Below, piece by piece: positions 1 through 51,124 of a stretch of 51,124 bases of DNA. Source of the stretch: a virus (taxonomy: Duplodnaviria > Caudoviricetes). The DNA lies in the IMG/VR virus record IMGVR_UViG_3300044703_000055, positions 1 through 51,124 of that record; one strand, written 5' to 3'. The position numbers and the translations under genes were made by a program. The notes below the pieces were generated by a model. It did not search any database. It was not told the DNA's origin and was given only the letters and a program-made list of their open reading frames with translations. The first letter of the stretch is position 1; each line of letters opens with the position of its first letter.

Positions 1-954
1 GGTAGGATTGCGGATGGATTCGGTCGAGAACTGCGCCAGGGACGGGTGAATAGAGCGAACGCGATCGCGGTTTTCATGCATAGCTTTCAGGAATTTGTAG
101 ACGGTCTCATCGGGAACATGCGCGCCGGCCAGCATGGCGGTCCAGAGCGTCAGGGTCGTCTCTTCCTGTGTAACGAATGGATAGGCGCCCTTCGGCACCG
201 TATACGTGTCGTACCCCCAGCGGTCGCCCGCCATCTTCATCTTGGCCGGATCCGATGATATCCACACCAGCGGTCGCCCGCGAGCGACGTCTGCGACTTC
301 CGCCGTCGGCACGAAATTACCGTTGATGTAAACGTCGATTTTGCCGTCGCGCAGCGCGTCCATTCCGCCTGCCGAATTGCTGCGGAAAACGCTGCCGCCC
401 TTGATTACATCCGCTTCCTTGATGCCGTGCGCATCGAAGATCGCGACATACATGCTCAGCGTCGACTGCAAATTGGCCGGTTGATTTACCGCGAGACGCA
501 TTGGCGGCTTCTTGGCCGCGATATCGGAAAACGATCTGATGCCATGGCGATCCGCCCATTCCTTGGTCATCATGTTATGCACGACCAAGTGGTTGTGAAT
601 CAGCATCACGAAATTGAACTTCCCCTTCAGGGATTCGGTGAACGGTGCTTTCCCCTCCAGTGCATGGGCGATTTCAGGAGCGCCTCCGGTGAACGTGAAG
701 TCCGACTGCCCCTTGGCAATGTTCAGAACGCCGCCGGCGGGACTGCCCGGTTTATAAGTCGCGGCGGAGCCGGCATACGTTTCCCGCATGATCCCGTTGA
801 TGGCTTCCGCCACAACTTTGAAATAGCCTTGCGCCGTGGCGCCATCGACCGTGTAGTTGATCGGGCCTTTGTCGTTGAAATCCGCTCGCGACGCGGATGA
901 AGAAAAAGCGGCAGCGATCGCCAACAGTGCGGACGCAAATCGGCCGAGGCTCAT
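1..954 (-). CDS. TAXI-family TRAP transporter solute-binding subunit (host; runs off window start)
   Basis: Manually translated open frame from ATG at 954: MSLGRFASALLAIAAAFSSSASRA (signal peptide), ...DALRDGKIDVYING...VPDETVYKFLKAMHEN...IHPSL, typical of TAXI receptors; GGAAGGA upstream; absent from ORF track because no stop in window. Confidence 0.8.
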   Translation of the reverse strand, partial: MSLGRFASALLAIAAAFSSSASRADFNDKGPINYTVDGATAQGYFKVVAEAINGIMRETYAGSAATYKPGSPAGGVLNIAKGQSDFTFTGGAPEIAHALEGKAPFTESLKGKFNFVMLIHNHLVVHNMMTKEWADRHGIRSFSDIAAKKPPMRLAVNQPANLQSTLSMYVAIFDAHGIKEADVIKGGSVFRSNSAGGMDALRDGKIDVYINGNFVPTAEVADVARGRPLVWISSDPAKMKMAGDRWGYDTYTVPKGAYPFVTQEETTLTLWTAMLAGAHVPDETVYKFLKAMHENRDRVRSIHPSLAQFSTESIRNPT

Positions 955-1080
955 CCTGGTGTTCCTTCCCTTTGGCGATCATCTGTCGGATCGCTTTAGG
1001 GGGCACTGTAGAATGGACCTCGGCAGAACGAAACGGGTCGTCCGAACATTTGTATGACGAGCACCCGTCGGCGCTGGCCC

Positions 1081-1782
1081 TCAGCGAGGAGCGCCGATTT
1101 TTCCGTCGGCGACCGCGACGTAATACTCCCACGCACGCACCGGCTCGTGCACACGATCGTCACCGTGGCGGCGCGCGGCGCCTTCCGCGGAATAGGATTT
1201 CGGCTTGAACCCGGCGCCTTGAGCAAGCAGTTGCGCCTGCGCCATCTCCTCCAGAAACAGCGCCTGCACGCAGGCATGCGGCACCGACTGCCCCACCGCC
1301 AGCATGCCGTTCGACTGCAGGATCACGGCCTCCGAATCTCCCAGAGCGTCGGCGACGCCCTCCCCCATCTCGCGGCTGGCAACCAGAAACGGCTCCGGAA
1401 AGACTCGCACTTCGGCGCCGAGATTAGCTCCGAATCCATGCGCGGCCCGCAGCGGCTCGGCGGCGCAGGCATAGGCGGCGACATGGCGAGGGTGCCCGCG
1501 CGCGATCGCCATCACGTCGGCGCGGCGGCGATAGACCGCGAGATGCATCGCGACTTCGAGCGGCGGCCTGCCGCCGCCTGCGGTTTGCTGCCCGTCCAGA
1601 TCGAGCTCGACCAACTCGTTCTCGCTCACCAGCCCCAATGCGCGCCGCGGCGTCATCAGAATCTTGTCGCCCGGGAGCCGCGCGCTGATATGTCCGAACC
1701 CCTCGACGATGCGAAAGTAATGCAACACGCGGCAGCCGGCGAGTACTTCGGCGCGCAACTCTGCCGTTGACGTGAAATCCAT
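1081..1782 (-). CDS. Class II aldolase/adducin family protein (host)
   Basis: GFGHISAR, PPLEVAMHLAVYRRRADV, AVILQSNGMLAVG motifs; start moved to ATG 1782 (MDFTST) behind AAGGAGGAGG. Confidence 0.88.
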   Translation of the reverse strand: MDFTSTAELRAEVLAGCRVLHYFRIVEGFGHISARLPGDKILMTPRRALGLVSENELVELDLDGQQTAGGGRPPLEVAMHLAVYRRRADVMAIARGHPRHVAAYACAAEPLRAAHGFGANLGAEVRVFPEPFLVASREMGEGVADALGDSEAVILQSNGMLAVGQSVPHACVQALFLEEMAQAQLLAQGAGFKPKSYSAEGAARRHGDDRVHEPVRAWEYYVAVADGKIGAPR

Positions 1783-1984
1783 CCCCTCCTCCTTTTGTGA
1801 TGAGAATGCCGGCACGATCAGTACCATCGCCGCGCTGGCAGGCGGTTTCCAAGACTTTATCGAAGACAAGGAAATAGGTCGCGCACTTTGTGCCGCGATC
1901 GGTGGCTAACCCGGGCGCTCGTCGGCGTCCTGGAGGGAATCAGAGAATGGTGCGCGCACTCTACTTTCCGGCTACATCCTGCCG

Positions 1985-2037
<53 letters not shown>

Positions 2038-2169
2038 GATTTTTGACGCAGAACATCTCATCATACCCCGCCACTTTTCGCACGTAAGTCATTTGATTCG
2101 CTTGCTTTTACCCGCTCGCGCTACTACAGCCCATATCGCCGCACCACTCATACATCGAGTACCTAGACC

Positions 2170-3357
2170 GTGCCTAGAATACCTTTTTCGGATGCCGGAC
2201 TCAGAAGCTTAAAACCGCCCCCCACCGGTCAGCTTGATTATTGGGATAGCAAGCTACCCGCGTTCGGTTGCCGCGTCTCGCAGGGAGGCGCTAAGACGTT
2301 CGTACTCAAACGGCAGAATACCCGCATTACCCTCGGTAGGTATGGCATTCTGAGCCTCTCGGAAGCCCGTTCAGAAGCGCGCCGGATGCTTGCCGAGTTC
2401 ACCCTTGGCAAAGTCAGACCCCAATCCATTACCTACCCCGAAGCCGTCCGGCTGTTCATCGAGGATAAGAAGCGCAACCGCCGCCTTTCGACCGCTGAAC
2501 AGTACGAATGGTTCCTCGGTCGCCTTAAGTTCGGGCAGCTTGCCGACATCCGGCCGGATGACCTTTCGCGGCAGCTCGCCAAGGTAAAGTCCCGCAGCAC
2601 CTATGATCACGTTTTGGTTGCGGCACGGATCTTCTTCAATTGGTGCATGAAGCGGCAGTACACCAGCCAAAACCCCACCTTTGGCCTGTCCCCCCATGGG
2701 ACGGAGAAGCGCGCTCGCGTACTTTCCGATCAGGAGTTACAATGTATTTGGCGAGCTTGTGAGGGTGTAACGGTACAAACGCCTAATCCGACGCTGGAAA
2801 GCGCTCAAGAGAATATCGGAAGATTGCCCGCACACTTCGCCACAATCGTTAAACTTTTAATACTTACAGGTGCTCGCAGGGGAGAGATCGCGGCACTCCA
2901 AAATTCATGGATAGACTTTCAAAACTCATCGCTTACGTTTCCCGCGTCTATTACAAAGAATGGGCGCGAACACACTATTCCACTGCCTGCAACATTTGCG
3001 CAGCTCGTCACCCCGACAGACCTGACTACATCCCCCGCGCTCATTTTCCCAGCACGGGGCAAGGCGAATACGCCCTTCAATGGTTGGTCAAAGAGCAAAG
3101 CCGCCCTCGATAAACTTTCCGGCGTCACCGGCTGGACTTTGCACGATCTCCGCAGAACGTACCGCAGCACCCTTGGCCGCTTAGGGGTTCGATCTGATAT
3201 TGCAGAACGGTTGGTCAATCACATATCCGCCCGCTCGGAGATGGAAATCACCTATGACCGGTACACCTACATGCCCGAAATGCGCGAGGCGGTAGCAAAG
3301 TACGAAGCTCATCTTTCACGCCTGTTCGGCGCGCCCCAAAAATCTTTGGCTGCGTGA
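2170..3357 (+). CDS. int: Tyrosine integrase with N-terminal arm-binding domain
   Basis: YWDSKLPAFGCRVSQGGAKTF arm domain; catalytic TGARRGE, TKN, HDLRRT, VNH, TYDRY; next to att. Confidence 0.95.
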   Translation: MPRIPFSDAGLRSLKPPPTGQLDYWDSKLPAFGCRVSQGGAKTFVLKRQNTRITLGRYGILSLSEARSEARRMLAEFTLGKVRPQSITYPEAVRLFIEDKKRNRRLSTAEQYEWFLGRLKFGQLADIRPDDLSRQLAKVKSRSTYDHVLVAARIFFNWCMKRQYTSQNPTFGLSPHGTEKRARVLSDQELQCIWRACEGVTVQTPNPTLESAQENIGRLPAHFATIVKLLILTGARRGEIAALQNSWIDFQNSSLTFPASITKNGREHTIPLPATFAQLVTPTDLTTSPALIFPARGKANTPFNGWSKSKAALDKLSGVTGWTLHDLRRTYRSTLGRLGVRSDIAERLVNHISARSEMEITYDRYTYMPEMREAVAKYEAHLSRLFGAPQKSLAA

Positions 3358-3461
3358 GGTTTGTGCTGTTGCGCCGTCACAACCCTAACGTTATCCTCTC
3401 GTTTGCCCGCTGGCATTAACCCAGACTGGCACCGGTGACCAGCTCTGCAAGGAGCTAACCG

Positions 3462-3680
3462 ATGACAGTCGAGAAATTGCTAGTGACGAGGAACGAGTGC
3501 CGACAGATGGGGCTCAAATACTCTTCGATGCAGTTTTTGCGATGGGAGAAGATGGAACTGCTGACTCCAATAAAGCCAGCGGGCCGCTATTCCCGCGTAC
3601 ACTACCGTATCGAGCAGGTGAAAGCCCTCATTGAGGCGCGAGCCTCGCAGGTGAAGCCGACCGCAAGGAAAGCTGCTTAA
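3462..3680 (+). CDS. Excisionase/AlpA-like winged-helix protein
   Basis: 72 aa basic protein, SSMQFLRWEK...RVHYRIEQVKALI; AAGGAG SD; follows integrase. Confidence 0.65.
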   Translation: MTVEKLLVTRNECRQMGLKYSSMQFLRWEKMELLTPIKPAGRYSRVHYRIEQVKALIEARASQVKPTARKAA

Positions 3681-3689
3681 AGGGCACAG

Positions 3690-3720
3690 AGGGGCCGCCG
3701 GGTGCACACCGGCGGCCCCT
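3690..3720 (+). terminator. Strong hairpin after excisionase
   Basis: AGGGGCCGCCGG / CCGGCGGCCCCT 12-bp stem; weak U-tract. Confidence 0.55.
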
Positions 3721-3736
3721 TCACCGGGGGGGTCGC

Positions 3737-4909
3737 TTGGTCTCGTTCCAAGAATTCATCTCAGATTATCCATCATTCTTTGCTGAATGGCAGGTAGCCA
3801 ATCGCCACAAGATCTATTTCTTCCTCGTTTGCGACGCGCTTATCTTTGTTGGCTTTCTTACCGCATTCGCAATTAGGCGAAATCACGACACACCGACAAA
3901 ACGCATAAAGACGATCATAGAAAATTTTTTCGGACTCGTTGTCGTTATGCCCGCCATCTGCATTTTCTTGGAGTCATTTCGCGGCTGGATTGCTCCAACT
4001 TACCCGCAACTATCTTTCTACATCCTATTCGCTCCCTTCGTGATATTTCTCATTGCTCTGGTGATATATTTCGCCGTCATGTTTTATAAGAACCAAAAGA
4101 TTAGATTATCCGGCCCGTGGAACGGCGTTTCTCGCAATCATTTCTCGGTCTCTCGAAAACCTCCACCGCCATCTAGACAGTCCACGCAACCCCAGGCGCA
4201 AACGATGACAAATGCACCGCAACACACCGAGGCTCGAACTCCGCAAACGGGCATGAAGCCAATTCGCGACCCTACTGACCTGAAGCCGCTTTCCGATACG
4301 CTATTTGAGTTTGGTGGTAGTTATATTGTTCTCAGCATTCTAGTCGGTCTTTGCATCATCAACGTGATCGGAATCGCTCTTGATCCCTTTATGCACACCA
4401 TTCTTGCGGCCCTATTTGGCGTCGGCGCTTTCATATATTGGAACTGGCATCAACGTCCGCGCACGATCGTTAGCGCCACCAAACCGCCCGACACCGCACC
4501 GATCGCGAAACCAGTAAGCGGGAATATGCGAGTTGATTTCCAACGCCGAGAAGTTGTTCGCAAACAAAAGACCGGCGGGCTTTCCTCCGTGACCTACAAC
4601 ACCTTTGAGCTAATCATCCAGGTTCAGTTCAGCGAAACCGCTCTGAAGATAATCCATCACGCTAATTTAATGCCATATACCCTATCAAAATATGCAGCCA
4701 GCATGTTCGATTTCACATTGGAACACAAGTACGATCCGCCTATCGTTGTCGCGGACCTTGTCGGCAAACCGCTCGTTATCATTCGCGACTCTCTGCCGGA
4801 ACTTAACACCATGGAAAGCCAATTGCGGGAAGCGCTAAAGACTTTGAACGAGGCGATTAAAACGGCCGGTGAGACACAGACAACCGCTCGGGAGACGTTT
4901 GAGCTATGA
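3737..4909 (+). CDS. Multi-pass membrane protein coupled to the coupling ATPase
   Basis: About five hydrophobic segments plus soluble C-terminal domain; ATGA overlap with 4906; start uncertain (TTG). Confidence 0.65.
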   Translation: MVSFQEFISDYPSFFAEWQVANRHKIYFFLVCDALIFVGFLTAFAIRRNHDTPTKRIKTIIENFFGLVVVMPAICIFLESFRGWIAPTYPQLSFYILFAPFVIFLIALVIYFAVMFYKNQKIRLSGPWNGVSRNHFSVSRKPPPPSRQSTQPQAQTMTNAPQHTEARTPQTGMKPIRDPTDLKPLSDTLFEFGGSYIVLSILVGLCIINVIGIALDPFMHTILAALFGVGAFIYWNWHQRPRTIVSATKPPDTAPIAKPVSGNMRVDFQRREVVRKQKTGGLSSVTYNTFELIIQVQFSETALKIIHHANLMPYTLSKYAASMFDFTLEHKYDPPIVVADLVGKPLVIIRDSLPELNTMESQLREALKTLNEAIKTAGETQTTARETFEL

Positions 4910-7047
4910 GCAGGCTGCCCACATTGTGGGACGCTGTTATCGACGAAATGCCCAGGAGCCGGCACAGCCGCACCTGGACAGGATTCGCCGGGGCTGTCGG
5001 GGGACTTGTTGTACTCTCACCGTTTTTGGCCGCGAGTGCTGTAGCGCGAGAACTGCTGGCTCCAAATCCCAACGATACGGACATCAACCGCCAACTCAGG
5101 ACGTTGAGCGGAGATAGCGAAGGCCTCCACCGGATAGCGCAACAGATTGCCTCAACGATTTCCTACCCGTCTCCCGAAGAATTTCTACGTCTGGTGCTCA
5201 GCGCATGCATCGACCGACTGATTGCGGAGAACTGTTCGCCACCGCCCACGTCCGTATTCGATGCCTTCTCAGACATAGTAATCGGATTGTACGACTTACC
5301 TGAACTAGCCGTTCCTCCACCACGGCCCCCTGATATTCTTCTCCACACGATTGATGGCGCACGCTGGCGTGATGCAACACGTGTCTATATCTCCCACTTC
5401 TCCAATCCCCACCTTCTGCTAACACTTACGGCCGCCGCGTTCCTGGAAAGCCTCTATGAATTCATCCGAGCACTTCCTCCGTCGATACTTATTTCATGGG
5501 ATGAATTTGCTGAAGAATGGGACGACCTGCCGCCCACTTCATTTCGGGTCCCATTGACTGATGTAACCGGTCATCCCGGTTCACTAATCACGACAATCCT
5601 TCTACCTTTCTATTCCCCTGGCGTTGTAGACAATGACTTGTTCGTGCGGCTCCGCGCGCACATGAATGAACGCGTAGACCAAATCGGCTATATGCCTGAA
5701 AACTATCGCGGCAGCCCCGCGGAGGTGCTCGATACTTATGTAGCCCGAACCCCATTTGAGCGGGTTTTTTCGGCGGAAGTACCCCTGCAACTGCCGCAAG
5801 AACAGCGCTTCGCAGGTCACTGGATCATCGCCCCCGCCGGTCGTGGCAAGACTACCCTTCTGCATAAGATGTTCCTGGACGATCTCAAGCGAGAAGCTTC
5901 TATCGTCATTATCGATTCTAAAGGAGAGCTGATCGAGCCGATAAAGAACTTGCGAGCCATATCTGACCGCCTCGTATTGGTTGAACCGGACGAGCATTTT
6001 CCCTTGGCTCTCAATCCCCTAGACATTCCCAATGCCGGGGTGATGCAGACGATCGCGCTCATCGAGTACGTAATGTCTGCGCTTTTGGAAGCTAAGTTCA
6101 CGCCACTTCAATCGGCGCTCTTCAGAAACGTCATTCCGGCGATAGTCGAGGCAATTCCCAACGCAACACTCGACACCTTCAAAGCGGTGATCACGAGCGG
6201 CTTTGAGCCATTCCAGGAGCACTTCTCACGCCTTAGTGCGCGGACCCAAGCGTTCTTTCTCGACAAGCAAAATGGGTTCGCGTCGAAAACGTATGCCGAA
6301 ACGCGCAACCAGATCATCTGGCGGCTCGACTATTTAATGACGAACCCTGTCATGCGAGCAATGTTCGCCGCCGCGAAGACGAAGCTCGATCTGGGAAAGG
6401 AGATGGATGCTGGCAAAATTATAATTATCAATAACTCAAAGGCGCTCCTCACAGACGAAGGCGCGGAATTCTTCGGGCGGTTCTTCATTGCTCTTATCCT
6501 TGCCGCCGCCCAGCAGCGCGCCTCCCGAAGACCCGCCGATAAGCTGCCGTGCTACGTTTATATAGACGAGTGCCACAATGTGATCGCCCGCGATCTGAAA
6601 ATCCCAACCATCCTTGATGAGTGTCGATCGCAAAAAATCGCCCTGATCATGGCCCATCAGCGGACCGCGCAATTAACCGCCCCCGTGCTCGATGCCGTCG
6701 CTAACTGTGCTATCCGTATGGCGAATAGTGACGATGAGGCGAAATATCTCGCAGATAAGCTTCGCACGAGCACCGAGGCCATCCGCGTTTTGCCGCGGGG
6801 CACCTTCGCGACGTTTGTGCGCGATCTGACGCCAACCGCGCTTGCCCTTAAGATTCCGCGCGTAGATCTGACCGCCCTGCCGCAGATATCGGCCCAGCAA
6901 CGCTCTGTGATACATGAACGTATGCGCCAAGAATTCGGTTATTCGCCTGTGAACCTACCTCTGACCACGAGTTCTGCGGTCTCTCATGATATCGAACATC
7001 CGACTGAGCCTGCGCGAACATTCGGGCCGAAGTCGTGGGGAGCATGA
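4906..7047 (+). CDS. VirD4/TraD-like type IV coupling ATPase (FtsK/HerA superfamily)
   Basis: Walker A APAGRGKT, IIDSKGE, LNPL, Walker B YVYIDEC, then LIMAHQ; N-terminal hydrophobic segment. Confidence 0.85.
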   Translation: MSRLPTLWDAVIDEMPRSRHSRTWTGFAGAVGGLVVLSPFLAASAVARELLAPNPNDTDINRQLRTLSGDSEGLHRIAQQIASTISYPSPEEFLRLVLSACIDRLIAENCSPPPTSVFDAFSDIVIGLYDLPELAVPPPRPPDILLHTIDGARWRDATRVYISHFSNPHLLLTLTAAAFLESLYEFIRALPPSILISWDEFAEEWDDLPPTSFRVPLTDVTGHPGSLITTILLPFYSPGVVDNDLFVRLRAHMNERVDQIGYMPENYRGSPAEVLDTYVARTPFERVFSAEVPLQLPQEQRFAGHWIIAPAGRGKTTLLHKMFLDDLKREASIVIIDSKGELIEPIKNLRAISDRLVLVEPDEHFPLALNPLDIPNAGVMQTIALIEYVMSALLEAKFTPLQSALFRNVIPAIVEAIPNATLDTFKAVITSGFEPFQEHFSRLSARTQAFFLDKQNGFASKTYAETRNQIIWRLDYLMTNPVMRAMFAAAKTKLDLGKEMDAGKIIIINNSKALLTDEGAEFFGRFFIALILAAAQQRASRRPADKLPCYVYIDECHNVIARDLKIPTILDECRSQKIALIMAHQRTAQLTAPVLDAVANCAIRMANSDDEAKYLADKLRTSTEAIRVLPRGTFATFVRDLTPTALALKIPRVDLTALPQISAQQRSVIHERMRQEFGYSPVNLPLTTSSAVSHDIEHPTEPARTFGPKSWGA

Positions 7048-7057
7048 TAAACTTTTA

Positions 7058-7121
7058 GTGAGCTATCCACTTCCTATAACATAGCTCACCCGACGTTTTT
7101 CTGCCGGTTCGCTGAATCGGC
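7058..7121. repeat. Two inverted repeats between ATPase and relaxase (oriT candidate)
   Basis: GTGAGCTAT(7058-7066)/ATAGCTCAC(7081-7089) and GCCGGTTC(7103-7110)/GAATCGGC(7114-7121). Confidence 0.5.
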
Positions 7122-7133
7122 TACCTTTCACAT

Positions 7134-7958
7134 ATGGATTACACACCACGGTGGCAGCGCAATCTTCCAGCGAAGCGCAAATATCGCCTGACCTTCAACG
7201 AGGGCGATCTTGAAATCTGCAATCTGTTGTCGCCCACACGTGCGCCATGGGGCTATCAGTATTTGCCGTCCGGCTACTTTCCGGCGCTTTTAAACCGTCG
7301 CGAGGGGATGAAGGATCGGCTGGGTCCGCTTTCGCGCCCCCCGAATACGTACCTCAAAATCCCCGAACAGCCGCACAACAACTACCGTGACCTGATCTAT
7401 TCGCTCGATTCAAAAGGCGCGGACGAGCTGAGGGAGGCCGGGCACACCGTCCCGCGCCTGCACCTACGCAAGCTTCCGCACGAGCTTATGGCTTGCTGTA
7501 TCGGCGCTTCATTCGAGATCGGTGCCACCAAACACGAGCTGCCGATCACCATTCATACCGTATCGAACGACTTCTACCCCGACTGGCCGGTGTTCTCCCT
7601 TGCAGGCTCCCCGCCGATTTACATCGAAGCCGACCTTGCGACGGAAACGCTCGACACCCGCAAGGCTGACGCCACGAGCATTGCCGGGAAATTCGTCGAA
7701 TACATCAAGCTCCTGGAGAAAGAGGACATCATTGTCCTTTTCATAACGACCCGGGACACGCGCCGCGATTCGATGGCTGGGCTCCTCGGATCAACGCTTA
7801 AGCCGCACCAACGCGAGATGGCCCGCCATTTCGGGTTCATGTCCATTCAATACGACCGCTTCGTGAACACCATCCCAAAGCTGTCCGATTGGGCGGTCTC
7901 GAGCCGGTACCACCGCGCCATTTTCCCCCACCTGAACCTGCTTGAACGGAGGCTCTAG
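7134..7958 (+). CDS. Replic_Relax-type (MOBC-like, PD-(D/E)XK) relaxase/replication protein
   Basis: Winged-helix-like N-terminus ending IYSLDSKG, LPHELM, PDW, YIEADLATE, IAGKFVEY, VLFITT; downstream of coupling ATPase. Confidence 0.75.
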   Translation: MDYTPRWQRNLPAKRKYRLTFNEGDLEICNLLSPTRAPWGYQYLPSGYFPALLNRREGMKDRLGPLSRPPNTYLKIPEQPHNNYRDLIYSLDSKGADELREAGHTVPRLHLRKLPHELMACCIGASFEIGATKHELPITIHTVSNDFYPDWPVFSLAGSPPIYIEADLATETLDTRKADATSIAGKFVEYIKLLEKEDIIVLFITTRDTRRDSMAGLLGSTLKPHQREMARHFGFMSIQYDRFVNTIPKLSDWAVSSRYHRAIFPHLNLLERRL

Positions 7959-8119
7959 TGCTCGACAGCAAGCTCGCCCGGCTGAAGGAACTTATCAACG
8001 AAAAGGAGCGGATTGATCGAGAGCTGAGCGTCCTGCTCGGCGAGACGGAGAAGCCGAAGCGCGGGAGGCCAAAAAAAGAGGGCGGCAATGCGCCGCCCTC
8101 GTCGTCTACAGGAGCCTGA
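7958..8119 (+). CDS. 53-aa coiled-coil plus AT-hook protein
   Basis: Manual translation MLDSKLARLKELINEKERIDRELSVLLGETEKPKRGRPKKEGG...; GGAGG SD; overlaps relaxase stop. Confidence 0.65.
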   Translation: MLDSKLARLKELINEKERIDRELSVLLGETEKPKRGRPKKEGGNAPPSSSTGA

Positions 8120-8122
8120 AAG

Positions 8123-8383
8123 CTATTCGTCGTGGATCGGCTCGTCTTCCTCGACGAACGGCGGCACCAGGACCATCGCGCCGTTCCAGCCGCTAATGGG
8201 CAAGGTGTTGAGCTTCACGGTGAAGCCGGGTTCTCCGTTCTTTCGTGCGAATGCAACACCGACGGGGCTCCAGTCGCGCGCGCCAGGTCCCGTTTTCGCC
8301 CGAACATAGAACGCGATTTCCCGCCGCTCCGCAGTCTGCTGCCGCCGCGTGCGCGGATCGGCACGTTCAGTGATCGACATCAC
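8123..8383 (-). CDS. Small DUF736-like, putative ssDNA-binding protein
   Basis: WSPVGVAFARKNGEPGFTVKLNTLP motif, acidic C-tail, AAGGAG SD. Confidence 0.55.
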   Translation of the reverse strand: MMSITERADPRTRRQQTAERREIAFYVRAKTGPGARDWSPVGVAFARKNGEPGFTVKLNTLPISGWNGAMVLVPPFVEEDEPIHDE

Positions 8384-8519
8384 CAGCTCCTTCGTGAGGC
8401 ATGATTGCCGTCATTGATTATAACAGGGAATTATTTGCTGTAACCGTGAGCTGTGCTCGACAACGTGATTGTTTGTTTGGATGTACAATTGGCAGCAGGC
8501 GACTACAAAGGAGCTTGCC

Positions 8520-9310
8520 ATGTTCATCGACTTTCAGCAGTTAAAAGCCGAGCTGTCCATTGAGCGTGCCGTGCAATTGCTCGGGCTCACTCTGCCCAAG
8601 AAGAACGGCGACCAGCTCCGCGGCCCTGCCCTTTCTGTAAGGCCGGCGGCGAGCGAGCGTTGGCGGTCAATCTGAACAAAGGTGCGTTCTATTGCTTCTC
8701 GGCAGGCAAAGGCGGCGACGTTATCGCCCTAGCCGCGCACGTCCTCGGCTACACCGGCGACACTGCCCAGAGGCAAGCAGCGGAATTTCTCACCGGGAAC
8801 GGTTCACAATCCACCGTTCACCGTGAGACACGTCCCCCCAGCTCCGCCGAAGGTTCCGGTGGAAGCAGGCGTGGGCAGGGTTTCGATGCCGAGGCTTATG
8901 CCAAGCGTCTCGATCCTGCCCACGACAATCTCAAAGCCCTCGATGTTTCACCGGAAACGCTCACGGCTCTGAAGGCAGGGTACGCCTCGGCCGGCGTCAT
9001 GCGCGGCAGGCTCGCCCTCCCCCTGCATAAGGGACAGGAGATCGTCGGCTACTTCGGCCTGGCGATCGGGGACGCTCAGCCAACCTTGCTCTTTCCCACC
9101 AACCTCCAGCCTGCCGATTACATCTTCAACTCGGGGAATGTCGCAGGCGGAGAACTCATGCTGCTTCGCGATCCGCTTTCTGTAGTGCGGGCGCACGAAG
9201 CCGGGATCAATGCCGTCTGCTTCTTAACGGAAGGATTGACGGCGCTTCAGCTCGAAAGTCTTGCAGCCGTGATGAGCACGGCTGGCGCTGAGACAATCGA
9301 GATCACGTAA
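8520..9310 (+). pseudogene. CHC2 zinc-finger primase-like protein, frameshifted near 8624-8626
   Basis: MFIDFQQLKAE...QLRG then in the other frame CPFCKAGGERALAVNLNKGAFYCFSAGKGGDVI; adding one base in the C run restores one ORF; later GRLALPLH...IVGYFG primase-like segment. Confidence 0.75.
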
Positions 9311-9383
9311 CTGACGAAAGGAGGAGTCCAAAGCAACGAGAGAGGCCACGTTCGCCGCGTGGCCTCATTCTTTGGAGGAGCAC

Positions 9384-9557
9384 ATGTCAGACGAAATTTA
9401 TCGCGCTTACTTCAAATGTCCGCGCTGCAAAATGCGCTTCACCTTTGTCTGCAATCTCACGGAGTACATAGCAACCTGCCCTCGCTGCCATGAACGAAAT
9501 ATCTGGAACTACACCTACAAGCTCGTTTCATCGGTGGATTTAAGCCAGATTTACTGA
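9384..9557 (+). CDS. Small zinc-ribbon protein
   Basis: Two CPRC motifs; GGAGGAG SD. Confidence 0.6.
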   Translation: MSDEIYRAYFKCPRCKMRFTFVCNLTEYIATCPRCHERNIWNYTYKLVSSVDLSQIY

Positions 9558-9635
9558 GGTAGAATTAGTTACGGCATGTTCGCCCACTAAACTCATCAAG
9601 CCGCTGCAGCCAGCAATTCTGCCGCACCCAAACTT

Positions 9636-9661
9636 GCCTCGCTCACGCGGGGCTTTCTTTT
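9636..9661 (+). terminator. Rho-independent terminator
   Basis: GCCTCGC TCAC GCGGGGC followed by TTTCTTTT. Confidence 0.6.
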
Positions 9662-9706
9662 GTCATGAGACAATTACGAGCGGGCTCTTTCACAAGGAGA
9701 ACGCTC

Positions 9707-10570
9707 GTGCGCACACAGGACCTCTATCAGAAAGTTACGAACGACATCATCAAGGAGCTGGAAGCCGGCACTATTCCATGGGTTCAGCCGTGGAAGAATA
9801 ATAGCCGGCACGTCGGCATCATGCCGGTCAACGTAGCAACCGGAAGAAGCTACTCGGGCATCAATATCCCGATTCTCTGGCACTCCCAAAGGATGCAGGG
9901 CTTTCCCGAGCCAGCATGGATGACCTTCCAACAAGCACTCCACCTCGGGGCGCATGTGCGGAAGGGGGAGAAAGGCACGACGGTCGTGTTCACCAAGCCA
10001 CTCATCTTCAAGGGCGAGGACAACGAGGAACACCGCAAAGGTTCGATGCTCAAATCCTTTACGGCATTCAATATCGCGCAGATCGACGAGCTGCCGGAGA
10101 CGGTCAACGCGCCGATCGCGCCGCCTCCGCAGGGCGCCGTACAGAGCTTCGTGGACGCTACCAAGGCCGACATCCGCTTCGGCGGGAATAAGGCGTGCTA
10201 CGTCCCGTCGCTCGACTTCGTATCAATGCCCGCTACGGAGCAGTTCGCGAGCCTGGACCATTTCCATGCGACCGAGCTGCACGAGCTGGTGCATTGGAGC
10301 GGCGCGAAGTCCCGGCTTGATCGGGATCTGAGCGGCCGATTCCGAACCCGCGCATATGCAGCCGAGGAGCTGATCGCCGAATTCGGGGCAGCATTCCTCT
10401 GCGCGCACCTGGGGGTAACCGGCAGGCTCCGGCACGCCGATTACATCGCGAACTGGCTCGAACTCTTGCGTCACGACGATCGCGCGGTCTTTACGGCCGC
10501 ATCCCGCGCCTCACAAGCCGCTGACTACCTTCGGGCATTCAGGGAGTACAAGGAGGCGGTGTCATGCTGA
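9707..10570 (+). CDS. ardC: ArdC antirestriction / ssDNA-binding zincin-like protein
   Basis: YQKVTNDIIKELEAGTIPWVQPW, YSGINI, WMTFQQA...VRKGEKG, HELVHW, YAAEELIAEFGAAFLCA; GTG 9707 after AAGGAG. Confidence 0.92.
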   Translation: MRTQDLYQKVTNDIIKELEAGTIPWVQPWKNNSRHVGIMPVNVATGRSYSGINIPILWHSQRMQGFPEPAWMTFQQALHLGAHVRKGEKGTTVVFTKPLIFKGEDNEEHRKGSMLKSFTAFNIAQIDELPETVNAPIAPPPQGAVQSFVDATKADIRFGGNKACYVPSLDFVSMPATEQFASLDHFHATELHELVHWSGAKSRLDRDLSGRFRTRAYAAEELIAEFGAAFLCAHLGVTGRLRHADYIANWLELLRHDDRAVFTAASRASQAADYLRAFREYKEAVSC

Positions 10571-10776
10571 GCAACGTCAAGCGTACCTATGCGCTCGCTG
10601 ACTTCACCGTCGAGGGTAAATCCGACAAGTGGTACTTCTGGCGAACCGCCCGATACGGCGACCGTGAGGAGCGCAAGGGACCATACGGCAGCATCGCGAG
10701 CGTCACCCTTATGGTTGCAAGGGAGATGAAGAAGGAGATTACGAAACGCGACGCGGCTCACCAGTTGCCGGAGTGA
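10564..10776 (+). CDS. Hypothetical protein (ardC-linked)
   Basis: AAGGAGG SD, overlaps ardC end. Confidence 0.65.
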   Translation: MLSNVKRTYALADFTVEGKSDKWYFWRTARYGDREERKGPYGSIASVTLMVAREMKKEITKRDAAHQLPE

Positions 10777-10779
10777 GCC

Positions 10780-10962
10780 ATGAAGACCGTAGAGATCAAC
10801 GGCGTTCGTATGCTCTGGCGCGATGTGCTGAAGCTTCGGAGAGAGCAAGAGAAACAGGCTCGACAGCCGCAACCTGCATTGTTCGAGCTTAAAGATGACT
10901 GCCGCCCACCCTCGCAGAAGAAGGCTGACGGCCGATTTCAAGAACCCACGCTGTTTGAATAG
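10780..10962 (+). CDS. Hypothetical protein (ardC-linked)
   Basis: GGAG SD; QPALFELKDDCRPPSQ...EPTLF. Confidence 0.65.
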   Translation: MKTVEINGVRMLWRDVLKLRREQEKQARQPQPALFELKDDCRPPSQKKADGRFQEPTLFE

Positions 10963-11115
10963 TGTGGATAGCGCCGCGCAAATGCGGCGCTTTTCGTGTG
11001 ATATGATTTCGGTAGTTTCTCCATACAGAGTCCGAAAGGACATGGCCCATAGCGAGGGCCTGTAGCTGAGATTGGAAGGAGATTATTCTGACCTCCTTCG
11101 CTCGGCTCGGGCTCT

Positions 11116-11439
11116 GTGCGGAGAACAGCAACAGAGACCGAGGCACAAGCCGCAATACTTGACTATCTAAGTGCGCGCGGCGTGTTCGCGATACGACAAA
11201 ATAACCAGCCCATCTATGACGCGAGCCGCGGCACATTCCGTGCGCTGCCGAAACACACGCCAAAGGGCGTCGCAGACATTCTAGCGGTGAAGGACGGCCG
11301 CGCGATCTTCCTTGAGGTAAAGAGTGACAAGGGCCGCATGTCACCGGATCAGCATGAATTCAGCCGGCGCGTCATAATTGCCGGCGCGGATTACCATGTC
11401 GTGCGCTCGATTGATGATGTGCAGAAGATCGGGTTATGA
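11116..11439 (+). CDS. VRR-NUC domain nuclease
   Basis: ETEAQAAILDYL, KGVADIL, IFLEVKSDKGRMSPDQHEF, VVRSIDDV. Confidence 0.88.
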   Translation: MRRTATETEAQAAILDYLSARGVFAIRQNNQPIYDASRGTFRALPKHTPKGVADILAVKDGRAIFLEVKSDKGRMSPDQHEFSRRVIIAGADYHVVRSIDDVQKIGL

Positions 11440-11642
11440 CCACGAAACGCCAGAAGGTCGCCAAAGGTCTTACGGAGCAGCGGATCGTTGACGCGCTACA
11501 GCCAGGCTGGCGGCTCATCCACATCAATTGGAAGAAGCGGAAAATTCATGTGGTGAACGGGTTTGGAATGCGGAAGTTTATTTCCCTTCCAGAAAAGCAG
11601 AGGGGCCCGGAAGTGAGCCGGACCCCTCGTTTTGCGGATTAG
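11436..11642 (+). CDS. Hypothetical basic protein
   Basis: ATGA overlap with VRR-NUC gene. Confidence 0.5.
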   Translation: MTTKRQKVAKGLTEQRIVDALQPGWRLIHINWKKRKIHVVNGFGMRKFISLPEKQRGPEVSRTPRFAD

Positions 11643-11911
11643 AACAGGTTGCCGAACGGACGATTGATCACGCTGTTCGGCCCGCCACGCCAGCCATGCT
11701 CCCTAATAGCTTTCATGCTGACACCAGTGGCAGCCTTTAAGCCCTTGTCCACTACAGTCTTTTCCTCCTTGGCGCCTTCGATGTTCGCCTTTGCCCGATC
11801 AGCGCCCCAAGCCGCAGCTGCCGAGGTAGCGGCTTCTTGGGCCTGCGCCAGATAAGCGCCTGCCGCGGTCAATACCAGGGCAACTGCAGCATTTGCGAGA
11901 AACTTAGACAT
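11639..11911 (-). CDS. Small secreted protein (moron)
   Basis: MSKFLANAAVALVLTAAGAYLAQA signal peptide; AGGGAG SD; antisense to late operon. Confidence 0.6.
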   Translation of the reverse strand: MSKFLANAAVALVLTAAGAYLAQAQEAATSAAAAWGADRAKANIEGAKEEKTVVDKGLKAATGVSMKAIREHGWRGGPNSVINRPFGNLF

Positions 11912-12077
11912 GCTAGCTCTCCCTACTATGTGTTGCTCGATGAGATGAGAACGGCTTCTACATAGATGGGTTCCGACGCTGTTTTTCACACTAAATTGCA
12001 GCTACGTTTTTGGACCGTTCATTCATCGTTCAGGAAACGATCATCTTTATGACACAATCGTTAGCCGACCTTATGGG

Positions 12078-12086
12078 TGGTATATT
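12078..12086 (+). promoter_or_regulatory. Extended -10 element 7 nt before terS ATG (leaderless candidate)
   Basis: TG-G-TATATT then TAATCCC ATG(12094). Confidence 0.45.
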
Positions 12087-12093
12087 TAATCCC

Positions 12094-12693
12094 ATGAGGC
12101 GTAAGACGTCCCCCGAGCAAGCCGGCAATACCCTTAATCCAAAGAACGAATTGTTCTGCCGCTACTACACTCAAAACTCAGAGCTATTCGGCAACGCCAC
12201 CCACGCATATGCCGAAGCATTCGATTACAAACTCGATACTCTGTCCCAAAAACCGGTCTATTCCGATCCAGATGAGGACGGCAACACCGAGAAAATCGAA
12301 GACAGTGAGTACGACAGAGCTTGTCACGTGTGCGCCGTCGAGGCGTCACGCCTCCTGAGAAAGCCTGAGATTCAGGCTCGCATCACTGTCTTCTTGAACG
12401 AGCTGTTGAAGGACGAGATTGTAGATAGCCAGCTCGCTAAACTTATTACGCAGGACGCGGATAACACTGCGAAGATTGCCGCGGTTCGCGAGTACAATAA
12501 GCTGCGCGGTCGCATTATCGACAAGACGCAACAGGTCAGCCGCTTACCATTCGGAGAAACTGATTTATCCGCAGTGATCGCAGCGCTCCCGCAGGAGCGT
12601 CAAGACTATTTCTATGAAATTATCAAAGGACTTATCGAAGAAGCCGAGCTACTCCGAAGCACTGCAACGGCTCAAGGCGGCGGCACTCGGTAA
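12094..12693 (+). CDS. terS: Terminase small subunit
   Basis: LNPKNELFCRYY...GNATHAYAEAF...ASRLLRKPEIQARI; directly before terL. Confidence 0.85.
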   Translation: MRRKTSPEQAGNTLNPKNELFCRYYTQNSELFGNATHAYAEAFDYKLDTLSQKPVYSDPDEDGNTEKIEDSEYDRACHVCAVEASRLLRKPEIQARITVFLNELLKDEIVDSQLAKLITQDADNTAKIAAVREYNKLRGRIIDKTQQVSRLPFGETDLSAVIAALPQERQDYFYEIIKGLIEEAELLRSTATAQGGGTR

Positions 12694-14242
12694 TCCGGAA
12701 GACATACGCAGACGCTTCGGCCGCACGCCGATCCAGCTCCTCCGGTTCATCGACCCTAAAATCCGCTTCCCGAAGAAGCTGCGCATCATCTTTGCATGCC
12801 TATGGCTTGGACAGGACCTACAGGGCCGCCCGGCTACCCGCTTCATCATGAAAGGCCCGCGAGGCGGCGGCAAAAGCAAGATGCTTGGCGCCCTCGGCTT
12901 CGTCATCTGGTTTCTAAAGCTGCTCAACTGCATCGACATGGGTGGTTCGCTCATGCAGGCGCAGGGAGTCTACAACTACTTCACCGGCCACATATTCGCG
13001 CAGGAGGGCATCTCGGGCGCATTGCCTTCCGAGCCGACGATGCACCGGACGCAGAGCGACAGGGGCAACTACTTCAAGGCCGTGGCCGCATCGCAAAAGC
13101 AGGTGCGCGGTCCGCACCCCGATTGCCTTTTCGTGGACGAGGCGTGCGAAACCAAGGACGAGCTGATCCTGTCCGCGCTGCCAATGGTGGACACGTCGAG
13201 CACGCCGCTCGTGGTCATGACCTCGACCTTCCACAAAATCTTCGGGCTGTTTCAGGAGATATGGGACCAGGCGGACACTTACGAATACGTGCGTCTGTCG
13301 TGGGACGCATTCGATGTCTGCAAGCAGTTCGATCCCGGCATATGGGAGGACGAGAAGTACACGAAGTACATTCCCGACCTTGCAAAGCTGAAGGAGCGCG
13401 CGGCCGGGCGCACCGGAGATCCCGAAGGCTGGGTACCGATCGAGAACATCATCCAGGCGTGGCGTGAAAAGCCATCCATTGACTACTTCGACGTGGAGTA
13501 CATGGGCTCGCGCCCGAGCGCGGCCGGCATGGTCAACGATCCCGAGGACGTAGACGCCTGTGTCATCGACGCGCTGGGCGAGTACGCCTACCGGCCCGGA
13601 GCGGAAACGGCGGGAGGCATCGACTGGGGTTTCTCAGGCATGACCGTCTGGGACGTGGAGATGGCGCACCGGGACAATATCAAGGTGCAGCTTGAAGCAC
13701 GTCACTGGACGCAAGTGCTCTCCGATGTGATCTGTGCGGAGATCGCAGACGACGTGGTGAAGTATCGCATCCGAACCATTCACGCCGATGCTTCCCATCC
13801 CTTTGAGAATGGCGCGCTTCGCAAGGCAATCGCGGAGCGCATCGCGCAGCTCCCCGAGAAAGAGCAGTTTCGCTGCACCGTCGTCGAGGTTCCGTTCGGC
13901 CGACCCGTGCAAATCGCAGAGCAAGACGGCCAGAAGCGCGAGATCAATAAGCGGCTCGGCACCGAGAAGGAAATGATGCTCGGCAACTATCGCGTCTATT
14001 TCCAACGCCGCCTCAATCGCATCCCTCGCACATGCAAGGAGGGTATTTGGCAGCATAAGCGGTACCGATATCAGGAGGGCACCGATAAGCCGCTGAAGGA
14101 GGACGACCACTACCCCGATGCGAAGATGCTCGCCCAAAAACGATGGCTTCTCGGCAAGACCACGAGTGCGATGCCGCGGGAAGAAAAGCTGCGAAAACGC
14201 ACTTCCACAGTCACAGGCGGCTTGCTCGAAGAACGCTTTTAG
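12614..14242 (+). CDS. terL: Terminase large subunit
   Basis: Walker A GPRGGGKS, Walker B LFVDEA, motif III MTST, nuclease GGIDWG and DDHYPDA. Confidence 0.92.
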   Translation: MKLSKDLSKKPSYSEALQRLKAAALGNPEDIRRRFGRTPIQLLRFIDPKIRFPKKLRIIFACLWLGQDLQGRPATRFIMKGPRGGGKSKMLGALGFVIWFLKLLNCIDMGGSLMQAQGVYNYFTGHIFAQEGISGALPSEPTMHRTQSDRGNYFKAVAASQKQVRGPHPDCLFVDEACETKDELILSALPMVDTSSTPLVVMTSTFHKIFGLFQEIWDQADTYEYVRLSWDAFDVCKQFDPGIWEDEKYTKYIPDLAKLKERAAGRTGDPEGWVPIENIIQAWREKPSIDYFDVEYMGSRPSAAGMVNDPEDVDACVIDALGEYAYRPGAETAGGIDWGFSGMTVWDVEMAHRDNIKVQLEARHWTQVLSDVICAEIADDVVKYRIRTIHADASHPFENGALRKAIAERIAQLPEKEQFRCTVVEVPFGRPVQIAEQDGQKREINKRLGTEKEMMLGNYRVYFQRRLNRIPRTCKEGIWQHKRYRYQEGTDKPLKEDDHYPDAKMLAQKRWLLGKTTSAMPREEKLRKRTSTVTGGLLEERF

Positions 14243-14261
14243 CGGGTGATATGATTACCGC

Positions 14262-16481
14262 ATGAAGTTACTCGGCGTCGAAATACGACGCGCTAAAGAA
14301 GCAGCCGAACCGAAGACCACAAAAAAAGGATTGGTGATTGGCGATAGCGGCACGCGCATTCTCGATGGCATCATAAGCGAGGAATACAACACCAAACTTA
14401 ACGGCGCGACGGGCATCGAAGTCTATGACGAGATGCGCAAGAGCGATGGCGCGGTCCGCGCCGCGGTGCAAGCAGTCACACTCCCGATCCGCGCGGCCGA
14501 ATGGTACATCAAACCCGCAAGCGAAGATGCAGCGGACAAGGCGGTCGCCGATTTTGTAACCGAAGAACTATTCAACAATCCATCATTCACGTTCGACGAC
14601 TTCCTGCGCCAAGCGCTTCTTTCCCTGCCGTTTGGCGTCATGGTGTTCGAGAAAGTGTTCACCACGCGCGATGTGGACGGAACGACGCGCATCGTGTGGG
14701 ACAAGCTCGGAGCGCGCATGCCGCGCTCGATTCAGAAGTGGGCGATTGGCGGCGGCAAACTCGGCATCCTGCAAAACAGATCGGACGGACAGCCTGTCGA
14801 AATTCCTTTCGAGAAGCTGATCGTTTTTGTCAACGAGATGGAGGGCGATAACTGGTGGGGCACCTCCATCCTTCGTGCCGCGTATAAGCACTGGTACATC
14901 AAGAATACGTTTTACAAGATCGACGCGATTGCATTCGAGCGCCAGGGGCTCGGCATTCCTTCCGGCACATTGCCGGACAATTACACCGAGCGCGATCGCT
15001 CGACGATGGAAAGCATCCTGAAGAACATGCGCGCGAATTCGCAATCGTATGTCATCAAGCCGAAAGACTACGAGATCGCATTCATGGACATGATGGCGCG
15101 CACCACGCGCGATCCGCAAAGCTCTATCGCTCACCACAACCGCGAGATCATGAAATGCGTGCTCGCCCAATTTCTCGAACTCGGTTCGACGGACGCCGGA
15201 GGTACGGGCGGCTCGCGTGCTCTCTCCGAGGATCACTCGGACCTGTTCTTGCAGTCGATCGAAAGCATTGCACGCTCCATAGCCTCCACATTCACGCGCC
15301 AGGCTGTGAAGGAGCTTGTGGACCTCAACTTCGAGGGAGTGAAACAGTACCCCAGCCTCGACTTCGAGGGCATCACCGCAGACGACGTGCAGGCGCTCTC
15401 CACTGCCTACCAGACGCTCCGTGGCGCGGGAGGCTTGACCGCGCAGGATGCGGACGAGGCTTACCTGCGCAAACTGCTCGGCTTGCCGGAATTGGACGAA
15501 CAAGGCGTGCGGGAGGAGAAGACGACCAATGTGCCGGTTGATCCGAACAATCCCAACCCCGGCACGCAGCAGCCCGATAACAAGCAGCCACCGAAGAAGA
15601 ACGCGAGCGAGCACACCCACGGCGTAAAAAAAAACTTTTCAGATGGCTTTAAGGCGTACCGGAAGCTCACGTTCGCGGAGGAAAAAGTAGATTTCGATAA
15701 GCTGCAGCAGAAGATGGACGAGCTGGAAAGCCAGTTCGACCAAGCCACGAAAAATATGCTGCATGATGCGCGCGACGAATACATGGCCGCATTCACGAAG
15801 GCAGCGCATGCCGGCGACACGCAGGCGATCAAGGACGCTACGCTAAAGGTGCAGAGTGACTACGCGCGGATAATCAAGAACGCGGGCAAGTCCGCATTCG
15901 AGTATGGGAAAAACAATGCGGCAAAAGAGATCGGCGTAGGGGCTCCGCCGAATCCGTCTGACCTTCTCCGGCAGATCGACATACAGGCGGATACGATTGC
16001 CGACGCACATATCACCGAGATCATATCCGACAGCAAACAGGCGTACGTGCAGGCGCTCAATAAGGGGCTATCGGTCACAGCCGCCCTCGCCGCAGCGGAT
16101 GCGGCAGCGGAAGCGGCTATTGACGCGCTCACGGACGACACCGGCGGTATTCTCCTATCCGCGTACATCAATCATGGCCGCAACGAGGTGTTCGACCGAA
16201 ACAGCGCAGACGTGCACGCGCTACAGCGTTCGGAAATTCTCGATGAGGTGACGTGCAACTATTGCATGTCGATTGACGGCCGCATTATCGAGAAGGACGA
16301 TGCATTTGGCCAGAACACCATCTTCCATAGCAACTGCCGTGGCATTTGGGTCGCGATCCTAAAGGACGAGGAGGAGCTGCCGAAAATCAGCGGCATACCG
16401 CAGTCACTGCGGGATCGGTTCGGAGATGCGGTGAATGATCTTATTCAGCCGAAGAGCCCGATCACGAGAAAACGGAGTTAA
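14262..16481 (+). CDS. Portal protein (DUF935/Mu gp29-like) fused to gpF-like head morphogenesis domain
   Basis: WWGTSILRAAYKHWYIK...FERQGLGIP portal motif; C-terminal SEILDEVTCNYCMSIDG...FHSNCRGIWV; TG-A-TATGAT 6 nt before ATG. Confidence 0.88.
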   Translation: MKLLGVEIRRAKEAAEPKTTKKGLVIGDSGTRILDGIISEEYNTKLNGATGIEVYDEMRKSDGAVRAAVQAVTLPIRAAEWYIKPASEDAADKAVADFVTEELFNNPSFTFDDFLRQALLSLPFGVMVFEKVFTTRDVDGTTRIVWDKLGARMPRSIQKWAIGGGKLGILQNRSDGQPVEIPFEKLIVFVNEMEGDNWWGTSILRAAYKHWYIKNTFYKIDAIAFERQGLGIPSGTLPDNYTERDRSTMESILKNMRANSQSYVIKPKDYEIAFMDMMARTTRDPQSSIAHHNREIMKCVLAQFLELGSTDAGGTGGSRALSEDHSDLFLQSIESIARSIASTFTRQAVKELVDLNFEGVKQYPSLDFEGITADDVQALSTAYQTLRGAGGLTAQDADEAYLRKLLGLPELDEQGVREEKTTNVPVDPNNPNPGTQQPDNKQPPKKNASEHTHGVKKNFSDGFKAYRKLTFAEEKVDFDKLQQKMDELESQFDQATKNMLHDARDEYMAAFTKAAHAGDTQAIKDATLKVQSDYARIIKNAGKSAFEYGKNNAAKEIGVGAPPNPSDLLRQIDIQADTIADAHITEIISDSKQAYVQALNKGLSVTAALAAADAAAEAAIDALTDDTGGILLSAYINHGRNEVFDRNSADVHALQRSEILDEVTCNYCMSIDGRIIEKDDAFGQNTIFHSNCRGIWVAILKDEEELPKISGIPQSLRDRFGDAVNDLIQPKSPITRKRS

Positions 16482-16487
16482 TCCTGA

Positions 16488-17381
16488 CTACGATTCGGCT
16501 TTGCCGGACCGTTTCAATAGACCTTTAAGTGCATCGGCAACCGGCTTGCCACCGACCAACACGGCCGATACGGCAACCGCCGTCTGACCTCCCGCTCCAG
16601 CTAAGGAGCAGATGGTAACTGCCGACAAGAACATGCTCATGTCGTATGCCTTCGCACATATCTTCTCGTGACCCCTGTCCCACCAGTTGCGAACACCATC
16701 GGAAAAAGATCGAACCGATTTATTAATGTTCTTTTCCCTTTCCTCCGGGTGTGATTTAGACGCTTCAATGTTCTCGGTTAGCGCGTGTAACTCGGTCCTA
16801 AGATTTTCATAATCCGCGATCTGCGCGTCACGATTAGCAATAGCCTCCTCTGAATTCGGCCGCTCTTGACGCAGGGCAGCAAGTTTCTCGTCAAGCAGTA
16901 ATCGCAATGCAGATGATAATAGAAGGATTTGCGGCCTGTTGGCCGAGACGGATTTAATCACCTTTTTGCCACGAACATTCTGGCCAGAGGTTGAATTTCG
17001 CCGTTTTTCGTCGGTCAACCCTCCAACAATTTCTTCAAGTTCTTTGAAAGTCCAAAGGCGTGCATCCGCTTTACGAAAGCGGGCTTTAGCTCGGGGAGTA
17101 TACTCGTTGGTCACCACCCACAATTCGTCCGCTTCGCGGGGAAGAAATGACGATTCCCATGCCCGAAGCACCGTATTCGCATTTCCACTGTTAAATGGCC
17201 TTTGATAGTCCTTACACTCGATCGCATATCGCCGCTTGACACCTGCTTGCGCTGCCTCGGCCAAGAGATCAACCGTAATTCCCTGTTGTATAACACCTTT
17301 GTCAACTATGAAGCCGGCCCGTCTTAAAAGCTCTGCGACATGAGTGGCCAGCGGGTGCATTTCTCGAGATTTGGCAGACAT
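16488..17381 (-). CDS. Mrr-like PD-(D/E)XK endonuclease domain protein (moron)
   Basis: VAELLRRAGF, VDLLAE, YAIECKDY, WVVTNEYTPRA; antisense insert in head operon. Confidence 0.75.
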   Translation of the reverse strand: MSAKSREMHPLATHVAELLRRAGFIVDKGVIQQGITVDLLAEAAQAGVKRRYAIECKDYQRPFNSGNANTVLRAWESSFLPREADELWVVTNEYTPRAKARFRKADARLWTFKELEEIVGGLTDEKRRNSTSGQNVRGKKVIKSVSANRPQILLLSSALRLLLDEKLAALRQERPNSEEAIANRDAQIADYENLRTELHALTENIEASKSHPEEREKNINKSVRSFSDGVRNWWDRGHEKICAKAYDMSMFLSAVTICSLAGAGGQTAVAVSAVLVGGKPVADALKGLLKRSGKAES

Positions 17382-17485
17382 CGGGTTTGCGCGTGCTCCC
17401 CACTTCTTCCGAATAAAATGGACGTTATCAACAGATGCACCAGCCAGTTTCGGATATTGACAGAGATGGGCTGTATCATGACATC

Positions 17486-18703
17486 ATGAGCAAGAAAGAG
17501 CGCGATAGCAAGAAGCGAATCGCGTTCGTGCAGCTCTTCGCGGAAGCGTCGTCTTCCACGGCAGTACCGGAGGAGATACACGTTGTCCCAACGGGCAAGT
17601 GGGATCACCCGGTATACGGCGAGATGGAGATCACGCCGGCAGACATCGCGGAGTTCATACAGAACTTCAGTCGCGGTGTCCGCCGAGATATCCCCATCAC
17701 GCAAGGCCATGACAATGGCATGAGTGGAGGCGAGTTGCCCGCGATCGGCTGGTTCACAGAACTAAGCGATCGTGGATCAAGCGGCCTTTACGCTTCGGTC
17801 AAGTGGACCGATGAAGGCAAGCAGCTCCTTACAAGCGGTTCGTTCAAGTATTTCTCCCCGGAGTTTTACGAGCAGTACAGCGACCCGGAAACGGGCGTGA
17901 AGTACGGGCACGTGCTCGTGGGAGGCGCACTGACGAACAAGCCGTATTTCAAAGAGCTTGACCCGGTAGCCGCATTTAGCGAGCCGGAGATTAGAAATCA
18001 ATTTAATGATGATATGACACTGAAAGATATAATGGCAAAGAAGCCCAACGAACTCTCCGAGACGGAGAAAGCATTCGTTCGGGAACATAAAGGGGAACTC
18101 ACCGCGGAGCAGACTACTGCTTTTGCAAGCGTGTTCGATGAATCCGCCCCGGAGGAATCCGAGGAGGAGAAGACGGCGCGCGAGGAAAAGGAGAAGGGTG
18201 ACGCGAATGAGGCGAACGGGTTGAACCGCGACGGTTCGGCCAAAGTGGACGCATCTGAGAAAGTAATGGTTTCGGCGGCCGAACTTACTCTCCTCCGCCA
18301 AAAGGCGGATAAGGGGCAGGAAGCATTTTCGCTCGTTGAGACGATGAAGCTCGAATCCGAAATCTCGAAGATGGTCTTCACAGAGGCCAATAAGGAAGGA
18401 CGAATTCTTCCGAAGCAGCAAAAGTCCGTCGTTGACTTTATGAAAACGCTTTCCGAGAAGCAGCGCGATCAATTCCGCAACATCGTCAATAATCTTCCGA
18501 CCTATAAGTTGTTCGGAGAGATGGGCGATGCGGGCGGGGAACCGGCCGCAACGAAGGCAGCGGAAGTTGAGGTGGCAATCAACGCCAAGATCAAGGCGTC
18601 TGAAGGCAAGCTCTCGTACTCGGACGCGCTCTCGCAGGTTTCTAAAGAAAACCCGCAGCTCATCAAGGAATACAACGACGAGATGCAGGCCAACCGCGGT
18701 TAA
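17486..18703 (+). CDS. Mu gpI-like prohead protease/scaffold
   Basis: IHVVPTGKWDHP, AIGWF, VKWTDEG...FKYFSPEF, LVGGALTNKPYF; acidic coiled-coil scaffold tail. Confidence 0.88.
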   Translation: MSKKERDSKKRIAFVQLFAEASSSTAVPEEIHVVPTGKWDHPVYGEMEITPADIAEFIQNFSRGVRRDIPITQGHDNGMSGGELPAIGWFTELSDRGSSGLYASVKWTDEGKQLLTSGSFKYFSPEFYEQYSDPETGVKYGHVLVGGALTNKPYFKELDPVAAFSEPEIRNQFNDDMTLKDIMAKKPNELSETEKAFVREHKGELTAEQTTAFASVFDESAPEESEEEKTAREEKEKGDANEANGLNRDGSAKVDASEKVMVSAAELTLLRQKADKGQEAFSLVETMKLESEISKMVFTEANKEGRILPKQQKSVVDFMKTLSEKQRDQFRNIVNNLPTYKLFGEMGDAGGEPAATKAAEVEVAINAKIKASEGKLSYSDALSQVSKENPQLIKEYNDEMQANRG

Positions 18704-18727
18704 TTAATACGATAATTCCATTCGTTT

Positions 18728-19093
18728 ATGTCTACACAAATTACTGGCCACGTTCGCAGCTCGACTGCCGACGCGGCCATCACGCTCCACCAGGTGCTGA
18801 AGAACACTTCGACCGGCGTGGACGTGGCAACCGCCGGCACCGATAAAATCGTTGGCGTTGCGCAAAACGCAGCGGCTACGGGCGAACAGGTGGGCGTTCA
18901 GTTCACCGGCACTGCGAAGTGCATCGCATCGGCAGCTATTAGCAAGGGCGCGTGGGTCACTGCGACCACGGGCGGCAAGGTCGTCACGACCGTGACCGAC
19001 AAGAACGTCGTACTCGGCCAAGCATTGGAGGCGGCAGCGGCTGACGGCGACTTCATCGAAGTCCAGCTCGGTATCTTCACGCTCTCCGTTTAA
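18728..19093 (+). CDS. Capsid cement/decoration protein (DUF2190-like)
   Basis: IVGVAQNAAATGEQVGV...LGQALEAAAADGDFIEV, between protease and capsid. Confidence 0.75.
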   Translation: MSTQITGHVRSSTADAAITLHQVLKNTSTGVDVATAGTDKIVGVAQNAAATGEQVGVQFTGTAKCIASAAISKGAWVTATTGGKVVTTVTDKNVVLGQALEAAAADGDFIEVQLGIFTLSV

Positions 19094-19112
19094 TCGATTT
19101 CACTTAATCACT

Positions 19113-20051
19113 ATGTCTACAAATCGTTATCAAGGATACGACCCGATATTGTCGAACGCGGCTATTGCCTACACGAACGACGCCTATATCGCTTCGGAAC
19201 TCCTCCCGACCCTTCCGGTCAATTTCCAGACAGGCAAACACTGGATTTACAATCAGGGACGTTTCCGCAACACACCTTCGAAGCGTGCCACAGGCGCGAA
19301 ATCCGGTGAAGTCGAGCTGACGCTCACGACCGGTAATCCTTATTTCTGCGAGGATCATGCTTTGAAGCAATTCGTCGCAGACGAGGATGTGGAAAACGCG
19401 ACTACTCCGACCGATCCGTACACGGATGCCAACGAGAACGTGAACGAGATGCTACTCATTGGTCGCGAGATCGAGGCGGCGACCCTTCTCACTTCGACGG
19501 CAAACATTACGCAGAACACTACGCTTTCGGGCACGTCTCGCTTGGACGACTACTCGAACAGCGATCCGTTCGCCACGATTGAGACAGGTCGCCAGACGAT
19601 CCACAGCGCTACGCACCTGACACCTAACGTGCTCGTCATGGGCAAGCAGGTATGGGACAAGCTGAAGTACCACCCGGCTCTTATGGAGCGTGTGAAGTAC
19701 AGCCAGCGGGCGCAAATGACTACCGATTTGGTCGCCTCCCTTTTGGAGGTTGACCGCATCTTGGTCGCGGCTGCCGGTTACAACACTTCGAAAGAAGGCC
19801 AGACCGACAGCATGTCGTACATCTGGGGCAAGGACATGCTCCTCGCGTACGTGGCTCCGAAGATCGCTCCGAAGATGCTCTCCCTTGGTATAAATTACCA
19901 ATGGGCGAAGAAGTCCAAGGTTGTTCAGCGCCTCCGCGGTACGGACGAGGAAGACCGCCAGGGTACATACATCCGTGTCGGCGGCGATTACTACGACATG
20001 AACATCACGTCCGCATCGTGCGGCTACCTGATGAAGACTGTCGTTTCCTAA
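19113..20051 (+). CDS. Major capsid protein
   Basis: 312 aa, DPILSNAAIAY, PNVLVMGKQVWDKLKYHP, CGYLMKTVV; position after protease and cement. Confidence 0.85.
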   Translation: MSTNRYQGYDPILSNAAIAYTNDAYIASELLPTLPVNFQTGKHWIYNQGRFRNTPSKRATGAKSGEVELTLTTGNPYFCEDHALKQFVADEDVENATTPTDPYTDANENVNEMLLIGREIEAATLLTSTANITQNTTLSGTSRLDDYSNSDPFATIETGRQTIHSATHLTPNVLVMGKQVWDKLKYHPALMERVKYSQRAQMTTDLVASLLEVDRILVAAAGYNTSKEGQTDSMSYIWGKDMLLAYVAPKIAPKMLSLGINYQWAKKSKVVQRLRGTDEEDRQGTYIRVGGDYYDMNITSASCGYLMKTVVS

Positions 20052-20066
20052 GCTTATTAAGCGCAT

Positions 20067-20090
20067 TGGCCCGGCGGAAACGTCGGGCCA
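20067..20090 (+). promoter_or_regulatory. GNRA-tetraloop hairpin after capsid gene (mRNA stabiliser/attenuator)
   Basis: TGGCCCGGCG GAAA CGTCGGGCCA, no U-tract. Confidence 0.5.
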
Positions 20091-20111
20091 GGGCGCATAG
20101 CCAAATTACTT

Positions 20112-20660
20112 ATGGCAGGAACAATTGATAACAGGGATGTCGGTATTGCCGCACCTGAGTTCATCGTCAAAAATAAATCCGGCGTTACGCGCACCAAGCG
20201 AACGGGCACTGTTGTCCGCGAGATCGCGGTTGCGACGTTCGACACGGCAGCGGCCGACAGCTCAGGCGTTGCGAATACGACCATCGCGGCTCACGGCCTC
20301 GGTGTCTACCTTCCTACGAAGGCGATCATCACGCGCGTATGGGTAGACGTTGTAACGACATTCACATCTGCAACCGATGCAGCAACGATTGCGCTTAAGG
20401 CGCAGTCAGCGAACGACATCGTATCCGCTATCTCCATTGCAGACGCATCAAACGTCTGGGATGCGGGTATTCACGGGTCCAAGATCGGCCTTCCGGCTCT
20501 TGCGGACACGACATCGGAAACCGCGCTTGCCGTCTCAGCGCTGTTCGCCGCTTCGATGCTTAAGCTCACCGCGGTGCGCGAGCTTACCGCCACGGTCGCA
20601 GTGGAAGCGCTCACAGCAGGCAAAGCCAATATATTCGTGGAGTACGTAGTCTCCGACTAA
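20112..20660 (+). CDS. Putative virion (head decoration) protein
   Basis: Ala/Thr-rich beta protein, LPTKAIITRVWVDVVTTF...ALTAGKANIFVEY. Confidence 0.65.
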   Translation: MAGTIDNRDVGIAAPEFIVKNKSGVTRTKRTGTVVREIAVATFDTAAADSSGVANTTIAAHGLGVYLPTKAIITRVWVDVVTTFTSATDAATIALKAQSANDIVSAISIADASNVWDAGIHGSKIGLPALADTTSETALAVSALFAASMLKLTAVRELTATVAVEALTAGKANIFVEYVVSD

Positions 20661-20664
20661 GCGT

Positions 20665-21096
20665 ATGGAGTACTTCGTTGCTCGGAACCTAAATCATGAC
20701 GGACGGGAATACGTTGTCGGAAGCATCGTGCAACTGACGACGGAAGCCGCCCAACCGCTTTTGGACGTAGGGGTCCTCAGTTCGACAGCTATCGAGGCTG
20801 CCGCACCAGTGCAGGAGCCTGTGGTGGAGGATGCCCAGCCAGAGGCGGCGGACGTTGCCACTGCGGGAGGCACGCCAACGGAGACAGGAGAACCGTCGCT
20901 CGATACCGACCTGACCGAGAGCACCGACCCCGATACTCGCGAGATCGGTCCGCACTCGGAAACCTCCCCGGCGCCCGTCAAGGAGGCACCCGCACCAGTG
21001 CAGGAGCCCGAAAAGCCGAAGCGTGCCGCTACAGGCCGCAGGAGCAAGCCTCAAGAGCCTACGGAGCCGGAGAATGATCCATCCGCAAACCTCTAG
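20665..21096 (+). CDS. Head-associated protein with acidic Pro-rich tail
   Basis: NLNHDGREYVVGSIVQLTTEAAQPLLDVGV small domain, often seen after capsid genes. Confidence 0.6.
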   Translation: MEYFVARNLNHDGREYVVGSIVQLTTEAAQPLLDVGVLSSTAIEAAAPVQEPVVEDAQPEAADVATAGGTPTETGEPSLDTDLTESTDPDTREIGPHSETSPAPVKEAPAPVQEPEKPKRAATGRRSKPQEPTEPENDPSANL

Positions 21097-21099
21097 CGT

Positions 21100-21588
21100 A
21101 TGAGCCTCACATCTATTCAGACGCTTAGAGCCTCGGCAGCGCAGGCTACAGCAGGAACGGTCACCGGATCGGCTGTCAGCTTGCAGCAGGCATTCAAGGA
21201 ATTGAATGTGCAGCTCGCAGTATCCGCGGCGGGAACGGATGCGGGCGACACGCTGGATGTGTACGTCGACACGAGCTTCGACGGAGGCGCGACCTTCGTG
21301 AACATCGGCCACTTCACGCAGGTGCTCGGCAACGGCGGCGCAAAGACATTTGTGATGTCCTTCTGCAATGCCAATCCGGGCACGTCGGCCGTCGTGAACG
21401 TCACCAGCGATGCAGCAGCAGGCGCAACCCGTCAAATCGATTTCGGCTCGCAGCTTCGCTATCGCGGCATCATGGTGGACGGGGATGCAAACGGCTCATT
21501 CACTTATTCGCTAACAGCGTTTCTCAAATATTATGCCGAAATACGCCATCAAAGTTACGGCCGCAGACAAGCTGCACATTCAGGATAG
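21100..21588 (+). CDS. Putative virion protein (true stop may lie near 21530)
   Basis: TLDVYVDTSFDGGATFVNIGHFTQV jelly-roll-like; 56-nt overlap with next gene suggests a lost stop. Confidence 0.6.
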   Translation: MSLTSIQTLRASAAQATAGTVTGSAVSLQQAFKELNVQLAVSAAGTDAGDTLDVYVDTSFDGGATFVNIGHFTQVLGNGGAKTFVMSFCNANPGTSAVVNVTSDAAAGATRQIDFGSQLRYRGIMVDGDANGSFTYSLTAFLKYYAEIRHQSYGRRQAAHSG

Positions 21589-21829
21589 TGACACTACCGT
21601 GCTCTCGGTCCAATTCGACATCGAAAAGGACGGCGAGGTAATAACCACCATGCGGCACGGCTTCCTGCTCGATACGAGCGTGGCGGATGTGGAAGCCGAA
21701 TTGCAGAAGGTGCTCGACGCATACATTCAGGATGCGGAAACCGCCGAGAGTAAATCTGAGTACGCCAAGGCTGACGCACAAGCAGATGAGACGATCGCGG
21801 AGATCGTCGGAAAGGAGATTAGCAACTAG
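21533..21829 (+). CDS. Hypothetical acidic protein
   Basis: In-operon ORF, T-ATG start. Confidence 0.65.
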   Translation: MPKYAIKVTAADKLHIQDSDTTVLSVQFDIEKDGEVITTMRHGFLLDTSVADVEAELQKVLDAYIQDAETAESKSEYAKADAQADETIAEIVGKEISN

Positions 21830-21839
21830 CAAAACGATT

Positions 21840-22469
21840 ATGAATAAATTAGTTCGGATGGTGTACGCTGGACGAATCCCCATTGACGCCAACGTGCAGA
21901 TGCGTCACCTCGACCGCTTCGGTAATCCAAAGCCGATATTTCAAGAAAATCCACTGTGCATTTTTCTTATCAAATGGGGCATTCTCTCCCCGTTGTGGAT
22001 CAACGGACCGCACGCAGCTCGTCTTTCCCGATTCTTGGGGTATTGGGCCACTGAAAAAGACGGTCGCAACCTCATCACCGACGCAGGGCGCGCAGCAGTA
22101 GCTTCGCGGATCAATGGATCTGGTGGCGCAGCGGCATTTACCGCGATCGGCCAAGGCACCGGAGCGACGGCCGCCAACGCTGCCGACACGACGCTGCAAA
22201 CCGAAGTCAAAGCCGATGGTACGGCAGCATCGGGCGTGCATGCGCTCGCCACTGCATCCGTCACAGTTTCACGTGTAACCACAACGGTCACAAACGATAC
22301 GGCGCAGCTCGTGGGTACCATTGCGGAAACCGCAACAATCGCAGTTACCGAGTCCGGCGTGTTCAACGCCGACACGAACGGCACGCTCTTGTGCCGACAG
22401 ACCTTCTCGGCAGTGAACGTGATCTCAGGCGATTCGATTCAGTTAACGTGGAAGATTAAAGCCGCATAG
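21840..22469 (+). CDS. Fibre-anchor-like structural protein
   Basis: NLITDAGRAAVASR...IGQGTGATAANAADTTLQTE...ESGVFNA...LLCR; same motif pattern as 31840-32403. Confidence 0.7.
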   Translation: MNKLVRMVYAGRIPIDANVQMRHLDRFGNPKPIFQENPLCIFLIKWGILSPLWINGPHAARLSRFLGYWATEKDGRNLITDAGRAAVASRINGSGGAAAFTAIGQGTGATAANAADTTLQTEVKADGTAASGVHALATASVTVSRVTTTVTNDTAQLVGTIAETATIAVTESGVFNADTNGTLLCRQTFSAVNVISGDSIQLTWKIKAA

Positions 22470-22474
22470 ACCGT

Positions 22475-22984
22475 ATGGCGCTCTATCAGATTTACAATGG
22501 GCCATCGCCAACGACAGCAGCCCAGGTGGCCGTAACTACGGGCACATCGATCAAGACGCTTCTACAGGTGAAGGCATCAGCCACGAAGCCCTTCATTATC
22601 GTAGAGTGGGGCATTTCCTTCGACGGTTCGGCCGCGGCTACTCCGATCAAGGTTGAGCTGTTGGAAACTGACGTGGCAGCGACGGTGACCGCCTCGGCCG
22701 CCGCGGACATCGTGAAGCTGGATTGCGAGGCGCTTAACGGCGGCGATCCCACAACAAACCTCGTTCCTGTGGGCACCACGTCAACGGGGTACACGTCTAC
22801 GGCTGAAGGAACGATAACCGCGACACGCGAATTCGACGTGCAATTCATCGCGCCGACAAATCAATACGTGAAGCAATTTCCGCTCGGTCGCGAGCCGATG
22901 ATCCAAGTCTCCAAATTCGCGCGCATTCGCGTGACTGCGGGAGCGGCAGTTAACGCCTACTGTTACATGACGATACAGGTTTAG
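22475..22984 (+). CDS. Putative virion structural protein
   Basis: Thr/Ala-rich, in late operon. Confidence 0.65.
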   Translation: MALYQIYNGPSPTTAAQVAVTTGTSIKTLLQVKASATKPFIIVEWGISFDGSAAATPIKVELLETDVAATVTASAAADIVKLDCEALNGGDPTTNLVPVGTTSTGYTSTAEGTITATREFDVQFIAPTNQYVKQFPLGREPMIQVSKFARIRVTAGAAVNAYCYMTIQV

Positions 22985-22993
22985 CCCTATGCT

Positions 22994-23671
22994 ATGGCCT
23001 GGACCGCGGAAGATACAATCGAATCCTATTCTGTCGGCACGCTTAATGCTGGCGCTGGTGGTACGGGTTGGAGTGGAGACTGGGGAGCTGTCGGAAGCTT
23101 CAATCCGTCGCAATTCTCGGTAGTCACAACAACTGCATACGAAGGTACAAAAGCTGTCATCGCTGATGGCGGTACTGGTCCTGCAATCGGACGGGCGCTA
23201 AGCACGTCCATCTCCGCCTCGGCAGTTCTTTACATTGCGATGCGGCGCACCACGACCGGCGGCGTCAATGAGGGGCAATTCACGCTCCGTAACACGTCTG
23301 ACCAACAGCGAGTCGGTGTCTTCTTCAATATCTCAGGACGTATCATTCTCGGCTCGGGAGGCGGCGCCGTCGATGTCGCGCCGTATAGCATAAACACTTG
23401 GTACGTCATTCGCCTTACATTTAATCCGGCCACGAATGCGGCAACGATGGCTTACAGCACAAACAGCTACGGATCGGCAGGCACATTCAGCGCTGAAAGT
23501 TCGAGCTATACGATGGGAAATACTGGCGACGTTGCATGGCTAGTTTTGAACGGCGGAGATGATGACACCATGATGTTTGATTACATCAGCGGTACCAGTC
23601 CCTTCGTCGCCGGTAAACTTCCAGCTCCCATACTTACGAGACAGGCGGTAAAGCGCGCGGCGTCTTACTAA
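22994..23671 (+). CDS. Lectin-like beta-sandwich virion protein
   Basis: ESYSVGTLNAGAGGTGW, YSINTWYVIRLTFN, MMFDYI pattern. Confidence 0.55.
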   Translation: MAWTAEDTIESYSVGTLNAGAGGTGWSGDWGAVGSFNPSQFSVVTTTAYEGTKAVIADGGTGPAIGRALSTSISASAVLYIAMRRTTTGGVNEGQFTLRNTSDQQRVGVFFNISGRIILGSGGGAVDVAPYSINTWYVIRLTFNPATNAATMAYSTNSYGSAGTFSAESSSYTMGNTGDVAWLVLNGGDDDTMMFDYISGTSPFVAGKLPAPILTRQAVKRAASY

Positions 23672-23679
23672 CAAGCGAT

Positions 23680-25005
23680 ATGGCCCGCCTTGGAAGAGCA
23701 CAGCCATTCAAGCCTATTATTCGCACGCGCGGCCGAAGCCTTTGGACAGCAACCCTCAGCGAAACGGTGACGCTAACGGATTCGATCATCAAACTTACCA
23801 GTAAGCTGCTCTCCGATACGGTCACGTATACTGCTACAATTTTGCGTCAGCTTGTCCGCACGCTCAGTGAAACGACGACACTCACGGATTCGCTCATACG
23901 CCAAGCAGCCAAGGTTCTTACCCAAACGATCACTCACACCGACACGCTTGTGCGGCAGCCGGGAAAGGTGCTTTCGGACACAGCTTCCTTGACCGACACC
24001 ATTCTTCGTATGGCCGGAAAGGTGCTTTCAGATACGGCTTCCTTGACCGCTACCATTCTTCGTACGCCGGGAAAGGTACTTTCCGACACCGTTACTTTCA
24101 CGGATAGCCTTATACGCCAGGGTGGAAAGGTGCTCTCTCAAACGATCACGCTTACCGACAGCGTGATTCGTATGACCAGCAAGGTGCTCTCCGACACGGT
24201 AACGTCCACGGACACCATTCTAAAGCAGCTCACGCGCGCCCTCACCTTGGAAACGACGACCCTTACGGCATCGCTCGTAAAAACCGCAGGCAAGGTGCTG
24301 TCCGACACAGTGACTTCGACCGATAGCCTTCTTCGTCAGACACAAAAATTGCTTGCCGATACAGTTACGCTCACGGGTGTTTTGCTGCGTCAGCTCGCGC
24401 GCACGGTGAGCGAAACAATCACGATGGCGGATACCATCCTAAAGCAGCTTGGCCGATCACTGGCCGAAACGACCACAGTCTCCGATACACTTCTCCGCAT
24501 ACCGGGGAGGATGCTTGCAGAGACGATCACCTATACCGATACACTTTTTAGACAGCTCACGCGGTCTCTCGCTGATACGATCACACTTACGGATACTGTC
24601 CTCCGGCAATTAGCCCGCTCGCTTACGGAGGCGATTACTTTCTCCGACGTGCTGACCCGAAGTGTCGGGATTGTCAGAGCAGAGGCATTCACACTAACCG
24701 ATTCCGTCATAAGGACGGCAAGTCGCTCCTTTGCAGAGGCCGTCGATTTTACGGATTCAGTGCTTCGTCAAATGGCGCGGAGCCTCACCGAGCAGATATC
24801 ATTGACCGATACTGTTGTGCCGTTTCTGCGCACTGCGATGCGCAAGGGCATTACTGTTTTGACATCGGTCGTTCAGCGGATCGTGGTACCATTAAGCTCA
24901 TGGAGCGCTCATCGTCTGACAACGAATACGTCCGCTACCGAGCTGACAACAAAGCAGGGTGCCGCGACGGAGCTAGGGACGAGCACCGATAAACATATTC
25001 TATGA
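23680..25005 (+). CDS. Tandem-repeat fibre-like protein, about 20 x 18-aa repeats
   Basis: Consensus LSDTVTLTDSLIRQxGKV, 54-bp period visible at DNA level around 23960-24090. Confidence 0.75.
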   Translation: MARLGRAQPFKPIIRTRGRSLWTATLSETVTLTDSIIKLTSKLLSDTVTYTATILRQLVRTLSETTTLTDSLIRQAAKVLTQTITHTDTLVRQPGKVLSDTASLTDTILRMAGKVLSDTASLTATILRTPGKVLSDTVTFTDSLIRQGGKVLSQTITLTDSVIRMTSKVLSDTVTSTDTILKQLTRALTLETTTLTASLVKTAGKVLSDTVTSTDSLLRQTQKLLADTVTLTGVLLRQLARTVSETITMADTILKQLGRSLAETTTVSDTLLRIPGRMLAETITYTDTLFRQLTRSLADTITLTDTVLRQLARSLTEAITFSDVLTRSVGIVRAEAFTLTDSVIRTASRSFAEAVDFTDSVLRQMARSLTEQISLTDTVVPFLRTAMRKGITVLTSVVQRIVVPLSSWSAHRLTTNTSATELTTKQGAATELGTSTDKHIL

Positions 25006-25907
25006 GGACACTTCTTGCCGTAACCGAGGATTTCATAAAGACAGAGCGAACCGAGCTTGCTGCGGATGCGGCTGCAGGATCGAACGTTAGCCTGACCCTT
25101 CTGAATAACGGCGGCTTTACCAACTCCGCATTCGTGGTCATCGGCTACGAGGGCAATGAGCTGTGCGAGATGGAACAGATCAACCAAGCGCCGAGCGGGA
25201 ACACTTCGATACGGGTCGCAACCCTCAAATTTAATCACCAGAAAGGCGAGCCGGTCACCGTCTATCGGTACGACAAACGAAAGTTCTACGGCGCGACATC
25301 CGCGACGGGCAGCTTCGCGGAATTGACTGCTGATGGATCTCCGCTCCCGATCCAGGTCGATGATCCAACGGGCACGATTATCGAGTACACGGGCATTGAG
25401 GGCTACACCTATTTCAAGGCCACCTACTACAACAGCACGACAACCGACGAGACCAGCCAGGACGATAGCGACGCGGTGCTTGCGAACGAGTCGGTGCGCT
25501 ACGCTTCGCTGTATGCGATCCGAAAGCATGCAGGCCTTGCCGGCAATCCTCGCTATTCCGAAAGCCGTCTTGAGACCAAGCGCAAGCAGGCAGAGAACGA
25601 GATCAATAGCGCGATCGCCGCCAAGTACGTGCTGCCCCTTTCCGAGGTCCCTCACCTCGTGAGCCAAATCTGCGAGCTGCTTGCGGCGGGCTACATCGAT
25701 TACGAGGAATTCGGGAAGAACGGCGAAGGCGTGAAGTGGCTTGGCGAAGGCCGAGCGCTATTGAAGGCCATACAGAAGGGTACGCAGCTCTTGATCGGGA
25801 CCGATGGGACTGAGCTGGCGCGCAACACCAAAGTGGGCGTGCTCGACGGCTATCCCAATGACGAGGACACGGACTCCGCGCAGTTCAGCATGAGCGACCG
25901 ATATTGA
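25002..25907 (+). CDS. Head-tail adaptor (Mu gp36/DUF1320-like C-terminus) with N-terminal extension
   Basis: AENEINSAIAAKYVLPLSEVPHLVSQICELLAAGYI...ALLKAIQKG. Confidence 0.75.
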   Translation: MRTLLAVTEDFIKTERTELAADAAAGSNVSLTLLNNGGFTNSAFVVIGYEGNELCEMEQINQAPSGNTSIRVATLKFNHQKGEPVTVYRYDKRKFYGATSATGSFAELTADGSPLPIQVDDPTGTIIEYTGIEGYTYFKATYYNSTTTDETSQDDSDAVLANESVRYASLYAIRKHAGLAGNPRYSESRLETKRKQAENEINSAIAAKYVLPLSEVPHLVSQICELLAAGYIDYEEFGKNGEGVKWLGEGRALLKAIQKGTQLLIGTDGTELARNTKVGVLDGYPNDEDTDSAQFSMSDRY

Positions 25908-25912
25908 TATGT

Positions 25913-26371
25913 ATGTCGTTTCAAATTTCGTGGGAGATCGAAGGAAAGACGCAGTTATCCCGCGTGCTCATCGGTATGGAATCGAGCATGAAGGACTACA
26001 CGTTCCCATTCCGGCAATCTGCGGATTACTTACATCACACATTCGCTGTGGACGTATTCGAGACCCAAGGGGCGGCGATTGGGGAGAAATGGAAACGCCT
26101 CTCGCCTGCGACAGTGTCACGGAAGGCGCGGCAGGGAATGCCGGACACGCCTCTCATTGCGACGGGCAACATGCGCGCCAGTTTTCAAACGGAGGTGTCG
26201 AAGGATCAGGCTGTGATCTCCAACACCGCCGAGTATTTCAAATATCACCAGTCGAACAAGCCGCGCGAGAAAATACCACGGCGCGTCATGATGAAGCTGG
26301 CCGAGGATCAAAAGCAGCAGATCGTAAAATATTTCCAGGAGCACATTCGAGTGTCGATGCAACGCCCATAG
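25913..26371 (+). CDS. Virion morphogenesis / tail completion protein (Mu gpG-like)
   Basis: WKRLSPATVSRK, PLIATGNMRASF, YFKYHQ, IPRRVM. Confidence 0.82.
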   Translation: MSFQISWEIEGKTQLSRVLIGMESSMKDYTFPFRQSADYLHHTFAVDVFETQGAAIGEKWKRLSPATVSRKARQGMPDTPLIATGNMRASFQTEVSKDQAVISNTAEYFKYHQSNKPREKIPRRVMMKLAEDQKQQIVKYFQEHIRVSMQRP

Positions 26372-26372
26372 T

Positions 26373-26873
26373 ATGAATTATTCCGATCCGGTCATCGCGA
26401 AATATATCGAACTGCTCAAAACGAACACTGGTCTAATCAACCAATATTTCCAAGGCGAGCCGATCCGCGTGCCGTCTGTAGATTTTCCTTACGCCATGAT
26501 CTCCAAACGGGAGACGCGCGTTGGCCCCCTAAACAATTCCGACGACGAACACGGAATTGCGATGTCTATCACCATCGTGGCCGATATTCGCAAGGACTTA
26601 TCAACAGAGGAAAGCGCCGGCGCAGTGAATGCAGGCGTCGCGTCTTTGTACGAGATTGTGGAGGGACGGAACGCCGATTACACGCTCAAAGACAATTCGG
26701 TACTCGCCATTTTACGGGGCAATACCTTGGTGGATTCGACATACGGTCTTCGCACCGACCTCGGAACACAGACGCGCGTGGACTATGGTTTGACGCTCCG
26801 TAACCGGGCGCCGGAAGAGTGGTCTATCGAAGCGCGTGTGGATTTCGTCGCGCACTTCACACAGATGCGGTAG
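26373..26873 (+). CDS. Putative tail terminator
   Basis: Position before tail tube; FPYAMIS motif. Confidence 0.6.
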   Translation: MNYSDPVIAKYIELLKTNTGLINQYFQGEPIRVPSVDFPYAMISKRETRVGPLNNSDDEHGIAMSITIVADIRKDLSTEESAGAVNAGVASLYEIVEGRNADYTLKDNSVLAILRGNTLVDSTYGLRTDLGTQTRVDYGLTLRNRAPEEWSIEARVDFVAHFTQMR

Positions 26874-26882
26874 AATACAAGC

Positions 26883-26984
26883 ATGAGCTACAAAGCATGG
26901 ATGACGGTTGGCTCCATCGCTCTTGCTGTTGAGGGAGCAATATTCTTAACAGGATGTCTTCTCATAATTCTTCAATTGGTATGA
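26883..26984 (+). CDS. 33-aa single-TM peptide
   Basis: MSYKAWMTVGSIALAVEGAIFLTGCLLIILQLV; TAGAAT 6 nt upstream; ATGA overlap with next ORF. Confidence 0.45.
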   Translation: MSYKAWMTVGSIALAVEGAIFLTGCLLIILQLV

Positions 26985-27142
26985 AAGTAACGTCTAACCG
27001 CAGCGTCGAATTTCCAAAGCTTGGTTTCGCGATTTCGGCGGGCGAGACAAGAGAGCTTCCCGAAAACAAAGAGGCACAAGCAGTCATTCTCGCGCATCGT
27101 TCCATTTCCAAAATCAAGGAGGGTAAAACTACTAGCAATTAA
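26981..27142 (+). CDS. Small hypothetical tail-region protein
   Basis: MKVTSNRSVEFPKLGFAISAGETRELPEN... Confidence 0.55.
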   Translation: MKVTSNRSVEFPKLGFAISAGETRELPENKEAQAVILAHRSISKIKEGKTTSN

Positions 27143-27154
27143 TTTTATTGATGT

Positions 27155-28135
27155 ATGGGACTTACAAGCGGAACGCAGACGAACGTCGGCATCGGAATTG
27201 AGACAACCCCCGGAACGGCCGTAGCCGCAACGCACTTTCCGAAATGGGCTGAATTGTCCATGCAGGGGATCGCGGAAAAGGAATTGCTTGGATCGCAGCG
27301 CGGCGTGCGCAACACGCACAGCGATTCGATGATCAAGCGCAAATACTCACAAGGCAACCTGGTCGTAATCCCGAACGGTGATATCGCCGCGCCGATGTTC
27401 TATTGGGCGCTCGGCTCGAAAGCGACGGCCGGACCGACCGATGGCACGTACACGCACACCTTCACTGTGCAGAACACCAACGCATCCATGAAGACCTGCA
27501 CCGTGCTTGTGGAGGATGGCGCAATCGTCACGGAGCGCTTTGCCAACGTCGTTGCGAACACGTTGAACCTCGAAGTCTCGGACTCGTACGCCAAGATGTC
27601 GCTCGGCTTAATCGGCGGCTTCCCCGATACCGGCACCGTAACGGAATCGTTCGCCCAGGAATTTGAATACGCATATCACCAGATGACGGCCAAGTTTGGC
27701 ACGACCCTTTCCAATGCCGCGAGCGCGTCGGCAACACCGCTGAAGTCGTTTACGCTGAATGTGAACAACAACGTGCTCGTGGATGAGGCTTTCCTTTCCG
27801 GGGCGAATACGCCGGTTGCAGGCGGCTTCGTCGCGGGACGCTTGCAGATCACCGGCTCATACACGCTTCAGTACAGCGATACGGTAGAACTCGCTAAGTA
27901 CAAGGCGAACACAAAAAACGCCCTTCAAGTGCAATTCACCGGAGCCGTGACGGGCGGCGGAACGACAGCCGAGACGATCACCATCAAACTAGGCCGCTTG
28001 ATCCTTACCTCTCCACCGAAGGAGTACAACCTGGACGGCCTCACGCTCATCAACCAGGAATTCGCGGTCGAATACGAAGCGACCGACAAAGAGATGACCG
28101 TCGTCGTGGTGAACGACACCGCAAGCTACGCATAA
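27155..28135 (+). CDS. Major tail tube protein
   Basis: VGIGIETTPGTAVA, YTHTFT, LKSFTLNVNN, GRLQITGSYTL; before chaperone and tape measure. Confidence 0.85.
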   Translation: MGLTSGTQTNVGIGIETTPGTAVAATHFPKWAELSMQGIAEKELLGSQRGVRNTHSDSMIKRKYSQGNLVVIPNGDIAAPMFYWALGSKATAGPTDGTYTHTFTVQNTNASMKTCTVLVEDGAIVTERFANVVANTLNLEVSDSYAKMSLGLIGGFPDTGTVTESFAQEFEYAYHQMTAKFGTTLSNAASASATPLKSFTLNVNNNVLVDEAFLSGANTPVAGGFVAGRLQITGSYTLQYSDTVELAKYKANTKNALQVQFTGAVTGGGTTAETITIKLGRLILTSPPKEYNLDGLTLINQEFAVEYEATDKEMTVVVVNDTASYA

Positions 28136-28138
28136 TGT

Positions 28139-28483
28139 ATGGCCGCCGAACGACCTACACAAACGATCAAAACGCCAGGTGGATTTACCGTTGAGCTGAA
28201 ATCCTACATCACTGGACGCGAGCACTCGCAGATCCAGGACGTGTTCTTGAAGCGCATGGAAATCCGCTCACTCCAACAGAAGGGCGAGAACTCCTCCGCC
28301 GAAGTAAGCGGCTTACAGGGATCGGCAGCGACCGAAGCGGAAGCACTCACGATCAAGCTTCTTGTCGTCTCTCCCGATGGCTCGACCGAAGACGTGCATA
28401 ACCGTGTCCTCGATTTACCGCTGGCGGACTATAACGCCATTAAGCAGGAGATCGAGGCGATCACTGAGAGTAAAAAAAAATAA
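28139..28483 (+). CDS. Tail assembly chaperone (gpG-like)
   Basis: Between tube and tape measure; ends AGT AAA AAA AAA TAA. Confidence 0.8.
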   Translation: MAAERPTQTIKTPGGFTVELKSYITGREHSQIQDVFLKRMEIRSLQQKGENSSAEVSGLQGSAATEAEALTIKLLVVSPDGSTEDVHNRVLDLPLADYNAIKQEIEAITESKKK

Positions 28484-28665
28484 CTGAGGCTGTGGTCTCG
28501 TACATCGGGGGCGCGGTCAAAGGGCCGATGATAATCGCTGTCGTGTGTGAGCGAATGGGATGGGATTACCTCACATTCCAATCGCAGCCGACATGGTTCA
28601 TCAATCTACTACTCCGCAAATTCGAGATTGACGCGGACCAGCAGAAGCGAGCCACCACTCACTAA
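28472..28665 (+). CDS. -1 frameshift extension of chaperone (gpGT-like)
   Basis: A9 slippery run 28472-28480; -1 frame reads ITEAVVSYIGG...VCERMGWDYLTFQSQPTWFINLLL...TTH stop at 28663-28665, 3 nt before tape measure. Confidence 0.8.
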
Positions 28666-28668
28666 CCT

Positions 28669-30357
28669 ATGGGACTTTTCAATTCAGCAGGAGATCAGAC
28701 ACTTTCGATAATCATCAAGGCCAAGGATGAGGCAAGCGCCACATTCAAGGCCGTGCAGGGCAACGTAGAGAAGATGACCGGCGGCTTCGATAACGCCGTT
28801 CGTGCCTCTACCAAATTCGCTGTCGGTCTCGCAGCGGTCGGAACCGCGGCTGTGGCCTTTGGCTACAAGGCTGTGGAGGCAGCAGCCGAAGCCGAAAAGC
28901 AAATGGCTGAATTCGGGGCTACGCTGGCCACCATGGGGCCTAAGGGCGTGGCCGCGCGGGAACGCATCCTTGCGGCTGCCAAGGCGGCCGTACAGCTCGG
29001 TTTCGACGACGAGACGGCCGCTAATTCGATTGCGCAGCTCTTCCAGCGCACGGGTGACCTGGACGAAGCCTTGCGGCTCAACGGCCTCGCTATGGACCTC
29101 TCGCGCGCGAAATCCATAGACCTCTCGGAAGCCAACAAGATGATCGCGCTTGTCATGAGCGGCAATGCGCGCGCCTTGAAGATGTACGGCATCGAGATTG
29201 ACGACACGCTTGGGCCTATGGAGGCGTTGGGCCAGTTGCAGGAGAAGGTCGCAGGCCAGGCGCAGGGGTTCGCGAGCACCTTCCAAGGCCAGATGTCGGT
29301 CTTCAAAATCGAGTGGCAGAACTTCCTCGAAATCGTCGGAGCGAAGCTACTGCCGGTCCTGACCGCTGCCCTACGCGCGATCATTCCCGTTGTCGAAAAG
29401 CTAATGGCATGGGCGGACAATACAGCCGCGCTTGTGCGCTGGCTCGAACAGCACCGGACCATCATGCTCTTGGTAGCTGGCGCTATCATGGGCGCCCTCA
29501 TACCCGCATTCATTGCCCTCGCGGCCGTTATCCTCACGACGGTCATCCCGGCCATTGTTGCGGCTGCTATCGCGCTCGCACCATTCGTCATCGGAGGCGT
29601 CATCATCGCCGGCATCGTCGCGGGCGTACTCTGGGTCATTCAGCACTGGGACATGATCCGGCAGAAGGCTGAGGAGGTATGGACCGCGGTCGCGACGGCC
29701 ATCACGACAGCATGGCAGACCATCACGAGTGCAATCGGCACATACTTGACGTTCATCATCGGAGCGATCGGCATGTTCCTCGATTGGGTGTTTCCCAATT
29801 GGGACAAGACGCTGCAGTTGGTGTTCACCGTCTGGGTCAAGACGTGGGAGCTGATCCTCGACTATGGCAGGACGGCGCTCGCAGCGATAAGCGCCGTATG
29901 GAACGAGGTGTGGGGCGCGATGCGCGACTTCTTTGTCGCCATATGGGAGTCCGTCAAAGAGGCATTCTCCGGCGTCATTGGCTACATCGTCGGGGAAATT
30001 CAGCGGGTCATAGACCTGTACAACTCGATGAAGGCACTGCTTTCCAAGCCTATCAGCATCGTCAAAAACGCCGCGACGACATTTGTCGAGAGCGCGGTGA
30101 ACAGGGGCAATAAGCTGCTCAGCTTCGACAAGGGCGGCACCGTGCCCGGCCCCGAAGGATCACCCGTGCCAATCATTGCGCACGGCCAAGAAACCATTCT
30201 CCGGCCGGGCGAGCGCGGGAATTCCGGCGGGAACACCTACTCGGTCGTTATCAATAACCCCGTAATCCGTTCACGCGAGGACGCAAATTACCTGCGCATG
30301 CAAATCGAAGAAGCACTCCGGGATGTCACACGCGGACACAAGCTCGCCACCATTTAG
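28669..30357 (+). CDS. Tape measure protein
   Basis: LSIIIKAKDEAS N-terminus, hydrophobic core, Trp-periodic repeats, FDKGGTVPG...PIIAHGQE C-terminus. Confidence 0.9.
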   Translation: MGLFNSAGDQTLSIIIKAKDEASATFKAVQGNVEKMTGGFDNAVRASTKFAVGLAAVGTAAVAFGYKAVEAAAEAEKQMAEFGATLATMGPKGVAARERILAAAKAAVQLGFDDETAANSIAQLFQRTGDLDEALRLNGLAMDLSRAKSIDLSEANKMIALVMSGNARALKMYGIEIDDTLGPMEALGQLQEKVAGQAQGFASTFQGQMSVFKIEWQNFLEIVGAKLLPVLTAALRAIIPVVEKLMAWADNTAALVRWLEQHRTIMLLVAGAIMGALIPAFIALAAVILTTVIPAIVAAAIALAPFVIGGVIIAGIVAGVLWVIQHWDMIRQKAEEVWTAVATAITTAWQTITSAIGTYLTFIIGAIGMFLDWVFPNWDKTLQLVFTVWVKTWELILDYGRTALAAISAVWNEVWGAMRDFFVAIWESVKEAFSGVIGYIVGEIQRVIDLYNSMKALLSKPISIVKNAATTFVESAVNRGNKLLSFDKGGTVPGPEGSPVPIIAHGQETILRPGERGNSGGNTYSVVINNPVIRSREDANYLRMQIEEALRDVTRGHKLATI

Positions 30358-30360
30358 CGT

Positions 30361-31827
30361 ATGGCAAAGACGCTCACGATCGCGGGAAGCAACTTCTTAC
30401 CGCAGTATCAAACGAACTCCGTTCGCATTCGTGAGACGGTACAAAATAAATCCGGCGTGATGCAGCTCACCGTTAACGTCAAACCCGGACAGTCTGCCCC
30501 GACCGAAGGATCAGAGATCGTCTATAAGGACGCCACGCGCTTTCTCTTTGGCGGGTATATTTCCAAAGTGTCTTCGGACGAACTCGGCAAGGGCGGCTTT
30601 TTCATCTACCACGTCGAGGCCAGCGATTACAGCTACATTTTCAACAACAAGATCGCACGGCGGGCATACACGAACCAGACGCTTGCCGACATCGTTACGG
30701 ATCTTATGGGTACGTACGTGGATACCGCCTATGGCTTTGATCTGACGAACGTCGCGACCGGCCCGACAATCCCGAGCATCACCTTCGACCACATCAGCAT
30801 CCGAAAATGCTTCGAGAAGCTTCAAAAGCTCACCGGATATGTGTGGTACGTGGACTACCAGAAGAAGCTTTACTTCAAGCAGCCGACCGCGACAGCCGCG
30901 CCGGAGAGCATCACCGACTCATCGACGAATTTCGAGGACATATCGATCGAGTACGATACTTCGCAAGTGCGTAATTCCGTCATTGTCATCGGCTCCGAAG
31001 ACGGAGAGGAATCGGCGACCACCGTTTCCCAGACATTCACCGGAGACGGCGCAACGCGCGCGTGGGAGCTGGAGGATAAGCCATCGACCGTTTCGTCCAT
31101 CAAGCTCAATGGTGTGAGCAAGCAGTTTTCACTCGACGTCAATGAGCGCGACACAGATGTGTTCGTGTACTCTTTCGAGGCCATGAGCTTTCGCCTGACG
31201 AGTGGCGCAGCAACTCCGGCTATTGGTGACTCAATCGTCATTACATACTACCCGCGCGTACCCATCATCGTTCAACGCACCGATGCAGCGAGCATCGCCT
31301 ATTTCGCAGCCAAAGACGGAGGCGATGGTGTGTACGAGCATACGGTTAAGGACAGCGCGATCGGCTCGAAGGCCGAGGCAGCAGCGCGTGCGCTCCAGGA
31401 GCTGGAAGAATTCTCGATGGCTCTAGTAAACGGGCAATTCACAACCCGTACGTCGCTTCTCACGGCAGGATCAATCTTTCAGCCAGGCCAATATGTCGTC
31501 GTGAATTTACCCACTTACGGCATCAGCTCCGATACGGCATTCCTTGTCCAAGAAGTCGAGATCAGCGTCACCGAAAACAGCACCACGACGGAGTACACCT
31601 ATCGCGTCCGGTTCGGCGGCAAAATGGTGGGCGTCCGGGAATTTCTCGAAAGCCTCGCCTCAGAAACTGCAGAAGTGAAAGACGCCACGCTCATCCTTAC
31701 CATAGAGCAGATAACGGATGCGGCGGCGGTCAGCGATGGCACGCCCACTCGCACGCTCACAACACCGCCATTCAAATGGGGTGTCGGTTCTCCCCAACTG
31801 GTTTGGAACAAGGGGGAGTGGTCGTAG
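30361..31827 (+). CDS. Tail tip/hub protein
   Basis: Follows tape measure; LFGGYI, YVWYVDYQKKLYF, VRNSVIVIG. Confidence 0.7.
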   Translation: MAKTLTIAGSNFLPQYQTNSVRIRETVQNKSGVMQLTVNVKPGQSAPTEGSEIVYKDATRFLFGGYISKVSSDELGKGGFFIYHVEASDYSYIFNNKIARRAYTNQTLADIVTDLMGTYVDTAYGFDLTNVATGPTIPSITFDHISIRKCFEKLQKLTGYVWYVDYQKKLYFKQPTATAAPESITDSSTNFEDISIEYDTSQVRNSVIVIGSEDGEESATTVSQTFTGDGATRAWELEDKPSTVSSIKLNGVSKQFSLDVNERDTDVFVYSFEAMSFRLTSGAATPAIGDSIVITYYPRVPIIVQRTDAASIAYFAAKDGGDGVYEHTVKDSAIGSKAEAAARALQELEEFSMALVNGQFTTRTSLLTAGSIFQPGQYVVVNLPTYGISSDTAFLVQEVEISVTENSTTTEYTYRVRFGGKMVGVREFLESLASETAEVKDATLILTIEQITDAAAVSDGTPTRTLTTPPFKWGVGSPQLVWNKGEWS

Positions 31828-31839
31828 TATCATTTGTAT

Positions 31840-32403
31840 ATGGACACTTGCCGTGGTGTAGATCGGAGCACCGTACAGGGGATTGTAACTTTTCAGAATT
31901 TTGAGCTGTCGAATCCCCGCGCTCAGCAAATCGATCAAATCCTTACGTATACGTCTTCCCATCGAGAAATGTACGCTTTATTGGCAGAACTGAAACAGCT
32001 CTGCGTTCCTCGTACGTTAGTCGTGAGCAATCAGGTCGTCCTGGCCGCCCGCAGTGAGCTGGCAAAACGCCTCGTTGGATCTCCGGCGTATACCGGGACG
32101 ATCAATTACGGAGCACTCGGGACCGGCGTTACTGCCATCGCTGACGCCAACACGCAGCTCGCAACGGAGGTTGCGCGCGTACTGGTCGCAACGGCCACAC
32201 AGACCAACGACCAAGCGGCAATAGACTTCTACTTCAGCAAATCCAGCACGAACGGCACCTACCAAGAATTCGGCACATTCATTGACGGCACCGGATCGGC
32301 GAACAGCGGACTTCTCTTTAATCGAGCACTAACCGGCGGCTGGACCAAATCCAGTCTCGAAGCGATGACCGTGAGCGTACAGCTCACCTTCTCCGTTGCG
32401 TAA
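31840..32403 (+). CDS. Tail fibre-anchor-like protein
   Basis: NQVVLAAR...YGALGTGVTAIADANTQLATEVAR...EFGTF...LLFNR. Confidence 0.7.
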   Translation: MDTCRGVDRSTVQGIVTFQNFELSNPRAQQIDQILTYTSSHREMYALLAELKQLCVPRTLVVSNQVVLAARSELAKRLVGSPAYTGTINYGALGTGVTAIADANTQLATEVARVLVATATQTNDQAAIDFYFSKSSTNGTYQEFGTFIDGTGSANSGLLFNRALTGGWTKSSLEAMTVSVQLTFSVA

Positions 32404-32408
32404 TTTTT

Positions 32409-32933
32409 ATGGCTATCACTGCGGGAAGTAACGCGAACGCCAGCGATTTTGTTTCGACTTCGGCCGGAGCTGGCGACAGCGGCAAGGTCGCGAAGCTGAA
32501 TGCGAGCGGCAAGTTCGACAAAACCTTTCCGTCGCGTTGGGGCTGTAGAGTGAAATCAGCAGCGGGGCAAAGCTATAGCACAGGAACGACCATCGCATTT
32601 GGCGCAGAAGATTTCGACGACGACACGATGCACGATAACGTAACGAACAATACGCGCATCACGATAAAGACACCGGGCACGTACATGATCGGCGCGAACG
32701 TGGCCGGGAGCGCCACCACTTCAACGCTCGGCGTGAAGCTTCAGCTAAACGGAACCACGATGATTGCAAGCGGCGGAGGCGGTTATGCGAACAACGGCGG
32801 CTCGTCGGTCGTCACCGTACGCACCTTTGCCTTGAACGACTACATCGAAGTGATCGCATACGCAAACAGCGCGAACAACTCGTCTGCGGATGAATCGACG
32901 AACTTTTGGGCTATCCTTCTCCAGTCCACGTAG
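32409..32933 (+). CDS. Putative receptor-binding protein with C1q/TNF-like domain
   Basis: TIAFGAEDFDDDTMHD...TRITIKTPGTYMIGANV...LNDYIEV. Confidence 0.65.
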   Translation: MAITAGSNANASDFVSTSAGAGDSGKVAKLNASGKFDKTFPSRWGCRVKSAAGQSYSTGTTIAFGAEDFDDDTMHDNVTNNTRITIKTPGTYMIGANVAGSATTSTLGVKLQLNGTTMIASGGGGYANNGGSSVVTVRTFALNDYIEVIAYANSANNSSADESTNFWAILLQST

Positions 32934-32941
32934 TACTGCGT

Positions 32942-33160
32942 ATGAATGAAGAACCAAAAGAGATTGTTCATTACCAGTCTGACCACGACATCTTGATCCG
33001 CTTGGACGAGCGAACCCGCAACATGGATAAGAAGGTTGACCAACTCACGAACGATCATGAAAGCCGTTTGCGGTCCCTAGAGCGAGCACGGTGGATAGTG
33101 GGCGGTGCCGCTTCTGTGGTTGGTATAATTGGAGGGTACGTGATCCAGTTTTTCACATGA
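32942..33160 (+). CDS. Coiled-coil plus C-terminal TM protein (XhlA/holin-like)
   Basis: LIRLDERT...HESRLRSLERARWIVGGAASVVGIIGGYVI. Confidence 0.65.
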   Translation: MNEEPKEIVHYQSDHDILIRLDERTRNMDKKVDQLTNDHESRLRSLERARWIVGGAASVVGIIGGYVIQFFT

Positions 33161-33173
33161 TCACAACTCGAAT

Positions 33174-34107
33174 ATGAGACTTCTTATTTTGCTTGACAAG
33201 GATACGACCGCTCGCAAGCAAGAGGTCGAGAACGCGCTGTTGAAAATCAAGGACGACTACGCTACGGGAAATGTCCCCGTCACCTGGGAATACGAACTGC
33301 GCGACTTTTCGCAACTCACCTGGGTGGAGTACCTGCCGCAATCGCTCGGGATATCATACGATATCGTCAACAAGGACATCGCCGCTATCTACCTGCGCGA
33401 CGGCGAGAAATGGGACCAACATCATCTACGTTGTCGATCCTTCGCACTGGAAGGCGGACGGGATCGGAGGATGGAATCTTGGCGCGCCGCGCAAGGGCTA
33501 TACCATTCAGGAAATCATCGCCTCCCTGAACCCGTCATGGCTGTACAAGATTTTCGCGATGGAAATCGCCCATAGCTGGAACGACATCTGCATTCAGGAA
33601 ATAAACGACAACCTGCTATCGACCTTCGGGGTATGGGACTTTGATAATCAAGTCATCCACGGCGTCGATACGCGGTACGGACAAAATGTACCGCCGAACG
33701 CCCCCATGACGGGGTACTATACCGACTACAATTACCGGCCGATGATCGCCATCGCCAAGGTTAAGCTCGCCCTCGCCTACAAAACTCGCAAGGACCGCTT
33801 CGAGCATACGGCGTACAAGTTCGGACGCGACCTTTACTATGGGAAATCAGGCAGCGACGTGATCGAGCTTCAGAGGCGATTTAAGCGCGAAGGGCTGGCA
33901 ACCTACGAGCCCACGGGATATTTTGGCAATCTCACGAAAGCATCGGCCATCGCGTACCAGAAACTCCACAACATCACGCCGTCGCTCGGATTTGTCGGGC
34001 CAAAGACGCGACTGGTTCTCAACGGATCTTCGGTCACTCCCACGCCGAAGGCTCCGGATGCGGAGGTCGAAGCCATACTCCTTTCGGAGCTGGCCATGTG
34101 GGATTAG
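33174..34107 (+). pseudogene. Putative endolysin (zincin-like plus PG-binding domain), frameshifted near 33417
   Basis: TGG GAC C AAC ATC: removing one C joins the two ORFs; C-terminal DLYYGKSGSDVIELQ...TGYFGNLTKASAIAYQ...GFVGPKTR PG-binding motif. Confidence 0.7.
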
Positions 34108-34210
34108 GTCGGTCCTAGCGCTCTCTCCCCTTTGCGCACTCATAGGCGCTTCGACAAAGAGGGAGAGCGGTGGGTCAAACCACCACTTATAAACTAGCAA
34201 CTGAAATTAT

Positions 34211-34498
34211 ATGGATTTCATTAATTGGCTTATTACGTCATCGGCGGATGCGGAGAAGACATCGCTCGCCCTGAAGGGCGCCCTCACGCTCGGCGCAGCC
34301 TGGTTCTTACACGCGGCGACCCTCGCATGCGGCCTTGGATTGTATTGCATCGGCATTGATGCGGACTTTGTAAATCAAGCCGTGGGATCGATCACCAATA
34401 TCGCCTATTGGGCCTTACTCATCATCGGCGAATTCGCGACGGTGTATGGGCTCATTCGCAAGATCCACCTTCGCCGTTGGAGTGCGAGCAGTCTATGA
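34211..34498 (+). CDS. Holin-like membrane protein
   Basis: Two hydrophobic segments, basic C-terminus; follows endolysin. Confidence 0.65.
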   Translation: MDFINWLITSSADAEKTSLALKGALTLGAAWFLHAATLACGLGLYCIGIDADFVNQAVGSITNIAYWALLIIGEFATVYGLIRKIHLRRWSASSL

Positions 34499-34726
34499 AC
34501 TGGCTGCCGCACTGCCTGATCGTCCTTGCGGCCTCAATTATCGTCCTAACCGCGACCGCCACGGCGTGAACGAACGCACGCACAGGGATCGGTTACAACG
34601 CCTATGCCCTATCCGTGAAGGCGGCGTACCAGGCGCCTATTCAGATGCTCTTTGGGATCCATTCGAGGCTTGGCAAATATATCACGCGGTCTATAAAATT
34701 CCGATCGTGAAATTCAACACTTGGTT

Positions 34727-36565
34727 TCAGGGGAGCATCCGAGCAACTCGAAACCCGACATCGTCCACACGATCTTCGGCGCTACCATCATGGCGCACTT
34801 TAGTAATATGTGGAGGCATGCGGAATGAGCCCCCTCGGCGCATTCGCTTGGTGCAGTCTCCAGTTAGCCAGGCCGAGCCATCCGTCGGAGCGCCGTCATA
34901 ATTCTTGTTCCCGCAGTGCTCTGTGATTTCCCAAGTATTGCCGTACATATCATAAAGGCCGAACCCGTTGGCCGAGAAGCTACCGATCGGCGATGTATAC
35001 TCAAATCCATCCCGGCGAAACTTTGCCGGATTTCCCTCAGAATCTTTCATTTGTCCGAAAATCGCTTTGGCTCGGCCGTAGTTCGCCGCCTCATCAAAAG
35101 TGTTGCCGTGTGAACAGATTTTCTCCCAAATTTCCGCATAGCTATCACCAAAGGAAACTCTAGTTTGTGCTCCGGCACGAGCTGCATACTCCCATTCGGC
35201 CTCGCTTAAAAGGCGGTACTGTTTCCCGGATTTCCTCTCTAGCCAAGCCGCATATGCCTTGGCATCGTACCAATTGATGCAAGCTACGGGATGTGATCCG
35301 CGGTGTGGATAGCCAGGACTCCGCCAGGAATGCCCAGTTTTCTCAAACCACGGTAGCATGCTAGTTTCGGGTTTTTCCTGCTTATGCGCGTCGTACATCA
35401 CCGCATCGAAGACAAAGCACTTACCGCCAGGATTATACCCAGTTTCTGTGACAAATGCGGCAAATTGATCGACTGTTATTTCGAAGCGACCTACTGCAAA
35501 CGATTTGGGTATAGTAACTCGATGCTGGGGAATGTGGGCATCGTCTTCGCTCCACCCATTGCGGTCAACGGCAATCCCCATCAGGTATGAACCTGCTGGT
35601 AGTACTACCATCTCAGGACATTCGTCACACTCTTTGAACATGTCCCTCGGCTTAAGCGCGCGCTCTTGCGCGGCATCGAGAGGGCGATGAAAAAGGCCCA
35701 AGGCCGGTTTTGTGCTCTCTGGAGGAGCTATAGTTCCTGCCCCGAGCGGTAAGCCTGCCAAGTAAATATCATCTCCGATGATTTGATCGTAGTAAGCGGG
35801 AGACTGTTCATGTGCCACCGACTCAGCCATCTTAAACACAACGCCACGTGTTTGAGTTATTACCCCTCGTAGACCGAGACCAGGGGTCTTTAGTTTCTCC
35901 GCGAACACACGCGTGAAAACCGAGTTGGGATTGCCGTCACCTGTAATATTATCAAGCGCGATTTGACCGAGCCCCGCTGAATAGATTGAGAACACCCCTT
36001 GGGGAGGTTGGCTTGGGGACAATCCCCGTGAATCTCCCAAGCTACGGCGGTTGCCAACTTGTAGCGGATTATTACGGCAAGCGTCCAAGACAACAATTGC
36101 AACACGAGCCCCCGCTCTGGTCATACGTTCAATCACTGAGGTTTCAGCTATGGCATGTTCAGCCATGCGGCTTTCCTCCGCAGGACCACTGCCTCGGGGA
36201 GAGGGAATATCGCTCGGGAGAAGATAATTTGCTCCGTGGAATGACACGCCGTGTCCCGCGAAGAAGAACATGGCCGTATCGCCTTTCTCAATACGCCCTG
36301 CAAAAGTGGTTAGCCTGTCAAGAAATTTGGAGCGGTCAACGTTGGTATCGAAGATGATATCCTCGTTACGGAACCCGATGCCCCTCAACGTGTCTTTTAT
36401 TAAACGCGCATCATTGATCGCATTATAGAGCTGCCCGCCGGCTATATTGGCGTAGCTATTAACCCCGATCACTAGCGCGACGCGCTTTTCGGCGAACGCT
36501 GGGGAATTGAAAGCAGCAGCTACGAATAGGCCAGCCAATGCTACGAATGCCCTTAGTGTGCGCAT
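34727..36565 (-). CDS. Secreted caspase-like (C14) peptidase fused to FGE-sulfatase/SUMF1 domain
   Basis: Signal peptide, KRVALVIG, FFAGHG, LDACRNNP; CPEMVVLPAG, YRLLSEAEWEYAARAG, RGGS...GFRVAR. Confidence 0.9.
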   Translation of the reverse strand: MRTLRAFVALAGLFVAAAFNSPAFAEKRVALVIGVNSYANIAGGQLYNAINDARLIKDTLRGIGFRNEDIIFDTNVDRSKFLDRLTTFAGRIEKGDTAMFFFAGHGVSFHGANYLLPSDIPSPRGSGPAEESRMAEHAIAETSVIERMTRAGARVAIVVLDACRNNPLQVGNRRSLGDSRGLSPSQPPQGVFSIYSAGLGQIALDNITGDGNPNSVFTRVFAEKLKTPGLGLRGVITQTRGVVFKMAESVAHEQSPAYYDQIIGDDIYLAGLPLGAGTIAPPESTKPALGLFHRPLDAAQERALKPRDMFKECDECPEMVVLPAGSYLMGIAVDRNGWSEDDAHIPQHRVTIPKSFAVGRFEITVDQFAAFVTETGYNPGGKCFVFDAVMYDAHKQEKPETSMLPWFEKTGHSWRSPGYPHRGSHPVACINWYDAKAYAAWLERKSGKQYRLLSEAEWEYAARAGAQTRVSFGDSYAEIWEKICSHGNTFDEAANYGRAKAIFGQMKDSEGNPAKFRRDGFEYTSPIGSFSANGFGLYDMYGNTWEITEHCGNKNYDGAPTDGSAWLTGDCTKRMRRGGSFRMPPHITKVRHDGSAEDRVDDVGFRVARMLP

Positions 36566-36981
36566 CCCGATCTTCCCCAAACGACCCTCTACCTCTGGTC
36601 CCCAGAAGCTCGACAAAAGGGCTATGAATTCACCCCGCTATGCACTTCAGTCTAATCTCTCTGTGGCGATTAGAACAAGTGCTCCCTCGCACCGATCCAG
36701 ACCAGACGGCCAAGGTGTCAGGGTCGCGGACATTTTCCTTGGCTTTCGCATCTGAACCTGTACGAGAGCTTGGCTCTATGAGCTGAAGGGGAAGGGCCTG
36801 TTGTCAGACCTGACCGGGGTCAATTTCGCAGGTAAGCGAATTTAGCCGTGGCGTTGGCTGAAGAACCCAATGCTTCACTTTCGCCACACCTCCCCCTTCA
36901 ACTCAAAGAGCATTTGATTTCAGCGGCGATTTTTTTACTTCGTATATGCCGAGCCGAAGTTGCAGGGTGAACATGCAAAAA

Positions 36982-36999
36982 GCCGCGATTACTCGCGGC
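36982..36999. terminator. Hairpin, possibly bidirectional terminator
   Basis: AAAAA GCCGCGA TTAC TCGCGGC CTTTA. Confidence 0.45.
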
Positions 37000-37133
37000 C
37001 TTTATGCAGCGATCAAGCGGGAAATGTCCGACGTGCAGGCACTATCCGCTTGATACTTGATCGACTGCATACATTGTACACAATACACCCGTGAAGAGCA
37101 CGTGAAGCGGCGCAGGTGGGGATAACCGGGCGC

Positions 37134-37727
37134 CTATTTCCTCCGCCGAAATAATTTCTTCAGATCAACACCTATGCCGAACATGCCCGGCCGGATATTT
37201 ACGGCTTCCCACCAATCGAACCACGACTGTTCTTTCTTAGGCTCTTCCATTGGAAGCAATGCCATATGCGCCTCCACGAGCCGATGAATCTCCGCGTTCG
37301 CGTCCGAATGATATCCAGTCGAATTGAAAGGGTCGATCCGGTCAGGGTAGCCCTGGCCCCGTAGCGCCCTGTCGGTGTCCGTGGCGAGCGAAATGATGGA
37401 GGAGACAAATTGCCGTAGCAATTGTTCCGTTCCGGTCAGGGATGATTTTCGCAATGCAGTCGGGTAAGTTCGGGTTTTCTCATCCCAATTCTGAAAAATG
37501 TTATGAATTTTGGCGGATAGGTATCGTCCGATCGATTGCCAAAACATCGTTTGAATTTGACCCTGGAATACTATTCCGCCGGTATGAAAGCGACCACCGC
37601 GGAAGTCTTCGACCTCAACGACCCTTCCCTCTATATTTATGTTGTGCCACGGGAAGAGCCAATCATTGCTGAACCGCTGCCATTCGACGTGCAGTTCGTT
37701 TCGCAATGCCAGCTCGAATGGCGTCAT
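37134..37727 (-). CDS. Hypothetical cargo protein
   Basis: 197-aa ORF ending INIRPGMFGIGVDLKKL-type tail (VNIRPGMFGIGVDLKKL). Confidence 0.7.
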   Translation of the reverse strand: MTPFELALRNELHVEWQRFSNDWLFPWHNINIEGRVVEVEDFRGGRFHTGGIVFQGQIQTMFWQSIGRYLSAKIHNIFQNWDEKTRTYPTALRKSSLTGTEQLLRQFVSSIISLATDTDRALRGQGYPDRIDPFNSTGYHSDANAEIHRLVEAHMALLPMEEPKKEQSWFDWWEAVNIRPGMFGIGVDLKKLFRRRK

Positions 37728-38349
37728 TATCAGCTCCGGCCAGGTTCATCACATGCCCGATTGGACCATGGATTCGCCCATCGCTACACCCCTCCTTACT
37801 GTTTCCACATCACGTTTCCACAGCACACGCGCTATAAAGCGCGATATTACAACGATTCCGCCATGACTGTTGCGCGGATTAAATCCGCGACCCAAATACA
37901 TATATCCTTCGCTTGCTGTTTCCTATCGTCACAGACAAGCGACCCCGGGCGGCGGAACACAGAACACAACGTCGGACCCACAATTATCCAAAGGAAATTT
38001 CGGGCCTCCGGTGTTCTGTGCCGCCTTCGGGGACCGGATATGTATTTGGGTCGCGGCTGTAAGCCAGCGACAACAGTCAGGCGGACAGTCCCAACAACGC
38101 CCAGTCTATTGGGACAACGCTCTTACCAATCCCCAATTCGTGCCTTAAGTTGGGATCACGGAGCCAAAACCCGTCTGCGTCGATAAAGGAGCATTCCTTG
38201 CGGGCTATCGAACGTCGTCGCTAGCGCTCCGCCGTCACGATAGTCCGCGGAACGTCCTTTAATGCCGACAGCGGGTTTTGGCTCAACCACGCCATATTTT
38301 GTCCGAGACGCATACTTCACAGCACGAATGCAGATGCGAAAATGTACGC

Positions 38350-38511
38350 ATGGAAAATATAAACGAATTGTGGGACGTAATTACCAACGTGCTCGGCAGC
38401 GAAACATCCCGCTGCCTCGATAATGTAGAAGATCGCGCAGCAGTGCGGGACCATCTATTGGCAACGCTTACCCAGACGTTTGATTGGCGACCTGCTAGGA
38501 AGACGGATTAA
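38350..38511 (+). CDS. Small hypothetical protein
   Basis: MENINELWDVITNVL...; directly before GIY-YIG gene. Confidence 0.4.
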   Translation: MENINELWDVITNVLGSETSRCLDNVEDRAAVRDHLLATLTQTFDWRPARKTD

Positions 38512-38529
38512 AGGATCGGGATCGATTCA

Positions 38530-38922
38530 ATGCCAAAGCCAGGCGAACCGAAAGTAATCAGGAAGCTACTGAGGAAGCTTCGAGCTGCCCCGCTAACCCC
38601 CTTCCCGCCCCCACGGAAGTCCGTTGAAGCGCCTAACGAGCATGGCGTTTACATCATTTATTCTCCGAGGAGACGCGAAGTCCTGCACGTCGGACGAACC
38701 TACCGTGGTGCAGGCGGACTGCGCAAACGACTGCAAAATCATCTTCATGGCGCGTCATCATTCACACATACATACCTTGAGGGTCATGGTGCCATTTTGC
38801 GAAAGGGATATGCGTTTCGTTGTCTGGCTGTGAAGCGAAGCAGGCAACGCGCCCTCTTGGAGCTTTACGCAACCGGCGTTCTCTGTCCTGCGCATCTCGG
38901 CACCCACGTCGGGGATGAGTAG
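38530..38922 (+). CDS. GIY-YIG nuclease-like protein
   Basis: HGVYIIY...VLHVGRT...LRKRLQNH...LLE. Confidence 0.72.
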   Translation: MPKPGEPKVIRKLLRKLRAAPLTPFPPPRKSVEAPNEHGVYIIYSPRRREVLHVGRTYRGAGGLRKRLQNHLHGASSFTHTYLEGHGAILRKGYAFRCLAVKRSRQRALLELYATGVLCPAHLGTHVGDE

Positions 38923-39034
38923 CAACCACGTGCGATAATTTGGGTGGGCAGCTCTGTTTTCGCGGCTGGCGAATCCCGCACGCAGATTCTGTCGGTGATG
39001 CGGAATAAATACGTGCCGCGATCTGCCAGCCCAT

Positions 39035-39790
39035 ATGAACAAGCTCATCATCGGCCTCGCCGACAAAACTTCCGCGCTCCCCACTAAGCAGGGGTTTCTT
39101 TTAATAGACGACGGACCGATAGCAGACCATTTTTTAAAGAAGCAGAAGCGTGCGGTGCTCTTTGACCACGCAGAACACAGCCTCAATCCGCTTGCGGGAA
39201 TGACCTACCAGCAGGCGCGGGAACTCACCGCGGTCTTGTACGGCTCGGAGGGAAAGGACACGCTCACGGTGCGCAACGGCAAGCGCTCACTGACGCGAAT
39301 GCTCCTCGAAGCGGACAGCCTCGACAAGATTAAGGGAGGAAAGAGCGACGCCGATAAGGAGGCTCAGGCTACGGTAGACGATATCCTTCTCTCGCCCGTC
39401 TTACGGGACGTCCTATGCCGGCGGACGAACTTCACCTTCAAGGAAGGGCAATCGATTGTCGCCAAGATCAATCGTGCGGAAATTGGAGACAACGACGCCT
39501 TTATCCTTGGCTCGCTGCTTATCTCCCAATTCAAGGGGCAGATCATTGTCCCTGATTTTGGATTTTACGCGCGAGACTTCCACGCCTCCTTAGTCCGTCA
39601 GAACCGCCTCATCGCGGGGATCTATTCGCTCTCCGAACTGGACAAGAAGCTCCGGCAGCTCTGCCTCTTGATGCCGAAGGTGCCGCTGCAATGCACTGTG
39701 GAGGATGCCCAGGTGCTGGCTTTATATGAAGGCCTGACGCCGGGCACCGTCGCATACTCGGACTATGTGTCGGGCGCGGTGGGTGCCTAG
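39035..39790 (+). CDS. Degenerate VirD4/TraD-like ATPase-fold protein
   Basis: LIIGLADKT, FLLIDDG, HSLNPL, LLSPVLRDVL, IVAKINRAEIGD..AFILGSLLI track the motif order of 4906-7047. Confidence 0.65.
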   Translation: MNKLIIGLADKTSALPTKQGFLLIDDGPIADHFLKKQKRAVLFDHAEHSLNPLAGMTYQQARELTAVLYGSEGKDTLTVRNGKRSLTRMLLEADSLDKIKGGKSDADKEAQATVDDILLSPVLRDVLCRRTNFTFKEGQSIVAKINRAEIGDNDAFILGSLLISQFKGQIIVPDFGFYARDFHASLVRQNRLIAGIYSLSELDKKLRQLCLLMPKVPLQCTVEDAQVLALYEGLTPGTVAYSDYVSGAVGA

Positions 39791-39865
39791 GCGGAGTTGG
39801 CAGGAGCTGGGGGAATTGTATTCTGGAGTTGTGCCGGTACAATCACCTCAACTTGGGGGATTTCG

Positions 39866-40543
39866 ATGGCTGAGCACACCAAAGCCCACCTTTGGATCAA
39901 TACATGCATAGCAGTACTTGCGTTTGTCGCTTCTGGTGCCACTGCCATGTTGTCATGGTGGACATATCAGCTGAAAAGCGAATCTCTAGGCTTTACCACT
40001 AGAGCGAACTATGACTGTAGAATACAGTTCGTAAAATTTGGGAACACCGGCGTTCTTGGCATTTGCGCTTCCGTCACTATTACAAATCAAAGCGATATTC
40101 GTACCTCAATCGTGTCCTATGACACTCATTCCGTTGTAGACGGCGCGACCTCACACTTTAGTGGTTTCACAGAGCTGGAGGACGAAAACGGAAAGCAAAT
40201 TGCGCTTCCTGTTGCAATCGGCGCAGGCGATCCGCTCGCTTATGTGATGCGTGTGCCGATCACAGTTCCACAATCTGTCACCCAGATAATAGATAAGATG
40301 GGAGGGAGTGCACCTCTGTCTTCATTAACACTTGATAATTTGATGGACGAAGTACTTAGGTCCGCCATCGATCTAATCGGTAACCCGGTCGAGGTGCATC
40401 CGGATAGCGGCCGCAAGCTCGTAACGTATGGGCGATCTGCGAATGTCGTCATCGCCTTTATGAGATTTCATACGGGGCGCCACAATACCTTTACTGCTAA
40501 ATTCACCTACCCGCCCAATTACAGTGATTATCCCACCCATTGA
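39866..40543 (+). CDS. Membrane-anchored hypothetical protein
   Basis: N-terminal TM, beta-rich remainder (SVTITNQSDIRTSI); TACAAT and GGGGGA upstream. Confidence 0.65.
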   Translation: MAEHTKAHLWINTCIAVLAFVASGATAMLSWWTYQLKSESLGFTTRANYDCRIQFVKFGNTGVLGICASVTITNQSDIRTSIVSYDTHSVVDGATSHFSGFTELEDENGKQIALPVAIGAGDPLAYVMRVPITVPQSVTQIIDKMGGSAPLSSLTLDNLMDEVLRSAIDLIGNPVEVHPDSGRKLVTYGRSANVVIAFMRFHTGRHNTFTAKFTYPPNYSDYPTH

Positions 40544-40593
40544 GGCGGAGCTGGGGAATTGAAGGAACTGCGCTACAGGAACGGCGCCAAGGG

Positions 40594-41379
40594 ATGCAGA
40601 AAAAGGCTATGTCCTTGAAGTTTTTTCGAGACTTCCCTAAAACTATTCGGCGCACCCTTTATGAATCCACCTTACCGCTTTTCGGTGGGGGAGCATGGGT
40701 TGCATGGTCTTGGTATAAAACTCTCCCATTTTTTGAAGCGTTGTCCGGCTTCGGAATAGGTTACCTTTTTGTTCTTTCCGTTCAAGGGCAATTCTTGCGC
40801 ATCGCAAAGAACGTTCGTGATGAAAGCGATGCGGATGAATTTCGCGGATCATTTGCGACCTTACAGCAGGGTCTGGATGAATTGCGCAGACTCACTGCAC
40901 GAAGCGGGTCAACACAGCCGTCAACGACCGTCCTTATTCCGGCCCCGGAGGCCTCCGACATCGCGGAACTTGACTTCGCGAAACAGGCGAAACGGTTACT
41001 TGCAGAGGGATACTATTACGCGGCCGTTTTGGTCGCTGCTGTCGGCTTCGAGCGCGCCGCCCGTGAAATATATATGAAAGTGGATTGGCGAGGAAAACGC
41101 GTGCCACTTGGAAGGATTATACGCGATTTTTCTCTCAAACTTGCAAACCGCGATGATATTGAGACTCTGGAAACCTTGAATCGGCTGCGCAACAATATCG
41201 TCCATGCTCAAGGTGAGGCGCCTTGGATCGGAAAGACTCAGGCCGAGGAGATGGTAGCTGCGTTCGAGAAGGGCTCCTCATTATTAACCGGTGCCTTTAC
41301 TGGTTTCGACGAAGATATCTATATAGACCACGAGCAAAGTGACTGGGAGCGTTCATCACGCGGTGTCACAATGAGATAA
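40594..41379 (+). CDS. 2-TM plus HEPN-like domain protein
   Basis: Two TM segments; YYAAVLVAAVGFE and LNRLRNNIVH (R-x4-H). Confidence 0.65.
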   Translation: MQKKAMSLKFFRDFPKTIRRTLYESTLPLFGGGAWVAWSWYKTLPFFEALSGFGIGYLFVLSVQGQFLRIAKNVRDESDADEFRGSFATLQQGLDELRRLTARSGSTQPSTTVLIPAPEASDIAELDFAKQAKRLLAEGYYYAAVLVAAVGFERAAREIYMKVDWRGKRVPLGRIIRDFSLKLANRDDIETLETLNRLRNNIVHAQGEAPWIGKTQAEEMVAAFEKGSSLLTGAFTGFDEDIYIDHEQSDWERSSRGVTMR

Positions 41380-41454
41380 CGGTACTTATGGGTTGTTTGC
41401 ATGTTGTTTCGAGTGTGGATAGCGAACACGAACGCTTGTGCTATGATGGCGACT

Positions 41455-41592
41455 ATGATCGAAACACTATCTCTTGGCCAACAGCTTGCGGCACTTTCTT
41501 TGAAAAAGCGACGTAAGACCCTGCGTACAAAAAAGGCGTGGAGCGACCATATGAAGAAGGTTCGCGCAGCGGCGCTTGACAAGCGTTCGTAA
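41455..41592 (+). CDS. 45-aa basic protein, candidate regulator
   Basis: MIETLSLGQQLAALSLKKRRKTLRTKKAWSDHMKKVRAAALDKRS; TG-C-TATGAT 7 nt upstream. Confidence 0.55.
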   Translation: MIETLSLGQQLAALSLKKRRKTLRTKKAWSDHMKKVRAAALDKRS

Positions 41593-41606
41593 TCAACGCC
41601 GAGCAG

Positions 41607-41652
41607 TTATCCACATGGACGGACGAGCGTTCGTCACTTACAATTATCCACG
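41607..41652 (+). promoter_or_regulatory. Sigma70 promoter flanked by DnaA-box-like sites
   Basis: TGGACG(41616-21)-N17-TACAAT(41639-44); TTATCCACA at 41607-15 and TTATCCACG at 41644-52. Confidence 0.65.
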
Positions 41653-41845
41653 GATGGAAAGGAGCGGTGGCGGAATAGAAAACGCAACCACAGTGCGCGT
41701 ACTGCATTGCAAATGGGAAATGCAGGTAAACAGCGGGAGCCCAAAAAGTTCATGCGGCGCTTGCGGGGTGACTTACCTAGTGAGGGTCGCGCCCTCTAAA
41801 GGCGAAGACGGATGCCTTCAAATCCTCGCCCGCTTCAATCCATCT
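41652..41845 (+). ncRNA. tRNA-like RNA with expanded anticodon-arm and T-loop insertions
   Basis: Acceptor GGAGCGG/CCGCTTC+A, D arm GCG-GAATAGAAAA-CGC, T stem GCGGGG/CCTCGC with TTCAAAT, outer stem GGATGGA/TCCATCT. Confidence 0.6.
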
Positions 41846-41866
41846 AGCTCATTCACACAACAAATA

Positions 41867-41988
41867 GCGGATACAGGGCTTACGGGGGAGCGAGTGTGAG
41901 GTCGCGCGGCGGTTGGGCTTCACACCGATACTGGTGGTGCACTACCAGTTGGCTGAGGCTCCGCGCCTCCCCGCAAGTTCTGTATCGC
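41867..41988 (+). ncRNA. Multibranch structured RNA candidate 2
   Basis: GATACAGGGCTTACGGGG pairs with CCCCGCAAGTTCTGTATC; inner hairpins GTGTGAGGTC/GGCTTCACAC and ACTGGTGG/CTACCAGT. Confidence 0.5.
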
Positions 41989-41993
41989 AGACA

Positions 41994-42102
41994 CATCGGA
42001 AGTGGACTGCTGGAAGACAGCTCTAAGGTTGTCGTCGGAGCGACGGCGTAACACGCAACCTGATAACGCGCCGTTTGAGCCTCCAGCCGCCCCCTTCCGA
42101 TG
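41994..42102 (+). ncRNA. Multibranch structured RNA candidate 3
   Basis: CATCGGAAG/CTTCCGATG closing stem, GCTGGA/TCCAGC, AGGTTG/CAACCT. Confidence 0.45.
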
Positions 42103-42294
42103 ATCACCAGCTAACCAATTGAATTATGGCAAGATGCATTTGCGTCTGCGGCAACGAGCACGAGATAGACGACCAACTCGACAACGATGCCGCAGACGAA
42201 GAATTATCAGGGTAGCTAATCAACTTAATAGCCTTATGCCCTCCATCCCGCGTACCCATAAGGCGCGCGGGGTAGAGGGAAAACAAAATCAATT

Positions 42295-42462
42295 ATGGGT
42301 TGGAAACAACAAATGGCTCAGTTGCGAGCCAAGAGTAAACGGCCGTCAAATTCCAAGCGAGCGCGTGGGCTTTGCCAGCACGACGGCTGCGAGGGCAAGC
42401 GACGGGCAAACTCTACCAGATGCGCGGAACACGCGCCAAAGAAGCGAGCGCCACGCATATGA
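42295..42462 (+). CDS. 55-aa basic Cys/His zinc-finger protein
   Basis: Manual translation ...GLCQHDGCEGKRRANSTRCAEHAPKK...; ATGA overlap with next. Confidence 0.55.
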   Translation: MGWKQQMAQLRAKSKRPSNSKRARGLCQHDGCEGKRRANSTRCAEHAPKKRAPRI

Positions 42463-42662
42463 GCTACACGCTAAAGAAGCACACCATCGTCTACACGTTC
42501 TACCACCTGCACCGCAAACAAGAGATCGTCTACAGCCGCTACACAGATCGAGGGCGGCAGATCGAGGCGGAGATGCTTCGCGAGCGGCGCGAGAAGGCCG
42601 CGCGGCATATCTCCATATTCGCAGCCTTTGGCTTTACGAGCTTCACCGCCGCATATGCCTAA
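42459..42662 (+). CDS. Hypothetical protein
   Basis: MSYTLKKHTIVY...; chained overlap. Confidence 0.5.
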   Translation: MSYTLKKHTIVYTFYHLHRKQEIVYSRYTDRGRQIEAEMLRERREKAARHISIFAAFGFTSFTAAYA

Positions 42663-42804
42663 CGCCGCGCGCCTCGCCTTCCTTGCCAAATACGGTCGCA
42701 GCGAGACCGACGTGTGGATGGATAGCCAAGGCAAGGAATACATCTACGTGGGAGATTACCGCAGGCTGTACTTAGAGGAGGGATTACCACATCAAAATAA
42801 ATAA
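42655..42804 (+). CDS. Hypothetical protein (49 aa)
   Basis: MPNAARLAFLAKYGRSETDVWMDSQGKEYIYVGDY...; ends 2 nt before nuclease gene. Confidence 0.5.
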   Translation: MPNAARLAFLAKYGRSETDVWMDSQGKEYIYVGDYRRLYLEEGLPHQNK

Positions 42805-42806
42805 CT

Positions 42807-43745
42807 ATGAAGAAGATCATTCGAGAGACAGATGAAAAACTAGGAATCGTACAAGTCACTATCGCAGACGAACGCTGGTACATGAGGCCAGCGAAAGACC
42901 CGGTAACGGGATTGCCCACACACTTGGCCGTCCCGTCCGTCACCTGGATTGCCGGTCACTACCCCAAGGGTATCGGCTTTTATAAATGGCTCGCAGACCG
43001 AGGCTGGGACGAGGCGCAGGCTGTAAAGCAAGCCGCGGGCAACAAGGGCTCGAAAGTCCACGCGGCCATCAGCGCCATCATCGAGGGCGAAGAAGTCCGC
43101 ATTGATAGCAAGTATCTCAATCCCGAAACCGGCGTGTTCGAGGAACTCACACTCGAAGAATGCGACGCCATTAAATCGTTCGTCGATTGGCAGAAGGCAA
43201 CGAACCCGGAGACGATCGTGCAAGACGTGACGATCTTTTCGGAGAAGTACAACTACGCCGGAACGATTGACTACATCTGCAAGATCGACGGGAGGGTCTA
43301 TCTCGTCGATTTCAAGACGAGCGCGGAGGTGTGGCCGGAGTACGAGCTGCAGGTGTCGGCCTACAAGCAGCCCTTGCAGAATGCGGAATTCAGCATTCCC
43401 GGGTTCGTGGACGTGTCCGACATCCAGCTTGCCATCCTGCAGATCGGCTACCGACGCAACAAGGCCGGGTACAAGTGGAACGAGATCGAAGATCAGTTCC
43501 CCCTATTCCTGGCGGCTCGGCAAATCTGGGCGAAGGAGTGCGACGGCCAGCAGCCGAAGAAGCGCGATTACCCGATTGTGCTTTCACCGAAGCGCAAGGC
43601 ACCGCAGGTCGATGAGCCGAAGGAACAGTTGCCATTACCAGAAGATAAGTACGAAGCCGAGGCCGAACCCGAGCCTATGCCCGAGGCCGCGCCCGAGCCT
43701 ATGCCCGAGCGACCGCCGCGAAAGAAGGCGAAGGCCGCCAAATAA
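42807..43745 (+). CDS. PD-(D/E)XK exonuclease (Cas4/RecB-like phage recombination nuclease)
   Basis: PSVTWI, GSKVHAAI, YAGTIDYI...YLVDFKTS, LQVSAY; Pro/Glu-rich tail. Confidence 0.85.
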   Translation: MKKIIRETDEKLGIVQVTIADERWYMRPAKDPVTGLPTHLAVPSVTWIAGHYPKGIGFYKWLADRGWDEAQAVKQAAGNKGSKVHAAISAIIEGEEVRIDSKYLNPETGVFEELTLEECDAIKSFVDWQKATNPETIVQDVTIFSEKYNYAGTIDYICKIDGRVYLVDFKTSAEVWPEYELQVSAYKQPLQNAEFSIPGFVDVSDIQLAILQIGYRRNKAGYKWNEIEDQFPLFLAARQIWAKECDGQQPKKRDYPIVLSPKRKAPQVDEPKEQLPLPEDKYEAEAEPEPMPEAAPEPMPERPPRKKAKAAK

Positions 43746-43748
43746 CAT

Positions 43749-43988
43749 ATGGACAGACCTATTTCGCCCAAGTCCCGCACCGTCGCCCTTGTGCTGTGCT
43801 TCTTCTTCGGTGCACTCGGTATCCACCGCATCTATGTCGGGAAGCTGGGGAGCGGCACCACAATGATCATCGTGAGCCTCACCATGATCGGCCTGCTGGT
43901 CACTGGCGTGTGGGCGTTCGTGGACATGGTCGTGATCGCGTGTGGGCAGTTCCGCGATGCAGAAGGGCAGCTTATTAGCAACTGGTAA
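43749..43988 (+). CDS. TM2 domain membrane protein
   Basis: KSRTVALVLCFFFGALGIHRIYVGK...WAFVDMVVIACGQFRDAEG. Confidence 0.9.
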   Translation: MDRPISPKSRTVALVLCFFFGALGIHRIYVGKLGSGTTMIIVSLTMIGLLVTGVWAFVDMVVIACGQFRDAEGQLISNW

Positions 43989-43993
43989 AACCT

Positions 43994-44128
43994 ATGGACG
44001 ACGCAGAACGTGACGAATACGAGAAGCAAATAAAGCAGCTCAACGAGCAGCTTGACGACGCAATGGAGCAGCTAGGAAGCGCAATCGAACTATTAAACGA
44101 AATAAGACGCATGACCAAAAATGTATGA
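43994..44128 (+). CDS. 44-aa coiled-coil protein
   Basis: MDDAERDEYEKQIKQLNEQLDDAMEQL...; ATGA overlap with next. Confidence 0.55.
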   Translation: MDDAERDEYEKQIKQLNEQLDDAMEQLGSAIELLNEIRRMTKNV

Positions 44129-44967
44129 CTACCGAAACACCATTCGACCCATCAGTAGCTAGTGGAGAAAGCAATTACAACGCGCCGCGCCCTCTCGAAT
44201 TGAACGAGGTGATGCTAAACGGCGACGGTGACGTGAACGAAGTGACGCCGGGAAAATTCGAGCGCAAAGGGGGTTACTTCCGCAAGCGCCTCATCGTCGG
44301 TAATCCCAAGGGGGAGAAGCCCGAGGAAGTGAACCTTGGCACCGAAGTCAGGCTGGTATTCCTCAAAATCCGCCGCCGCCTGGTGCAGCGCGGCGCAGAC
44401 GGCAAAATCGTCCGCTCTACAACCGAGCACAATGCCCCGAACGAATCCGTGTTCCTTTACGAGGACGGTTCAAAGCAGCCGGTAGCCGGTGTCGCGTCGG
44501 ATCTCCGCACGAAGCACGAGGGCTTGCGTACCGTGCAGCACGTCTACGCACTTCTGCTTGGCGCGAAAGAGCCGGAGTTGGTGAAGCTGGTCCTTAAAGG
44601 CGCGTCGCTCGGCAGTGACGTGAAGGCAGATGGCGTGACGAAGTTCTACGAGTACCTTGGCTCATTCGGGAAGGAGCACTTCTACGAATACGAGACGGTG
44701 CTGAAGCCCGTGTTCGAACAGGGGAAGAAATCGTACTTCGCCATCAACTTCGTTCGCGGCGAGAAGCTAGACGCCGCGACGTACGCCCTTGCCATGCAGC
44801 ATATGAAAGCCGTGCACGAAAAGTGCGTGGAGATCGACACAGCACGTGCGTTGAAGATCGCGAGAGGCGTCACGAGTGACATCGTGCCGGACGGGGAAGC
44901 GGCGCCGGAGGAGACAGGCGTCGAATACCCAAAGGACGACATTAATCCGGATGATATCCCGTTCTAG
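44125..44967 (+). CDS. Putative ssDNA-binding/annealing protein
   Basis: SSB-type acidic tail EYPKDDINPDDIPF; near exonuclease. Confidence 0.65.
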   Translation: MTTETPFDPSVASGESNYNAPRPLELNEVMLNGDGDVNEVTPGKFERKGGYFRKRLIVGNPKGEKPEEVNLGTEVRLVFLKIRRRLVQRGADGKIVRSTTEHNAPNESVFLYEDGSKQPVAGVASDLRTKHEGLRTVQHVYALLLGAKEPELVKLVLKGASLGSDVKADGVTKFYEYLGSFGKEHFYEYETVLKPVFEQGKKSYFAINFVRGEKLDAATYALAMQHMKAVHEKCVEIDTARALKIARGVTSDIVPDGEAAPEETGVEYPKDDINPDDIPF

Positions 44968-44969
44968 CT

Positions 44970-45278
44970 ATGGGAAAGCATCTTCACGAGTGCGAAAAAT
45001 GCGAGCGCTCATTCGCAACCGCACGAGGGCTACAACAGCACGATCGAAAAGCTCATCCCTATATCCCACCGCCGCCTCCAAAACGTGAAACGCACACTGC
45101 ACCGGATGAGTACGAGAACCATACATTGATAGGCGGTAACACGTTGTCTCTCGGCGACATCGTATGGGTTGGTCGAAAGACCGTCATCACGTCTATTACC
45201 AAAACCGAAGGCTCTAAAGACGTGTCGGTCGTGCTTCGGATCACACGCAAATGGTGGAGCGCAGAGGAAATCTCGTAA
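44970..45278 (+). CDS. C2H2 zinc-finger protein
   Basis: HECEKCERSFATARGLQQHDRKAH. Confidence 0.75.
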   Translation: MGKHLHECEKCERSFATARGLQQHDRKAHPYIPPPPPKRETHTAPDEYENHTLIGGNTLSLGDIVWVGRKTVITSITKTEGSKDVSVVLRITRKWWSAEEIS

Positions 45279-45281
45279 CCT

Positions 45282-45611
45282 ATGCCCCTCACCATCGAAC
45301 GCATCGAACAGCGCATGAAGGGAGTGGAACTCACGCCGCGGCAGGTACGCGATTACAAAACGTACCTGACGGCGATCTACTCCCTTTATGCCGGTGAGAT
45401 GAAGCAGATCGCCACCGCGCGAGCAAGCGCGTGGCTCGACATCCGCGCCGAGAAGAACAGCGACAAGGCCGCGGATCGCGAGTGGCACACGACGCCTAAG
45501 GGTATCCGCGAGATCGAACTGAAATGGGACATGCGCCGGATCGACAAACTTATCAGCGCCCTCAATACGCACATGCGCGTCATGGAAGGCGAAGCTAAAA
45601 ACATCATGTAG
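45282..45611 (+). CDS. Helical protein, UvsY-like (tentative)
   Basis: KNSDKAADREW...coiled coil, in recombination block. Confidence 0.5.
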   Translation: MPLTIERIEQRMKGVELTPRQVRDYKTYLTAIYSLYAGEMKQIATARASAWLDIRAEKNSDKAADREWHTTPKGIREIELKWDMRRIDKLISALNTHMRVMEGEAKNIM

Positions 45612-45613
45612 GT

Positions 45614-45889
45614 ATGGAGCCTATTGGAGCGATCGTTCAGAAAAAGACTATCGAAAGGCCGAGCCGAAAGACCGAACGCGGGGAATTCCTGCAAGAATTC
45701 TTGCAGAACATTAAACCAGGTTGGGACGCCGCCCGCTTCGGAGAATTGACGATCGGGCGTATCGCGAGAAAACTTCAGGGCGTTCCAACTAAGGATCTGT
45801 ACTACCTCAAACGTGTTTGCGAGGACAGCAAGAACTACGCAAAGCGGTTCTTCTGGGAGCTTAATGCCGAGAAGCACAACAATCTATGA
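45614..45889 (+). CDS. Hypothetical protein
   Basis: Chained operon ORF. Confidence 0.65.
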   Translation: MEPIGAIVQKKTIERPSRKTERGEFLQEFLQNIKPGWDAARFGELTIGRIARKLQGVPTKDLYYLKRVCEDSKNYAKRFFWELNAEKHNNL

Positions 45890-46218
45890 ACCAACCAACG
45901 CAGCAAGAGCGGATATTGAAGGTGCTCGAATCCGTCCGCGACGGCACACACCAGATCGCCGACGAGTACATTCGCCATCATCCCAGCGGAGACGGCGTAA
46001 GCGCCCGATACTTCAAGCAAGTCATGCTTATTTCGGAAGTGAACGGCCGCATTAGCGAGCTACGGGCGAAGGGTCGCGACATCGAGACCAGCAAGCAGAA
46101 GGATCGGTACGGCTTCGCCTACCATCGGCTTGCGCCGGATCGCGCCGCCCTCAGCCCCGCCGAGCTGATCGCGTGGAGTAAGGAGGCGGTTAAAAAGGAA
46201 TTTCCCACTACTGTATGA
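45886..46218 (+). CDS. Winged-helix DNA-binding protein
   Basis: TQQERILKVL...NGRISELRAKGRDIET...AYHRL. Confidence 0.7.
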   Translation: MNQPTQQERILKVLESVRDGTHQIADEYIRHHPSGDGVSARYFKQVMLISEVNGRISELRAKGRDIETSKQKDRYGFAYHRLAPDRAALSPAELIAWSKEAVKKEFPTTV

Positions 46219-46352
46219 GAACCAGAAAAGAGATAGAGGAAGGAGCATCGAATTTTGCACCCGATGGTATGGAGAACATGCGGGGTTCAATGTTGGAAGT
46301 CCTCCTCGACATCCGAGACCTCCTTACCCGCCCACCAGCGGCGACGCTATAA
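46215..46352 (+). CDS. 45-aa hypothetical protein
   Basis: MRTRKEIEE...LEVLLDIRDLLT...; ATGA overlap. Confidence 0.55.
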   Translation: MRTRKEIEEGASNFAPDGMENMRGSMLEVLLDIRDLLTRPPAATL

Positions 46353-46355
46353 GGT

Positions 46356-46613
46356 ATGAACGACTGGAAAAAGGAATTCGACGACACATTCATCCCTGTT
46401 TACTTCGACGCTGAAAGTCGGCGTGATCGGTACACGCACATGAGTGGTAAGCCGGGAGAAATCAAAGCATTCATCTCCCGCCTCCTCGAAGAGCAGAAGA
46501 AGCGGCATGTCAAGATTTTGGATGGACTAAAACTGGACCCATGGAACGGTAAGGGTGATTGGGATCACGCTCTGGCCGCGGCAATTAGAAGGATCACCGG
46601 CGGCAACGCCTAA
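46356..46613 (+). CDS. Hypothetical protein
   Basis: MNDWKKEFD...IKAFISRLLEEQ. Confidence 0.6.
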   Translation: MNDWKKEFDDTFIPVYFDAESRRDRYTHMSGKPGEIKAFISRLLEEQKKRHVKILDGLKLDPWNGKGDWDHALAAAIRRITGGNA

Positions 46614-46750
46614 CTGTACAAGACGCTACGAAGAAACAAAGAAGCGGCTTGCCCGAAACAGGCGCGCCCTATTGTTATCAACAAGGATATCCGGTTCTAC
46701 GAGGACGAAACGACTCTGCAATTTATCGTCCATCAGCGGAGGAAAGCAAC

Positions 46751-47095
46751 GTGGTGTACACAAAGGAATTCGACGAGCTGAAAGCTGAACTTGAGGAGGT
46801 CGACGGTAACGCGAGAATGGTTCTTCGCGCTCTCATTTGCGACGCGCCAGTTCCCCAACTAATCGACGAGAAACACATGACCGCCCTCGAGGGTCGTCTG
46901 CAGGATCTTTCCCAGAGGCTGAACATCAAGAAGTCAGCTCCATTTTTACAGTTTTATTCTCGGGCCTACCCTGCACTCGATGGTCCGGAGCTGTTCTACT
47001 GCAAGCTTCGCGCGAACCTATCGGACTGTCGCTTTTGGCTGACCGACAACTCGGCCCTTGCAGAAGATTACGCCAAAACGCCGCCTTCTGCTTAG
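46751..47095 (+). CDS. Hypothetical cargo protein
   Basis: GTG start after GGAGG. Confidence 0.5.
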   Translation: MVYTKEFDELKAELEEVDGNARMVLRALICDAPVPQLIDEKHMTALEGRLQDLSQRLNIKKSAPFLQFYSRAYPALDGPELFYCKLRANLSDCRFWLTDNSALAEDYAKTPPSA

Positions 47096-47405
47096 CGTTG
47101 GATTGTCTGCGCGATCAGCAGGACGAGACTGCACTATCCACAACGGCGGTCATGGTTACTCTGGCACTCCCGAAGAACCGCTTTGCTGCGAGTACTGCGG
47201 GCACCAGTCAGTGTAGCGTCGCGAAATGTATATTCTCCGCGCATATGGCTTCTAGGGAATTGCTCCCACTCGCGTCCTGAAGGCGGAGCGGGCGCTGCCG
47301 TGGTGGTTCTAGTCGGAATACACTCCTATCATGCACAGGGGGTTGTGACCCACGGCTTTGCTCTGCTCTAATTGCGAATCACCAATGCATTTGACGAGCT
47401 GACCG

Positions 47406-48020
47406 ATGGCGAAGTTCGACTACAAGCATGCCAAGGATGAGATCGCGCAAATTAATGCGATCGTCGAAACGTGCCCTGAGACGGTGAAAGAGAAGTGCTT
47501 CGAACTGTTGTTCGCAGCCGTGTTCGGCCCTGCTAGATACCCGGTGGCACCCCCTGCCGAGCCTTCGGCAGCACTGAAAGAGCCGGAGAAGCCCGCCGAC
47601 GAAAAGACGAACATAACGCAAAAGAAGAGATTGCCTTCGAACGTCCTGGCGTTCGCACACCGCAACGGTGTCACAACCGAAGACATCGGGAAGCTTTTTC
47701 TCCTGGATCACGAGCCGATCCTGCCCGTCTACAAAATCCCGACCGGGAAGACCGCGTACGCGCAGATGTGCAAGGTCATGATGGTTCTCTTGGAAAACGG
47801 CCTGCTCAACAACTCGCTCACCGCTCCCTACCCCGAACTGCGTGAGAGCGTAAAAGAAGATGGCTTTTACGACGGCAACTTCAACAAACTGTTGAAGCGC
47901 AACCACGATCTGTTCAAGGGCGCTATTAGTGAAGAGACGATTGAGGAAGATAAGACCGTAGAGTTGACAGGCGCCGGCTTCACGAAGCTGGCTGAAATCG
48001 TGAAAGAGCTGGGTCAATGA
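47406..48020 (+). CDS. Hypothetical protein, partner of HEPN gene
   Basis: 204 aa; C-terminal VELTGAG wing-like motif; abuts next gene. Confidence 0.7.
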   Translation: MAKFDYKHAKDEIAQINAIVETCPETVKEKCFELLFAAVFGPARYPVAPPAEPSAALKEPEKPADEKTNITQKKRLPSNVLAFAHRNGVTTEDIGKLFLLDHEPILPVYKIPTGKTAYAQMCKVMMVLLENGLLNNSLTAPYPELRESVKEDGFYDGNFNKLLKRNHDLFKGAISEETIEEDKTVELTGAGFTKLAEIVKELGQ

Positions 48021-48850
48021 ATGAAGGACGAGCTGCTTTCCATTACCCGTGCACAGGTCACTGACCTTGCCTCGGTTATTAAAGCAATCCGCGCTGCTCC
48101 AACAGCGCGGATACGTCAGCAAGCGTTATTGAATGCCGGCGCGGGCGCCGCGCGGCAATGGTTCGACACCGTACGACCGGCACTCGAAAAGGCTGGCTTC
48201 CCATCGGACACGATAAGTACGTTCTCGGCTCGGTTCGAGACGCTTCTCGCGATGACGCGAATGCAACCGACGAAAAGCAGGTACCTTGCTGCGGTCGCCG
48301 AAATTTCGGGCCGATATATCCCAGATATCGTTCATCACATCGAAATCGGTTCATTCACTTCCCTCACGGGACTAAGCATCGCGCCCTACGTCGAGGGCCT
48401 TCCAGTCGAGGAAGGCGATTTTCTTGACGAAGCACAGCGCTGCCTGAGCGCCAATGCTCTCCGAGGCTGTATTGTTCTGGGCTGGTGCGCTACCGTTGCC
48501 CGCATCCACGCAAGATCGAAGAAATTGGCTTTGATAAATTCAGCAAGGCCACGGAGGAAATGAAGGCCAAGACGACGGGCCGCTTCAAGCCGTTCACGAA
48601 AGTCTACGCAGTTGAATCGCGCTCGGAGCTACAACGTATCTTCGATACTGACATCCTTTTCATTCTTGAATATTTGCAGCTCATTGACAGCAACCAACAC
48701 GCGCGCCTGCGTCACTGTTTCGACTTACGGAACCACAGCGCTCACCCCGGCGAAGCGCCGATCACAGGCGAAAACCTGTACTCTTTCTTTTCCGACATCA
48801 CACAGATCGTGCTGAAGAACGCCAAGTTCGAGCTGAAGGCCAAAGCCTGA
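48021..48850 (+). pseudogene. HEPN-like protein, frameshifted near 48511
   Basis: FLDEAQRCL...RGCIVLGWCA then CAC GC_ AAG ATC GAA; second part has LRNHSAHP (R-x4-H). Confidence 0.7.
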
Positions 48851-48937
48851 CCGAGCAAAAAGGCTCCTATTTTGTTCTCATGGCGGCATTTATAATCGCA
48901 ACAATGACACTGATTCTCTCAGGGTTCGTGTGCAACA

Positions 48938-49789
48938 ATGGTCCCTCAATACCGCCATGTCGCAAAGCAACGGCTCGCAAAAGCAATAGAGTTGCGTAAC
49001 ACCAACGATGACGACGATCTCACATATGCTTGTCTTGAGCTAAGGAAATCGATCGAGGCTCTCTCATACGACCGTTTGTTGTCATATCTAGCAGAAGTTC
49101 CGCTCAAACCACTCGCTGTGTGGCAAGCGGACAAAGTCATGAAGGAACTTCTTCGTATTGATCCCACGTCCGATAAAAGTTCTCACATCCATGTTAAGCG
49201 AGAGGCGGGGGAAGACGGCAGTCCCAAAGGCAAACGGCGATACCTCGGCGAAGACCGCAGGTGGAATACGCAAGAGGCGTCGAAGGCCTATCAGCAGCTC
49301 GGCCACTTCTTGCATGTTCCGACCATTAAGCAATCCAGAAACGAGGAGCCTCCCGATAAAGCGATGATTCGAGAACGGGCCAACGAGATTAAGGCGAAAC
49401 TGCAACATGTGCTTGCCTCTCGAATTTACAACGTAAATTTTTCTGAATCGGTAACCTTTGCCTGTATCGTCTGCGAGGCGCCTATAAAGAGGCAAACCCG
49501 AGTACTAGAGACAAATGCCAAAATCGAGTGCGGAAACTGCGGACAAAAATTTATTGGTGAACCCGTGGACGAACGATCTTATAGTTTTATTCCCGCATCG
49601 TTTAGGTGGAATTGTCAGGTATGCGAGACGGAACAAGAACTCATTGAAAGCAGCGCTAAAGACGGCCTCAAGATCACATGTCCGCAGTGTGAGGATGCCG
49701 CGACTCTCAGGTGGGTACAACGCTGGGAACTGGTTCGAGACGCCAATGATCAACCGGCTGACCGCGATCCGCCCGAAACGGCGGTATAA
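48938..49789 (+). CDS. HEPN-like N-terminus plus zinc-ribbon protein
   Basis: YACLELRKSIE...YQQLGHFLH; CIVC, CGNC, CQVC, CPQC. Confidence 0.6.
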   Translation: MVPQYRHVAKQRLAKAIELRNTNDDDDLTYACLELRKSIEALSYDRLLSYLAEVPLKPLAVWQADKVMKELLRIDPTSDKSSHIHVKREAGEDGSPKGKRRYLGEDRRWNTQEASKAYQQLGHFLHVPTIKQSRNEEPPDKAMIRERANEIKAKLQHVLASRIYNVNFSESVTFACIVCEAPIKRQTRVLETNAKIECGNCGQKFIGEPVDERSYSFIPASFRWNCQVCETEQELIESSAKDGLKITCPQCEDAATLRWVQRWELVRDANDQPADRDPPETAV

Positions 49790-49908
49790 TTAAGATCAGC
49801 AGCTCCTCGGTTTCGGAATTGGTGGCGCGTTAACCGGCTTTCCCGGTTTCAACGTCATGCGCACGCGACGCTCACCGCGCCACCAGCCTCCGCAACGGAG
49901 GACTGACC

Positions 49909-50256
49909 ATGAGAAAGCTCGTTTACATAAGTCTGCTGGCGTTTGCGTTTCCCGCCTACGCCCAAGAAGGCCACCACGGCTACGGACATGCTCAGTGGCA
50001 TGAGCAGTTCTATAACAAGCTGATCCGCAAAGACACGAAGACCTCGTGCTGCAATCTTTCCGATTGCCGCCCGACGCAAAGCCGGATGACCGGCGAGATG
50101 CACGAAGTTCTCGTGGACGGCGAATGGATACCCGCGCCGCACGATGTCATTCAAAGCGTCGCGGCACCTGACGGCGGTACGCATGTCTGCGCACCGAAGC
50201 AGCTCGGCTCCAACAAAGGGAAGCTCTACTGCGTCGTGCTTCCTCCCGAAACGTGA
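49909..50256 (+). CDS. Secreted Cys-rich protein
   Basis: Signal peptide, SCCNLSDCRP...HVC...YCVVLP; GGAGG SD. Confidence 0.75.
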   Translation: MRKLVYISLLAFAFPAYAQEGHHGYGHAQWHEQFYNKLIRKDTKTSCCNLSDCRPTQSRMTGEMHEVLVDGEWIPAPHDVIQSVAAPDGGTHVCAPKQLGSNKGKLYCVVLPPET

Positions 50257-50267
50257 GGGAGGAAACC

Positions 50268-50507
50268 ATGCCCCGCCTCGAAGTGAAGCAGTGCAACACC
50301 TGCCCGTATAAGCGCTTCGATCTTCCCATGAGCTGTGCGGACGCGGCACTCTATCTTTGCCACGACTGCCCCGAAAACGAGCCGCGCGATCCGGAACCCG
50401 TTCTCCGGCTCACCCGTGCTCCCCGCACCTACCCGCCCGATCGCCCCATGCCGCAGTGGATGAGTCGCCATTACGCGGACAGCAGGCGTATCGCAGGGAG
50501 GGCGTGA
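50268..50507 (+). CDS. Small Cys-rich hypothetical protein
   Basis: GGGAGG SD; CNTC, CHDC. Confidence 0.55.
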   Translation: MPRLEVKQCNTCPYKRFDLPMSCADAALYLCHDCPENEPRDPEPVLRLTRAPRTYPPDRPMPQWMSRHYADSRRIAGRA

Positions 50508-50656
50508 TGGAGCGATGTGCGTACGCCCACTGCAACGCGATCCTGGCCGGCAAGCCGGACGCGGACGTGTACATTGCGGAAGATGGCCGCGTGTTCTGCA
50601 GCGAGTTTTGCGAGCAGGACGAAGCGGAGCGCCGCCGAGATGACGAAGCGGCATAG
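50507..50656 (+). CDS. Small FCS/TRASH-like zinc-finger protein
   Basis: MERCAYAHC...GRVFCSEFC; GGGAGG SD; TGATG overlap. Confidence 0.55.
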   Translation: MERCAYAHCNAILAGKPDADVYIAEDGRVFCSEFCEQDEAERRRDDEAA

Positions 50657-50742
50657 CCAAGCGCGGCGACCTACGGGCCGCCGCTTTCCTTAGTGTCTAG
50701 CGCGTTCCTAAACGCCTACCGCAATTTCTCTAAGTCATTGAA

Positions 50743-50823
<81 letters not shown>

Positions 50824-50942
50824 AATTCGCTTTTCGCCGCTCCGAGGATCTCCGTGCCGCGTTCCGCTTCAGGCCCGCGCAGGCTTAAGCCGCCTGCGCA
50901 AACGCCGTGCGCGTCAGGTGAAATCATACATCGGATGCGGCC

Positions 50943-51124
50943 TCAAGTCTCCTCTTCGTCGGCGACGTCGCCAATGATGTCAGTGACGTCGGCATCCCCT
51001 TCTTCGGTCTCTTCGATGAAGGTGTCGTCGTCATCATCGTCCAAGGCTTCGTCGATTTCGATATCGTCTTCACCTTCCACCACCGGGACGGCCGCTTTCT
51101 TGCCGCCAGCAGCTTCCGCATCGG
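50943..51124 (-). CDS. C-terminus of acidic TIGR02300/FYDLN_acid-like host protein (partial)
   Basis: Manual translation ...EDDIEIDEALDDDDDDTFIEETEEGDADVTDIIGDVADEEET stop; upstream of tRNA-Ala. Confidence 0.7.
   Translation of the reverse strand, partial: DAEAAGGKKAAVPVVEGEDDIEIDEALDDDDDDTFIEETEEGDADVTDIIGDVADEEET

Follow-up and report, generated by a model that had tools for sequence, protein, structure and literature searches.

The window, i.e. the whole 51,124-nt stretch of DNA analyzed here, contains a 48.8-kb provirus with 53-bp repeats at its ends, a tRNA-Ala gene and an integrase gene (Table 1). Genes for terminase, portal, capsid and tail proteins are all present in the element, whose GC content is ∼55%. 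We regard the element as the full genome of a temperate tailed phage, integrated into a tRNA-Ala gene (3′ end) of an alphaproteobacterium from soil. The protein of the host flank is nearest to Alphaproteobacteria and Beijerinckiaceae metagenome-assembled genomes (MAGs); perfect att repeats together with an integrase point to normal lysogeny in an alphaproteobacterial host. No transposase was found in the element, so it does not belong with the transposable phages of the Mu kind.

At the attL junction, contig pieces from a public metagenome run that may represent the source sample (1247–1785, 1756–1898, 1869–2010 and 2008–8000) form an overlapping chain, with no piece having at least 31 letters on both sides of the 53-nt repeat. 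A second run, from another sample and study, contained near-identical pieces of the flank (1–831) and of the phage (2262–6420), without a bridging piece; ten further runs contained no more than small shares of the window. This check of public contigs around attL, where no piece bridged the 53-nt repeat, gave no sign of a chimera.

Table 1. Features of the provirus and its flanks (positions in the window; the −1 letter directly precedes the start codon)
Feature	Position	Strand	Remarks
Host flank, NMT1-like solute-binding protein	1–954	−	AGGA-containing purine stretch at the start, G at −1
attL	1985–2037		Left copy of the perfect 53-nt direct repeat; 100% identity, spacing 48758
Tyrosine integrase	2170–3357	+	Adjoins attL; Phage_integrase 8.5e-11, Arm-DNA-bind_3 1.1e-9; GTG start, no SD, C at −1
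72-aa ORF (xis of the earlier note)	3462–3680	+	AAGGAG upstream, G at −1; no Pfam family
Left arm	4906–11642	+	P-loop protein, 7134–7958, 8660–9310, ArdC-like 9665–10570, 11116–11439, 11436–11642
P-loop protein	4906–7047	+	Weak TrwB/HerA-like matches
Late operon	12614–34901	+	22 kb on the same strand, TerL through lysis
Late-operon genes, head part			TerL 12614, Mu-type portal 14262, Mu-like protease 17435, cement 18728, capsid 19113
Late-operon genes, continued			Tail tube-like 27155, chaperone 28139, tape measure 28669, hub 30361, lysis 32942–34901
Portal start	14262–14264	+	Exception, C at −1
Mrr-type nuclease	16488–17381	−	Inserted between portal and protease; G at −1, outside the signature
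Protease start	17435–17437	+	Exception, G at −1; alternative in-frame ATG at 17486 with C at −1
Caspase (Peptidase_C14) and FGE-sulfatase fusion	34727–36616	−	Cargo, outside the signature
Early region	39035–46613	+	Most proteins without family
115-aa ORF near attR	49909–50256	+	SD-led; GGAGG upstream, C at −1
attR	50743–50795		Right-hand 53-nt repeat, located in the 3′ part of tRNA-Ala(GGC) at 50748–50823 (−)

The element resembles temperate siphoviruses with a Mu-type head module in its Pfam families (Portal_Mu, Mu-like protease I, cement protein and capsid E) and in having an integrase and a tRNA att site. It differs from them in its TerL, which has no Pfam family and only PHROG terminase matches. 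The TerL protein had no match among 50,697 deposited phage records, and the DNA of the head region had none among deposited phages. The best deposited match to the window portal covers half of it at 34% identity. Searches with this portal and with that of locus L007 gave only half-length matches of ∼30–35% identity, mostly to actinobacterial phages among those listed, and no lead to the hosts. Of 15 high-GC relatives, 9 share the left-arm gene at 4906–7047 and 10 the one at 8660–9310; both are thus phage genes. A simple −1 slip on the A9 run at 28472–28480 would not link the chaperone ORF to the next one, since it runs into a TGA at 28486.

Gene starts were called by a blind rule (the 5′-most ATG, GTG or TTG of each ORF, ORFs being chosen by codon bias), and a Shine-Dalgarno (SD)-like 4-mer was defined as GGAG, GAGG or AGGA at −17 to −5. 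With this rule, T precedes the start codon, a property denoted T(−1), in 20/24 (0.83) of late plus-strand genes at 12000–34900 and in 9/10 (0.90) of early plus-strand genes at 38500–47100; SD-like 4-mers are present at 0/24 and 1/10 starts, respectively. Curated core starts show T(−1) in 35/37 cases and an SD in one (45282): T-ATG was seen at 24 of the 26 starts in the late operon, where SD-like 4-mers are absent (0/26), and at all 11 in the early region (39035, 42807, 43749, 43994, 44125, 44970, 45282, 45614, 45886, 46215 and 46356). At tight gene junctions of the window the counts are 21/28 for T and 3/28 for SD.

An earlier note on this DNA had stated that core genes start with T-ATG and lack SD sequences; the counts bear this out, and T was present at all five additional starts it had named (terL at 12614, 4906, 7134, 11436 and 39035). 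Its set of 14 early T(−1) starts from 42126 onward holds for the 13 that were checked (42126, 42295 and 42655, plus the early starts listed above except 39035), with three of them remaining tentative: those at 42126, 42295 and 42655 open short ORFs (29, 55 and 49 aa, respectively) that overlap the 213-aa ORF at 42134–42775. The claim that SD-led genes lie near the att ends is correct for the ORFs at 3462 and 49909, which are among a small number of SD-led genes in the element; no SD precedes the ArdC start at 9665.

Among all ATG trinucleotides at 12000–34900, 21% are preceded by T (n = 320), and in-frame ATG codons inside 31 core genes have T(−1) in 12/130 cases. Random core 13-mers contain an SD-like 4-mer in 11.4% of cases, and the curated 1/37 is not significantly under this background (p = 0.12). 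Within genes GGAGG was observed 47 times vs 42.3 expected from codon shuffling; SD-like words are therefore not avoided inside genes, and the absence of SD is a property of the start regions. The leaders are poor in G, which occupies each position from −13 to −5 in 1–5 of the 37 curated starts (overall G is 27%), while A is found at −5 in 20, at −7 in 19, at −8 in 16, at −6 in 12 and at −3 in 6 of them. The region from −30 to +30 is weakly folded (mean −9.4 kcal/mol at starts vs −13.6 kcal/mol in random core windows; Mann-Whitney p = 4e-6), and the GC content at −20 to −1 is 44% vs 55%. T(−1) and the absence of SD are thus confirmed as real, start-specific and far above chance.

To follow the signature through the phage lineage we defined a clade of IMG/VR loci of at least 8 kb with TerL identity of at least 42% (40 loci, GC 32–62%), and a comparison set of 30 loci with TerL of 23–36% identity. 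All 40 clade loci share the signature: among 679 starts, 373 (55%) have T and 78% have a pyrimidine (Y) at −1, and 44 (6%) have an SD. In the 30 distant-TerL loci the counts are 66/402 (16%) for T(−1) and 155/402 (39%) for SD (Fisher p ∼1e-37 for each). Across the 40 loci, no significant within-clade correlation with GC was found; T(−1) is 0.62 in high-GC and 0.64 in low-GC subclades, with profiles alike. In the profile of the clade, A peaks at −6, −8, −11 and −13.

Alphaproteobacterial chromosomes were sampled from G001 and G002, the MAGs closest to the host flank, and from 18 further genomes (17 from the order of G002 and one from the class). Closeness here means 65–71% identity at one flank protein; the two MAGs are stand-ins, not the window's own host genome. 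Overall, the chromosomes have T(−1) at 13–24% and SD at 25–47% of starts. The blind rule gave T 0.13, C 0.50 and SD 0.31 in G002 (n = 179), and T 0.24 and SD 0.30 in G001 (n = 80); the 18 further genomes have T(−1) at 60/280 starts, with 0.35 in the top single genome, and SD at 69/280. Tight gene junctions in G002 have T in 7/45 and SD in 21/45 cases. With a background of 8–11% in random chromosomal windows, SD in the sampled chromosomes is enriched 2.5–4.7 times, while in the phage it is not enriched. The SD contrast between phage and chromosomes is moderate, since the latter have only 25–47% SD by the same crude rule. The start context of the element differs from that of the sampled host-like chromosomes, as had been proposed, and the host relatives have no T(−1) enrichment; the signature is a trait of the phage line, not of the sampled host chromosomes.

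The phage could still match its host if its true hosts were poor in SD and used the same leader style, at least in highly expressed genes. Such mimicry would agree with the modest use of SD in the alphaproteobacterial samples (0.25–0.31 by the blind rule, less than half of tight junctions), with the preference for a pyrimidine at −1 in G002 (the C and T values above) and with the resemblance of temperate phages to their hosts in start-region features described by Hockenberry et al. (bioRxiv 10.1101/2021.04.21.440840). A part of the signal may indeed be a shared Y(−1) preference moved from C to T. We nevertheless consider mimicry an unlikely explanation. The T(−1) values in the two nearest MAGs, and in the 18 other genomes, none of which exceeds 0.35, are far from 0.83–0.90 in the phage; chromosomes are enriched in SD and the phage is not; and with relatives spanning GC from 32% to 62% carrying the signature, one shared host style is hardly possible.

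A second alternative is that the core was recently taken from a lineage infecting SD-less bacteria, of the Candidate Phyla Radiation (CPR) or other, so that the signature is unadapted baggage of a host jump. In a quick, midpoint-rooted TerL tree the window belongs to an all-high-GC subclade of 17 rows (SH-aLRT 99), which adjoins and is flanked by lower-GC rows. The low-GC relatives have very A-rich leaders without SD (A 0.70 at −6 and 0.57 at −3), and no cellular genome was identified as carrier of low-GC TerLs, including in cluster look-ups of ten of them. All three observations speak for such a jump, and the last fits uncultured hosts. A search of the ESM Atlas with TerL returned nothing but terminase-like clusters, which were uninformative about the host; among 401 genomes of the order no TerL was found, and among 401 genomes of the class there was one weak match (29% identity, E 1.9e-7). 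A metagenome scan yielded five loci, two of them on contigs of 77 and 129 kb.

The identity of the nearest relatives speaks against a recent import. The nearest identified TerL homologues are those of Bradyrhizobium sp. GM5.1 (73%), Bradyrhizobium sp. ORS 285 (68%) and a Rhodospirillales MAG (60%); another lies on a 19-kb contig binned as Planctomycetota. Bradyrhizobium chromosomes (7.8 and 8.1 Mb) harbor members of the subclade, and all 17 high-GC rows carry the signature despite TerL identities of 60–74% to the window. Such a diverged, uniformly signature-bearing subclade in Bradyrhizobium argues for long residence, not for a fresh import. T(−1) has been kept across up to 20 GC points between the element and its low-GC relatives, which points to selection, and the evidence for normal lysogeny likewise counts against a jump. 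In the intergenic regions of 13 low-GC loci, TATAAT is enriched (32 vs 17.1 expected, z 3.9), while the Bacteroidota −7 promoter motif TAnnTTTG is not (7 vs 5.9 expected); both expectations come from mononucleotide shuffles, a weak control.

We therefore consider a host-jump relic unlikely. The earlier note had suggested that the core came from a low-SD lineage and had likened it to CPR (Patescibacteria) phages, implying a cross-phylum jump or shuttle. Inheritance of the signature within a phage lineage stands; the recent jump is weakened by the diversity of the subclade, and no link of the clade to CPR appeared among TerL homologues or in the literature, where a search of open-access full text for CPR or Patescibacteria together with Shine-Dalgarno found no work linking them or dealing with CPR start contexts. 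As to whether the closest homologues are ordinary SD-using alphaproteobacterial phages, they are alphaproteobacterial prophages but not SD users.

Termination-reinitiation coupling occurs in phage late operons, and the 22-kb operon shares with such cases its very short or overlapping junctions. Tight packing could make SD dispensable through re-initiation, T(−1) being a by-product of stop-start junctions. A stop triplet indeed lies within 20 nt upstream of 30/37 curated starts, mostly at 4–16 nt, and ATGA overlaps (d = −4) occur at 4906, 11436, 25002, 44125 and 45886. T(−1) is however also present at the 7 starts without a stop triplet within 20 nt and after gaps of 19–60 nt (18728, 19113 and 20112); among starts with a long gap or no adjacent upstream stop, it is kept at 12614, 21533, 34446, 39035, 45886 and 46215, and at 18728 and 20112. 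SD is likewise absent at uncoupled starts. Coupling alone is thus insufficient. Moreover, the usual overlaps TAATG and TGATG would put A or G, not T, at −1, and tight junctions of the host relative keep SD and have few T(−1). Pure coupling is in our judgment improbable as the whole explanation. Least probable by far is that the signature merely reflects how the earlier note picked its starts, and we reject this reading: some starts were hand-chosen and the three early ORFs overlapping the 213-aa ORF are doubtful, but the blind longest-ORF rule and the tight-junction rule give the same outcome, and when the blind rule was run on 70 other loci and ∼30 chromosome stretches it set the clade apart from all else.

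We consider it fairly probable that nearly all main-strand genes of the element are translated without SD, and that their start context is inherited and selectively maintained in the lineage carrying this head module, being neither a copy of host style nor a fresh import. Ribosomes might reach the starts by two routes. They may bind the open, A-rich, weakly folded leader, which is G-poor from about −13 to −5, or they may remain on the mRNA after ending the upstream gene, usually 4–16 nt before the next ATG. The start would then be fixed by four-base pairing of U(−1)AUG with C34, A35 and U36 plus an unmodified A37 of the initiator tRNA. We infer every step of this mechanism, as well as the use of these starts, from sequence. 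C is unable to pair with A37, and C(−1) is preferred in some clade members (0.79 in L056 and 0.52 in both L052 and L071).

Quadruplet pairing between U(−1) and A37 was reportedly addressed in earlier chloroplast work by Esposito et al. Using A37 variants and ∼45,000 leaders in E. coli, Hollerer and Jeschek (2023, PMC10018350) report that U at −1 raises translation by pairing with A37 of tRNA-fMet; the portions of the paper available to us do not present the effect as large, and one comparison in them calls it small; an almost invariant U(−1) may thus require some additional cause. Both there and here, a U directly 5′ of the start codon is a positive determinant of initiation. In that work it is one modulating effect among several in SD-containing E. 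coli reporters, whereas in the element U(−1) is present at 35/37 starts, without SD and lineage-wide.

A-rich leaders favor SD-independent start selection, according to two studies (PMC7043885, PMC6847099). Saito, Green and Buskirk (2020, PMC7043885) describe, for E. coli, enrichment of A within 15 nt upstream and less mRNA structure at real starts, as seen here; in E. coli the A-rich signal stands beside SD on most genes, while in the element it appears to replace SD genome-wide. The leaders of Bacteroidia, where initiation is SD-independent (Baez et al. 2019, PMC6847099; Jha et al. 2021, PMC7797042), resemble those of the element in being A-rich, G-poor and without SD. Sequestration of the anti-SD by bS21, bS18 and bS6 is a property of the host ribosome. 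In contrast to Bacteroidia, A(−3) is not enriched in the window, the strongest position is U(−1) and the host is alphaproteobacterial. At −3 and −6, the key A positions of the Bacteroidia type, the window has A at 6/37 and 12/37 starts, against 0.57 and 0.70 in low-GC relatives. A Bacteroidia host with sequestered anti-SD was rejected, as the flank protein is nearest to Alphaproteobacteria and Beijerinckiaceae MAGs and the TerL relatives lie in Bradyrhizobium and Rhodospirillales. No member of the ribosomal protein S21 family was found within the element.

A bolder extension, which we offer tentatively and think rather doubtful, though less so than the alternatives discussed above, is that the whole head-module clade has its own host-independent ‘dialect’ of initiation, with a pyrimidine (in most cases U) directly before AUG and a leader poor in G and rich in A, kept by selection across host shifts for privileged or portable translation. 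Such a dialect might work on any bacterial ribosome; or the phage might impair SD-dependent initiation in infection, so that the host is shut off and its own SD-less messages continue to be translated. Full-length tmRNA genes are present in three clade loci, and two loci have tRNA-Met genes with a 1:72 mismatch (initiator-like); this cargo would fit a lineage tampering with initiation. In tRNA-Met genes of two relatives the loop reads CTCATAA, with A at position 37.

If the inherited-context reading is right, the element is a natural, genome-wide example of SD-free initiation in which U almost always precedes AUG, while the likely hosts of the phage do use SD. It would also lend evolutionary support, from in vivo, to the four-base pairing with initiator tRNA, for which measurements have so far come mainly from reporters. 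A limited search of open-access full text found no description of a phage lineage of this kind, which is not proof of absence. Start-context style would then be inherited by the phage and need not agree with that of its host, and this would affect host prediction from ribosome-binding-site motifs. Such leaders, compact and possibly host-portable, could also be a source for expression in Alphaproteobacteria.

Gene callers leaning on SD may misplace starts in such phages. Many database homologues span only ∼91% of the window TerL, and this shortening may reflect mis-set starts. In the window, the start at 21840 gives a protein of 209 aa, as long as the ORF found at the equivalent position in locus L003, and the start at 33174 agrees with the GC3 frame plot; by these two cases, the T-ATG rule gives better gene models.

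Start contexts were first tabulated for the 5'-most start of 64 ORFs. A blind rule, which removed the analyst's own choice, took ORFs selected by codon bias and always used the first ATG, GTG or TTG; an SD-like 4-mer was defined as GGAG, GAGG or AGGA at positions -17 to -5. Under this rule T preceded the start codon, T(-1), in 0.83 of plus-strand genes at 12000-34900 (n = 24; SD-like 4-mer in 0/24) and in 0.90 of those at 38500-47100 (n = 10; SD 0.10). The start list of the earlier note holds up overall; three of its early ORFs, of 29, 55 and 49 aa, overlap a 213-aa ORF and are of doubtful status as genes. Among 37 curated core starts T(-1) was found at 35, the exceptions being portal (C) and protease (G), and an SD-like word at one. 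As controls, T preceded 21% of all ATG trinucleotides in 12000-34900 (n = 320) and only 12 of 130 internal in-frame ATG codons.

Upstream of the curated starts, from -13 to -5, G was nearly absent (1-5 of 37 per position) and A was enriched. Within genes, SD-like words occurred at the codon-shuffling expectation (GGAGG, 47 vs 42.3; GGAG, 139 vs 139.1); therefore, only start regions lack the motif. Start windows also fold more weakly than random core windows (-9.4 vs -13.6 kcal/mol, p = 4e-6) and are lower in GC (44% vs 55%). Of the SD motifs that the earlier note places near the element ends, those at 3462 and 49909 were present and the one at the ArdC start was absent. For the ORF listed from 21687 (region 21533-22469), a T-ATG at 21840 directly follows the stop of ORF 21533-21829. 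From this start the product would be 209 aa, as long as that of the ORF at the equivalent position (17183-17812) in L003, an IMG/VR relative; the T-ATG rule thus appears to correct the gene model, 21840 being most likely the true start.

As substitutes for the host chromosome we used the two nearest MAGs, G001 and G002, tied to the host through one flank protein only, and single stretches of 18 further genomes (17 belonging to the same order as G002, the other taken from the class sample), all under the blind rule. Tight same-strand junctions, where start ambiguity is least, were also counted separately.

Start contexts in chromosomes, the window and loci grouped by TerL identity to the window
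Set	n	T(-1)	C(-1)	Y(-1)	SD	Remarks
G002	179	0.13	0.50		0.31	~217 kb
G001	80	0.24			0.30	~89 kb
G002, tight same-strand junctions	45	7/45	22/45		21/45
Window, tight same-strand junctions	28	21/28	4/28		3/28
18 further genomes	280	60/280	91/280		69/280	single stretch each
TerL >=42% identity	679	373/679		533/679	44/679	40 loci; GC 32-62%; per-locus SD maximum 0.20
TerL 23-36% identity	402	66/402		191/402	155/402	30 loci; GC 42-71%; per-locus SD median 0.375

None of the 18 further genomes exceeded a T(-1) of 0.35. Judged by these counts against the background of SD-like words in random 13-mers (8-11%), the sampled chromosomes make moderate use of SD (2.5-4.7 times background) and favour C at -1, whereas in the phage SD is not enriched and T is the favoured base. 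The difference in SD use is moderate, not absolute. The view that the core is foreign to the host chromosome is supported in the sense of this T(-1)/SD contrast with the sampled host-like chromosomes.

The assembly of the window consists of this 51,124-base virus record alone. The element is a provirus of ~48.8 kb, flanked by host DNA of only ~2 kb on one side and ~0.3 kb on the other, as indicated by a perfect 53-nt direct repeat (1985-2037 and 50743-50795), whose right copy lies within tRNA-Ala(GGC) (50748-50823, minus strand), and by a tyrosine integrase with an arm-binding domain (2170-3357) adjoining the left copy. The NMT1-like flank gene (1-954, minus strand) matches a gene of an Alphaproteobacteria MAG at 71% identity and one of a Beijerinckiaceae MAG at 65%. 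When the junction was checked in public contigs, nothing pointed to a chimera and no contig bridged it; an independent soil sample contained near-identical pieces of both flank and phage. In public run X1, possibly the source sample, contig depths over window 1-8000, which are rough, were 38-49 for host flank pieces and 25.7-30 for junction pieces and phage, with variant letters at 1786 and 1798. The flank may belong to more than one strain, with the prophage in only some of them.

Genes of the provirus
Product	Coordinates	Remarks
P-loop protein	4906-7047	left arm
ArdC-like protein	9665-10570	left arm
Small terminase	12010-12693
TerL	12614-14242	PHROG terminase matches only
Mu-type portal	14262-16481
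Mu-like protease	17435-18703
Cement protein	18728-19093
Capsid	19113-20051
Tail protein	27155-28135
Tape measure	28669-30357
Hub-like	30361-31827
Peptidoglycan-binding lysin	~33174-34107

The P-loop protein ORF and ORF 8660-9310 were found again in 9/15 and 10/15 high-GC relatives; therefore, they are phage-owned and do not mark a second element. A gene with an Mrr-type restriction nuclease domain (16488-17381, minus strand) occupies the portal-protease slot on the opposite strand; relatives carry other cargo there. Further opposite-strand cargo (34727-36616, minus strand) fuses a caspase (Peptidase_C14, 3.8e-22) to an FGE-sulfatase domain (2.7e-53) and may be a defence or signalling protein. 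Gene 23680-25005, with a weak tape-measure-like PHROG match, has three tandem 54-nt (18-codon) repeats at 23938-24099 and a fourth copy 273 nt further on (24319-24372); copies are 63-78% identical. The putative tail chaperone starting at 28139 ends in AGT AAA AAA AAA TAA (an A9 run) and is separated from the tape measure gene by a 57-codon ORF (28139-28665 for both), which looks like a G/GT-type arrangement; a simple -1 slip at the A9 run is blocked by TGA at 28486. The lysin is apparently split over two frames: until ~33400 high GC3 follows the frame of T-ATG start 33174, and from there on that of ORF 33271-34107, which bears PG_binding_1. A +1 frame change, through mutation, assembly error or design, could account for this.

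A TerL search of a large protein collection returned 378 proteins. The nearest named homologues came from Bradyrhizobium sp. GM5.1 (73%, 8.1-Mb contig) and Bradyrhizobium sp. ORS 285 (68%, 7.8 Mb), followed by Rhodospirillales bacterium 69-11 (60%); one 19-kb contig with a homologue was binned as Planctomycetota. Many homologues among proteins P0021-P0050 of the collection are 488-508 aa long and align to only ~91% of the query; automated gene calling may have settled on a downstream start where the true one is unmarked by SD.

From IMG/VR, 80 loci were retrieved with a TerL alignment and the blind rule was run on each locus of at least 8 kb. The two TerL identity sets differ in T(-1) and in SD (Fisher p ~1e-37 each), and descent from a low-SD phage lineage, as the earlier note had proposed, is supported by a signature present in the 40 closer loci and not in the 30 distant ones. 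Inside this clade of 40 loci neither T(-1) nor SD correlated significantly with GC. At ATG starts T(-1) was 0.62 in high-GC members (19 loci, 220 starts) vs 0.64 in low-GC members (20 loci, 310 starts), G(-1) was 0.06 and 0.02, and the -13 to -5 tract was G-poor and A-rich in both. The genes common clade-wide are those of the head module only (TerL, portal, protease, cement, capsid and the next gene); the signature extends to the non-homologous genes of each locus as well. In a quick TerL tree, rooted at the midpoint and built with the careful search incomplete, the window falls in a group of 17 rows that are all high in GC (SH-aLRT 99), which lower-GC rows adjoin and flank; in this tree high GC arose at least two times. 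A sub-branch of loci L063 and L071, likewise without SD, has ACC-ATG-G contexts with C(-1) and A(-3) (e.g. L063:17182, 19746; L071:17531, 20096), close to the eukaryotic Kozak consensus.

The suggestion of a CPR phage found no support. In intergenic regions of low-GC members TATAAT is enriched and the Bacteroidota -7 motif is not, which argues weakly against Bacteroidota hosts for these members. A recent jump or shuttle between phyla is unlikely, because the alphaproteobacterial-type subclade is old (TerL down to 60% identity), uniformly of the U-AUG, SD-less style, and includes members that reside as prophages in large Bradyrhizobium chromosomes.

The leader anatomy agrees with three published results, and we therefore propose SD-less, U(-1)-assisted initiation. 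As described for E. coli, real starts are marked by A-rich leaders and low structure, which promote initiation without SD pairing (PMC7043885); for Flavobacterium, adenines at -3, -6, -12 and -13 are reported to matter (PMC6847099); and U(-1) is reported to pair with A37 of the initiator tRNA and raise translation, on the basis of A37G and A37U variants, ~45,000 leaders and proteomics (PMC10018350). Cistrons of the phage would thus be initiated without SD: ribosomes would bind at the open A-rich leader, or would remain attached once translation of the gene before had ended a few bases upstream, and U(-1)AUG would then pair with four bases of the initiator anticodon loop. Relatives favouring C(-1), such as L063 and L071, fit this mechanism poorly, as C is unable to pair with A37. 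Near-invariance of U(-1) may have a further cause, since the E. coli work does not show the U(-1) effect to be large (PMC10018350). Temperate phages are described by Hockenberry et al. as resembling their hosts in start features (bioRxiv 10.1101/2021.04.21.440840); the U-AUG lineage would depart from this pattern.

None of SD-less initiation, A-rich leaders and the U(-1) effect is new in itself; the novelty lies in finding them together as a near-invariant signature, heritable within a phage lineage and at odds with the chromosomes of its likely hosts. A search of the open-access full-text literature gave no description of such a lineage.

Several relatives carry translation-related RNA genes. 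Full-length one-piece tmRNA genes (Rfam RF00023, 70-75 bits) are present at L048:6528-6874, L063:14942-15321 and L071:14600-15020; in L063 and L071 it occupies the interval between portal and protease, which in the window is taken by the Mrr-type nuclease gene. Tag peptides of these tmRNAs, as given by ARAGORN, do not end in the usual ...LAA. Genes for tRNA-Met(CAT) at L036:7390-7462 (plus strand) and L041:4540-4613 (minus strand) have, by eye, unpaired 1:72 acceptor positions (A/A and T/T) and the anticodon loop CTCATAA, features that look initiator-like; positions 2-7 in L041 presumably match the E. coli initiator stem. The window has no S21 gene, and no translation factor is among its annotated proteins. 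A lineage-specific initiation dialect, perhaps together with interference in SD-dependent initiation, is a speculative and rather improbable reading, which the translation cargo of some members would fit. At L048:7229-7307 lies a tRNA to which ARAGORN assigns a four-base anticodon (caca) and Rfam a tRNA score of 42 bits; it may be of the frameshift type or may have been miscalled.
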